DNA of 63,689 nucleotides, filler included, from Reclinomonas americana ATCC 50394 (GCA_048213135.1; 9 parts of 5 records of this genome joined end to end with filler, not necessarily neighbours in it), one strand, 5' to 3'; shown: positions 1 through 63,689, numbered from the whole stretch's first letter. The notes: generated by a model not told the origin, from the letters alone. Translations and numbers: made by a program.

Positions 1-318
1 ACCCTCTACGTCACGAACTTTAGTCAGCTGACGGACGAGCAGGAGGTGGCGGGCATCCTCAAGAACCTGCCCGGTTACCGCCGTCACCGCTTCCAACAAG
101 GCCTGCACCCGGCCGTGTTTGTCGAATTCGAGGACACGAACACCTCGGCCATGGCCATGGACGTCATCTCGCGCACCTACTTGAGGTCGTCGCCACTCGG
201 TCCGCCGCGAGTTGAGTTTGCCAAGAACGAAATGGGCGAGCCAGCAAGACATGGTGGCCGGCCACGAGGCGACCACTATGGCGGTGGCTCGCAGTACCAG
301 GTGCCACCACCGTACTGA
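1..318 (+). CDS. C-terminal RRM of an RBPMS/Scw1/MEC-8-type RNA-binding protein (5' truncated)
   Basis: Frame 1 reads TLYVTNFSQLTDEQEV (RNP2) ... PAVFVEFEDTNTSAMAM (RNP1) ... PRVEFAKN, then a Gly/Tyr-rich tail and TGA at 316-318. It may be RRM2 of the minus-strand gene at 928-3405 if contig 1-907 is inverted. Confidence 0.8.
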   Translation, partial: TLYVTNFSQLTDEQEVAGILKNLPGYRRHRFQQGLHPAVFVEFEDTNTSAMAMDVISRTYLRSSPLGPPRVEFAKNEMGEPARHGGRPRGDHYGGGSQYQVPPPY

Positions 319-767
319 GCCGATGCGCTGGCGATGGGATAATTCTCGCGCGCGCACCGCGTGCCGATGGTGGAGACTTGGTGGTGAGTTGCCGCACACG
401 TTGACACACACACACACACGCACACATATATTTACACAAGCACTGTAGTTGTTTGCGGCACGCACGCCTGCACGGCCGCCACTCTTGGCTCTCACTCACT
501 CACTCACTCACTGCACTCTTTTTTTGTTGCCACTCAGCACTGTTGGTGAGCGTGGTTTGGCAATGAGCACCACCACATAACTCCGGATGCATCCACTGTC
601 GATCACTACCACCACTGTCACCGTCACCCCACCACCGTCACGGAGGCAGCAGATGGAAGAAAAAACTTAACTAAGGAAATTACTGAATGCACACTGTTTG
701 TTGTTTGTTTGTTGTAGCCATGTGTGTCTTTTTTCGTTCGCTACTACTTCTCATTCATTTCGTGAGT

Positions 768-877
768 TCAATTCCCACCACCACCACCCTCACCGCCACC
801 GCCACCACCACTCTCGTCAGCATCCATCATGTCCAGATCGATGCGTTCGCCGGCGCGCACTCGGAGCATGTAGCACA
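768..877 (-). CDS. Terminal exon of an unidentified gene
   Basis: Pyrimidine tract plus AG acceptor (ctctctctccaag), then CYMLRVRAGERIDLDMMDADESGGGGGGEGGGGGN*. Confidence 0.35.
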
Positions 878-927
878 CTTGGAGAGAGAGGGAGAAGGAC
901 AGGCATGNNNNNNNNNNNNNNNNNNNN

Positions 928-3405
928 GCGCTTGGCGCCGCCAGCGGCAGCCGCAGCTGCTGCCGCGGCGGCGGACACTGAATTCGGGGCACCCACTGAC
1001 TGGTGCTGGTAGTGGTGCACTTGCTGCTGCTGCATAGACGCTGCGACGGCGGCTGCCGCGGCGGCCTGCTGTCCGTAAATGTCGTGCTGCACCGGGTGCT
1101 GCTTGGTGGGGAGGCAATGTGAGGGGAGCGATCAACCAATGCAGAACCACTAGACACACACAACACACACTCACCGTCACGTACTGGCTGTGACCGGCGT
1201 GCATGGCTGCGGCCGCCGAATAGTCGGACTCGGCTGGCGAGTACCAGTCGGAGCTCACTGGACCGCCGCGCATCATCTGCGGGGCAGCGGCCTGCGGCAC
1301 CGCGTAGTGCGACATGGACGGCATGGCGGGTGGAGGGGCCATCCCGCTGGATCCAGAGCCGTAGGCCGACATGCGACCTAGCAAGGGCAAACCAACAACA
1401 GCAACGAAGAGGGTGAGACGACAAGGGAAGAGACACACAGGCAAAAGTGTTCAGAGATGACCAGGAAAAGGAAGGAAGGAGTTCGAGGATGAAGGAAAGA
1501 ATGTAGTGTAACCAGTCGTCTCGACAGGTCATGGCTCAGAGGCTCATTGGCGAGATAGCGTGGACACTTTTTTGGTTTGCTCTAGCACAGTGCATGAACA
1601 CGCTTCGACACAATGGTGTATTGTGATGGCGCTGCCTGGAGAATTGCTGTGCGGGATAGATGGATAGAGAGGAAGAGGAAGAGGAAACTGACAGGATACA
1701 GAAAGCAGAGAGTGTACGTGTTACGCAACTGCGATCCTGGTACACACTGGCTCCCATGGGCTTGCGTCGCTTGTACTCTGGCTCGTCGTACCGATCGCTC
1801 GAGTACGCACTGTGATAGCCACTGCTCGACGACGTGGCTGCATCGATACAACACAGCGGTAAGTCGTCGCAGCAGACTGTGAGACGCAGCAAAACAGCAC
1901 GCAAAACACACCATACGCCGTGGAGGACGACGACGATTCAAAGTCGCGACCGCGCTTCGGATTCATCACCGTTGTTCTCATGTCGTTCTTGGCCACCTCG
2001 ACGCGCAACCGCAGCGATGAATTCGGGTCAAACACCACACCCTGCCATCAAAAACNNNNNNNNNNNNNNNNNNNNNNNNNNNNNNNNNNNNNNNNNNNNN
2101 NNNNNNNNNNNNNNNNNNNNNNNNNNNNNNNNNNNNNNNNNNNNNNNNNNNNNNNNNNNNNNNNNNNNNNNNNNNNNNNNNNNNNNNNNNNNNNNNNNNN
2201 NNNNNNNNNNNNNNNNNNNNNNNNNNNNNNNNNNNNNNNNNNNNNNNNNNNNNNNNNNNNNNNNNNNNNNNNNNNNNNNNNNNNNNNNNNNNNNNNNNNN
2301 NNNNNNNNNNNNNNNNNNNNNNNNNNNNNNNNNNNNNNNNNNNNNNNNNNNNNNNNNNNNNNNNNNNNNNNNNNNNNNNNNNNNNNNNNNNNNNNNNNNN
2401 NNNNNNNNNNNNNNNNNNNNNNNNNNNNNNNNNNNNNNNNNNNNNNNNNNNNNNNNNNNNNNNNNNNNNNNNNNNNNNNNNNNNNNNNNNNNNNNNNNNN
2501 NNNNNNNNNNNNNNNNNNNNNNNNNNNNNNNNNNNNNNNNNNNNNNNNNNNNNNNNNNNNNNNNNNNNNNNNNNNNNNNNNNNNNNNNNNNNNNNNNNNN
2601 NNNNNNNNNACCGTCAGCGAACACATTGCACACAGCGACTCTCTGACAACAACATGCAAACCTGCAGATGCTCAATGGCGCCCAACGCTTGCTCGTGCGA
2701 CAGGAACCGCAAAAACGCACACGTCTGCACACCACCACATGAGCGAATGCAAAGGAGAAGCAGGAGGAGGAGGAAAAGAGAACGCAACTCCCTTCTTTGT
2801 GGGTCTCACGGAGCCGCCCTCGTAGCCGTTCAATGTGCGGCACAACAAGTGGATCTCGCGATCCGTGGCATCCGGAGGCAGGCCCGACACAAACAGTGTC
2901 CTCACGCGGTCTCCACCATTGCCGCCACCACTGCCACTCGCACCCTGCACGCACACAAAAAGTGAGCAAGCGGCGCTGGCACAATAAGGAGTGACATTTC
3001 CCGCAGACAAGACACACAAAGTTGCGACGCAACGGCGTGCGCGGAGAGGAGAGGCAGCGTAGGCGCGAGATAGATGGGAATGCACGCACGCACGAAAACC
3101 ACACGGCTCGTGCAAAGAGAAACAAAACGGCCAGTGTGAAATGTCACCCAACACAAAACAAAACACACACACACACGCTTTCTCTCTCGTCACCTCCCCT
3201 GTGCTCGCTCCCCTTATTGAGGCACACACGCACACGCAACTGCATCATCATAATCGTCGTCCGCCTGCGGGATTTCCTCGTCTTGTGCAGCGGCACTTGA
3301 AGCATCGCCACCGCCACTTGCAGAATCGCTGGCCGACGCGGCAGCCATGGCAGCGGTGATGGCCGCCGCCGCCGCCGCCGCGTCTTGGCTCAACAAGTCA
3401 GCCAT
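928..3405 (-). CDS. RBPMS/couch-potato/Scw1-type RRM protein, multi-exon, N-terminal RRM followed by an A/Q/S/Y-rich region
   Basis: Spliced: MADLLSQD...|GASG...VRTLFVSGLPPDATDREIHLLCRTLNGYEGGSVRPTKKG|TCAFLRFLSHEQALGAIEHLQ|GVVFDPNSSLRLRVEVAKND. This matches the RBPMS pattern RTLFVSGLP...RE...GYEG...FDP...LRLEFAK. Exon structure between about 1380 and 1650 is uncertain. Confidence 0.8.
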
Positions 3406-3462
3406 AAAATAGGTGTTGCAGGACTGCAGTGTGCGGGACGACGACGACGACGTGACGCTGAC

Positions 3463-4496
3463 ATGGAAGCGGGGAGCGGTCGCGAGTACCTTGAGCAGCA
3501 CGGGGTGGTGGCGTTACTGGAGGACGTCGTCGCCTCGGTGCTGGAGACACGCGAGGAGAATCCACTGGGAGAGATTGCCGATTAGTTGCGCACAGACAAC
3601 TCCCGCCTCCTCGCCGATGTCTCACTGCTGTGCTTGCAGTTTCGCTACGGTGGTCACCGGCAGCAACATCATACAGCGCGAGTACGGCTACATTGTGTTG
3701 CGGCGCGACAATCGTCGTGCCTTTTGTCGACATTTCTTTGAGGTGTTTGCGCGTTTCTCCGTGTTGCGATCGCGCAACAATGGTGGTGCGTCGGCCACTG
3801 AGTCGACTGGGACAGCAGCAGCGGTGACGGAAGACGAAGCCGGTGCATCATCTTCGTCATCACAATCGCAATCGCAGTCGCAGTTGATACTGCCCGAGTT
3901 TGTGGAGTTGCTGCGCGTGTTGACCCCGGACTTCCCCAGTGATGTGCGCGATCATCTCCTGCCGTTCCTGCACATGCAGCCGGGCGGCGTCGATGTGTGG
4001 GAGACCACGTTTCTCTTTGATCACATGTACGCCGCGTTTTACTTGTGGTTTGTCGATATGGGTGAGTCAGTCCGTGTCGTGCTCTTGCTTTCTCGCTTCT
4101 CCTGTTCTCGCGTCTCACCTCCCGCTCGCAGACTTGTGGGTGTCGGCCGACCGTCTGTTGAGCACATCGATGGCGGCCTCGTGTGCGTCGCTGTCGGTGC
4201 GGTTACGCGAGTTGGCCGAGGAGCGCGGTCGCCTCGCGCAGTGGGAGCCGATCCTCGACGCCGTGGATCGCATTGGCGCCGAGCTGGGCTCCAGCACGCA
4301 CATTACGTTTGAGATGCTGTGCTTCCGCGTGGCGCGCGACATGATGGCCACCTCGAGCACGGGCGGTGCCGCCAGTGCCACTGTCGGCTCGCACTCTCTC
4401 ATGCCGCCCCTGTCGTCGCGCGGATTTGCACCACCGGTCTCTGGCTTGGCGGTCGACGACCTGGGTGTGACCCCCCGTGTGACAAATCCCTCATGA
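3463..4496 (+). CDS. CSTPP1: CSTPP1/C11orf49-like tubulin polyglutamylase complex regulator, 3 exons
   Basis: Spliced: EYLEQHGVVALLEDVVASVLETREENPLGEIADY|FATVVTGSNIIQREYGYIVLRRDNRRAFCRHFFEVF...EFVELLRVLTPDFP. This parallels C11orf49 (EYL...EDAV...YF...REF...NR..F...LLCPDFP). Confidence 0.75.
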
Positions 4497-4936
4497 ACAA
4501 TGTGCATGCAATCGTGTCGAAGGGAACGCTTTTCATGTATACCAAAGTAAGTGGAGGGGGCGACGGGGGGGGGCCATACGACGACTAGTGCACACACACA
4601 CAGACAGTTCTCTCCTTCTCAAAAAAGAAAAGAAAACAGAAAGGATTGTGACGCGAGGCAGCCGAAAAAAATCAGTTCAGTGGACTGCCGACACACGCAC
4701 ACAAACCCCACAAACACTCACACTCACTCGCACACAAAAGCACGTCGTCTTGATAAAATAAATCCGCACGCACGCACGCTCACATAAAACACGATGCAAC
4801 CGAGGAAGATCGCGGGCAACCGGAAGTAAAGAATGAAAGGTAGGGGAAAACTGATGCACAAAGAGACTGCATGTGTAGGTGGCAGGCGAGGGAAAAAGAT
4901 GCCACACCGCCGCACATGAGCATCGTGACGTCACGC

Positions 4937-7464
4937 TTAGACGTAAGCCGGCACGACCTCCGTGTCGACCTGGGCGGTCAGACCGTGCTCCAGGATGCGC
5001 TTGCGCATGATCCAATCCTCGTGGACGTTCATGACGGCGAGCGCGGCGACCAGAATGCGGCCCCTGCAATTTGCGGAAATAAGAGTCAGTATCTGTGGAT
5101 GATAAGGGATGGGATAAAGATTGAGAAACGCAACTTGTCCTCGAGCGACAGATCAGCGCTGCGGTCGGCGCCGGTCTTGTCGCGGTTGCCCACACCGGTG
5201 ATGCCCTCAATGGTGTAGGTCTCGTGGCCCTCGTGGCTGTGCTCAAAGTCGAGATCCGTGTCGACGGCGAGGTACGAGACGGGGCAGCATGAGCAGGCGC
5301 CGACGCAGTTGCACCAGTACGACTGGTTGAAGGTGATGCGCTTGACGACGCGGAGAGCGTAGTACTCGGTGTGGCTGTCCATGACCAGGCCGCAGCACGG
5401 GGTGCGCACAGTGGCGCTGGTGATGAGGCGCTGAGTGGTGATGTACAGGTCCTTCGTCCTCTCGCGCGGGCAGCAGCAGCAGGTGACCAGGCGGCACGGC
5501 ACGCAGCACAGGCAGCGCACGCAGCAGTTGCCGTACGGGCGGCCAGACACTTGAGCCAGCAGCACCTCTTGCGGCTGTGCACAACAACAACAACAACAAC
5601 GAGTTAGCTCACTCTTCCTTTTGCATCCCCGCCCCTTCCCCCTCAAAAAAACAACCACGTACCACTCCATGCTGGTTCTGCGGGTTGGCATCGAGCAGCA
5701 GCACGTCATCGTCGTCACCCGGGCGCTTGAGGTCCTCAGCGGCCAGGTAGGGGTGCGTGTCGGTGCGGGTAATGGCCAGAGCGCCGGGGTTGAGCACCTC
5801 GAGCAGCGGCGTCTCGGTGTGCTGCAGCATCAGGCCCTTCAGGAAGCCCTCCAGCGCAGTGTCCTTGTCGCTGGACGTGGACACCGTCTGGTTCACGCCC
5901 TCACCCTCAATGACGATCTTGCCAAAGGCGGTGAACAGGTTGACGAAGTACGACTTCTTCAGGCAGCAGCAGCAGTGGCCGCAGCACGCCATGCAGCTCG
6001 ACTCCTCCGAGTAGCGGTAGGTGTGGAACGAGGTCATGACCCAGGACGAGAGCTCCAGGTAGAACTCCTCCACGCCGTGCTCGTTGGACGGCACCAGGCG
6101 CGGCACCGACTTGGCACCAGTGGTGTGCAGGGTGTAGCGGATGAGGCGGCGATCAGTGATGAGGAAGTACTCGCGGCGAATGCTGGCGCAGTTGTCGTAG
6201 TTGATCTTGGTGATGAGCAGCCAGATGCCGAGGGTGATGATCGACAGGATGCACACAGTGCACGTGCAGAAGCGGACGCGCCCGGCAAAGCCGTCGTACA
6301 CCAGCTCGCCGTCGACGAGGCCCCAGGTGGAGATCGGGTTGGTCGGGGTGGCCGGGTCGAGCGGCACCACGCGGTCGCGGTCAAACACCGTGTAGTCCTC
6401 GGTCTTCTCCAGCGCCACGGCACGAATGCGCGGGTGGTTCTGGGTCTCGGGGCGCTGCGGGTCCCACTTGACGCCACGCTGAGTGTACTTGGCCGGGTGG
6501 TAGTACAGGATGGCGGCGAGCATGTTGGTCATGTCGCGCATGCCCGTCTGCAGCTCCACCTCCATGCGCATCCAGGCGCGGTTCTTGCGCACGCGAGCAC
6601 CACCGCTGCTGCAGCACTGTTAAAGGGGGAGGAAGGAGGGGAGGTGAGAGACCGGAAGAAGAAGAATAAGAAGGCAAACAAAAAAACTCACGTTGTAGGC
6701 GCACTCAATGCACGGCTTGCAGCAGCACAGGCAGCACGAGATGCAAATCTGGCTGGCGTTGCCACCGCGGACCTTGGCCTCGAGGTTCGGGTACTCGAAG
6801 AAGTACAGGTCGACCTCGGTCATCGGCACAGGCTTGGTGCGGCAGAAGCAGATGCAGTTGCAGCATGGAATGCAGCAGAGCCAGTCGCCGCAAGTGTAAA
6901 TGGGCTGCGTGAACAGCTAGTGAGCGACACGGAGCGAGAGGGAGAGGGAGAGAGAGAGAGAGGGAGCGAAAGGGCGCCGCACCTGAGTGTAAGAGTGGGT
7001 CTCATGCGCAAAGTTGCGCACAAAGAACGACGTCTGCTCGTACTCGACAATGTTGTTGGAGGCGTCAAGCGTCAGAATCCTGCCATGGCACAAATGAGCA
7101 ATGGGCGAAACAACGCATAGCATTGATGGCGAGCAATGCTCACATGTGAATGACACGGCGCGAGGTGACGAGGAATCCTCCAATTTGCTTCTTGCGCATG
7201 CACGCGTAGAAGCCGAGGGTGATGATGCACAGGAAGCAAAACACCCACGGGTTGCGGCGGGTCAGGCCACCGGCAAACACCGCGAAATCGCGGCTCTGCT
7301 CGGCGCCATTCTGCACCACAAAGCTGCGCACCAGAGCCCTGTGACCAACAAAACACGTCAGCCCACCGGATACAGCAATACGAAACATGACCACCAATGT
7401 GTATAGTACGCAACGCAGGCTCGTTGCCAGACTGCGCGTCAGGTCCAGGCGGGTTGACGGACAT
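4937..7464 (-). CDS. Cys-rich membrane protein with three repeated hydrophobic plus [FY]xxTxRRxI modules (bacterial-PH-like)
   Basis: About 7 exons with strong GC3 bias. Repeats are LCIITLGFY...FLVTSRRVI, ILSIITLGIW...YFLITDRRLI and CLCCVPCRLVTCCCC...LYITTQRLI. The protein ends EVVPAYV* at 4937. Confidence 0.7.
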
Positions 7465-7575
7465 GATGACGGTGCTGCAGGAAGTGAGAGGAGGGGGCGA
7501 GTGTAAGTGGCAATGTCGAACACGCCATGTTNNNNNNNNNNNNNNNNNNNNNNNNNNNNNNNNNNNNNNNNNNNN

Positions 7576-7587
7576 TTAATTAATTAA
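7576..7587. other. Artificial all-frame-stop contig linker N..TTAATTAATTAA..N (also near 13717, 26562, 30645, 44165, 58588, 59992, 61340)
   Basis: An identical 12-mer embedded in N runs eight times. Confidence 0.97.
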
Positions 7588-7631
7588 NNNNNNNNNNNNN
7601 NNNNNNNNNNNNNNNNNNNNNNNNNNNNNNN

Positions 7632-9927
7632 CGGCGGAGGTGGGGGACCGGAATCTAACGCACACGCACCCATGTGTGAGAAAAACTGCACTTGGTAGGC
7701 GGATATGCAAGCAAGCGCTCAGAAGCAGTACCTCGTCGACCACGATTGTCTCGTCCACCGCCAGGGCCACCGCCGTCGCCACCGCGTGCGCGATTGTCGT
7801 GAAGCTCTGCAGCGTGAGGGCGAGTGTGAGTACGCGCGTGCGACCTGATACACCAGATTGCGGACGCAACTGCGGAATGACGGGAAGAGACGCTCCCAAC
7901 ACGCGCGAATCACGTCCATTTCTCCGGCAAAGAAGGCCGGCTGTGCACGCACACCTGGTGAACAAAAAAATCGAGGCAGCGCACCACACAAAATACACTC
8001 ACCACGCCAAACTTCTCGCACTTGGAAATGGCTCGGTAGCTCTCGCTAATCACAATGGTGGACCGGATGTTGCGACGCTCTGCGCGGTGACGGAATGAGA
8101 CATTAATGTGTGTGTGTGTGCGCGCGCGTTCACAATAAAAAGAGATGAAAGACTCACCAGCGTATGCGTGTGAGATGGCAAACTGCGTAATCATTTCCGC
8201 ACGAGCCTCGGATTGATTGGCGCCGGGCTTCGGCGGCGGAATCGGACCGTACATGTCCGGTCCGACGATGCGCAGCAGGCCCTGACGGTGGTTGTCGGAG
8301 ATGCTGCCAATGAGATCCGAGCGCACACTGTCAACGGAAGGGCGGTCGTCAGCTCCTGGCACACTTCCCATTGTGATAGAACGCGACTTGCACAGCAAAC
8401 GCAACGGACGAAGCACGGCCGGCACATCGGCATCGAAAATGTCGTCGTAGTCAATGTCAAACACCATGATGTTCCACGGGTTGATCCTGTTCTCGGCAGC
8501 GTTCAACTCCTGCACACAGCGCACGTCCACGTGTGAGAACACCACCGTCTGTTGTTTTAGCTCCCACTGTCAACACCGTCACGCACCAAGACCATGCGCG
8601 CCAAGTCCTTCATCGCGTACCGCAGACGCTTCTGGAAAATACTGTGCAGGTCGACAATCACCACGCCACCGCGCGGGAACAGACGTGTGCGCCAGTGCGT
8701 GGTCCACGTGAGATCGTTGCGATCGAGCGTCTGCTGGAAGTGGTCCTCGGTGACCGAGTGCACAATGCACTTGGTGTTGAAGAGCAAATCCAGCAGTCGA
8801 TGTGTGTGGATAAAGTGATCGGATGCCACCAGTCCGCGGGACAGCTGAGGAGACCGAGCCCGTGAGTACACACACACACAGAACAATGAAAGAACCGCAC
8901 ACGCGATAGTCACGCACCCAAATCTGATCCGTGAGCTCGACGCTTGGATCGACAATCTTGCACAGATTGCGTTCCTCAATCGCATGCGCCAAATCGGCAG
9001 TCTTGGCCGAGTCCGTAATCACCGCCGTCTTCATCATCTGTCACACAGACACACAATGGTCAGACGGACATGTGGCTGCTGCTGCACACAGACACACACA
9101 CCTCATTCCTTCGCTGCGCGTGCCACGGACGGGTGTCGGCCTTGGCAATGAGCAATGGACGGCGCGCAGCCAGTCGCTCTTCGTGTGTCAGATCCTTGGC
9201 GTTCAGTACGGCCTGCAGGTTCGGGAAGCGGCGAGAGTGCGACGGTCCACCCGAGGCGTCAGCACCGTGCGCGCGCGATGAAGAGGCACCAGTGCCACCA
9301 GCGGCGGCGCCGGCAGCGGCAGCGCCACCACTGCCAGCAGCAGCAGCAACANNNNNNNNNNNNNNNNNNNNNNNNNNNNNNNNNNNNNNNNNNNNNNNNN
9401 NNNNNNNNNNNNNNNNNNNNNNNNNNNNNNNNNNNNNNNNNNNNNNNNNNNNNNNNNNNNNNNNNNNNNNNNNNNNNNNNNNNNNNNNNNNNNNNNNNNN
9501 NNNNNNNNNNNNNNNNNNNNNNNNNNNNNNNNNNNNNNNNNNNNNNNNNNNNNNNNNNNNNNNNNNNNNNNNNNNNNNNNNNNNNNNNNNNNNNNNNNNN
9601 NNNNNNNNNNNNNNNNNNNNNNNNNNNNNNNNNNNNNNNNNNNNNNNNNNNNNNNNNNNNNNNNNNNNNNNNNNNNNNNNNNNNNNNNNNNNNNNNNNNN
9701 NNNNNNNNNNNNNNNNNNNNNNNNNNNNNNNNNNNNNNNNNNNNNNNNNNNNNNNNNNNNNNNNNNNNNNNNNNNNNNNNNNNNNNNNNNNNNNNNNNNN
9801 NNNNNNNNNNNNNNNNNNNNNNNNNNNNNNNNNNNNNNNNNNNNNNNNNNNNNNNNATTTGCGCTCTCGCCGCACCAGACAAAGCTCGATGGGTAAATCC
9901 ACCACTCTGCCGGACCGGCCGATACAT
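7632..9927 (-). CDS. Unidentified multi-exon protein, 3' end incomplete
   Basis: Exons join in frame through GT-AG introns: ...RPWHAQRRNE|MMKTAVI...DQIW|LSRGLVASDHF...DLARMVL|ELNAAENRINPWNIMVFDIDYDDIF. The candidate ATG at 9927 lies beyond a gap and is tentative. Confidence 0.55.
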
Positions 9928-9964
9928 TACATTCCGGACAAATAAAATCACGCAGTCACTTTTG

Positions 9965-12900
9965 ATGTCGGGTGGCCACCACGCGCTCTCCGCGGTGGCG
10001 ACGGCTGCGCGTCATGCGCAGGCGAAACACCCCTCTCAGCAGGCACACAACAGTCAACAGCAGCAGCCGCAGCAGAGTCATCACCATCATCCGTTGGCGT
10101 TGCCGGTGTTGGTGCCGCCCAGCAACGCCGCCCTGGCACAGCAAGAGGCCGCCGCGCGACGCTTTCAAGCCGTTGACCGTGAAGTTTCGTCACATGTGTG
10201 TGTGGGTGAGGGAGGGGGGCGAGGAAAGGGGAGTTCATCCACGCATATATAACGGATGATCGTTTGCAATATACTCTCTCACTCACGCTCACACTCTCTC
10301 TCCGTGGTCAGCATCGGCGTCGGTTCAGCACCAAGCGACCCAACACGGCTCGTGCGTCGGTGAATCTCGAGGAGCAGATGGGATTGCAGGGGAGCAAGCG
10401 GATACTGTCACCGCGCAAAGGGCAGCGAAGCCAGCAGCAGCTCCAGCAGCAGCAGCAGCCGAGTACCGTGGCGTTCGTTGAGCAGCGACGAGGCTCGCTA
10501 CCGACGCGGAATCCACCTCCGTTGGAGGGTGGTAGTGTGTCGTCGCCAAGTGGGACGGTGGTCACCACGGCGTCGTCGTCGGGGAATACGCTGGCGAGTC
10601 GAGTGATGGCGAGTATGGCAGCGGCCGCGGCGGCGGCTGCCGAGGAACCGATGCTAGCGCCGCTGTCGGGGCAGCCGAGTCGTGCAGTGAGTCGCTCGCA
10701 GGCTCATTCGAGCACGGGCTTCCACTCGGCGCGTAGTGGGGGAATGGCGGCCGCCACGGCGGCTGCGCAATCAGCAGAGGATCCGTCGTATCGTGCGGTG
10801 CGCATGCAGGTGTCGGCGTTGCTGGAGTCGTGGACCGACCCGACTCCCCGCATGATTGTGGCGGCTGGTGGTCTGGTGGGCTCACGAACAGGTCCACGCT
10901 CCGCCTCCTCGCCTCCGGTGCCGCCCGGCCGCACCATCTCACCAACGCACCTCGACGAGGCGTGGTCGTCGAATGGAACGGGTCTGGTCGCCCGCAATGC
11001 GCCCTCTTCGGCCGACATGGGTGCGCGATTCCGTCGGCGTTCTCCCGCTGCAGCCTTCTCCGTTTCTTCGTCGGCCCTGCGTGGTGTAGCTCTCGATCCG
11101 AAACGTTGTGTGCTTGCGGTGGAATGCGACAGCTCAGAGCGATGCTGGAGATTGCTCACGCTCGTGTGATTGCTGTGGGCAGATCGAGAGCAGAATGGCA
11201 GTTCTTCGCTGGCGATGGGTGTGCCGAGTCTCGATTTGTCACAGCTGCCACCGTCAGGGACGCTGGAGATGGACGCGGCAGAGTATTCGGCGTCGCACTT
11301 GATGAGCGCCTCGTCCATCTCCAGTGCCGCCGACATGGCAGCCGACTGGGCCGAGTTTGAAAAGGTGGGCGATCGCTGCGTCGTCCACACAGCAGTGTTG
11401 AGTGAGCATGCAGACTCACACTGTGGTGTGTGCAGCTCTCACACAAGGCGCTTGACGAGTTGTACGAGAGCATCGTACGCAGCCTGCAGGAATTGGTGGC
11501 GGCAGGGTCGGACGTGCAGTCGATCAAGACGCTGCGACAAAAGTTGCGCTCGCTGCAAGAGTACACTGCGCACGATTCGGCCTCGGCCAGGCAACACAGG
11601 TTGGTTGACGCACCCCACGTTGAGAGTACTGGGGCATGCCATTCACGATGCCTTGTCACAGTTACGAGCAGCAGCAGCGTCCACGGTCTCGTCAAGCTAC
11701 GGCGTTTTCCGGCGGGCCCATCAACCCTCCGGTGCGCCTCGTGTTACCATTGTGGCAGTCTCTTTGTTGACACACTGATGGGTGGGCCTGTGGCAGACGG
11801 AGTTTGTGTTCGATCCCGGGGCCGCCGGCTTCAATCCACCGCCCAATGATCCCTCCTCGCCAGCCACACTGGTGCCGTCCGACGACGAGACAGAGGGAGC
11901 AGATGCAGGAGTTGAGATCTTGATGTTCGAGGTTGTTGCTGAAGAAGAATGGTGCACTCATTTCACTGTCGCACAGCGAGGACGGCCGCTCAGCCGATCG
12001 AAGAGTGGCAAGCTACGACAGTCACCAGCCACTCGCAGTTCTGTGCGAGTTGCTCTGTGTATGTGCGCGTGCGATGTTTGCTGACAGGATCTGTGCTCTC
12101 TCTCTCTATCTCCCTTCCTCTCTCTCTCTCTCCTTGCAGTGTCCGTGTCGCCACCGAATGTGTCGGGCCAGACATCGCCGCGTGCAGTCAGTCAACGAGT
12201 CATCGAATTCCCACTGGAGCATCCACTGGCCATCGCTGGAGCCAGCGGGCAGTCGATGTCGAGGTTGCAAAGACATCCGAGTGCCACACGTACGAGTGGT
12301 ACTCTTGGTGGAGGGTGGACAATGTCAGTCGACAGCAATGCAGGCGGTACGTGTGCTTGCTGCGTGCTTTGTAAGAACTACATGCTGACGCACACTTCGN
12401 NNNNNNNNNNNNNNNNNNNNNNNNNNNNNNNNNNNNNNNNNNNNNNNNNNNNNNNNNNNNNNNNNNNNNNNNNNNNNNNNNNNNNNNNNNNNNNNNNNNN
12501 NNNNNNNNNNNNNNNNNNNNNNNNNNNNNNNNNNNNNNNNNNNNNNNNNNNNNNNNNNNNNNNNNNNNNNNNNNNNNNNNNNNNNNNNNNNNNNNNNNNN
12601 NNNNNNNNNNNNNNNNNNNNNNNNNNNNNNNNNNNNNNNNNNNNNNNNNNNNNNNNNNNNNNNNNNNNNNNNNNNNNNNNNNNNNNNNNNNNNNNNNNNN
12701 NNNNNNNNNNNNNNNNNNNNNNNNNNNNNNNNNNNNNNNNNNNNNNNNNNNNNNNNNNNNNNNNNNNNNNNNNNNNNNNNNNNNNNNNNNNNNNNNNNNN
12801 NNNNNNNNNNNNNNNNNNNNNNNNNNNNNNNNNNNNNNNNNNNNNNNNNNNNNNNNNNNNNNNNNNNNNNNNNNNNNNNNNNNNNNNNNNNNNNNNNNNN

Positions 12901-15900
12901 NNNNNNNNNNNNNNNNNNNNNNNNNNNNNNNNNNNNNNNNNNNNNNNNNNNNNNNNNNNNNNNNNNNNNNNNNNNNNNNNNNNNNNNNNNNNNNNNNNNN
13001 NNGCCAGAGTTGCGATGAGGACAAACACACACTGTGGAGAAACAAGCGGGACGCAAGCGCAACGACTGTGCGAGAGCATCGTCGTTCCATGCCACAGACA
13101 CTACGCACACACACACACAGAGAGAGAGTTGAGAAGAGGCGCACACACAACAAAGCAACACAGCACACAGCCGACGCACAATCGACATCCCACCCAGCAA
13201 TGCCGTCCACCAGCGGTGAGCCGCCATTGAAATCGACACCACTCAACGAGCGCATACGATGAAACGCAGCGCGTGGCGATAGTTCGTCACTATTGGTGCG
13301 CTCTGGCGGCTTGCCAAACGCCGACCGCCGCTGGGCGCTCGACGAAGCCGATGTTAGCGCGCTTCCGGTCAACTGGTCGTCCTTCGAGCCCTCTGCAGAT
13401 TGCTCTTCCGGCTGGCGTCGGTGTGCTGAGCCCATCAAGGATGGCACGGACGGTGCCGATGGCTGTCGACTGTGGTCGACTAGTGGCGGTACTGTGGGAT
13501 CAACAGCACCACTGCTAGCACCACTGGCAACTCGCCGATCGCCCCGGAACAAGATGTCGCGGGTGCGCGATCGAGGTGGCACTGCTCGAACCAGCACCGC
13601 GTCGACAGGAACGTCGCCAGCAGCGACGGCTGGTGGTGGCTGAGAGACACCATCGGTTTCGTCTGCAAAAAANNNNNNNNNNNNNNNNNNNNNNNNNNNN
13701 NNNNNNNNNNNNNNNNTTAATTAATTAANNNNNNNNNNNNNNNNNNNNNNNNNNNNNNNNNNNNNNNNNNNNAAGCAGACCGTATTCGGACAGGAGAGCG
13801 GTGCCACCAACGCAGCATCACTTCCGCATGCCCGTAATACCGCATGTGCCACCGCCGCCAATGGATGACTTGCAAATGTCGGATGAATCCTCGGCCCGCA
13901 GTCGGAGAAAGCGGAAGAAGAAGTCGTTGCGTGGCTGGCTGGCTTTCTGTGTATCAGTTGTGGATGCACACTTGCTGAGTGGCACGCATGCTTGCACAGG
14001 AATTCGGCGGCAATTGCGCAGTCGGGCATTCGCGAGCATCTGATCAGTGCCTCTGCAACCGACCGCCGTGTGCGCGGTGAAGTGCGCAACATTTCTGCTT
14101 ACGATATCGCATCGTACGCCGGCAGCAAGCTGTTTGTCGCGGGAGCGGCCGTCAGTGGATCACCACCGCTCAACAGTTATGATGCATGCGAATAGCAACT
14201 GGTGACTCGTGCTCACTCGACTCGTGCAGGTGGCGAGGCATCACCGCGATTGTCTCCGCGCGGCGGTCGTCGCGGAAGCGGTCCGCCTGGGTTCGGCTCA
14301 CCCGTGTCGGTCAATGATGCTGGCGACTTGGAGGGCTCGGAAGACGAGGGTGCTGTCGGTCGTCACGCTTCAGACAGGTGCGTGTATGCCCACTCCTCGG
14401 CAACCCCTATCCATGTTTGTTCATTCTGTGGTTGGTTGGTTTGCTGGTACGCGCAGGCACCCGAACGGCGGCTCTCCACTCGCCCCAAAACCACCACCAC
14501 CGTTGCGTTTCATTGGCGATGATATGTGCTCACGTCGTGTTGACTCATTGGTGATGCATTGTCATATTTCAGTCGCCTGGTGTTCCCGGCTCACCTGAAT
14601 GAGCGCTCGACATACACGGCCGGTGCACATGCAGAGTCGACCACTGCTGGGGCGGTGGCGACGGCCAATGTCGATCGCTTTCCGACTGTCGATGCTCCGC
14701 GACTGACACCGCGGTCCATGACACGAAGTCCACCCACTTCACCGCCCCACTCACCTCGAGAGTCGCCACGACCACCGCGCGGTCAGTCAACAGAGCCCAC
14801 GGAGAACCTCAGTCCACGTCACCGCCATGGAGTGCACTCGGCGCCGAGGTTACGAGAACGGCTGTCGGTGCAAGCTGAATCCGCCACAATGCACGCCGGT
14901 GCAGCCGGTGAGTGACTGACTGACGGAATGACTGTTCTTTTTCTGTTGTTACATGGTTCCTCACGGACAGTCGTTGCTTGCAGAGCGTTTCCACCGACCA
15001 CCCTCCAGTCCACCCGGTTCATCATCGGTGTTGGTGCGTCTGGATCCGAACTACCGAGAGGGAGAACCAGCGGCCAGCTCAGCGTCGGCGGCGACGGACG
15101 AGGCGAGGTGAGTCAGCGGAATTTTCTTGTATTTGGAGTGATCATTGCTGCTAACTGATCGCGTGTGTCGCCAGAGAAACTGCCAAGACGTACTTGGCGG
15201 CTGTGCAACCGCGCATGAGCCGAGTGACGCTCTCCAAAGAAGCGCATTCCGTAGATCCACTGGACGATTTGCTGGAGCGTCAACTGCTGGCGCACGCCGA
15301 CGTGTCGATTGAGGGCATGGTGGCGCAACGAAACTACGAACTGGAGGCAGAAGCAGTTGTGGAGCGCGCCGCCCACACCGAGTCTCACGGGCAGTTCAAG
15401 GCGACACTGGGTGCGCGGCGCAGCAGTCTCGGTCACGTCGCCACCGGCATGTCCAGGGTGCCACTTGAGCCGTCGGCAAGCGGCATGAACTCGCCAGCCA
15501 GCGGCGGTCTCGCTCACATTATTCTGCCACATGCAGCCAGTCCTCCGCAACTGAACGACGTGACCATGTCGTTGCGTGCCTTTTCTTTTTGTGGCTCACC
15601 CATTTTTTCTGGTCTGCATTCTCACCCCGCAGAGCACGCTTGCAGACCACCGCCCAAGCCACCAGGGTACGCTCGCCAACGATCCGTGTCACCCCCGCCA
15701 CCGGCCCCGCCACCACCGTTTGCACGCGGTTGGTCGCCAGTCGACAGCTCCACCTCTCCACCACCGCCCGGTGAGGAGCAACTGGATTTGGATGAGATCG
15801 TCCGTTTGAGTGGTGGTCGGGCCGTGACCGCTCTGGGCACTGCTGGCGACCACCCGACACCCTCCACCGCCATGTTCACGTTGAGACCATTGTCGACGCC

Positions 15901-17389
15901 GGGGCGCGACCTGTTGAGGTTTGTTGTATTGTGCTCTCTTCCGACCTTGTGGCATGCGCGTCTGACGTCTCAAAATGTGTATGTGTGGTACAGCTTGTCG
16001 CCGCGCCAATTCCCGATTCCCACGCAACCGACGCCAACCGTCGCGGCCAATGCACTGCACACCAAGTTGCGGTGATCGTGACCCTGCGTTGCACTCAGCG
16101 TTCTCTGTCTCACGCACGCACTGTCTTGCATGGCCACAGATTGCGATATGTGCCGCGCCACACGGCCAAGCCAAAGCAGCAGCGATCGCAGGATGAAACG
16201 CAGCGCCGCATGGCTGCACAGCAGGCTTTGTTTGAGGAACGCATGTTCCAGGTTTGTTGTGCATGTGTCGTGTGCGGGTGCGTGGTGCAGTGCGTCTGAC
16301 TGCTCGCGAGCACATTCAGATGGCACAGGAAGCCGACGAGGCCGCGCTGCGCGAGCTCATTCAAGCGGGAGTCGGTGCGTGCAGGCGTCGCGCCGCAACT
16401 CTGTTTCTGTAAGTTGTTGTGCTAATGGACAGGGATTGTGGTGTCTGTAGACTTGTCGTTGTTGCCCGGCGGCGCTGTATTGTTGCGTTCAAGTCTCGTG
16501 CAGTCTGTAGCACACATCCGCTGTGTGTACTCACTGCGTTGTGTGTACAGAATGAAGGAATTCGCCCCGCAGGTTTGCTCATCGTTGCTGCGTGGAGGCA
16601 AGTAACTATTGATGCGAGTTGCTCACACGTTGTCTTGCAGCCGCCGGCTCTCGGACCTCCTGGTGGTGGTGCTGCCGGTGTGTATTCGTGTCATTCTCCT
16701 GGTGCTGTGAGCTTCTCGTGTGTGACGCATGGTTCTGCAAACTGCACAGGCGGCTCCGCAGCAGCAGCAGTCAACCATGTATCGCAGCCGCCGCTGGCCG
16801 ATGACTCGGAGTGGTGAGTGCACTCTGGCTGAGAGTACGAGCAGGTGGCAGTTGCTGACTCTGTCGTACCACACAGGTCGATGCCTGCACTTGCGCAGCG
16901 ACTTGGCCATGAGCCGCGTTCTCGCAGTGGTTCTGCGTCAGTGGTTACACCGCCGGCAACTCGCACAGTGACGCAGATGTTGCCGGGAGCCAAACTGCAT
17001 CGCCAGTTGCGTTCTACGTCTGCCTCTTGTTTCGACAGCAGCATTCTCACTGCTCTTCTTCCTCGTGCTGCGGCAACAGTGATTCACATTCGACCTCGGA
17101 GAAGGAGATTGGCATGCTGCGACGTTCCGGCAACGCGCAAATGCGAGCCAGCAGCTTCCGCTATGCACACAAGAAGCCTCGACATGCTCCAGAGGGTGAT
17201 GGTATTTCATTCCCTCTCCCTCTATGCAGAGTCTGCTCTCACGTTTCTGTTGCAGCCGAACGCGAGGCGCCAGTCGCCAGCAATGGAGACATTGCGTACA
17301 TTGGACCACCGGGCCTGCAGACGCTGCAGTTTTACTCTCGCAATCGCCGCCGAAGTGGCGTGCCAATGCTTCCTGCCAGCAAGAGGTAG
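9965..17389 (+). CDS. Large Ser/Pro/Ala/Arg-rich low-complexity multi-exon protein (one gene or several; segment 13003-13672 reads on the minus strand and is probably an inverted contig)
   Basis: Successive exons join in frame, for example KKKS|NSAAIAQ, PKPPPP|RLVFPAH, VTMS|PPPKPPG, LHTK|LRYVPR and LHRH|DSHSTSE. There is one coiled-coil patch (LDELYESIVRSLQEL...LRQKLRSLQE). I recognised no globular domain. Confidence 0.5.
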
Positions 17390-17476
17390 CCGGCGGGAAC
17401 GAAATGACGAAATGAATCACTGCGTCCCCTGTCCTCATCCCCTTCGTTTTCTGCGATCACGCGCGCGCTGTGACAA

Positions 17477-20400
17477 ATGACAACTGCTGCGCCGCTGAGT
17501 GCACAGCTGCGTGACATTCTCTCGCGCCCTGAAGCCTTCGACAGCTATGTGGAGGTGCGTGCGGTCACGTATCATCGTGCATGCAACGCAGCACACGTCA
17601 TCACCGGATCTCTGCACACACAGGAATTCTTCAATGCCTCTGACATGAACGGCGACGGTGTAGTCGATCATCGCGAGTTCCACCAGGTGGCGTATGCACA
17701 CGCGCGCGTGAAGTAGCCATGTCGCGCTCTTCTTGTCTCTCTCTCTCACACACACATGCGCACTCGTGTGTTTCATGGTAGTTGGTGAATGACTTTTACG
17801 AGAGACTGGCGGTGGCACCACGTGAGATTCCCAGCAACACCGACATTCGTCGCAGTTGCGTTGAGGGCACCACACTATCACTGTATGAAGAGACAACTGA
17901 CGCACTCCACGCGCAGTGTTTCATCAGCTCGACACGCAGCGCACAGGCTCAATCACTCAGGAGCAGATTCGGTGAGTTTACAAGAGAGAGAGAGACTCTC
18001 TACCTGCCACTGCAAACTGACCAAGTGCGATTTCGCGCAGGCCTCTTGTGCGGATGGTCAGTTGTTCTCGTGAAGAGGAGCAGGGGAAGAGAGGAGGAGG
18101 CTCATGCCTTCGTGTGTGTCTACGTGCAGTTCTTGCAAGAGCTGCACAACAAGTACCTGCAAGTGGAGCAGAGTCTGCGCGAGATGGATCAGTGGTATCA
18201 TGGTCATCAGAGCTTCCGCGAGGATGGCGAAGACAATGATGATGATGATGATGGTCCGCCACCCATCACCCCCGATCCAGACCCAGTGGTGCGCCGTCTC
18301 GTGTGTGCGGGTGTCCCCTCTCGTCCACTTCACTCACATTCTCTGCTCCACAGAAAGTTGTGCGTCGCGTGTCGCCCACGCGACAGCCGTATGAGCCGGC
18401 TGCTACGGCCATGCTGATTGAGACGTCGATTCCCAATGTGGTGCGCGTCTCGTCTCCTGTGCGCTTCAGTGAGAACGTGGTGTTCCGTGTTGTGCGCGCG
18501 GCATACCGCAAATTCTGGACCGCGCTGCAGATGGCGTGGCACGTTTTGTGGGTGCGTCAGTCTCCCTGCAGTGGAAGACGGGTGGCATGCAACCCAGACT
18601 CACCGTTCAACGCAGCACTTTATCGTCGCCCCGATTTGGTTGTGTGCCTATCGCTACGCGCTGGTCAACTGCTCGGCGGCTGTGGAGCGCGACATTCGGT
18701 ATCGCGTGTGGGAGCAGAGTCCAGCCGCGCTGTTGGATGTGTATCTGCAAAACACGCAGGGTCCACCTGGCGAGCCGGGCATGCGACCAGTGGTGATCTT
18801 TGTGCACGGCGGCGCTTGGGGCTGGGGCTCTCGTACGGAGTATGCATTCGTCGGTCGTTTCTTGCAGACCATGGGCTTTGTGTGCGTCATCCCGTCGTAC
18901 ACACTCTTCCCGAAGGTGCCTTCGAATCACAAGCGTCTGTTGTTTTCAGTCCCCTAATTGTGCGGCGTGCAGGGTAATGTGCAACAGATGGTGGCCGACA
19001 TTGATGCTTGTGTGCAGTGGACACGCGACTTTGCGCCGCGCTACGGCGGAGGTTCGTTGTTGCATCTTGTGTGTACGCTCGTGTGTATGTGTGTGTCGCT
19101 CATCTCCTTCCGATGATGGTGCCGTCAGATCCCGGTTGCATACACTTGGTCGGGCACAGCGCTGGCGCGCATCTTGTCGCGCTGACAACCATGCTGCGAC
19201 TGTGCCAAGACGCCAAGATCAACTCGACTGCTGCCGAAAAGCACCGTCTGGACAATGTGCTCTACGAGTGTGGTCTCACTTCGTCACGTTGCGTGATGCG
19301 TTGCACGCGTTTCCTGCCTGCCACCACTGCTGCTCACGGTTCTCTCCTTTGTTCCGTGCTGCGCACCACAGCTAGCTGGATTCGCTCGCTGCGCACCATG
19401 ATCGGCATCAATGGCGTGTACGACATTGAGGACCATTTCAAGCACGAGTCGTATCGCTGTTGCGTGAACAAGCACACACTCTTTAGTCGTCACCTCATGT
19501 GTCGCTGACGACTGGCAACGCAGGTGTGGAGAAATTCTCGCCAATGGCTCGTGCCATGGGCGGCGAAGACCGTTTCAACGACTTCTCACCGTCGTGGTGG
19601 GCCTCGCAGTGCGCCTTCTACGGTATGCGCACACGTGCCACCGTAGCTGCTACGCGCCTTCCTCTCACCGACCACACACATGTCCTGTGTTGCAGCTCCA
19701 AAGACGAGTCTGCCAACGCCCGCAATCATTCTCCTGCACGCCGGGGCCGACGCTACTGTGCCAGCACGGCAGAGCGGCCACTTTGCACGCTTCTACAGTT
19801 GTGTTGCGAGGTGCTTTGCATCTCACGGTGCACCGACTCACTCGATGTGCGTGTCGGGAGCAGAAGATTGGAGTGGCAGCGATGGANNNNNNNNNNNNNN
19901 NNNNNNNNNNNNNNNNNNNNNNNNNNNNNNNNNNNNNNNNNNNNNNNNNNNNNNNNNNNNNNNNNNNNNNNNNNNNNNNNNNNNNNNNNNNNNNNNNNNN
20001 NNNNNNNNNNNNNNNNNNNNNNNNNNNNNNNNNNNNNNNNNNNNNNNNNNNNNNNNNNNNNNNNNNNNNNNNNNNNNNNNNNNNNNNNNNNNNNNNNNNN
20101 NNNNNNNNNNNNNNNNNNNNNNNNNNNNNNNNNNNNNNNNNNNNNNNNNNNNNNNNNNNNNNNNNNNNNNNNNNNNNNNNNNNNNNNNNNNNNNNNNNNN
20201 NNNNNNNNNNNNNNNNNNNNNNNNNNNNNNNNNNNNNNNNNNNNNNNNNNNNNNNNNNNNNNNNNNNNNNNNCGCGCCACACTTTTCCGCTACGAGCAGA
20301 CGGCGCACAACGATGTGCTGTATGCCCTGCTCAAGTGGCAGGTGCGTGCGCTGATCCTCACCCCGCTGTGCGTATATGTGTATGTGTGTGCTCACTGCTA

Positions 20401-20566
20401 CGCAACGCACCAGCTTCGCGAGTTTGCTCAGTCCATGCTGGTGGGTGAAAAGGATCGCGCTCACGCGCGTGCCGAGGTGGCGCGCCGGGCACAGAGCGAC
20501 GTGCATTGGATGCCGTGGCAAGATGTGCTGAAGAGCATTGAGCTGCACTCGGCGCCGCGCGAGTGA
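17477..20566 (+). CDS. EF-hand pair fused to an isoprenylcysteine methylesterase-like (ICME/BD-FAE-type) alpha/beta hydrolase
   Basis: EF loops DMNGDGVVDHRE and DTQRTGSITQEQ. Hydrolase motifs LLDVY, VVIFVHGGAWGWGS, GNVQQMVADI, YGG|DPGCIHLVGHSAGAHL, NGVYDI, LLHAGADATVP and TAHND (Ser-Asp-His triad). Exons join in frame up to the 19887-20271 gap, except one unresolved junction at about 19800-19865. Confidence 0.85.
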
Positions 20567-20906
20567 GTGAGTGAACTGTGAAGCAATGCTGACAAGAAAA
20601 AGTCCATGCAAACAGGAATTACATGTATGTGACAAACCGGCGTGCCAGAGAAGCACGCACGACAAGAGGCCACACAGAAACGAAAAGGGAGAGGGAGAGA
20701 GAAAAAAACAGAGGGCGGTACTACAGCGAAGAGAAGCTCACGCACACACACACATAGCACCCTTTCTTGTACAAACGCGCACGCACAACCCCTTGCACCG
20801 CGGATCGCACCACACGGAGGACGGATAAAGAGAGAATGTATAGAGGAGGGGAGAGGGAGAGACAGAGAGAGGAGAGGAGAAGATAACACCTATGTTTTTC
20901 CTGCTT

Positions 20907-22281
20907 TTAAAGTCCGCACACGACCGACACTTGGGGTGCCGGCGGCGGCGGCGTCGGCACACGATCCGTCGACCCTCGATTCCTCTTTCGTTCTGCACTC
21001 CGTCCTCGGCCCTGGCGCTGTCTCCGCACATTCTGCTGCACCGGCACTGCATCATCCACTGGCGCGGTTGCCGCTGCAGTCGTCGCTGATGAGGGTGAGG
21101 AGGATGACGNNNNNNNNNNNNNNNNNNNNNNNNNNNNNNNNNNNNNNNNNNNNNNNNNNNNNNNNNNNNNNNNNNNNNNNNNNNNNNNNNNNNNNNNNNN
21201 NNAGCAGCAGCAGCAGCAGCAGCATCACAAGAATCATCATCATCATCGGCAGCATGCTCGTCAACCGGCAGCGCCGGCACTGTCACAGTCGTCGTCGTCG
21301 TCACAACCGGAAGTTCATCATCATGATTGCCACTGTGAACTGCAACAGCAACAGCAACAGCAACAGCGGGTGTCGGAGCAGGTGCAGCAACCGACAGCAC
21401 CGCAGGCTGCGTCGCAACCACAGTCTCTGGGTGACCACTCGTATGCGTCGTCGTCGTCGTCAGAGTCGTCGATGAACTCGTCGCCGACACCGCGCTCGAG
21501 CCCCTCGTCGGGACTGAGTTCGCCGAATGAGCAGTCGGTGTTGGTGTCGTCGGAGGTGGACGAGGCGGCGGTCGGCGGTGACAGTGCGCCATCGTCGGTG
21601 GCCTCGAGTGCGTCGGCGGTGGAGCACTTGCGAGTGCGTGCGGCGGAGAGTCCTCGGCGACAGCGTGCGCGTGAGCTGGTGGAGAGGGCGTTGCAGCAAC
21701 GGCAGCGTCATGTGCACGTGAAGGAGTTGCGCGAGCGGAGGTGGCGACGGCGGCAGGAGAAGGCTGCTGCTCTTGCCGCTGCTGCTGCNNNNNNNNNNNN
21801 NNNNNNNNNNNNNNNNNNNNNNNNNNNNNNNNNNNNNNNNNNNNNNNNNNNNNNNNNNNNNNNNNNNNNNNNNNNNNNNNNNNNNNNNNNNNNNNNNNNN
21901 NNNNNNNNNNNNNNNNNNNNNNNNNNNNNNNNNNNNNNNNNNNNNNNNNNNNNNNNNNNNNNNNNNNNNNNNNNNNNNNNNNNNNNNNNNNNNNNNNNNN
22001 NNNNNNNNNNNNNNNNNNNNNNNNNNNNNNNNNNNNNNNNNNNNNNNNNNNNNNNNNNNNNNNNNNNNNNNNNNNNNNNNNNNNNNNNNNNNNNNNNNNN
22101 NNTGCGTCTCTGCTGCAGCACCATATCCACTAGCGCACGAGCACGCTGCGCACGCTCCACATCGCCTTCACAATCCTGCACCTGACGTTGGCAAACTGAT
22201 CGAGAACGCACACTCTCTCTCTTGCACACACACACTCACCACTGCCAGCGAGGGCGGTGGCCGTCTCTCAAGTCGCTGCAT
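20907..22281 (-). CDS. Low-complexity Q/H/S/R-rich protein; the middle contig 21203-21788 appears inverted
   Basis: The minus strand gives MQRLERRPPPSLAV|VQDCEGDVERAQRARALVDMVLQQRR[gap]. The plus-strand middle gives QQQQ...RQRARELVERALQQRQ...AAAA[gap]. The minus-strand end gives SSSSPSSATT...VVCGL*. Confidence 0.45.
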
Positions 22282-23669
22282 GTCGCCGAGTGTGTATGCA
22301 CGCTGGATTCGAGTATCTGTGTGTGTGTGTGTGAGGCTTGGTTGAGACGAATGCTTAAAAAACGTTGCAGACAAACTGACGCCGCAAGTGTGTGCTCTCT
22401 CTCTCCACACACAACACACAGGCACACAGAGAGAAGGAGTCACTGTTTGTGTACACGTGCGTGCGAGTCAAGTGTGCAAAAGAAGTGTGTGTGTGTTCCA
22501 GTTGGACGAGAAAGAGTGAGTGAGAGATCGCACATGACACAGGGTTCATGTCGCACACTCACAGACCCGACCCCGCTTCTCTCCGCCCACCAGCAAACTG
22601 TATCTCACAGTGCGCGTGTATGTGCACAAGTGCATGTGTACGTGCGTATGTGCGCGTGTGAGTGGATGCACACACTTTTGTGGTGTGAGAGAGCCAGCAA
22701 AACGACTTATTACACGGAGGAAAACAAACTGCTCACTGCGCCACGATGCATGTGCTCACTCACTCTCACTCACTCGCACGCACGTGCATAGACAGACACA
22801 CACAAGGCACAGAGACACAGAGAGAGGAACACACCACTGTTTCACACGAGGTCTGAATTGCGAGCCGCCTATCAATGACGTCATCGAATCATCCTCACAT
22901 CCGTCGACCGGCACTCCAGTCCCAATTCACCATCGATTGGTGAGTGTGCGAGTGTGAGTGGTGTGTGTGCGTGAGTGGCAGGGGAGGGGGAAGAGGAGAG
23001 GTGTAAATGGAGCGCGCGCAGGGGCGGGAAGGAAATGCCTCCTCCTTTTGGGTGTTTGCCGGTGCCGGCCATTTCTCACTCACTCTGTAGACACTTGGCG
23101 CTTTTGTGGCACACACACACACACACACACAGAGAGACTCGTAGAGCAATGTGTGCGCACGTTGTCAGTCGTTGGTTGAGGGCGAGTGTGTGTGTGTGTG
23201 CGAGTGGCGAGAGAGTGAGAGGAAAAACCTGCTGCGCTCTTCTTGTCTTTTTTCTTTGTTGTGCAATGTGATGAGAGCATCTCGGCGCACAAATGCGTGC
23301 ACTGACTGTCAGGCGTTGCATGCACGCCAGTGAGTGAGTGAGTGTGAGAGGAAAAGATGCTGCGATAGCAACGATGCGCACGGCGTCGACGGATATGTCA
23401 CTCCATGTTTTGCTTAGTTGTCCTGTGGGTTTCCCACTCAGTGTGCGGAGATGCATGTGCGCTTATATGCAAGTGAGTGCATGTTCGTTAGCGAGTAGAG
23501 GGAGAGAGGGAGAGGCTGAGCGGACCCGCCAATGATAACGGTGTTGCTTACTTTCCGGTCTCCGTTGATTTCTGTATCACCAATCGGAGATCGAGTTGTG
23601 TGTGCTGGCGTTCTCACTGTATTGGCCCCTCCCTCCCAGTGAGTGTGGGTAGGCTGCACTGTCGACGAA

Positions 23670-23966
23670 ATGAGTCTCGATCAAGTGGAACAATGGGAAG
23701 GTGCGGCGTGCCCTTTTCACATTGTGCTTGCGTGCATTCCTCGGTTTGCCGATTTGGTCGAATACAGGCAAGGCATTGTGTATGGGGGCCATTGATCTGG
23801 ACTTCGCGTCGGAGCAGACCGACAACGACAACGAGTTTCTGTTGGAGGTTAGTGTGTGTTGACCAACGAGTTGGAATATATATGTTCCACTCATTGCACG
23901 ATTACTTTATTTGGAGCGCAGCTATTGGAAGAGTTGCGACGGCTGCTGTGTTCGCTGCGCGTGCAC
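23670..23966 (+). CDS. 5' fragment of an unidentified gene (3 exons, runs into a gap)
   Basis: MSLDQVEQWEG|KALCMGAIDLDFASEQTDNDNEFLLE|LLEELRRLLCSLRVH with G|GTGCGG and G|GTTAGT donors. Confidence 0.45.
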
Positions 23967-24802
23967 NNNNNNNNNNNNNNNNNNNNNNNNNNNNNNNNNN
24001 NNNNNNNNNNNNNNNNNNNNNNNNNNNNNNNNNNNNNNNNNNNNNNNNNNNNNNNNNNNNNNNNNNNNNNNNNNNNNNNNNNNNNNNNNNNNNNNNNNNN
24101 NNNNNNNNNNNNNNNNNNNNNNNNNNNNNNNNNNNNNNNNNNNNNNNNNNNNNNNNNNNNNNNNNNNNNNNNNNNNNNNNNNNNNNNNNNNNNNNNNNNN
24201 NNNNNNNNNNNNNNNNNNNNNNNNNNNNNNNNNNNNNNNNNNNNNNNNNNNNNNNNNNNNNNNNNNNNNNNNNNNNNNNNNNNNNNNNNNNNNNNNNNNN
24301 NNNNNNNNNNNNNNNNNNNNNNNNNNNNNNNNNNNNNNNNNNNNNNNNNNNNNNNNNNNNNNNNNNNNNNNNNNNNNNNNNNNNNNNNNNNNNNNNNNNN
24401 NNNNNNNNNNNNNNNNNNNNNNNNNNNNNNNNNNNNNNNNNNNNNNNNNNNNNNNNNNNNNNNNNNNNNNNNNNNNNNNNNNNNNNNNNNNNNNNNNNNN
24501 NNNNNNNNNNNNNNNNNNNNNNNNNNNNNNNNNNNNNNNNNNNNNNNNNNNNNNNNNNNNNNNNNNNNNNNNNNNNNNNNNNNNNNNNNNNNNNNNNNNN
24601 NNNNNNNNNNNNNNNNNNNNNNNNNNNNNNNNNNNNNNNNNNNNNNNNNNNNNNNNNNNNNNNNNNNNNNNNNNNNNNNNNNNNNNNNNNNNNNNNNNNN
24701 NNNNNNNNNNNNNNNNNNNNNNNNNNNNNNNNNNNNNNNNNNNNNNNNNNNNNNNNNNNNNNNNNTGAAGTGAATCGTGCAGGAAAAAAGGGTGATGGTG
24801 GT

Positions 24803-25789
24803 TTATGAATGGGGAGGTGATGGTGAGCATACGCAGGCCGCAATTCTCTCGAGGTGCCGATGGTCGGTGCCGCAGCAGCCGCCGAGCACCGTCAGCCACG
24901 GCAGGCGTTCGCGGAGACGACGGTAGTCGGCGGCCAACTCGTCGGGATCGCCGGCGTCCAGTTCGGTGCACTCGTCGAGCTCGGCGTGGCTGCACTTGGA
25001 GGCATTGGCACGCAGGCCACGCACTCGCTGCAGCCACCCCGCATCATCGCTCTCCTCTCCGCTCCCCAGCAGCACGTGCGTAAAGTGCGTCGGATGTGCG
25101 CAGTTGACCATAAAGTAGGCGCAGTAGGAGTCGGTGGCCGCGTCGACCTGCTCCACGGCCTCGCGCAGCGAGTGGCCGCTCGGCAGCCTCCCGTCGGTCT
25201 CCACCGTGAACGACACCGCCACGGGCACGCCAGCCACCCGCGCTGCACGCACCACTCCAATGGCCTCGGCCGGATACGTCATGGTGATGGCAGTGACCAT
25301 GTCCACGGCGGCGCCGGCCAGCGTCTCCACTTGCGCACTGTGATACCGCTGCGCCTCGTCCTCGTCCATCAGCCGCGATGGGCGGTACCCGTCCCCTTGC
25401 GGTCCCACGCACCCACTGATCACCATCGCCATGTGCTCCACGGATCCGGAGAACGAGTCGCGGACCTGCTGCATGAGGAGCACCGCACGACGATTGACCT
25501 CCGCAATGCTCTCCTCGGTGAGATCGAGCTTGGCGGCCCAGTCGCGACTGGCGCGCCACGTCGGCGTCTCCAGCACAAAGCCTGCACACTTGACAGCGAC
25601 TGCCACGCGCACGTAGCGCTCATAGTATGCACGCAGCGCCGCTCGCCCTGTCTCCGTCTCCAGCAGCACAAACGACGCAAAGTGCGGCAGCTCAAAGCCC
25701 TCGTGGAAGATCAGTGTGGTCTCAATGCCGCCGTCGGTGAGGAACACACCGCTGGTGGTTGTTTGTGGAAGCAGTGGCGCGCGAGACAT
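24803..25789 (-). CDS. Homocysteine S-methyltransferase family protein (Zn-dependent), intronless, bacterial-like
   Basis: Uninterrupted 328-aa ORF with FLTDGGIETTL, TPTWRAS, GCVGPQGDGY, SFTVETDGRLPSG, MVNCAHP and LGGCCGTDHRH (Zn-ligand cysteines). Confidence 0.95.
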   Translation of the reverse strand: MSRAPLLPQTTTSGVFLTDGGIETTLIFHEGFELPHFASFVLLETETGRAALRAYYERYVRVAVAVKCAGFVLETPTWRASRDWAAKLDLTEESIAEVNRRAVLLMQQVRDSFSGSVEHMAMVISGCVGPQGDGYRPSRLMDEDEAQRYHSAQVETLAGAAVDMVTAITMTYPAEAIGVVRAARVAGVPVAVSFTVETDGRLPSGHSLREAVEQVDAATDSYCAYFMVNCAHPTHFTHVLLGSGEESDDAGWLQRVRGLRANASKCSHAELDECTELDAGDPDELAADYRRLRERLPWLTVLGGCCGTDHRHLERIAACVCSPSPPHS

Positions 25790-25853
25790 CGATACGATGT
25801 TTGAAGTGGACGGAGGAGGGCACAGGACACAATCATCAACGACACGGAAGTCG

Positions 25854-26446
25854 ATGTTTGCACGGAGAGCAGTGCGGTCTTCCTTGGCTTTAGTGACGCC
25901 TCTGCGGCACTCGTGGGTGCTACAGTCGCGTCTTCTCAGTCATCACGCGCACCACCACCAGGAGCAGCAGCACAAACATGCGACAAAGAATCCTTCGTCT
26001 TCGCGACTCGTCTTGTCGTGGTCAGTGCTCTCTGCGCGTACATGAGAGAGAGAGAGAGAGGCAAAAGACCTCTATCTCTGTCTCTCCATCGCTGATCATG
26101 TGCGCCTCACCAGGGGATCAAACTCCGAGGGACAACTCGGGGTCACAGGTTCAGCAGTGAGCAGCAACGAGCCGTACCCGCGGCGTGTGGATCAGCTGCC
26201 TTTGAATGTGGTGTCGGTGGTGGCGAGTCCCGGTGCGCACTCGGCGGCTGTGACGGACGATGGTGCGCTGTACATGTGGGGCGTCAATGACAAGGTGCGC
26301 TCGTGGTGTGGTTACGTGTTGACGCTTGTTGATTGCCTGCCTCACGTCTGCCAGCATCAACTCGGTCTCGGCGACACGGAGCGGCGGCTGGTTCCGACGG
26401 TTGTACATGGGATTGCCGAGCCGGTGGTGCAGGTGGCTCTCGGCTA
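25854..26446 (+). CDS. RCC1-repeat protein with a probable mitochondrial presequence (3' incomplete)
   Basis: The N-terminus MFARRAVRSSLALVTPLRHS is Arg/Ser-rich and acid-free. RCC1 blades: VLSW|GSNSEGQLG...HSAAVTDDGALYMWGVNDK|HQLGLGDTERRLVPTVV...VVQVALG. Confidence 0.85.
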
Positions 26447-26617
26447 GTTTTGTATTTGCTGTTGCTGGTCAAGGGCGTTTGTCGATCCCTCTCCTCACCA
26501 CATGCTCTCTCTGTCGTNNNNNNNNNNNNNNNNNNNNNNNNNNNNNNNNNNNNNNNNNNNNTTAATTAATTAANNNNNNNNNNNNNNNNNNNNNNNNNNN
26601 NNNNNNNNNNNNNNNNN

Positions 26618-26871
26618 AGAAGCAGTTGGTCCTGGTGCGCGGCGAGATTGTGTCATCGGGTCTCTCTCGAGCGGTGAGTGTGTGCACGCTGCACGTGCTC
26701 TCTCTCTCTCTCACACACATATGATTGTAGAGTGGAGACAAGCTGATGCGGAGTGTGTTGAACTTTTACCTCATCCCCTCACTATATAAGCACGTGGAGA
26801 CCTTCAACAAGAGGCCCCGAGAGTTCAACTTTGACGAGGTGTTGCGAGCAGCACGTGCCGAGGGCAAGTAG
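26618..26871 (+). CDS. 3' two exons of an unidentified gene
   Basis: KQLVLVRGEIVSSGLSRA|SGDKLMRSVLNFYLIPSLYKHVETFNKRPREFNFDEVLRAARAEGK*. Confidence 0.5.
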
Positions 26872-26936
26872 GCACCGAAGATGAGATGACGAGCGGCGAA
26901 GCATGAACGCCATTTCGGCATTCTTCTATGTTCCAT

Positions 26937-29900
26937 TTACTTTTTGAACTTGCTAATGTTGAGTGACACCTTGCCGGAGCGCTGGGCGGCTCTGTATGGC
27001 GCAGTGAGTCGATTGCACAGCTCCGAGATGCGGGACGCCCGACAACGCAACTGTTCCGCTGCTAACCGCTGCTGCTCGGCTTGCCGCTGTTGGAACTCCA
27101 CAATCGATGTTTGCAGCAACTGTGGGATGAGCGTGAGCACAAGCGCCGCGATGTACACATTTTCTTCCTCTCTGTCACCCAACTGTACGATCTTCGACGG
27201 ACATGCGTGCAACAATGGCTTTGATACGCAGGTCCGTCTGCATCACCTGCACCAGTGCCATGCAGCACGCATCTTTGCCGATCCCGCTGCAGATCANNNN
27301 NNNNNNNNNNNNNNNNNNNNNNNNNNNNNNNNNNNNNNNNNNNNNNNNNNNNNNNNNNNNNNNNNNNNNNNNNNNNNNNNNNNNNNNNNNNNNNNNNNNN
27401 NNNNNNNNNNNNNNNNNNNNNNNNNNNNNNNNNNNNNNNNNNNNNNNNNNNNNNNNNNNNNNNNNNNNNNNNNNNNNNNNNNNNNNNNNNNNNNNNNNNN
27501 NNNNNNNNNNNNNNNNNNNNNNNNNNNNNNNNNNNNNNNNNNNNNNNNNNNNNNNNNNNNNNNNNNNNNNNNNNNNNNNNNNNNNNNNNNNNNNNNNNNN
27601 NNNNNNNNNNNNNNNNNNNNNNNNNNNNNNNNNNNNNNNNNNNNNNNNNNNNNNNNNNNNNNNNNNNNNNNNNNNNNNNNNNNNNNNNNNNNNNNNNNNN
27701 NNNNNNNNNNNNNNNNNNNNNNNNNNNNNNNNNNNNNNNNNNNNNNNNNNNNNNNNNNNNNNNNNNNNNNNNNNNNNNNNNNNNNNNNNNNNNNNNNNNN
27801 NNNNNNNNNNNNNNNNNNNNNNNTGGCAAGAGCACGTGAGAACTGGAGCATTGGGCAGGTGTGTCACTGTGGCGCACGCAACAGGCGAAGGAACACGAGC
27901 AAGGCGGCCGCGACCACATCGAGACATTGTGCTTCTGGTGTTCACAGTCATTTGGTCAGCGAGAAAAGGAGATCGAGATGAGAGAGGCGCTTGTCGTGGC
28001 GCAACTTTGATCCGTATCGGGCGCCGAATCAACAGCAGCTGAGAGCGCGTAGAGCAGCATAAGAGACTGCACGCGTTCCAAGGCGCACTGTTCCAGAACG
28101 TCGGGTGTCGCTCCTTCCAACTGGGCCAGCGTGACGTGCGCCACAGCGGCCACATATTGCCGCATGGTGTTGCCCGATTCACCACCAAGCTGTCGGGGGT
28201 GGGAAAAGTGAGCAGTCCATGGCTACAAGATAATATGCAAAGGAGACGGCGACACAACTCGTCCAAGTTGTCGCAGTGCTGCCTGCAACAACCGCGACAA
28301 ATTCTGCGCCGAAAAACAGCGGTGAGACACGTGACACAGAACAGAGACACAGTTTCTCATCGAATCACACAAACACATACCGCCGTCGGGTGTTGCAGCT
28401 GCTGTTGCAACACTGCGAGGAATTGTTGATGCCGGACCGAGTGCTCCGGTAATGACATGAATCCCGCCACCACGCAGTCCAGCAGCGCCGGTGTGCTGGC
28501 CGAGCTGTCGCATACACGTTCAAAATGAGATGGACATGTTCTCTTCTCAACCATCTGGCCACGCCGACACGAAACTCTTGCACGTCCCTCAAGAGGGACA
28601 GCGCCAGACGATCGGAGGCAGCTCCAGTGCAGGCCAGAATGGCCGACATTTCCCGAGACGCAAGCGACATTGCATCGGCTACCAACACAACGACTGTGAA
28701 CAATACAGCACAACAACGACAACAACAACAGCCACAGTGCACATGCCTGGCAGTTCCACCGGCACCACCACGCCAGCAGTCAGCAGCCGCACCACTCGCT
28801 GGCTGCAAATGGCACACTGTGCCACAAATGAACGCCAAGCAGCTGCATTGGTACCCTGCTCGAGTGCCACCGAGACGGCAGGATCGACAGCGGCACCGAC
28901 AAACGCCAACTCGGAGGCAAGCAAGTCTCGCAGCACGGCACCGTCGAGCTCTGCATCGAGCAATGAGGAAAATGCACCGCGCTTCATTCAGAGAGAACAA
29001 GGCCCGTTACGCAACGCATGCTTGGTGCATCGGCTCCATCGACAAGCAGCGAAGGAGCATGCAGAGCCAGCAACTGCTGATGAAGACGATTCACAGAGGC
29101 AATCACCGAGTCACTAGCACACAAAAGTTCAGTCAGCAAACTGTTTCCACCGAGACGTGTGCATGCCTGTACGCACAGCAGGAGTGGCCGCACGCTGGCC
29201 GGAGTGGTCGACAGACCACTGCTCACTGCCGACAAGAACTGTACCACAGTGGCCGGCTGCAGACGAACCAGCGCAGTGAGACCACTGCCGACGGTGACAA
29301 GATATGTGAATGAGCAAGGGACACAACATTTTCCTGCACATCCAAGTGGCTCTCCAAGAACGCCATGACAAGACTCGCACTTCCGTCCTGGCACAACAGC
29401 AAACACTCATGAGAACATGTTCCTCTGATGCGACCAAAGAACGCGATACGTACTTGTGTGAGCCACGTAAAGGGAGCGGCCACCAATGCCGAGAGCGCGT
29501 TGTTCATGACACCGGAGAACGCCTCGCGATCCGCACTGACAAAGATGTTGACGCAGAACCAAAACGCCGAGACGGCAAATGACCATGTGGACGATGCCTC
29601 GCTCTAATCGCAAGTGTTACCACACCATAATTTGTGGCCTCTCTCACACACACACCGACATTCCTCTCACCTCAAACGCCGTTCTCCAGTGCTTGCCTCC
29701 ATCAAAAGAAGCCAGACGGAAAAGCGCCTCCAGCACACTGAGCATCTTGCCTTCCATGAGCGGAAGTGCTCGGAACCCGAGAACGCGATTCGTGAGATGC
29801 AGTTGCCAGTGATCGCCCGTCAAGTCCCGGTCGAACGAGTGATGCTGTTGTCGGTGCGCTTCAAGTGAACAACGCACCAGCGCGAAACGTTGCACCACAA

Positions 29901-32900
29901 GTACCAACAAACCATCCGCTTTGTCTTCAAATAGGCAAAGTCGCTGACAATGTGGAACCAATCGTATACCACCAGCACCATCATGTCACACCTGAGAGCG
30001 AACGACGACGCAAGGTCAGCCAGTGACAGTAACAAGTCACACGCCTTCAGCTCTGGACCAGACTCAACTCAAAAAAGGTGGTCGGCACTCCCGACGCTGG
30101 TCCGTGGCCACGGAATCCCGTGGAGAACACGTGCGCCATGGCCTGCAACAACTCCACCTTGATGCGCAAGGCACTCTCCTCGCCATAGGTCACCACGTAC
30201 GCTGCGCCAATTGACCGCGATCGTAGGTGAGTGCAACAGTCAACAGTACGAACCACATTTCACAAACGCACCCTCAGACAACTTGTACTGCTCCACGAGC
30301 AGGGAGATGACGCGCGCCATGGCTTGATCGTCAATGATGGACCAGCAACAATCAAGGAATGCACACAGCGCTCGCGTCACGCAGGACAGGTCCTCCGGCG
30401 ACACCAGGTGCTTTGTGTCCACCACACCTCCCAGAGATCCGTCGAAATCCACATCGGCAGACCGATCGGTACACACCAAGTGCTGCGTGACAGTCGAGTG
30501 GGTGATTTGCAATGCATGTATACAATGCACTCCACGGGGGAAACACAAAGGCCAAAAACCTGACGCAAGGTGGTGAGAATCTGCGTGGCATACAGCTCAA
30601 NNNNNNNNNNNNNNNNNNNNNNNNNNNNNNNNNNNNNNNNNNNNTTAATTAATTAANNNNNNNNNNNNNNNNNNNNNNNNNNNNNNNNNNNNNNNNNNNN
30701 GCAGGCGATTGCCGTGAATCTCCGGATCCATGGCATCACGGAAGGCCTGCACAACCAGATGAAAAACCACCGACTGGGATTTTGTCTCCACATTTGCATG
30801 CACGTACCACGACGGTCGACTGCAACAGTGTGGTAGCCACTCGTCGCAGCTGGGAGCCGTGCGACTGCAGCCCAATGCCGAGGTCCATCAGTTCCTGGAA
30901 GTGGCCACAGATGTATCGCTTCTGGTAATCGACGAGTGACACATCTGGCGATTTCTGTCGCTGGAACATGTTGTAGACCACGGTCAAGTCAAAATGCGGA
31001 GGTGCTGGTCGGCAGAGTTGCGAGCACTCAAATGCAGTGTCGAGGAATGCACACAAACACTCGACGGCCAGTACGCGCGTCTTGCTCCTGTCAACAGTCA
31101 ACACAATCACATGAGTTGACGCTGCCCATGGGACCACCCATGCACAACGGCACGCAACTTGTGTCCCCTCTGCGCCGCAGTGCCACTACCGTTGCTACCA
31201 CTGGCCGCAGCTCGCGACGCACTGGGTGAGGCAGCACCGGCGGCTGCCGANNNNNNNNNNNNNNNNNNNNNNNNNNNNNNNNNNNNNNNNNNNNNNNNNN
31301 NNNNNNNNNNNNNNNNNNNNNNNNNNNNNNNNNNNNNNNNNNNNNNNNNNNNNNNNNNNNNNNNNNNNNNNNNNNNNNNNNNNNNNNNNNNNNNNNNNNN
31401 NNNNNNNNNNNNNNNNNNNNNNNNNNNNNNNNNNNNNNNNNNNNNNNNNNNNNNNNNNNNNNNNNNNNNNNNNNNNNNNNNNNNNNNNNNNNNNNNNNNN
31501 NNNNNNNNNNNNNNNNNNNNNNNNNNNNNNNNNNNNNNNNNNNNNNNNNNNNNNNNNNNNNNNNNNNNNNNNNNNNNNNNNNNNNNNNNNNNNNNNNNNN
31601 NNNNNNNNNNNNNNNNNNNNNNNNNNNNNNNNNNNNNNNNNNNNNNNNNNNNNNNNNNNNNNNNNNNNNNNNNNNNNNNNNNNNNNNNNNNNNNNNNNNN
31701 NNNNNNNNNNNNNNNNNNNNNNNNNNNNNNNNNNNNNNNNNNNNNNNNNNNNNNNNNNNNNNNNNNNNNNNNNNNNNNNNNNNNNNNNNNNNNNNNNNNN
31801 NNNNNNNNNNNNNNNNNNNNNNNNNNNNNNNNNNNNNNNNNNNNNNNNNNNNNNNNNNNNNNNNNNNNNNNNNNNNNNNNNNNNNNNNNNNNNNNNNNNN
31901 NNNNNNNNNNNNNNNNNNNNNNNNNNNNNNNNNNNNNNNNNNNNNNNNNNNNNNNNNNNNNNNNNNNNNNNNNNNNNNNNNNNNNNNNNNNNNNNNNNNN
32001 NNNNNNNNNNNNNNNNNNNNNNNNNNNNNNNNCGGTGCACCGCCGCGCCCACCGGCGCTTGTGCCACTGCCACTGCCGCCACCGCTCCCACTCGCACCGC
32101 CAGATCGCGACGAAGATGCACCGCTGCCGGAGTAAGCGGCATGAGTCGAAATCGCCACACAACACGAACGAGCCGCCTGAACTACTACTACTACTCACCG
32201 CGCTGGCATGCCATCCAGCGAGTCGGCACTGCCGGATGACTTTAGCGATCCGCCAGACGGGCCGTCGTCGCTTTCGTCAACCACAAAGTCTTCGTCCTCA
32301 TCCTCCATGCCTGCGGGCCAGCAAAGGAAGACAGTGAGCGAACCCCACCCCACGTACGCGCGCAACACATGAACGCATGTGTGATGTGATGCGGCACACC
32401 TCGATCTTCTCCGCCGCCGTCAGAGGCGCTGGCACGACTGGAGCTGCCCGCGCCGTCAGCGACCGCACGACTCGCTCCGGCAGACCCCAACTTGCTGGCA
32501 CCACCGCCAACTGCACCGGGAGCCGCAGCAATGCGTTGCGTGGCGGTGACAGCACTGCAGGGTGGGCATGTATTTTTAGAGCAGTGGTGACATGATTATG
32601 ATGGCATGCCAACCAACCTCATCAGCTCCTGCATCATCAGCACCATGGTCTNNNNNNNNNNNNNNNNNNNNGGTGGCCTTCGCGGCTCCGTGAATCAAAA
32701 AAGTGCCGAACTTCTGTGCGCACGTACGCCAGCAGATACGACGCCACCGGGCGGATAAACATATCGGAGCAGTACGTGTCGACCAGGTGGAAAATGAACT
32801 TGAACATGAGTGCACGCGACGCGGCATTCTGCAGACTGGCACAGTGCGCAATGGCTGACAGGAACATGAGAAGTTCGCGACGCGTCTCCGTCGACCTGGA

Positions 32901-35900
32901 TTCACGTGGTTCAGGCTACACAATTACGATGCACTAATGATTACGTGGCCACTCTGCACCGACTGACTCACCGAGTGTTGCCGTACGACGAACACGGATC
33001 ATGGAGGAGCCACGCAGCCACGGTGCTGGGATGAACCAACATGCGAATCGATCTGCTGATTTCCGCGCCCTGCTCCTCGCCCATCAGCAACGCACGTGAC
33101 CAGTCGGCCAGTTGGCGTGTCAGCCAGTGATTTGCCACCACCACCCTGACGCGACGGGAAAGGTGAGAAGGAGAAGCAGCATTAGACTGTTAAATNNNNN
33201 NNNNNNNNNNNNNNNGACAGTGGTAGCAGCAGACCCAGACAACGATGATTGAGAGGTGTTTGCCATGCGCGACAAGAGATTGGCGGGCTCAAAGAACTGC
33301 GACGTGCACGTCAGCAACCACACCATGCATGCATCGCAAGTCTGCTGGAGATGAGCACACAAACCAGCGAGTTCTCGCCTGCAATGATCAGCGTGTTGAC
33401 AATCTCGTGGTACGCATCGCCGTGCGTTCGAGCCTGTGCACGCAGTCAGTCAGCTATCAGCAACGACAAGTAGATGGACGGTGAGCAGTTCATGAACTGC
33501 GCAACATTGAACATGGCCCGCCAGTCGCAGAAAATGTGCTGCACAACGTCGACCACAAACGAGCCGATGCTGTGACGACTGTCCGGGTGCACAAAGTGCG
33601 GGCACGCCAGTAGCAGCTGCGCAACCTGTCACCAAACGGGGTTGGTTGACGCACAGGGGGAGAGAAACATAAGAAAGAGGAGATTCAGGCACCTTCCGAT
33701 CACTTTCACCAGCCGGCAATGATGCACCAAGCAGTCCAGCTAGTGCGGGAGCAATAGACATGACATGCTCCGCAAACACGTGTCCTGCACGCAAGCCTAC
33801 TGTGAGGCCGCACGGCGACGAGCGGTCAACAACGGCAAAGAAACAATGACGTACCAAGTACTCGACTGAGCTGCGTCAGGGCGCCAAGAGCCGCCGCGTG
33901 CACGTCGACCTCGATACTGCGCACTTTGGACAGCAACGTGGAGACAAACAACGGCTGGAACTCCTCTGCCTGTGCCACCGACAAGTGTCTGCAATATGCC
34001 CCGAAGAACTGCATGAGAGACAACAACGCAGGCGCTCGCGAAGAACAACGACACGATCTCACCGAATCATGGCCGACACTGACAGGCACACTGATGCTTG
34101 AACCACCGGGTTGGGGTTTTCACACTGCGGCCAGAGATTCAATGAAAAATACAAACCCGGCAAGATACAACCGCAAAACACACGCGCTCACCTCCTGCAC
34201 GACAGTATGCAACAGCAGCTGCAGCGTTGGTGGACTCACGCGCTCGCACACACCGGCAAACGATCCAATGCACTCGGCAGCCAGGGCGTAGATCTCGCAC
34301 CGCGGATGCGCACAATACTCTGAAAGGAAGGGGAAAGGTGAGAAACGATTGCACGCACGAATGGCAGTCGAGTCGAGCGGTCGCACCAAGCAGAGTGCTG
34401 CGAATGTCCTCGAATGGCCACACTTCGTAGGCACCGACAGCGTGCCGCACCGCAAAGTTGGCCATCAGTTTCCACATCAGAGACAGGCAATTCAGTGCAA
34501 TCATGTGTGCGCGCCCAGCAGATTTCTTCCACGCCCCCTACAATGATGCAGGGAGGTGAGGGTGCAGACGGTGTGATGGCAACAGGGTGACTGACGGAGA
34601 CCTTGAGGTCGCGGCACACGAACGTCAGCAGATTCATCTGCGCATTCGGCCGCAGCTGCGGAAAGACTGCAGCCAGAAAATCGATGGACAGATTCGCCAC
34701 TTGCGTGAACGGCGATGAGTACTGCGTGCAACGAGCAACCTCGCGAGTGAGCACGGCAGTGTAAGGTCGCACACATACACACACACGCATCGNNNNNNNN
34801 NNNNNNNNNNNNTCACCTTCTCCAGCAGCGAATCCTCTGCGGTGAGCTCGCTGAGCGAGTACAACTCCAGCGTGTCGAGAGTGGCGTGTTGCTGTGCGCG
34901 CTCACGTGAGTACACAATGATCACACAAGAATGAAATCCTACGTGACGATCCCATTCACCATTTCAGTGAGTACGTAATCGCGATAGATGGTGACGTCTT
35001 CCTCGACATAATGCGGAAGGAGTGGGGTGTGCACCGACGCCAGGAAACCTGCAGCACTGCTTCAGTTGACTATCCGTACACATTGATGCAGGCTGGCGAG
35101 CACACCAGTGTTGCCGTCCACGTGTTCGACACACGTCCTGGTCCACTGGCGCTTGATTTCGGGATTCGAGGTCGCCAGCGACAGTGGGAGTGCGGCAAAA
35201 CACTGCGAGAGACGCCAGCGGAAGGCTGTCATGGCTCGCCGCAGCGGAGCACTCGTGCCGGGCTCCTTGACTTGCACCGTTTGAGCGTAGGCTCTGCGGA
35301 GTGTGCGCTTCAGTGCGACGAAACTGCTCCAGCAAGCAACGAAAAATGCACGCAACACTGAGGATGCCAGCAGTTGTCCAATGACCTCTTGCATGTCGAC
35401 AGCATTGCCTCGGGGACTGTACTTTCGAGGGTCAGCTAACCGGGATTGCAGAATGCTCATGTGTGTGGAACGCAACGTTGTCAACTGCAGCGCCAGAAGT
35501 GTGTCGGCATCGGGGTGGCGCAGCAGGTGGCACACCGACTGCAAGCACCAACAACGAGTTTGGATGTGTGCATGAAAGGCGCTCTCGTTGCGACTGATTT
35601 CCTTTGGCGCCTGCACGTTGTGCGTCTGTCAGCAGCAAGCACACAGACGCACAACAACAACAACATCAACAGTACGAGACCTCGGAGACGTTCAGTGTCT
35701 GCAGCCACATGGTGACGGCCTTGATGAGATGGGAGCGCAGTAGTGACAGCGGTGCAGTGAGAGCTCCCGANNNNNNNNNNNNNNNNNNNNNNNNNNNNNN
35801 NNNNNNNNNNNNNNNNNNNNNNNNNNNNNNNNNNNNNNNNNNNNNNNNNNNNNNNNNNNNNNNNNNNNNNNNNNNNNNNNNNNNNNNNNNNNNNNNNNNN

Positions 35901-38707
35901 NNNNNNNNNNNNNNNNNNNNNNNNNNNNNNNNNNNNNNNNNNNNNNNNNNNNNNNNNNNNNNNNNNNNNNNNNNNNNNNNNNNNNNNNNNNNNNNNNNNN
36001 NNNNNNNNNNNNNNNNNNNNNNNNNNNNNNNNNNNNNNNNNNNNNNNNNNNNNNNNNNNNNNNNNNNNNNNNNNNNNNNNNNNNNNNNNNNNNNNNNNNN
36101 NNNNNNNNNNNNNNNNNNNNNNNNNNNNNNNNNNNNNNNNNNNNNNNNNNNNNNNNNNNNNNNNNNNNNNNNNNNNNNNNNNNNNNNNNNNNNNNNNNNN
36201 NNNNNNNNNNNNNNNNNNNNNNNNNNNNNNNNNNNNNNTAGCAGACGCCAGCAAGCGCTGTCCAGAGACTCTTGTGCTGTCGCGTGCAATCGCTGATTGA
36301 GGGGCGAGGAAAGAGAGCGAGACAGCGGTGAAAAATGCGGGAACAAACCACTCTGGACCTCGTTGCTGGGCGACGAGAAGATCTTGAACGCTGTGTCGAT
36401 GGAGGACCACACACTGCTGAATACGCAGGTGGTGAACGACGACGCGAGTGCGCTCATGCAGGCCGACGCGTACAAGGACACGTTCTCCAGCTGTCGGCAC
36501 AGTGGCGGGGCCTGTGCTCACACCACGTGTCACCCACAAGCGCGTCGCATGACCGTGGTAGCATTCATCGCACTCACCGCACGTGCCGACTTCTTATTCA
36601 GCGCCTGTAACGACTGCATCGTGACTTGCACGTTGCTCAGCAAGTTTGCCAGCAGCGTGTTGCCAAAGGAAGTGGACACGGTGCAAATCGCATGAAAGCA
36701 CTGCGCGTGGGCACACGGAGTGAGATCGGGACTGCTAGTGCATGGAGCAGCAGCTCACATACCGCCGCAGTTAGCGTGGGAGCGTGCGTCTGCTGCATGA
36801 GGCAGTCGACGCATTTGTCGAGCAGTGAGAGAACTCCAGAGCTGCCACTCAGGATGCGTTGTCTGGCACGGCAGATGCACGTCAGGTGGGCTGCTTACGC
36901 GGCAGAGAAAAAATGGGTGCACAGTCTCACCGCAAAAGGTCCAGCAGGCATGCTGTCCGCCACTCGTCTGTGCGGGCGGGACAGCCGGCGAGTAGCGTCA
37001 GCACACACTCGATAAACGGTGCATCCAAAGCGTCTGCGACAGCGGTCGCGGATGAGAACAACGAACAAGGCGCGCGCATCAGTTTTCGTCGCCAGCATGC
37101 TCTCACCCGATCGGCACCGGAATCCATCGAGCAGCATGACACTGACACAGTTACGAATGTTGCGCAGATCCAGTGGCGATGTGGAGGCCTTGATGCAAGA
37201 CAAGTAGTCGAGAACACTCTCCAGCACACGCACGGTAAAGTCGGGTTGCACAAACAAGGCATCGAGTGACGGGATGAAACGGCACATGTGCACGAGAGAC
37301 CGCGAGATACTCGTTCGTGCCACGCACGACGAGGCTGTGAACCGAAACGTTGTGCATGAGAAGACGCCGCATGCAAACTGCACGTCAAGTGAGACGCAAC
37401 AGCGCTTGAATTGGGTGCCGAGCACCTCCAGCACATCCACGATGGAGAACGAGGTGCGCTTCTTGGAGGAGAAGAAGGAAGTCTTGGCCGCCGCGCCCGC
37501 CTTGACTGGAGTCTCGGGCTTGTCGGTGGCGTTGAACTGCACCGCTCGGGCCAGCAGCACACCGAGGGTCTCGCACATGCGTTCGCGAACATGCAAGTTT
37601 GCGTCCTCCAGCGTCTAACCCCCCCACAACAAGTCAGTCACACACACACGCAAGTGCAGAATCCAGAATCGCTCCTTCGCCCCCACCTTTAGCGCCATGG
37701 TGATCAGCGTTTCCACCGCAGTCGACACCGCCAATCGCGAAGTGCGCGCCAATCCAACCAGGCACTCGACGGCAGCCTCACGCACCTGCACCATCGAGTC
37801 CTGCAAAGAGCTCACGTGTGAGGCATGAGAGAGAGAGAGGTGTGCGCTTGCTCCCGTCCCACGCACCGACAAGCCACGCTGGATCGCCTTGCACAGGTCC
37901 GGGAACAACTCATCGATGACTCGTGTGCTGCCGGCCAGCAACGCCGCCAAGCACACCAGAGCCGAGTATCTCAGATTGCCCTGCGTTGCACTCCTGTCGA
38001 TGAGATAACTCTGCGGGGAGGAGCGAAACGGCACGACCCAAAAGAACCTCTTCCGACTTGACGAGCTTGGACAGCTCGCGAAAGTGGTCGCCGACCTCGC
38101 GACTCAGCACGCGGCCAAAGTCTCCCCAAAGCGACGACAAGCACGTCAACGCACAGCTGCAGCCGAGAGGTTCACTCCAACTGCCATACACACACACACA
38201 CACACACTCACAGACAGACATCCCCGGCAAACAAACGCAACATGCGTGAGCTGACTGTGCTCTTGCTCGCCGACGCACGAGTCAGCAACTCCCGCGACAC
38301 CTCGGCCACCTTGTTCACATCACCGCTGGCGCGGAAGAGCGCACTCAGCGAGAGGCCAATGCGATGTCGCAGCGGCCATGCAGCCTCTGTGTGATGATGA
38401 CGATGATGCGATCAGTGAGACACACACACACATCCACGCGCACACACGCACGCACACACCTTTGGAGTCGGTCAACAGCAGCAGAGTCTGCACACACGCT
38501 GGCTGCATGCTGCGCACATCGGCCTGCGGTGCATGTCACTCTTTCAGTCAGCGCAAATTTGTTCATCGCGCGCGCGCGCACTCACGCACTCACCTGCGTG
38601 AGTGAGGCCACCAGACTGCGCATCTCGCTCAGTGCAGCATCGCGTGCCGACAGCGACACTGCCGGGTTGACCAGCACCTCTTGCACGGCCTGCAGCAGCA
38701 CAGCCAT
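26937..38707 (-). CDS. HEATR5: HEATR5/Laa1/SWEETIE-like large HEAT-repeat AP-1 accessory protein (many exons, several gaps)
   Basis: The N-terminus ADVRSMQ...AWPLRHRIGLSLSALFRASGD...SRICALTCLSSLWGDFGRVL...RGLS|DSMVQVREAAVECL...LK|TLEDANLHVRERMCETLG is collinear with the HEATR5 N-terminus. The C-terminus is IKAIVARMSVEDRT|LLQTSI...KVSLNISKFKK*. Confidence 0.75.
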
Positions 38708-38775
38708 GGCGCTGCGACGAGGCTCGAAAACACAACAACACGACGAGGACGCTGCGAAGGACATCAAGCGATGAT

Positions 38776-40015
38776 CTACATTTCTCGAAGCATAATGTCG
38801 CGGGCAGTTCGTGGATTGCCTGCGCCTGCCACTCCACCACCGCCAGGTCCGTCATCGTCGGCGCCCGCATTGTGCAGGAGCATAGAGGCGCGATGCTGCA
38901 GGTATTGCTGCGTCGCCAGGTCGTCGGTCAGTACGTGTGCCAGTGGGCCGGTGATAAGCAGGCCGACAAATGCGCAGTACGGCAGGCTGCGTCGCGTGGA
39001 GGGGAGGGCGTGAGAAAGAGTCGAGAGACTCCCTCGGTCACAGGGCTCACCATCGGCCGAGAAGAACGGGCATGAAGATGCTCTGCGGGAAGGCCTCCAG
39101 GCGCAGATCGACGTGCAACGGGTACCACACGGCAAACCACAGCACGTACACGATGCCAATGGCAAGCGACGTGGTCCACACCACCAGCGGTCCACGCCAC
39201 CAGTGCTCTCCACGCGGTGGGAATCCCAGCCTGCACACACACAGAGAGAGAGAGAGGTGAGGACGCCACCTCGCAATCCGGATCGCGCCACACTTGCTCA
39301 CGCGCGCACCATCGACCAATGCCAGGCAGCACATCGCGCGCCACCGACGACAAGAACAACGAGATGCTGACACAAAAGAGCAACACGAAGCGCGCTCGTC
39401 GCGTCGGCTGGTGCGCCTTGGTGATGGCGGTGCTGCCGGGTAGCAGTACATTCGACAACTCTCCCTTTTGATCGTCCAGCGCGTAGAACCACTCATCGTC
39501 GCACCACAGACAAAACAAACCACCGACAATGACCAGCGCATGCAACAGATACTCGACCAGTGCCTCGGTCGGCAGCTGCGACGCCGATGCCGAGGCCGAC
39601 TCTGTGCCCTCATCGAGTCCTCCTTCGCCCATCGGCATAGCTTCGTAGGAGGCCTGTGAGCGACCACGAGCAGCGACGATCGCTTCGCGACGTGACCATG
39701 TGGTGCGCGAGGCACGCCACAAGCCCACCAGTCCGCCCGACAGCATAATGATGCCAATCCACTGTGTGTTGCGGCGCACTGCGCGGTGAGTACTGTGCGC
39801 GCCCACGCAAACATGCAATGCACACGTGTTGTGCTGCTCAAACCATGGCATGTGTGGGTGAAATTGCAACCTCGGCCACCAGGGCGCCAGTGGTGAGGCC
39901 GAGCACGGCCACCCATGCTGCACTCACCGCAGTGAGGCACACTAATCGCACGAGCATGAAATAGTTTAGTTGTCGTCGATGGTAAGGTTTCACGGCCGAT
40001 TCGGTCCATCGGCAT
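38776..40015 (-). CDS. Unidentified multi-pass membrane protein
   Basis: Several hydrophobic segments across spliced exons: WIGIIMLSGGLVGLW, YLLHALVIVGGLFCLW, FVLLFCVSISLFLSSV, SLAIGIVYVLWFAVW and YCAFVGLLITGPLA. Confidence 0.55.
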
Positions 40016-40149
40016 TCTGTCTACAGCGAGCGATGCGTTTCCTCCTGCGCAGCTCCCTCGAAACTGCCTCTCAATTCTCCATATTTTAGCGCGCGCGCGC
40101 GAATACCCCAGCGTCTCCTCTCTCCCTACTCCTCACCGCAACCTTGCAC

Positions 40150-41735
40150 ATGGCGGTGAGTGTGTCACCAGCTGCGTCGCGAGCTCACACAAAGTGTCTC
40201 ATCATTTTCGCCCACCACAGTCAAGCCCGCTCAAGTACAAGCGCTACGCTCCGGAACACGGTCTGGAAGGTGTGTGAGTGTGTGGAGTCAGATGCACGCT
40301 TGTCTACCCGCCCCTGGTCGCTCACTAGCACCCCCTGCTGCCTTCAGGCGTCGTCTCCATGACCAAGAGCGCGTACATTCATCCTCAGGCGCAGATGGGA
40401 CCGGCAGCGATTGGTGAGCGCGATGAAACCGCTCCACGAGTGGGCGTGACAACTTGGACTTCTTCTCACACCGCTTGTGCCCCCGCAGCTCCGTCGCCCA
40501 AGTCCTCGCCCAAGTCCTCGATCAAGTCGCCATCCAGCCCGGTGAGTTCTTCTCCTCCGCTTCCGCACGAATCCATCGATTCCACGGTGACTGACAGCGC
40601 TGCAGGGCTCCATGCGATCGCCCAGCTCCCTTGCGGGGACTCCAACGCGCGACAAGTGGTACGAGGGTTCGTCTGCCTCTCACTCTTCTTCGTCCCATGG
40701 CTTTCGCGGACAGCTCACCGCTGGCGACGCAGGTTTCCAGACGGAGACGCAGGCCACATTCTCGCCACCGCACACTCGTACACCCAGTTTCGTGCCTCAC
40801 TGTGTGACTCTTGCATGTGCTCGCCACGACAGCAGCACTCACCGAAAACGTGCAGAAGCGGATCCCACCCTGCCGCCGAGTCCTTCCAAAGAAACACGCG
40901 GCCGCTCGCGCATCACGTTTGGCGACAAAGGTGACAGACAGCCACACCTATCCCGCCCACGTTTCATCACCTTGGCTCACTCCTGCATTTGCATGCACAG
41001 TCCACGAGTCGAACACGTTTACGACCACCACCGCCCAGAGCTACATCAATCCGCAATCACGCGAAACACCTCCGTCGCCGACGACCCCGACGTATGCTCG
41101 CCGTGACCCGTCCAGGCATGTCTCTTTACCCTTCACCCTCGTCTCTCTCTGTCCATGACACGCGCTTTCTGACGGTACCATCATCTGCAGTCCGTCCTTC
41201 ACGGAGAGAAACACTCCGCAGTCGCCGACAACTCGGGGCGGCACAGGCACGTACCACCGAACCACTCATTTCAACCTGGGTGCCAGCGATCAAACCGCCT
41301 CCCTCTTCTCCACCACGACCGGTGCGCACTACGTGCCACCCGCCGCCACTGCTGCTTCGCCGACTGGATCTGCCACTGGTGCAGCAGCTGCTGCTGCTGC
41401 ACACGGCGGGTTTGCTTCACGGATAAGGTGCGTGGGGAAGGTGGCGAAACCAATGCACTTGCAAGCTTGGAACTTATCTATTTTTTCGTTCCCTTCGTGC
41501 CTGCAGCCCGACCAAGAGTCGTGGTGGGGCCAGTGGCCTGCAAGTTGCCCCGAGTGCGGTGGCCATGTGGAAGCAAGAGTGCGTCACGGAGACCTCTCGG
41601 GCCTTCACCAAGCCCACGGATGTTCAGCGCACCCTGCCCATCAGGCCGTCACCATCGGGCAATGTGCTCGGCCGCGATTTTCCCCTCGTCACCGTCACCA
41701 CCAATCGCATGCATTTCGCACCAGCATCGCCATGA
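40150..41735 (+). CDS. Ser/Pro/Thr-rich protein with repeated Mn-like ([ST]xTxxx[FY]xxP-type) motifs; candidate SAXO-type microtubule inner protein
   Basis: Motifs SMTKSAYIHP, FQTETQATFSPP, FTTTTAQSYINP, VTETSRAFTKP and VTTNRMHFAP lie in otherwise disordered sequence. The first coding exon is only ATGGCG. Confidence 0.55.
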
Positions 41736-41929
41736 CGCGCGCGCTTGGGGGAAAGAGAAATGGTCACCGAGGAACAATGGTCAGGATGGAAGGCGGGCGC
41801 GCGTGAATCACACAGAAAGCAGCACTGCACACAATAAAATGTAAAGCGAGACGCGTAAGGAGTAGTAGTATTCGTGTTTGTGTGTGAATATATACTTGTG
41901 AGGGCAGTTGAAAGACAAGCAAAACAGCG

Positions 41930-44900
41930 TCAGTCCAAATCATGTGCATCCTCATCGACATTGCCACCACCACCAATGCCACCATCGAAATCATTGTCTC
42001 CTTCTGCACGCGGACCACCGGCTCCGTCGCCAGGCTCAACGAGTGGCAGACCGGCATTATTCAGTGCAATGCGAGAGTTGCTGGCCACCACTTCCACAGA
42101 CTGTCGTGTGGTGCGAGCAGATCTCATCAGCAGCAGCACGCATCAATGGCAACAACAACGTCATCGCACGCAACGTGATTCAGCAGCTGACGAAGTAACC
42201 GTGCAGCTCCAGAGGAGATCAGAGCCTCCTTGTTCTCCGCATTGTCTGCGCAAGTGAGGGTGGCGATGAGATCATGTCACTTCCGCTCCTGACAAGGGAG
42301 TGATGACTACGCACCATACACGGCAGTGGAGAGAGCGGCGGCACAGTTGCGGATCACTTGCGCGTGTGAGCAGCGAAGACCTTGCACGAGCAACTCGAAT
42401 CCGCCAGCGTCGCGCAGGCGATCCTGGTTGGCGCGATGTCGTGCCACCAAGTGGCACAGGGTGGCACTCGCACGTTCACGCACAGTTGGCGTGTGATAGG
42501 GTGACGGCACGAGTAGTCCCAGCAGCTTCTCAACGCAGCCAGCATCGCCAAGCGTGGTTCGATTCACTGTGACTGGTCCCGACGACACTGTGCCAGGGAG
42601 CAAAGTGTCGGTGCGTGTTTGAGGCAAGCAGAAGTGAGTAGCAAACTGACCTCCGGGGCCAAAGACACACGCCTCGATGGCCAAACAAGTGTTCTCCAGC
42701 AGGCGCTCCGTGGTATAATCCAGGAGTGTGATGAGGAACACGAGGTGATCGGGGTGCTCACTAATCACTTGCTTGAAATCAACATGCGCTGCAACAGGAG
42801 CACGCCGAGTCAGTCACCACATGGTCAACTTGGATTGCAGAGAGAAAAGAAGAAGAAGAAAGAAGCACAGACCGTCCAGACAAGTAAACAGCAATCGCAC
42901 GCTGTCACATCTGGCCTCATCGTCGTTCTCCAATTGAATCGCGTCCATGAGTCGGTCAATGAGCCGAGCGCCAATCTGTTGTGCGTCAGGGGCACCTGTG
43001 CGGAAATAGGNNNNNNNNNNNNNNNNNNNNNNNNNNNNNNNNNNNNNNNNNNNNNNNNNNNNNNNNNNNNNNNNNNNNNNNNNNNNNNNNNNNNNNNNNN
43101 NNNNNNNNNNNNNNNNNNNNNNNNNNNNNNNNNNNNNNNNNNNNNNNNNNNNNNNNNNNNNNNNNNNNNNNNNNNNNNNNNNNNNNNNNNNNNNNNNNNN
43201 NNNNNNNNNNNNNNNNNNNNNNNNNNNNNNNNNNNNNNNNNNNNNNNNNNNNNNNNNNNNNNNNNNNNNNNNNNNNNNNNNNNNNNNNNNNNNNNNNNNN
43301 NNNNNNNNNNNNNNNNNNNNNNNNNNNNNNNNNNNNNNNNNNNNNNNNNNNNNNNNNNNNNNNNNNNNNNNNNNNNNNNNNNNNNNNNNNNNNNNNNNNN
43401 NNNNNNNNNNNNNNNNNNNNNNNNNNNNNNNNNNNNNNNNNNNNNNNNNNNNNNNNNNNNNNNNNNNNNNNNNNNNNNNNNNNNNNNNNNNNNNNNNNNN
43501 NNNNNNNNNNNNNNNNNNNNNNNNNNNNNNNNNNNNNNNNNNNNNNNNNNNNNNNNNNNNNNNNNNNNNNNNNNNNNNNNNNNNNNNNNNNNNNNNNNNN
43601 NNNNNNNNNNNNNNNNNNNNNNNNNNNNACACAGCAGGTGAGCATGCCGCACACTTGTACACCTCCCTCCTTCGCCGGGGACAAATGATCATCGCACCTT
43701 GAGCGGCCGCCACAATCGCCTGCAACGAATACGATGGCACCACGGTGGCCTGATGCTCCAACAGATCCATCAGCAGATCGAGAGTTCCGCATTCGCGCAT
43801 GCGACGACGCGCGTCATCGCACGAGCCGGCGCAGTCACGCAGTGCGAGGCACGAATTGCCGAGGACGTGCTGGTTGTTCGCCGACTTCATGATCTGCGTC
43901 AACTTCTCAATGCCACCGGCGGCACACAGCGCGTCCTGATTGCCGCGGTGATCTACGGGGAGTCGTCAGAGATGGAAAACAATGGCGATAGAGAGCGAGG
44001 AAAAATGAAGGCGCAACTCTTGACCGCCGATGAAATGGCGGCGGCCGAGTTACGCGGTACTTGTATGTGGGAGTGAGTGAGCAGGTTGACCAGGGTGGGC
44101 ATGCACCGCAGCTCCAACATNNNNNNNNNNNNNNNNNNNNNNNNNNNNNNNNNNNNNNNNNNNNTTAATTAATTAANNNNNNNNNNNNNNNNNNNNNNNN
44201 NNNNNNNNNNNNNNNNNNNNGGCATCTTTGCTGGGCTGGTGCTCTACAGGGGGTGGTAAGTCGCTGATATGAGGAGAAGAACTGGCGCGACACATACACA
44301 CGTACCCCACGCGCAGTGTGTGAGGGAGCTGGCCGCACGCTCGATTGCACCGTCGTCGGCGCTCGTTTGCAGCACCTGCAGCAGCGAGCGGATGCCACCC
44401 ACTCGGAACCACGTGTCCTTGGCGTGCGCTGCAAGCGACAGAAGAGTGTTACAGCGTGTGAGGGTACAGATGCAGAGAGAAAGTGTCACGTACCACAAGA
44501 GCGCACGGCGACCTCGACCACGAGGCACGCGCGACGGCAAATCGGAGCATTAGGACTCTCCACCAGCAGCTTGATGGATGAGAGGCCTCCAATCTGAGTA
44601 ACAGTGATGAGTTTTTCCACTCATGCGTGCGATTAAATATGATGAACGCACATCCACAAAGCGCTGCGTCAGTTCTTCGTTGTGATTGAGGCACTCGGCG
44701 AGGACCTCGCATGTGATGTGGCGGCATTGGGGCATGTCGATGCCTGGGCGAGTCGCGTCGTTGGAGGCGTCCAGAATGCGCGCAAACGCCTCCATTCCGC
44801 CGGCCTCCAGCAGGCGTGTGTGCGCCCGTTGGTATCCTGTCGTGGGTTTGTGCGAGGTCAGCAACACGGTTACGGGGCAGGCAAGGGACTGTGCAACAAA

Positions 44901-47900
44901 CCGGTGACAACTTCGCGCAGTGCAATAAGCGAGTTGCTGACGATGGGCTGCACGAGTGGTGGTGAGTGCGCAGCTTGATGGCGGATTGTTAAAAAATTGT
45001 CTGCGTACCGAAAAGTCGTGAGAGAGGAGGTGAATCAACACCTCGATGCCATCCAAGTCCACCACGAGAGCCTGTGCCGGCTCAAAATCTAGGAAGGGAG
45101 GAAAGCAGCCGCTCAGCAGCAACGAGAGCACACGAAAGAGACGCAGTGAAAAGCAAACCTCGGGTGGCCGACGAGAGCGCGGCAATCGAGTTTCTCACGA
45201 CCTCCTTGTTCTCCGTGGCGTGCGTCTTGATAATGGTCACCAGCGTAGCCGTGAGGTTCAATTCGTGACTGCGCGCACGCGCACGCGGAGCAGCTGCACA
45301 CCATGACAGCAAACGTTACACATTGCAAGCAATCTGTGCATCATGCATGACGCACCGAAAACAGCATGACACAGAGTGCCCGCCACGCGCTCTCGCACAT
45401 CCACCACCGGCGAACCCAGCAGCTCAATCAGCGAATCCAGCCCACCAGCATCCAACAACGCATTGCGCACACGAAGCGGATCACGAGCCTCTGCACACAG
45501 ACACACAAACACAATCAGAACGCCGATGCACACACGCACACAGTGGCACACACTGACGCACCGCGCACGAGGTTCTCAATCACACGCGCAGCCTTGGCTT
45601 GCACCTATCCCTCCCGGCATGAGCAACACAGATGCATCTGTGGAGTTGCCAACAGCACTTACAAAACTCACCACTGGCGACGGATGCAACATGACAGCCG
45701 ACAGCGCTCGTGCAATGCGCGGTTGCGGTCCGTCTTCCCCATCAGGAGCAGCCGCAGCAGCCGTCACAACCGCAGCTGCCATGCTCGCTGGACCCGCATC
45801 GTCCTCTGCATCATCATCATTGGAAAGATCATAGTGAGTGAATGATCAGTTGGCGTGAATCAATCGGGAGAAATAGATTGAGTGTGCATGNNNNNNNNNN
45901 NNNNNNNNNNNNNNNNNNNNNNNNNNNNNNNNNNNNNNNNNNNNNNNNNNNNNNNNNNNNNNNNNNNNNNNNNNNNNNNNNNNNNNNNNNNNNNNNNNNN
46001 NNNNNNNNNNNNNNNNNNNNNNNNNNNNNNNNNNNNNNNNNNNNNNNNNNNNNNNNNNNNNNNNNNNNNNNNNNNNNNNNNNNNNNNNNNNNNNNNNNNN
46101 NNNNNNNNNNNNNNNNNNNNNNNNNNNNNNNNNNNNNNNNNNNNNCGCATCCTTGCTGGGCTGGTGCTCTGCAGGGGTTGGTAAGTCGCTGATATGAGGA
46201 GAAGAACTGGCGCGACACATACACACGTACCCCACGCGCAGTGTGTCAGGGAGCTGGCCGCACGCTCAATTGCACCGTCGTCGGCGCTCGTTTGCAGTAC
46301 CTGCAGCAGCGAGCGGATGCCACCCACTCGGAACCACGTGTCCTTGGCGTGCGCTGCAAGCGACACAAGAGTGTTTCAGCGTGAGAGGGTACAGACGCAG
46401 AGGGAAAGTGTCACGTACCACACGAGCGCACGGCGACCTCGACCACGAGGCACGCGCGACGGCAAATCGGAGCATTAGGACTCTCCACCAGCAGCTTGAT
46501 GGATGAGAGGCCTCCAATCTGAGTACCAGTGATGAGTTTTTCCACTCATGCGTGCGATTAAATGTGATGAACGCACATCCACAAAGCGCTGCGTCAGTTC
46601 TTCGTTGTGATTGAGGCACTCGGCGAGGACCTCGCACGTGATGTGGCGGCATTGGGGCATGTCGATGCCTGGGCGAGTCGCGTCGTTGGAGGCGTCCAGA
46701 ATGCGTGCGAAGGCCTCCATTCCTCCGGCCTCCAGCAGGCGTGTGTGCGCCCGTTGGTATCCTGTCGGGGGTTTGTGCGAGGTCAGCGACGCGGTTACGG
46801 GGCAGGCAAGGGACTGTGCAACAAACCGGTGACAACTTCGCGCAGTGCAATAAGCGAGTTGCTGACGATGGGCTGCACGAGTGGTGGTGAGTGCGCAGCT
46901 TGATGGCGGATTGTTAAAAAGTTGTCTACGTACCGAAAAGTCGTGGGAGAGGAGGTGAATCAACACCTCGATGCCATCTAAGTCCACCACGAGAGCCTGT
47001 GCCGGCTCAAAATCTAGGAAGGGAGGAAAGCAGCCGCTCAGCAGCAACGAGAGCACACGAAAGAGACGCAGTGAAAAGCAAACCTCGGGTGGCCGACGAG
47101 AGCGCGGCAATCGAGTTTCTCACGACCTCCTTGTTCTCCGTGGCGTGCGTCTTGATAATGGTCACCAGCGTAGCCGTGAGGTTCAACTCATGACTGCGCG
47201 CACGCGCACGCGGAGCAGCTGCACACCATGACAGCGAATGTTACACAATGCAAGCAATCTCTGCGCGTCGTGCATGACGCACCGAAAACAGCATGACACA
47301 GAGTGCCCGCCACGCGCTCTCGTACATCCACCACCGGCGAACCCAGCAGCTCAATCAGCGAATCCAGCCCACCAGCATCCAACAACGCATTGCGCACACG
47401 AAGCGGATCACGAGCCTCTGCGCGCAGACATACACACAATCAGAACGCCGATGCACACGCACACACAGTGGCACACACTGACGCACCGCGCACAAGGTTC
47501 TCAATCACACGCGCAGCCTTGGCTTGCACCTATCCCTCCCGGCATGAGCAACACAGATGCATCTGTGGAGTTGCCAACAGCACTTGCAAAACTCACCACT
47601 GGCGACGGATGCAACATGACAGCCGACAGCGCTCGTGCTATGCGCGGTTGCGGTCCGTCTTCCCCATCAGGAGCAGCCGCAGCAGCCGTCACAACCGCAG
47701 CTGCCATGCTCGCTGGACCCGCATCGTCCTCTGCATCATCATCATTGGAAAGATCATAGTGAGTGAATGATCAGTTGGCGTGAATCAATCGGGAGAAATG
47801 GATTGAGTGTGCATGANNNNNNNNNNNNNNNNNNNNNNNNNNNNNNNNNNNNNNNNNNNNNNNNNNNNNNNNNNNNNNNNNNNNNNNNNNNNNNNNNNNN

Positions 47901-47927
47901 NNNNNNNNNNNNNNNNNNNNNNNNNNN

Positions 47928-47959
<32 letters not shown>

Positions 47960-48207
47960 CGGGAGAGAGTGTGTGTGTGTGTGTGTGCTCTTACCTGATC
48001 GCGGAATCGTGTCGGCGACTTGCTGCAACAACTCCATGATGCGCGGATTGTTCCATGCCAGACGATCCATGACGCCCTCCACCTCGCGATAGTCGACATT
48101 CGCCGCCACTGCACTCACACATTCACACAGAGAAAGAAAAACACACACACACACACACACAGAGTGAGTGAGCAGAACACACACTGGACAACAACATTTG
48201 CAGTCAT
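41930..48207 (-). CDS. Armadillo-repeat protein (multi-exon; a 1.67-kb part is present twice)
   Basis: ARM repeats: VRNALLDAGGLDSLIELLGSP...VRERVAGTL, AVKNHRGNQDALCAAGGIEKL, NRTTLGDAGCVEKLLGLL and NQDRLRDAGGFELLV. The start codon is tentative. Confidence 0.85.
44221..47815 (+). repeat. Near-identical direct duplication of 44221-45890 at 46146-47815
   Basis: Collinear over about 1.67 kb with scattered substitutions and small intronic indels. Both copies begin and end at equivalent bases next to N gaps. Confidence 0.97.
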
Positions 48208-48430
48208 GACTCTGTGAGACGCACTCTTTTTTTTCTGCGTCTCTCTCACACTCGCTGCGCTCCTTGTCGACTTGTGTGTGTGTGCGAGTGTCTCGTTGCT
48301 CTCGCTCTCTGCCTCACACAACACGCACGCGATGGATGCGCAAAAATTGCCGTGGACAGTGCACTAGTGACGTAATACGCGCGACTGTCTCTTGCGCGCG
48401 TGTGTGTGTGAGTGTGTGTGAGTGTGTGTG

Positions 48431-51400
48431 ATGGAAGGTGCTCTGCAGCGACGCGTGCACGGCGCCAACTCGTCGCATTATGCGCGCCTGCGTGGTTGGA
48501 AACTGTACTTTTACCCCGACAATCACGTGCGTCTCTCTCTCTCTCATACACACACGCGTACACACGTCTTCCTGTCTCTCCTCCCTCTCTCTCTTTCACT
48601 CTCAACTGTGTGCGTGTGCGTGTGCGATCGGAGATTTTCCTCATCAGCTCTCTCACCTCACATCGTGCAGGCGACTGATTACACGGATTCGCTGCTGTTG
48701 CGCGGAATGGAGCTCATTGACACGGGAAGTGCAGTGTTTATGCTGCACGACACCAAAGGCCAAGTCACTCATCGGTGAGAGACAGACAGAGAGAGAGAGA
48801 GACAGGGAAGGAGAGAGAAAGAGCTCATGTGTTGCTCTTGTGCGAAAAGGTTGCAAGCGGATAGTGTGGACGACGAGAAGAAGTGGATTGCGGCGCTGTG
48901 TCAGATGATGGAGGTGTGCATGCGCATCCCCTATGCATGTCAATCGGTGAGAGGGCCTCCGATTCACGTACATGCTCACAGGTCATTCAGCACAATGAGT
49001 TGCCGCTGGATCATCCGTCGCGACAGGTTCCTTGCGTGTTTCTTCCGTGCGTCCCTCCCCTCTCCCTCTCTCACGCACAGACGGGATGCAGATCATGTCG
49101 CCACGATCCGGACGGTTCGACTATTCACCGGCGCTGCAGCAGCAGATGCATCAGCAGCAACAGCAGCAACACTCGCATGAGCACAGTGCGGCGCCGATTG
49201 TGTCGCCAGAGGATCCGCTCACGTTGGCGCATCGTAGTCCTGTGCAGCGGGTGTTTGCGGATCCGGAGGCCACTCTGACGGTGAAGACATGTCATTTTTT
49301 CGCTCGCTGTTCGGTTTCTTGCTGAACGTGATGCGCTGCAGCTGGTATTCCCGGAGGGCTGGGCCGAGCTGGAGCCGGTGAATGAGACGCAGATCACGCG
49401 GTTGATTATCAAGTCGGGTGTGGGATTGGAGTTACGTGTTGCTGGGGTTTTTGGATTTTTGGTGTCGTGTCCGGACATGCTCACCCGTGAACTGTGCAGG
49501 CTCGGCACGATTGCGCTGATGCGAGAACACGTGCAAACCGACGTTAATGGCGCCTGTACGGTCGACGACTACCTGTGGGGCTTCTTTGACTCGCTCAATG
49601 GCGCACTGGAGGGTGTGTACTCTTTTAGCTGGCAAGCGAGGATATTCAGCGTGACTCACAGTTTTTGCACAGAGATTACGCGCGTGCCGGTGGTCATGCT
49701 CGGCAACGTGGTGATGCCATTCTCCACGCCTGACGAAGCCTTCCTCGGGCACGATGGCCTGCAGTTTTTCGCCTCCCATGTTGCGCGCTTCTGACACGTG
49801 ATGTTCACGTGTGTTCCGTTCGCTCACTGTGTCTCTCTGTGTGTTCGTGCGGCAGTCGGCTCAACAAAAAACACGATTCTGGTTCTTTCTGTGTGTGCTG
49901 CTTCCCACTTCAGTCACCCGTGCTCACATGCCAGACCCTCCTCCACGCACAGGGTGGTGTGCATTCAAGTGGGCACCACGTTTTACAGCTGTGCATTGAC
50001 GGCCGCCGACTCAGCATTTGACAAGTGCAAGGAGGCTGTCGACATGATGCTCCGACGGTGCACGCTGATTGGCGACGATTCAGAAGCCAGCTCGGCCACC
50101 ACCTCCGGTACGTGCCCTTTTTGCTGTCTTTGCCACCTCTCGCTGACCGTGCTCCCACAGAGGAAGAGTCGAGTCTGCCAACTGCCGTCACGCCGCTGCA
50201 AATGCCGTCGTCGAATCCGTCACCGCAGCCTGCGGCGGACCCGGAGCAATCGTCGCCCGTGTCGCCACAGCCGACGTTGCAGCGCATACCCTCGATGGCG
50301 TTCCAACGCCCGCCACCACCGCCACCAACAGTAGTGCAAGCACAAGCAGTGGAGGCGCCACCTTCGCCCCCGCAGCCACCACAGCCGCAAGTGGAAGTCA
50401 TCCCGGAGCCGGAAATCGCGGAACCCCTGGACGACATCTTCGAAGACACAATATCGGTGGTGTCGTACTCGCACGGTCTCCGCGTGTCCATGTCGGAGGA
50501 CTGGAAGCTGAGTTCGGATGGCGAATCGTGGTTGGCATGGGAGCGGGATGGTACAGAAATCAAATTGTTATGCGACGAGGACGAGGCGCCCATCTCGTCA
50601 GACATTGCCTCGGTGGAGGTGGGTTGGGCTGAGTGGAGCAAGAACAGTCGGAGTAGTTGCTCATCGCTGCGCACAGCAACGGGTGGCTGGATTTGTGGAG
50701 GACGACAGCGAGGTGCGGATGCTGCTGGTCGATTGCAACGACCAGCACATTCCGGTGGCTGAAGTACACGAGGTTGGTGTGGTGAGGGGGGAGAGTGGAG
50801 GAAGAGGATGCTGACCAGGGTTTGAGTTTGCAGGATGGCGTGCGCTACCAGTTTTGGTTCTTCACCAGCGGCGTACGGTTGGTGGAGGAAGAGAGTCAAA
50901 AACGCACAGAGTGCATTATATCTCATCGTTCTGTCGTCTGCAGCATCATATGGCTCATTTTTGCGTCTCCTGATGATCTCGAGTTGCGTCGCGTGGCACT
51001 AGCTGCTCTCCTGCCACTTCATTGCCTCACTCCTTCTCTCTTTGCAGCTTTGACGCGGGGGAGATTCACGAAATCGCCTCGTCGGTGCGCTTCATTGACC
51101 CGGCAACCGGCGACCTGTCACGCATGAGACCAGTGTGGGAGTACGCTGCCGTGTGCGACAAGCCACGCTGCTTGTGGGAGTACGAGATTGCACCACCGGC
51201 GCGCTGCTCTGTCTCCATTCCCGGCTGGTGGACACCATTGTCGCAGGTGTGATTGTTTTCTCCTCCTCGTCTTCTCACCGCAAGCTGCTGTGTGTCGCTC
51301 ACTGACGGCGCCCGCCGCTGCAGCGGATACCACTGGCACTCATGTCGTTCCTCATTGTGAGTGGCACGGCTGGACAATCGCTGTTCCAGGTGGTCTCGGA

Positions 51401-51769
51401 GGAGAGACCAGAGGGCATGACTCCACAAGAACACTTTGAGTTGTCGGCCAACTCCATGATGGAGACCTGGTCGTTCCTGAAGGACACGAAACCCACGTTC
51501 GGCCGTCACCTGGGTCGCTTCGACTGCTACGAATTCGGCGGCACCTTTACGCCGGCCCCCGGCGCTCGCGAGACCACCGTGTACAATAAGTTGCGTGTCT
51601 GCGGCTCATGTTTGTTTTTGCTTCTTGCCAGCGCACTCACCACCATGACAGGGTGATTTTGGGCAACACTCGCATCTTTAGTGCCCAGTTCCTCGGCAAC
51701 GACTCACAAGTGCCGCATCACCTGCGGCTGGTCAAGCACCTCACGCACTCGCTCCTCGCTGTCAGTTGA
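48431..51769 (+). CDS. N-terminal PH-domain protein with a Pro-rich linker and repeated alpha/beta C-terminal domains
   Basis: MEGALQRR...YARLRGWKLYFY...HR|LQADSVDDEKKWIAAL is a typical PH pattern. The gene has many exons and ends LTHSLLAVS*. Confidence 0.7.
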
Positions 51770-51903
51770 AGCAATCACGATGGACGATTAAAAATTTTGC
51801 ACATCATTTTTAAAAAGTGTCTGTGTACTCCTCCCACGCAGGGAGGGGGTGATGCAGTGAGAGAGTGGTATCATCTCACCGTGTCTTCTTCTTCCTTGCC
51901 TTC

Positions 51904-52883
51904 CTACTGCTGCTTCTCCCACTCACGGACGAGGTTCTCCAGCTTGGCATGCAAATCCTGCAGGGTCGTGGCGTTGATAATGTAAGCGTCGGCCAGGGCC
52001 ATGGTTTCGCGGACACGCTGTCCGGCGCCCTCTCCATACGACTCGCGATCGTCAGCCTCCAAGAACGTAAGCAATGTTGCGGTGGGATCGGCCTCGCGGG
52101 CACGCTTCTCACAGCGCTGGAAACGCAGCTGGGGAAGGGAGAGAGAGCGAACAGTCAGCTGTGTTTCTGTGCCTGCGTTGAGTGTACAGTCTCTTCCGCT
52201 TGCTGTCACTGCTGTCATGCGGGTCACGCCCGACAATAACAACAGAGCCGTGTGGAAAAGACAAGAGAGAGCGGACCAAGCACGCAACAGCCATGGGTGC
52301 ATCGAGAGCAATCAAGCGGAACTGGGGAATGGCGGCACGGAGAGCGCGGACTTCGTCGGGGTGGCGGATCGAGTCAATGATGAAGCCGGCGGGGTGCTTC
52401 TGCTCACCCAGTCACCGAGTGAGCGAACGGAACGCGGAACATGTGGGCAGGGAGACCCAGAGCTGCTCACCTGCTGCTCCTCGGCCTGGATGTAGTCGAC
52501 GGCCTTGACGCCGAGCGCACCAGGTCCGTACTGTGTGCGCAGCTCGTTGCCCTCCTTGCGCAGGTTGTCACTGAGAGAGGAGTCTGGTCGGTCAATGACA
52601 TGCAAGTCGTGCATGCAAAATGCAAAATGCGCACCGAGTGACTGCATCGGGGCCAAGACGAGCGGCAATGCGAGCACGCAGCACGTTGCTGAGCGAGAAT
52701 GCCATGTAGCCACGCGCGCGGAAAAAGTTCAGAACCTCCTCCTTGCCCGCGCCTTGTCACACACATGCATGAGTCACAGCGATGGAGAGAAGGAGAGGAG
52801 AGAGAAGGCGCACCCATGCCACCGCAGACGCCAATCACACGCGCCACCACACGACGAGACGGTGCGTTCTCCGTGCCAGTCAT
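51904..52883 (-). CDS. UPF0200/CoaE-like P-loop nucleotide kinase (archaeal/CPR-type), with introns
   Basis: Spliced: VIGVCGGMG|AGKEEV...FSLSNVLR...TR|DNLRKEGNELRTQYGPGAL...IIDSIRHPDEV...LIALDAPMA|LRFQRCEKRAREADP...FLEADDRE...MALADAYIINATTLQDL. Confidence 0.8.
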
Positions 52884-53285
52884 GATTTTGAGTGTTGTCC
52901 GCGCGTGGCCGGACAGACAGCGATTGTTTCGTGCCCACTGTCAACGCCTCCTTATGCGCAGTAGAAGCTCTGTGACACGCACGCAAGGCAACGACAAGGC
53001 GAGAGAGAGCAAAAGAGCATGATTTTTGATGACTTCGCGTCACTGTCGCTCATGCTCTTTCGAATTCTCGCGCAGAAGGACCGCGTCGCGCACACCATCG
53101 CCTTACACAACACGCTGCATCGGCTTGACACCGACGTGCACGAGCGGGCGTGTGTGGGAGAACGTCGCCGATATCGACGCACCGGACACCAAAATTCTTC
53201 CGCGTACTCACTTGCTCTCTCGCTCTCGCTCGCTCGCTCACGCCATCAGCAAGCAACACCAGTGAGAAAAAAAGAAGAAGAAGCA

Positions 53286-54080
53286 ATGGAAGTAACAAAA
53301 AGCGGCAAGGTGGTGCGAACGCACCCGTTTCGCTCTCGCATGTACCTCACCACGTTCTTCATCTCGGGTCTCTTGCACTGGGGAGGCGTCATCGCGCCTC
53401 TCATCCAGTTCCAAACTCTGCGCACAAACAGTACGTAACACACTCACACACGCACACGCTCTCTCTGTCAGCCTCTCACACACGCACACACAGCTCTCGG
53501 CTTCGCCACTGTGTGGGTCTTTGTCGGTTGCGGCCTCCTCATGTTCCTGCTGGCGCTCCTGTGGAGAGTGCAGGTACTACAACGCCTCTGCGTGTGTGAT
53601 CATTGTGCGTGCGCGCGCTCACCCTTACTCACAGCGACGACCGACCATGTTCTCCAACATCGTCCTCATGTTCGCCGTCGCCGCCAGCATCACCGGCTAC
53701 GTGCTGCTCGCGTTGCGCTGGGAGTTCTTCTTCAGCACCGACAAGAACAACATGGGTACTGTACACTGCCACCCGCTCACTCCTATCCAACCTTCGATCG
53801 AGTAACTGACCTGTTACATATAGGATGGTGGGGCCGCGTGTTCCTGTTGATCTACATGGCACTGGGCGGGCTGGCGCTGATCTCGGGTGTGGCGAACGGA
53901 TGGCGCGGGTACCAGTCGGGCTGGTCGCGCCCAGACGTGCGCGAGATGACGCTGCTGAAGCCGACGGAGAAGGAGGTGTCGCGGCGCGAGCGCGTGGCCG
54001 ATGCACTCGCCGCCGCCGGTATCTCGCCGTCGTCCATGCGTGGGCGATCCTCTGCTTCCGCTGCAAAGACGCCCTTTTGA
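53286..54080 (+). CDS. Unidentified small membrane protein with about 4 TM segments, 4 exons
   Basis: Hydrophobic segments FFISGLLHWGGVIAPLI, VWVFVGCGLLMFLLALLW, IVLMFAVAASITGYVLLAL and VFLLIYMALGGLALISGV. An in-frame upstream ATG at 53019 is possible. Confidence 0.65.
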
Positions 54081-54578
54081 TGAGACCTGTGTAGTATACG
54101 TTCTTTTTCTCTTCTCTCCACGTGTGTGCGTTCATTTCTTATGCAAAGAGGAGTCGGAGGCCCATGAGAATGCAGCCAATGGAGACCACGGGGCTCAGGC
54201 GGTTGCCCACCACTGTGGCCTTGTAGACCATGCTCGAGAAGCTGTGTGTGGCGAGTGAGCTCAGTGGTGACGATTTTGCGCGCTCGCGAGTTGGTGCTCA
54301 CCCCTTCTTCTGTGGGTCAAAGTACTGCGCAAACATCCTCTGTTGGCCAGCATGTGTGTGTGTGAGAGAGAGAGACAGTGGTGCGCACAAAGAGGGAGAG
54401 AGCGCAACGTAGGACTGTGCGTATGGCTTGATGTAGGTGCATGTGCAGATGAAGAGCAGCACCACCGTGAGCACCACGTCAAAGTTGAGAAGCGCGAACT
54501 TGTCAGAGAGGAAAGTGAGTGGAGCGCACGTGTGGGAGACAGCATAGAGCGTATGCACGCACCACCATTGCTCACACG

Positions 54579-55442
54579 ATGATGATGTGGTTGAAAAATG
54601 AAGTCCTGCGACGGCGACGGCGAAGACAACTCGCAGCGACGTCGAGCTCGTGCACTACTGTAGATGGACTTCTGGTCGGGACCACATCAATTGGCAGTTG
54701 TTTGATGAGCGCTGGTTCTGGTTCTAGCCCTTCTCCCGGTGATTTGTGGCACCGAGAGTTTGCCGGTCTGCGCGTGTTGTGTGGATGTCTTCATCGCAGC
54801 GACGAAGAGATGGCCCCTGTTCTGGACGCGTTTCGCGTGCACCGCATCAGACTCACTGATCTGGTGATCAGCTTCGCGACCACGAACAGCGTCGCGGTTG
54901 CCAGCGAGGCGCTCGCCGTGTTGCGTGAGGAAAATGTTCTTGCGGCGGGGGAGGTTGCGGCCATCATCGCGCGTCTTCCTTTGGTTGGCCTCGTCGGAGA
55001 CCGCCATAGCACTATGTTCACATTCGCCCACGAAGACAGCGTGCAACTGTGGCCCTGGAAATTCAGTGCGAAAGGGGCACAGCCTTCCGCCGAACAGACG
55101 TCGCCAGAAGCAGTGCACGTGACAGGTGAGATAGCTTGGCGCCCTACCCGCGCACGTCGTTGACTCGCTCACAGCGTCTGACACCAATGAGAAACAGTGA
55201 CCGAGAGGCTCCGAAGTGATGCCGACGAGGGAGTGTCTGCAGAGCGCACCATCGAGAGCGCATGCGTCATGGCCGAACAGCAGGATCGAGACGCGAAGAT
55301 TTCCCGTTTGATCCGCGAAAAACTTGCCAGTCCCGCATTTCCACAACGCGTCAACCCCGCGCACGTTGTTGCCACTGGTTGCCGTCCGGCCAACCTCAAG
55401 CCGTTCCAGGGTGTTGAACATGGTTCGGATCCGTTGTCTTGA
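54579..55442 (+). CDS. Hypothetical protein (probably 2 exons)
   Basis: Open frame of about 190 codons ending at a G|GTGAGA donor near 55127. No family recognised. Confidence 0.35.
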
Positions 55443-55468
55443 GTGGCCTACGTGCGCTGTGTTATATA

Positions 55469-56035
55469 TTATGACTCCCTCGGTTTCTGGTTTTCGTAGA
55501 GTCCAGCCGCGCGCAGCTGCTGAGGCGGATCGAAGTTCTTGAGCAACGTGTTGAGAAGAGTGATGCTCCGGCTGTGCGGCCAAACGTGTCCATCAACACG
55601 AATTTCAGCTTCAACGCCAGTTTCAACAGCTGCAGCATCAATGTCGTTGTACCTGGCGCTGCGGGGTCTCAAGTTCTGCCTGGCAGTGCCCTCAAGGGTA
55701 CAGACTCGCCGCTTAAGCAATACCGCACGCCCATTGTCGAGAGTTGTGTTGTCCCTGAGTAGCCTCGCACAAGACAGTGCTTGCTGCTGCAGCTGGCCAT
55801 GGTATACTGGTGAGCATGCAATCCAGTGAAGCAATTGCTCCTAAAACACAGGCTTATCTCGAGCTTGGGGGCCAGCGAGCATGCGCAGACTAACTGGTTC
55901 ACAGTCAGCCTCTGTTCCTATGTGCTCCACATCTAAGAAACAAGATGTACAGCCTACACAACTGGTGCTTGCGACGTCGTTTCTCAACCCTGCTTCTGCT
56001 CGCACACAAGTCGAGAACTGCGAGCTGCATCGCAC
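55469..56035 (-). CDS. Hypothetical protein (about 3 exons, start uncertain)
   Basis: ...NDVAST|RTEADCEP|EQLLHWIACSP...NQKPRES* joins in frame using A|GTTGTG and A|GTTAGT donors. Confidence 0.3.
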
Positions 56036-56303
56036 TTAAGGCAGCCGACTGCACGGCGGCAGAGGCCTGAACAAAGTCAGTCACCATCTCTCGCGAGTTG
56101 ACTCATCCGCGACCGATATCGCGATCGCAATTAAATTGCACGAGCAGCACCAGAGTAGACGATGAGAAGCGCGAACTGGTGCGTGAGAGAGAGAGAGAGA
56201 GTGAGTGGAGCGCGCGCATGGGAGACAGCATTGAGCGTATGCACGCACCACCATTGCTCACACGCAGCGACGACGATGTGATTGAAAAGGAAGACAACTC
56301 TAC

Positions 56304-58484
56304 TCATGTACTTTTCTTCTTGCTCTTCTCATCGAGCAGGGCGAGCATGTCGGCCACGCTCAGAAACTTTTCGCCCACCTTGCCGCGCTGTGCGCCGCGG
56401 CGCTCTTCTTCGCCCATGATCAGGCACGCCTCGTCCCACGACACCGGTCTTATGCTCTACAGGCAGGAGGAGTGAGTGACCGGGGGAAGCACTCGTGCGC
56501 ATGCACCCGGCGACGAACGGACCTTGGCGCGCAGCAGCTGCTGCAGACATTCGTGACCGCCCTTCTCCGCGGCTCCGTTCCCCGCCTTTTCCAAGTCGGC
56601 CAGACACGTGGTCACCGACTCCAGAGCATCGTCGCGATTCGTGCCAATGACACCCGACGGACCGCGTTTCAACCAGCCCGCCACGTACACGCCATTCAGG
56701 CCGCGCACACGGCCCAACTCGTTCTCCACAATGTACTTGCGCGAGTCAAACGGAATGCCGGCCAGCGGCACCGACTGGTAGCCGATGCTGCGCAGCACGA
56801 ATTCGCACGGTACCGTCACGTGCTCACCTGTTCCGCGCGCCGTGCACTCCATGCTCGCCGGGTCCAGTGTCAGGGAGGTGCGCTCGAATTCAACGCCACT
56901 CACCCGGCTCTCTGTGGCCGCCGACACGCTTTCGAGAACACGCACCGGCTGCATTTGAAAGGCCAGCTCAATCACCACCATGCCGTCGCGCTGCAGCCGC
57001 TGCATTTCGTCGTCCCATCGCACATCGTCCACCACACACGGCTTCAACAGCGCCATCAGCCGCTCGCGATGACGACGATGCTGCAGTGATTCCGGCGTGC
57101 GTGAGGCCGCCGCCGCTACTCGTTCGAATTCCATCGCGCTCTCCACCTGACTCCGACGCACGCGCACTCGACCGCGATCCTGCGCGATGATGAGAAGACA
57201 TCCCGAACAGAGAGGGCGTGTGCGGCCGGCAACAAACCAACTTGGTGAGCTCACGAACTTCCGCCAACGAGAACGCCGCCTGCAGTGGCCCGCGTCGCCC
57301 GACCATGGTCACATGCCGAATGTTGGAGCGCGACAGCGCCTCCACCGCATGCGCCGCAATATCCGTGCCACGAATCGCCTCCGGCGTGTGCGCCAGCAGC
57401 CGCGTGACATCCACCGCCACATTGCCTTGCCCAATGACCACCGCACGCCGGCTCTCGTGGAGCACGCGTGGCCAGTCGAGCGGCATCGACGTGGTGGCAT
57501 CCGGCAACGCGTTGTACCTGATTAGATACACTGTGCATATGAGAACGCGCCCTTTCCCTCGACGACGACGAAGTGCATCACCATTCCACAAACGCCCGCG
57601 CACTGGCCACTCCCCGCACCTCCTCTCCCGGGATCCTCAGCAGCCGATCACGCTGCGCCCCATACGCCAAGAACACCGCGTCGTAACACTGCTGCAACTC
57701 TGTCACACTGACACTCTGCGCATATGCAATCAAATCAACGAATCGCCTGTCTCTCTCTCATGGGAGACAGTNNNNNNNNNNNNNNNNNNNNNNNNNNNNN
57801 NNNNNNNNNNNNNNNNNNNNNNNNNNNNNNNNNNNNNNNNNNNNNNNNNNNNNNNNNNNNNNNNNNNNNNNNNNNNNNNNNNNNNNNNNNNNNNNNNNNN
57901 NNNNNNNNNNNNNNNNNNNNNNNNNNNNNNNNNNNNNNNNNNNNNNNNNNNNNNNNNNNNNNNNNNNNNNNNNNNNNNNNNNNNNNNNNNNNNNNNNNNN
58001 NNNNNNNNNNNNNNNNNNNNNNNNNNNNNNNNNNNNNNNNNNNNNNNNNNNNNNNNNNNNNNNNNNNNNNNNNNNNNNNNNNNNNNNNNNNNNNNNNNNN
58101 NNNNNNNNNNNNNNNNNNNNNNNNNNNNNNNNNNNNNNNNNNNNNNNNNNNNNNNNGTGTGACTGACCGCAGCATCGTCGCCGAGTGCGACATTGCCTGC
58201 AAAGTGCACCGAGTCACTGGAGGCCAGCAATTGCGCAAACTTGTGCGTCACATTCTTCACTTCGGGGTGGTCGGGCGCCACTCCATATCGCACCAGACCA
58301 AAGGGCACAGGCAGCCGCTCAAGCACAGTCACACGGACCTTCAAGTGTGTGAGATAAAAGTGCGAGTTTTCTTTTTTTTTTGCATTGCGCGTGCTCGCAC
58401 CTTGTCGCCTAGTACGCGCAGCAGGTGCTCCACCGAGTACATGCCAGCGGGGCCGGAGCCGACCACCGCAATGTGTCGCAACAT
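56304..58484 (-). CDS. FDXR: NADPH:adrenodoxin oxidoreductase (ferredoxin reductase, FDXR/Arh1)
   Basis: IAVVGSGPAG, LPVPFGLVRYGVAPDHPEVK, LAYGA, VIGQGNVAVDV, GRRGPLQAAF...EVREL, RSIGY and YVAGWLKRGPSGVIGTN. Confidence 0.95.
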
Positions 58485-58673
58485 GGCGATTGAAGTTGGC
58501 TGGGTGATCCATCGGGTCCGTTGAGCATGTGTGCCAATCACACNNNNNNNNNNNNNNNNNNNNNNNNNNNNNNNNNNNNNNNNNNNNTTAATTAATTAAN
58601 NNNNNNNNNNNNNNNNNNNNNNNNNNNNNNNNNNNNNNNNNNNTCACACACTCACACACTTTGAGCGCACACC

Positions 58674-59936
58674 ATGAGCGTTTACGAGGAGACGCTGGTC
58701 ACCATCCCCTGTTGCGTGTGTGTGCGCGTGTTCTCATTTGCGCGCGCGTGTGTGTGTGTGTATGACGTACTTCTCCTCACTTCTCTCTCTCTCTCTCTTG
58801 TTCTCTCTTGTTCTCTCTCTGTCTCTGTGTGTGCGTATACACACAGTGTGCCACGTGTTCAGGTACGCGACTAGTCGCTCCACATGCACAAATTTGCACA
58901 TTTTTCTCATCATATCTCATCTCTATCTGTGTGTGCCATGTGTCTTTTGTGACATAGGATTCCACCGCGTTCCACTGCGGGTGGCTACAAGTTGCGCTCT
59001 TTGTGTGCAGCACCACACAACATCTTTCATTTGCTCACAAGCGCGCGCACGTACACAAAAAAGGGCGCAAGATTGGGAGGGCAACAACATCTGGAATGGA
59101 CGTTGCGTGTGTGTCTCTGTGTGTGTGTGTGTGTCTCTGTGTGTGTTGCGCTGGTTGGTGCTTACGAGATCATTGTGTGTGTAGGATGCCGTGTCGTGGC
59201 GCGCGGTGATGACTGCGAAATCCGACTGGAGGAAACCGATGGTGGTGCGTGTCCACCCTCTCTCCTTCTCCTCTCTCCCCGCTCTCCTCGCTTTCCGCTC
59301 ACGTGCCTTCGTGCAGGCGAGCTGTTTGCCGTGTGCCCTGTGAATCCGGGCGCGGTGGAGCGCGCAGAGGACTCGCGTCGCTACTTTGTGCTGCGCGTGG
59401 AGGATGGCAGCGGTGCGCGTGTGCTTTTGCTTTCGTGTGTGTGCCTCGCTGCTGCTTGCTGAGTCGCTTGTACAGGCAAGCATGCGTACGTGGGCCTGGG
59501 CTTTGACCAGCGTGGTGAGGCTTTCGATTTCAATGTCGCCCTGCAAGATCACCAAAAGACGGTGGATCGCATGCGCAACCCCGAGGCGCACGGTGTGCCG
59601 CTGTCGAAGATGTCGGATGAGTACGCGCTGAAGGACGGCGAGAAGATCTCGGTCGACATTTCAGGAGTTGCGTTCGCGCGCGTGCAATCGTCCATGCTGT
59701 GCACCACCGCTGAGCGACCTGTTTCCATGTGTGAGCAGAAGGTGAAGACCAAGGCCAAGGGCGAGAAGCCTTCGGCCAAGGTACCAGTGGCTGGTGCCAG
59801 CGGTGGCAAGGGCATTTCGCTCGGCAAGGCCACGCAGCGCTTGGCTGCGGACCCGGGCACTGGCTCTTCGTCGTCATCATCCTCCTCGTCTTCATCAACT
59901 GGCAAGTCGGCGAGTCTCATGGATGACTTCTTCTGA
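58674..59936 (+). CDS. NECAP: Adaptin ear-binding coat-associated protein NECAP, 8 exons
   Basis: Spliced: YEETLVTIPL|CHVFR|IPPRSTAGGYK|AQDW...WNGR|CRVVARG...|GELFAVCP...EDSRRYFVLRVEDGS|GKHAYVGLGFDQRGEAFDFNVALQDH...YALKDGEKISV. Confidence 0.95.
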
Positions 59937-60315
59937 GCGAGAGACACNNNNNNNNNNNNNNNNNNNNNNNNNNNNNNNNNNNNNNNNNNNNTTAATTAAT
60001 TAANNNNNNNNNNNNNNNNNNNNNNNNNNNNNNNNNNNNNNNNNNNNAGAGAGAGAGAGAGAGGGGGAGGAGAGAGAGAGAGAGGTAAAAAGCAAGGCGG
60101 AAGAGAATCTCGGAAGGTGAATAGGGAACGTGGGAGACAGGGGGACAGGGCGAAGTGAGCGAGAGGTAAGTCGAAAGAGACTTGGCTCAGAGGCGACAGA
60201 TGTCGGTGACCAAACGAAACTGCACGGAGACTGACGACAAACAAAAGCAGCACATTCTTCTCTCTCGCCCCTTTTCTCCCTCTCTCTCTCCCCTTTCTCC
60301 CTCTTTCCAACAAAC

Positions 60316-61074
60316 CTTGACAAAGAACTCGAATCCACCGCGATCAGCGCGCATTACGTAGCCGGAGCGCTTGCGTGACGACGAGAAATCCTTCTGGAAC
60401 ACCTTGTGGTCGGCGTCCTTGTAGTGCTCGCGAATCTGGCGCCAGTCGCCATTGAAGCTGGTGTTGACCATGTACAGCAGAGCGCCTTCCGTGGGCGAGC
60501 CGACGACTTGCTGCAGGCGGCACAAGAGTCAGAACCCAAAAAGATACCAAAAAGAGCACGTCATGCGGGAAAAAAACTAACCGGTCGTGGCAATCGCACT
60601 CCCTTCTCGTCGACAAAATGCACTTCGGCAGACGAGTCGGTGGAGAGACCGCGATTCATCAAGTCGACCAGGTCGGCACGCAGTGCCCCCGCCGGCACAC
60701 TCTGGTACATGTCGCCAAAGAAGACTCCCTTGACGACTGTCATGCGATTTTGGGTCAATGTACCAGTCTTGTCCGAGCAAATATCTGCAAGGAAGGAGGA
60801 GAGAAGAAATCAGAGACTGCGTGCGTAGGCAACCGAAGAGGGGCACGTGCGAGTCCAACGGAACTGGTGGCACCGCCCATGATTTCGCAAGCGGCCAGCT
60901 CGCGCACCAAATTCTTGTCCTTGATCATGCGCTTCATGGAGAAGGCCAGGGAGATGGTGACGGCCAGCGGGAGACCCTCGGGCACGGCCACGACGACAAT
61001 GGTGACCGAAATCACAAAGAACTCCAGCAGGTGGCGCAGGCGGTCCGACGTGAAGTTGTGGTTGCCATCGAACA
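60316..61074 (-). CDS. Internal fragment of a P-type IIB (PMCA-like) Ca2+-ATPase
   Basis: [62 protein letters not shown] and FSSSRKRS. Confidence 0.95.
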
Positions 61075-61394
61075 CTGCGGAGGGGGACAGGGGGAAGGGG
61101 GAAGGGGAGAAGGGGTAAAAAGGGGGAAAGGGAGAAAGGGGGAAGGGGGAAAGGGGGAAAGGGAGGAAGAGGGAAAGAGGAGAAAGGGGGAAAGGGGAAC
61201 GGGAAGAGGGGAAGAGGGGAAGAGGGAAAGAGGGAAAGGGGGGAAAGGGGGGAAAGGGAGAAAGGGAGAAAGGGGGAATGGGGAAGGAGGGAAGGNNNNN
61301 NNNNNNNNNNNNNNNNNNNNNNNNNNNNNNNNNNNNNNNTTAATTAATTAANNNNNNNNNNNNNNNNNNNNNNNNNNNNNNNNNNNNNNNNNNN

Positions 61395-63689
61395 NTCGCA
61401 CCGAGTGCACCGACACTGTCGAGCAACACCTACACACCACCACTGGCGTCCAATGGCGTGATTGGCACGCTGTCGTCAACTGATCCGAACACTGGCCAGA
61501 CACTGACATACACGATTACGGGTGGTACCAATTCGGCGTCGTTCAACATCAGTGGCACGAGTCTGCGGTCGAATGTGGCTGGCCTCACCGGCAATGGCCT
61601 GCAAGTGATTGTGCAAGTGAGTGACGGAACATTGACAGCGAGTACAACATTTACCATTAACGAAGGTCAGTGTGATATGAGGCTGTTGCTGCTGTGATGA
61701 ATTGTGACTCACCGTCCTCTACAGCCAATGTTGTGCCGACTGCGCCAACGCTGTCGAGCAACACCTACACTCCGCCATTGGCGTCCAATGGAGTAATTGG
61801 CACGCTGTCAGCAACAGATCCGAACACTGGCCAGACACTGACATACACAATTACGGGAGGCACGAACTCGGCGTCGTTCAACATCAGCGGCACGAGTCTG
61901 CGGTCGAATATTGCTGGCCTCACCGGCAACGGCCTGCAAGTGACTGTGNNNNNNNNNNNNNNNNNNNNNNNNNNNNNNNNNNNNNNNNNNNNNNNNNNNN
62001 NNNNNNNNNNNNNNNNNNNNNNNNNNNNNNNNNNNNNNNNNNNNNNNNNNNNNNNNNNNNNNNNNNNNNNNNNNNNNNNNNNNNNNNNNNNNNNNNNNNN
62101 NNNNNNNNNNNNNNNNNNNNNNNNNNNNNNNNNNNNNNNNNNNNNNNNNNNNNNNNNNNNNNNNNNNNNNNNNNNNNNNNNNNNNNNNNNNNNNNNNNNN
62201 NNNNNNNNNNNNNNNNNNNNNNNNNNNNNNNNNNNNNNNNNNNNNNNNNNNNNNNNNNNNNNNNNNNNNNNNNNNNNNNNNNNNNNNNNNNNNNNNNNNN
62301 NNNNNNNNNNNNNNNNNNNNNNNNNNNNNNNNNNNNNNNNNNNNNNNNNNNNNNNNNNNNNNNNNNNNNNNNNNNNNNNNNNNNNNNNNNNNNNNNNNNN
62401 NNNNNNNNNNNNNNNNNNNNNNNNNNNNNNNNNNNNNNNNNNNNNNNNNNNNNNNNNNNNNNNNNNNNNNNNNNNNNNNNNNNNNNNNNNNNNNNNNNNN
62501 NNNNNNNNNNNNNNNNNNNNNNNNNNNNNNNNNNNNNNNNNNNNNNNNNNNNNNNNNNNNNNNNNNNNNNNNNNNNNNNNNNNNNNNNNNNNNNNNNNNN
62601 NNNNNNNNNNNNNNNNNNNNNNNNNNNNNNNNNNNNNNNNNNNNNNNNNNNNNNNNNNNNNNNNNNNNNNNNNNNNNNNNNNNNNNNNNNNNNNNNNNNN
62701 NNNNNNNNNNNNNNNNNNNNNNNNNNNNNNNNNNNNNNNNNNCAAGTGAGCGACGGAGCAGGTGGTACAGCGAGCACTACATTCACCATCAGCGAAGGTT
62801 TTGTTTCATTGTCTCCTTCCTTCTCAGCTCTTTGTCTGTACGGCGCTAAGCTTGTCGTGTCTATGTGCAGTCAATATTGCGCCAACTGCACCCACTCTCT
62901 CGAGCAACACCTACGTACCGCCGCTGGCGTCCAATGGAGTGATTGGCACACTGTCGTCCACCGACCCCAACACTGGTCAGACACTGACATACACGATTAC
63001 GGGTGGCACGAACTCGGCGTCGTTTAACATCAGCGGCACGAATTTGCGATCCAATGTTGCTGGCCTCACCGGTAATGGCCTGCAAGTGACTGTGCAAGTG
63101 AGTGACGGAACATTGACAGCGAGTGCGACATTCACCATCAGCGAAGGTCAGTGTGAGATGAAGCTGCTTTTCTGCTGGATTATGACTTATCGTTATCCAC
63201 AGCCAATGTTGCGCCGAGTGCACCGACACTGTCGAGCAGCACCTACACACCGCCGCTGGCGTCCAATGGAGTGATTGGCTCGCTGTCGTCAACTGATCCG
63301 AACACTGGTCAGACACTGACGTACACGATTACGGGTGGCACGAACTCGGCGTCGTTTAACATCAGCGGCACGAATTTGCGATCCAATGTTGCTGGCCTCA
63401 CCGGCAATGGCCTGCAAGTGATTGTGCAAGTTAGTGACGGAGCTGGTGGTACCGCAAGTGCAACGTATATCATTAGCGAAGGTCAGTGTGAGATGAAGGT
63501 GTAGCTGTGCTGGATTGTGACTCACCATCCTCTACAGCCAATGTTGCACCGAGTGCACCGACACTGTCGAGCAACACCTACACACCGCCACTAGCGTCCA
63601 ATGGAGTGATTGGCGCGCTGTCGTCCACAGATCCGAACACTGGTCAGACACTGACATACACGATTACGGGTGGCACGAACTCGGCGTCG
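61395..63689 (+). CDS. Tandem cadherin-like beta-sandwich repeats (about 92 aa), one per exon; surface protein fragment
   Basis: The unit NVAPSAPTLSSNTYTPPLASNGVIGTLSSTDPNTGQTLTYTITGGTNSASFNISGTNLRSNVAGLTGNGLQVIVQVSDG...TFTISE appears at least 6 times, complete or partial. Units are separated by phase-1 introns (GAAG|GT...CAG). Confidence 0.85.

Follow-up and report, generated by a model that had tools for sequence, protein, structure and literature searches.

Genes and donor sites in the window

The window, the whole stretch of 63,689 nt analysed here from Reclinomonas americana ATCC 50394, carries among others an RBPMS-like gene, Arm repeats, a hydrolase gene, a Kish/DUF1242 gene, a NECAP gene and a P-type ATPase gene. 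A sequence-only reading had listed 24 introns in the window that begin with GTTGCG. All 24 hexamers were found at the positions and on the strands given (24/24), with A as the last exon base in 14 cases, C in 5, T in 5 and G in 0. Junctions at all sites were placed by homology or by gene models. The latter used a forward-backward algorithm in which the donor term was GT only (flat) and was then self-trained by EM, exon bases remaining unseen. The listed donors are as follows; a slash marks the exon end and posteriors are given as flat/EM.

1724..1729, minus: A/GTTGCGT donor, RBPMS-like gene; posterior 0.69/0.98
2783..2788, minus: A/GTTGCGT donor within RRM; 0.56/0.89; 64-nt intron, GCAG acceptor
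3235..3240, minus: A/GTTGCGT donor; 0.98/1.00
3585..3590, plus: A/GTTGCGC donor; 1.00/1.00; 55-nt intron, TCTCAC and TTGCAG
5129..5134, minus: A/GTTGCGT donor; 0.99/1.00; 71-nt intron
13926..13931, plus: C/GTTGCGT donor; 0.49/0.97
14502..14507, plus: C/GTTGCGT donor; 0.33/0.97
15571..15576, plus: C/GTTGCGT donor, 3n intron; 0.17/0.63; best solution 75 nt
16066..16071, plus: A/GTTGCGG donor; 0.28/0.89
17006..17011, plus: A/GTTGCGT, doubtful donor; 0.01/0.05; suggested by a branch and YAG layout at 74 nt
17855..17860, plus: A/GTTGCGT donor; 0.44/0.92; 62-nt layout, CTGAC and GCGCAG
19288..19293, plus: C/GTTGCGT donor, hydrolase, 84-nt stop-free 3n intron; 0.08/0.64
19459..19464, plus: T/GTTGCGT donor, hydrolase, intron 19459-19523; only 0.02/0.06
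27046..27051, minus: A/GTTGCGT donor, 60-nt 3n intron; 0.09/0.29; ACTCAC and ACAG
37395..37400, minus: T/GTTGCGT donor; 1.00/1.00; 66-nt intron
38236..38241, minus: T/GTTGCGT, candidate not recovered by the models; 0.00/0.00; GT five bases on preferred
44012..44017, minus: A/GTTGCGC donor between Arm repeats; 1.00/1.00
50983..50988, plus: A/GTTGCGT donor; 0.08/0.37; 65-nt layout, CCTCAC and TTTGCAG
51590..51595, plus: A/GTTGCGT donor; 0.15/0.70; 62-nt intron, good coding score on both sides
52283..52288, minus: T/GTTGCGT donor; 0.91/1.00
58711..58716, plus: T/GTTGCGT donor, NECAP intron 1 (58711-58846), then an exon of 16 nt; missed by the models, 0.01
58991..58996, plus: A/GTTGCGC donor, NECAP intron 3 (58991-59063); 0.39/0.93
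59102..59107, plus: C/GTTGCGT donor, NECAP intron 4 (59102-59184); 0.41/0.93
59667..59672, plus: A/GTTGCGT donor, NECAP intron 7 (59667-59738), stop-free 3n; read through by the models, 0.01/0.03

The models added eight GTTGCG sites that were absent from this list, and all of them follow a base other than G:

7409..7414, minus: C/GTTGCGT donor; posterior 0.99; 76-nt layout, CTGAC and CACAG
8400..8405, minus: C/GTTGCGT donor; 0.98; 78-nt intron, coding score on both sides
29010..29015, minus: C/GTTGCGT donor; 1.0; 65-nt intron
31153..31158, minus: A/GTTGCGT donor; 0.95; intron 71-74 nt
33500..33505, minus: T/GTTGCGC possible donor; 0.26 (first model) and at least 0.8 (second model)
35471..35476, minus: C/GTTGCGT donor; 0.97
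42169..42174, minus: C/GTTGCGT donor within Arm repeat; 0.96; 74-nt intron
54403..54408, minus: C/GTTGCGC donor, Kish/DUF1242 gene, intron 54325-54408; 0.8

Three related donors that had been described as C/GTTGTG, A/GTTGGG and A/GTTCCG are present as such, and a fourth was unlisted:

11105..11110, plus: C/GTTGTGT variant, same frame; predicted by the flat-donor Viterbi parse, 78-nt intron
27178..27183, minus: A/GTTGGGT variant, fits both frames; posterior 0.96
60859..60864, minus: A/GTTCCGT variant, P-type ATPase, intron 60785-60864; 0.99
49431..49436, plus: A/GTTACGT variant, fits shifted frame, unlisted earlier; 0.98

GTTGCG is an abundant class, as had been claimed, with 10-19% of the modelled donors. 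The flat model put it at the top of the donor motifs, where it accounted for 16.5 of 164.7 expected introns and the runner-up, GTGCGT, for 7.3; in the self-trained model it reached 24.5 of 161.2, and among donors with a posterior of at least 0.8 it made up 22 of 115. The GTTGCGT class seems to account for about one intron in six. Intron lengths, mostly 55-84 nt, and 3' ends, with YTSAC branch-like motifs and CAG, are as in other introns, which speaks against these introns being relics of an introner, that is of a mobile element starting with GTTGCGT and inserted after non-G. A conserved 5' heptamer and a seeming insertion-site rule would fit such an element, but in an all-against-all blastn (word size 7) the 31 introns share only the heptamer and simple GT/CT repeats, and we regard this origin as extremely improbable.

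Position of the cut

A more general concern is that the sites might be artefacts of splicing by hand, either because they are not donors or because the cut lies elsewhere: at a GC donor 3 nt on, at a nearby in-phase GT, or nowhere if a 3n intron is read through. Several observations could be taken in this sense. The introns at 15571, 27051 and 59667 are indeed stop-free and 3n, as had been cautioned. Seven of the 24 listed sites score at most 0.1 in the flat and self-trained models, an adjacent GT often being chosen, and at 17006, 27051, 38241 and 50983 the posteriors do not exceed 0.37. Where G follows AG, homology cannot tell if both intron ends have slid together by one base. Open frames alone cannot exclude the GC-donor reading, because a shift of 3 nt preserves the frame.

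Homologues are more informative. Seven NECAP introns were read by hand, with donors at 58711, 58863, 58991, 59102, 59245, 59413 and 59667, and the count of four GTTGCG donors among them was correct. As far as the RIPP/KIPP motif, the spliced NECAP N-terminus is as long as that of homologues P0003 and P0004; the junction at 58991 gives a gapless fit to homologues P0003-P0005; and the codon split at 59102 encodes the Arg that is conserved in the W/F-x-G-R motif. At 59667, where the models read through, homologues pass from the I-x-V/I-x-I motif to a Lys/Pro-rich tail without a Cys-rich insert. In the hydrolase, the junction at 19459 is collinear with homologue P0126, without gaps, over a split Cys codon, while the site at 19288(+) lies in a loop that varies in length. 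In the ATPase, tblastn of homologue P0006 stops at 60863 and resumes at 60782 at the ICSDKTGT motif, so that no residue is gained or lost at the variant donor 60864, in agreement with the earlier proposal for this junction. A GC donor at +4 would, by contrast, create an in-frame TGA at 59102 and add a residue missing from the homologues at 58711, 58991 and 19459. This comparison of sequences fixes the cut before the G at NECAP 58711, 58991 and 59102, as had been held, and likewise at 19459 and 60864.

Other junctions are consistent with the same cut. The upstream exon of 2788(-) aligns to the MEC-8/RBPMS RRM as far as the exon end. At 44017(-) the upstream exon is covered by the Arm profile as far as position 37/41, and the profile starts anew at 3/41 in the downstream exon; at 42174(-) the upstream exon stops at profile position 23/41. 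The Kish/DUF1242 gene was read by hand as four exons with 73 codons to the stop, and the exon ending at 54408 matches DUF1242 positions 2-21/35. The fit at 54408 is less firm than at the NECAP, hydrolase and ATPase junctions. For the gene with the donor at 3585(+), a search for homologues returned no match. Very probably, then, the GTTGCG sites are real GT-AG donors that are cut before the G. Artefact is a very unlikely explanation, also because the dominance of GTTGCG in the parse that knew only GT, and the strand bias, +7 T, exon-end rule and phase bias described below, would be unexpected for chance sites.

The motif and the exon-end rule

GTTGCGT is a non-random motif in the window. On both strands together there are 83 copies of GTTGCG against 64.4 ± 8.1 in 100 shuffles, none of which reached 83. 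The heptamer GTTGCGT occurs 35 times, GTAGCGT 2, GTCGCGT 14 and GTGGCGT 16 times, and NTTGCGT occurs with A, C, G and T as first base 2, 12, 35 and 5 times, respectively. Within gene spans 27 copies of GTTGCGT are sense and 3 antisense. The T at +7, a feature that the sequence-only reading did not use, is present at 20 of its 24 sites, and at 26 of 32 putative GTTGCG donors as against 9 of the remaining 51 GTTGCG (P = 1e-8).

The exon-end base separates the two classes. Normal (GTRNG) donors have G at -1 in 30 of 39 cases, GTTGCG donors in 0 of 22 and, over all GTTGCG sites, in 0 of 31. With the classes defined by the position of the intron-side signal, G at -1 is found in 41/53 donors with +5G but in 1/24 GTT..GT donors (GT at +6/+7; P = 6.5e-10). 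The depletion of G relative to other donors, predicted earlier, is thus very strong at the scale of the window. Relative to the k-mer background it is modest: G precedes 1 of the 35 GTTGCGT in the window (binomial P = 0.024), the local background of G before GTT, GTTG and GTTGC being 17, 15 and 13%. In raw k-mers, with no gene model, G precedes GTTNHGT in 6/102 cases and GTTNG in 74/324 (P = 6e-5). The sequence-only reading had found no G/GTTGCG donor, and this also stood: the window has 11 copies of GGTTGCG, none of them donor-like. Six are antisense to gene calls, 33625(-) immediately follows an ACAG acceptor, 2009(-) lies within coding sequence, 53527(+) within an open frame and 54954(+) where there is no gene call, and 40142(-) is ambiguous, with GCG/GTGAGG six bases downstream. 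The rule had been described as one-way, non-G ends also using ordinary donors; for A it is nearly two-way, with A at -1 in 0/39 GTRNG and 10/22 GTTGCG donors.

Only 5 of the 24 shifted donors are in phase 0, compared with 26 of the 53 canonical ones (P = 0.025), which supports the view that the shifted class is preferred at exon ends set by the coding sequence. The dinucleotide at +4/+5 is GC in 16/24 shifted and 12/53 canonical donors, and GA in 0/24 and 10/53, counts that are partly inflated by self-training.

Recognition of the displaced signal

The local 5' signal may be written G/GTNNGT: the exon ends in G, the intron opens with GT, and G and T follow at +5 and +6. The second class carries what appears to be the same string as /GTTNNGT, mainly /GTTGCGT, with G and T at +6 and +7; its intron side equals the local consensus after a one-base displacement, as had been noted. 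The explanation that we favour, and to which we give close to an even chance, is that these are GT-AG introns of the major spliceosome whose 5' signal is read one base deeper in the intron. The first intron G would fill the slot of the exon-end G, T would occupy that of +1G, and the snRNPs would bind the string in the +1-shifted register, while the cut would fall at the only GU available, one base upstream of the register's usual cut. The class would thereby serve exon ends at which the protein sequence forbids G. It may have arisen by the gain of one intronic T, converting a weak H/GTGCGT to H/GTTGCGT and leaving the mRNA unchanged. The strictness of the non-G rule would follow, because after an exon-end G the shift has no purpose. 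G at -1 is, however, avoided more strictly than the shift by itself would lead one to expect: if -1 corresponded to the canonical -2, which is G in 9/39 donors, about 23% would be expected, and 0/31 was observed (P = 3e-4). The registers cannot be told apart by exon positions -2 to -4, whose information content in the window is too low.

What reads the shifted register, be it RNA or protein, is less easily suggested. The sequence-only reading had proposed shifted or bulged recognition by U1/U6 as a mainstream mode; the abundance of the class and the displacement of the string are supported, but pairing of textbook U1 with GUUGCGU is negligible in any register. Over the 31 sites the mean energies with the textbook U1 5' end are -0.66 (shifted), -0.40 (bulged) and 0.0 kcal/mol (canonical), and the best shifted duplex has -3.2 kcal/mol. 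The same U1 pairs with CAG/GUGCGU at -8.9 and with H/GUGCGU in the normal register at -2.4 kcal/mol; because the shifted mean is weaker than the latter value, the T of GTTGCGT brings no computed gain. Moreover, the energies favour GUUGAGU (-5.1) over GUUGCGU (-0.7), opposite to the window, where the sense counts are 4 and 27.

The lack of a duplex and the wrong preference are what a dedicated or altered snRNA would explain, for instance a second U1 complementary to GUUGCGU (with a changed base opposite +2) or a U6 or U5 altered in this lineage, so that two donor classes would correspond to two recognition RNAs. The heptamer, with T at +7 in 26 of 31 sites and GC at +4/+5, is also far stricter than the degenerate canonical G/GTNNGT, and GTTGAGT shows no sense excess (4 sense, 2 antisense). 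We nevertheless consider such an RNA unlikely. Few known stretches of RNA are as conserved as the 5' end of U1 and the ACAGAGA box of U6, an Rfam search of the window gave 0 matches to snRNA genes at the gathering score, and further GTT-NN-GT variants in use after non-G (NN = TT, AC, CC, CT and TC) would not be explained by one perfectly complementary RNA.

Alternatively, G+1 and U+2 might sit in their normal slots with the U at +3 flipped out, GCGU then pairing as +3 to +6, and a bulge at the U6 stage is likewise conceivable. The intron side is GTGCGT plus one T, the computed energy is as poor as that of the shift, and one-base bulges at +2/+3 have been validated in human cells according to the sections of PMC4856993 drawn on here. 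Such a register can, however, only weaken H/GUGCGU, which leaves the retention of the T without a reason. A simple bulge is also a poor fit, since G at -1 should then be beneficial as an additional pair, and this G is never seen. We therefore hold the bulge to be improbable, and prefer the +1-shifted register.

Relation to known 5' splice sites

Sites of a kind that is rare in humans would here form an abundant donor class bound to the exon-end base. Some human sites are known to pair with U1 in a +1-shifted register, and the noncanonical registers together comprise about 1.5% of human sites, as given in the parts of PMC4856993 (register) and PMC11162779 (register and frequency) consulted. As summarised there, the human shifted (+1) sites (Roca and Krainer 2009, via PMC4856993 and PMC11162779) resemble the present ones in having GU at the cut and U at +3, in the displacement of the consensus by one base with the first intron G in the slot of the exon-end G, and in that shifted recognition leaves the cut in place. 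They differ in being rare and in forming a good duplex with U1 when shifted, which GUUGCGU does not, and the strict exon-end rule is a feature of the class described here and not of the human sites as those summaries present them. One-base bulge registers at +2/+3 (Roca et al. 2012; Tan et al. 2016, PMC4856993) likewise have an extra base between +2 and +5, but in the account available they keep the exon-end G pair that is absent here. They are also rare: of the 10,248 noncanonical human sites predicted in the table of Tan et al. (PMC4856993), 68 belong to the +2/+3 and 51 to the +3 register.

[quoted passage not shown] In that system, as in the window, exon-end bases trade off against the intron-side signal and two separable classes exist per genome; its classes share one register, whereas in the present class the signal on the intron side lies one base further in, with C at +5. 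In the STAT3 tandem donor a noncanonical U6 register is reported (PMC11162779, in part), and there too the G and T that normally lie at +5/+6 (U6 42/41) are usable from a displaced position. STAT3 is one human case with displacement upstream to +4/+5, while in the window a whole class is displaced downstream to +6/+7.

Gene models of the window

Donors beginning GTTGCG or GTTGCGT after an exon end other than G (H/GTTGCG, where H is A, C or T and the slash marks the cut) are referred to here as shifted donors or class 2. All results are based on the window sequence, on homologous proteins and on models trained on the window itself. The window is nuclear, eukaryotic and densely packed with genes. 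On the sense strand T exceeds A, introns are mostly 55-85 bases long, and GT and CT repeats are abundant in them. Paired runs of 44 N flank 12 readable bases at nine places (e.g. 7532-7631, 13673-13772 and 58544-58643) and larger blocks bring the total to 7,978 N among 63,689 bases; some donors may be hidden there. A Pfam search with the 271 open reading frames of at least 100 amino acids yielded few matches, and an Rfam scan of the window at the gathering score gave none, including none to U11, U12 or any other snRNA.

The gene model combined three-periodic Markov coding, intron composition, an acceptor matrix and a bonus for branch motifs. Donors were scored by 'GT' alone, so the ranking of donors could not be biased by the GTTGCG motif. 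Because the exon side never entered the model, exon-end composition is an unbiased read-out. The gene models are noisy. An initial flat-signal Viterbi version read through the NECAP gene and found just 45 introns, and later versions still skip a 16-base NECAP exon and stop-free introns of 3n length. Listed sites with introns of 3n length include 15571, 19288, 27051 and 59667. Seven of the 24 GTTGCG sites listed in the sequence-only reading had a posterior of at most 0.1 in both the flat and the self-trained versions, those at 17006, 27051, 38241 and 50983 never rose above 0.37 in either, and several shifted donors proven by homology were missed or moved by the window-trained models.

GTTGCG as a frequent intron start

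Each of the 24 listed sites carries GTTGCG on the strand assigned to it and follows the exon-end base ascribed to it (A 14, C 5, T 5), and the three variant donors at 11105, 27183 and 60864 read as the sequence-only reading gave them. GTTGCG occurs 83 times on both strands, compared with 64.4 ± 8.1 after shuffling, and none of 100 shuffles reached 83. The heptamer GTTGCGT occurs 35 times. Replacing its third base, T, by A, C or G gives counts of 2, 14 and 16, and replacing the first G by A, C or T gives 2, 12 and 5. The excess of the inserted T is specific to GCGT, since GTTGAGT occurs 6 times versus 3, 12 and 10 with the other inserted bases. While the G at +6 (31/31 sites) follows from selection, the T at +7, found in 20 of the 24 listed sites, is a feature on which they had not been chosen; it is present in 26 of the 31 sites and, with all putative shifted donors counted, in 26/32, versus 9/51 remaining GTTGCG (P = 1e-8). 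Where gene spans were oriented solely by coding score, GTTGCGT lies on the sense strand 27 times and on the antisense strand 3 times (P = 8e-6). The corresponding tally of GTGAG-type donors was rejected as confounded, because CT-rich introns and CTCAC branch motifs, read in reverse complement, swell the antisense count.

With the GT-only donor term, GTTGCG was the most frequent donor hexamer of the Viterbi parse (11/130). Of the 164.7 introns expected from forward-backward decoding with the same term, it accounted for 16.5, and the second-ranked hexamer, GTGCGT, for 7.3; a self-trained table for +3 to +6 raised the figure to 24.5 of 161.2. Among donors with a posterior of at least 0.8, 22/115 were GTTGCG. 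The models also predicted eight donors absent from the list, all of which follow a base other than G:

7414, 8405, 29015, 31158, 33505, 35476, 42174 and 54408, minus strand, unlisted GTTGCG donors from gene models

Position of the cut

A GT opens the intron at all 31 GTTGCG sites, and in the solved cases an AG acceptor keeps the frame. After intron removal, collinearity with homologues is exact at 58711, 58991, 59102, 19459 and 60864, and consistent at 54408, 2788, 44017, 42174 and 59667. The most informative gene is the following:

58674-59936, plus strand, NECAP gene with donors at 58711, 58863, 58991, 59102, 59245, 59413 and 59667

Reading the seven donors bore out the statement that four of the NECAP introns begin with GTTGCG. 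If the cut precedes the G, the exons of the N-terminus align gap-free with three NECAP homologues (P0003-P0005), and the codon split at 59102 encodes the Arg that is conserved in the W/F-x-G-R motif, which places the cut as the sequence-only reading had argued. The 16-base exon at 58847-58862 (+), which the gene models do not detect, lies between introns of 136 and 95 bases and is needed for an N-terminus of homologue length.

In an alpha/beta hydrolase gene, removal of intron 19459-19523 makes the product collinear, residue for residue, with its closest homologue, P0126. The site at 19288 falls in a loop whose length differs among homologues, which there favour neither splicing nor reading through. 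The same gene has a donor G/GTGCCT (intron 18916-18972, +) with neither a G at +5 nor the shifted G and T pair; this intron has support from five homologues, whose alignments show a gap of 19 residues. In a Kish/DUF1242 gene the exon ending at 54408 corresponds to profile positions 2-21 of 35, and four exons lead to a stop after 73 codons. With the variant A/GTTCCG at 60864, a P-type ATPase exon runs into the ICSDKTGT motif without gain or loss of a residue. P0006, the best ATPase match, carries a contaminant label in a fish record; it proved to be a regular PMCA, and an internal repeat doubled its score.

An RRM exon ending at 2788 aligned to MEC-8/RBPMS right to its end, and a PDB search with the 36-residue exon after this donor returned nothing useful. 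Arm profile positions are continuous across the junction at 44017, and at 42174 the Arm profile runs to the exon end. A homologue search with the gene containing donor 3585 gave no match. Both loci returned by a metagenome scan for relatives are too distant for a comparison of intron positions; L001 has 52% identity and L002 belongs to an AT-rich organism. Homology and gene models together make it very probable that most GTTGCG sites are real donors cut before the G.

Other placements of the cut were considered and rejected. A GC donor placed three bases downstream would keep the frame, but would leave an in-frame TGA at 59102 and add a residue absent from homologues at 58711, 58991 and 19459. 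Moving both intron ends together by one base, a change to which homology is blind if AG is followed by G, would give TT..GN introns, whereas GT and AG stand at the frame-keeping boundaries.

Exon-end rule and intron phase

In the window GTTGCG donors avoid a preceding G, as had been claimed: it is found at 0/22 (A 10, C 9, T 3) versus 30/39 GTRNG donors (Fisher P = 1.2e-9), and at 0/31 when all GTTGCG sites are counted. None of the 11 GGTTGCG strings in the window is donor-like, the one at 40142 being ambiguous with a normal GCG/GTGAGG six bases on. After A no GTRNG donor was found (0/39). A T at +3 is in itself compatible with an exon-end G, which precedes 11/15 donors combining +3T with +5G (GTTTG, GTTGG and GTTAG). 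This distribution bears on a bulge of the extra U (+2/+3 register), which would leave the exon-end and +1/+2 pairs in their normal slots and would favour an exon-end G. Of the shifted or bulged recognition proposed earlier, the shifted form would fit the displaced G and T pair and the coupling to the exon end, and the bulged form fits poorly with the lack of exon-end G.

The class is broader than GTTGCG, as GTTACGT, GTTCCGT, GTTCTGT, GTTTCGT and GTTTTGT also occur after non-G ends. Compared in this wider form (GTT-NN-GT, with the G and T pair at +6/+7), shifted donors follow G in 1/24 cases and +5G donors in 41/53 (P = 6.5e-10). The donor class proposed from the sequence is confirmed and is extended by the eight unlisted sites and by the GTT-NN-GT variants. 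Raw k-mers on both strands, counted independently of any gene model, agree: G precedes GTTNHGT in 6/102 cases and GTTNG in 74/324 (P = 6e-5). It precedes GTTGCGT in 1 of 35 occurrences in the window, a depletion that is modest (P = 0.024) because the local background of G before GTT, GTTG and GTTGC is low (17, 15 and 13%). Fifteen donors were read in NECAP, Kish, hydrolase and ATPase, the genes that homologues fix most firmly: the seven after G are in the normal frame and the eight after non-G, including the candidate at 19288, are GTT-shifted.

Both classes can be described compactly by the single string G-[G/T]-T-N-N-G-T. Where its second position is G the cut would fall after the first G; where it is T, the sole GU lies one base earlier and the cut would fall before the first G. 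The local consensus is nearer to G/GTNNGT than to G/GTRAGT, and +3T is common in normal-register donors after G (G/GTTTGT, G/GTTGGT and G/GTTAGT; 14/53 canonical-frame donors), for example:

15919 (+), 57237 (-), 60315 (-), 11600 (+) and 60581 (-), normal-register donors with +3T

Phase 0 was found for 26/53 normal and 5/24 shifted donors (P = 0.025). In this phase an exon-end G can often be supplied by a synonymous change, so the scarcity of shifted donors there fits a class serving exon ends at which the protein fixes a base other than G.

Intron 3' ends and other intron types

Branch-like motifs ([CT]T[GC]AC at -45 to -6) accompany 72/127 modelled acceptors compared with 18% of random windows. 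CTCAC, CTCAT and CTGAC are enriched 4- to 4.5-fold in this interval, and many antisense AGTGAGT strings are reverse complements of such motifs. A branch-like motif followed by YAG lies downstream of 23/32 class-2 sites versus 20/51 other GTTGCG strings (P = 0.006). Class-2 introns resemble the others in branch-like motifs, CAG ends and length. GT and AG at frame-keeping ends, the branch-like motif and the homologue-collinear product are those of U2-type GT-AG introns.

U12-type introns have the consensus RTATCCTT at the 5' end and a TCCTTRAY branch site. This type was rejected, as the 5' ends are GTTGCGT instead and the window gave no U11 or U12 match. An introner family was likewise rejected: the 31 introns are alike only in the heptamer and in simple repeats, and have no alignable bodies.

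Recognition of the shifted donors

The observed pattern is the one predicted by a +1-shifted register, in which the intron's G+1 would take the slot of the exon-end G and the consensus would be displaced by one base. If position -1 of shifted donors simply corresponded to -2 of normal ones, G would be expected in about 23% (9/39), and 0/31 were seen (P = 3e-4). In our own reading of this extra avoidance, the normal form would be available and better after an exon-end G, and the T would never be selected. The class may have arisen by gain of one T within the intron, turning H/GTGCGT into H/GTTGCGT and leaving the mRNA untouched. That standard snRNPs read the shifted register, and that it is used where coding forbids an exon-end G, is a tentative full reading to which we would give slightly less than an even chance.

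Duplex energies, computed with the textbook U1 5' end, which is possibly not that of this organism, averaged -0.66 (shifted), -0.40 (bulged) and 0.0 kcal/mol (canonical) over 31 sites, all of them negligible. For reference, CAG/GUGCGU gives -8.9 and CAA/GUGCGU -2.4 kcal/mol, so with this U1 the extra T brings no computed gain. Textbook U1 predicts GUUGAGU (-5.1) over GUUGCGU (-0.7), the opposite of the preference in the window, where the tallies of GA and GC in shifted donors are partly inflated by self-training. Both this misfit and the strictness of the heptamer leave room for a variant snRNA reading class 2, which we consider unlikely. Equally improbable, in our judgement, are two 5' splice-site recognition systems within the major spliceosome, the second using an RNA (for example a U1 variant or a changed contact of U6/U5) matched to H/GUUGCGU. 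If this were true, about one intron in six would need a dedicated snRNA and the exon-end base would decide the system.

Relation to known registers

Among known systems, the shifted register described by Roca and Krainer comes closest, and next come the registers with a one-base bulge (Roca; Tan). According to the available portions of the sources, the +1-shifted register has been established at some human sites (PMC4856993, PMC11162779), Tan's table predicts 68 human bulge sites at +2/+3 and 51 at +3 (PMC4856993), and noncanonical registers together make up about 1.5% of human sites (PMC11162779), whereas the shifted class here comprises 10-19% of modelled donors. The view that 5' splice sites fall into two classes (PMC9803359, PMC11732430, PMC11842720), in the portions available, shares the trade-off between exon side and intron side and lacks the displaced register. 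A literature search of partial coverage, confined to main texts, returned human or general splicing work and incidental sequence matches from several organisms, and no paper naming a GTTGCG donor motif or a lineage-wide shifted class.

So far, noncanonical registers are known from a small fraction of human sites, each proven with a minigene of its own. An organism that carries a shifted signal at about 10-19% of introns, under a clear-cut rule for the exon end, would lend itself to studying how the cut site is set when U1 binding is offset from cleavage, how U1 hands over to U6 when the G and T pair is at +6/+7, and how coding constraints at exon ends influence splice signals. In practical terms, gene finders trained on +5G will misplace shifted donors.

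Additional features of the window

A tandem duplicate on the minus strand (44244-45805 and 46146-47730) consists of copies about 1,925 bases apart with open reading frames of the same length and identical predicted introns. Among the recurring introns, for example, the donor ctgt/GTCATGCT stands at 45370 in one copy and at 47297 in the other, and gtc/GTGAGAAA at 45198 and 47123, respectively. Predicted introns of 56-59 bases at 61666, 63147 and 63482 (+) have the common donor context aag/GTCAGTGT, which suggests a repeated unit within 61.4-63.7 kb. Finally, an intronless homocysteine S-methyltransferase gene (24833-25789, minus strand; Pfam PF02574, E = 1.7e-36) lies in the stretch of lowest G+C content in the window (0.39). 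Its nearest Atlas clusters are bacterial, and gene transfer is a possible origin.
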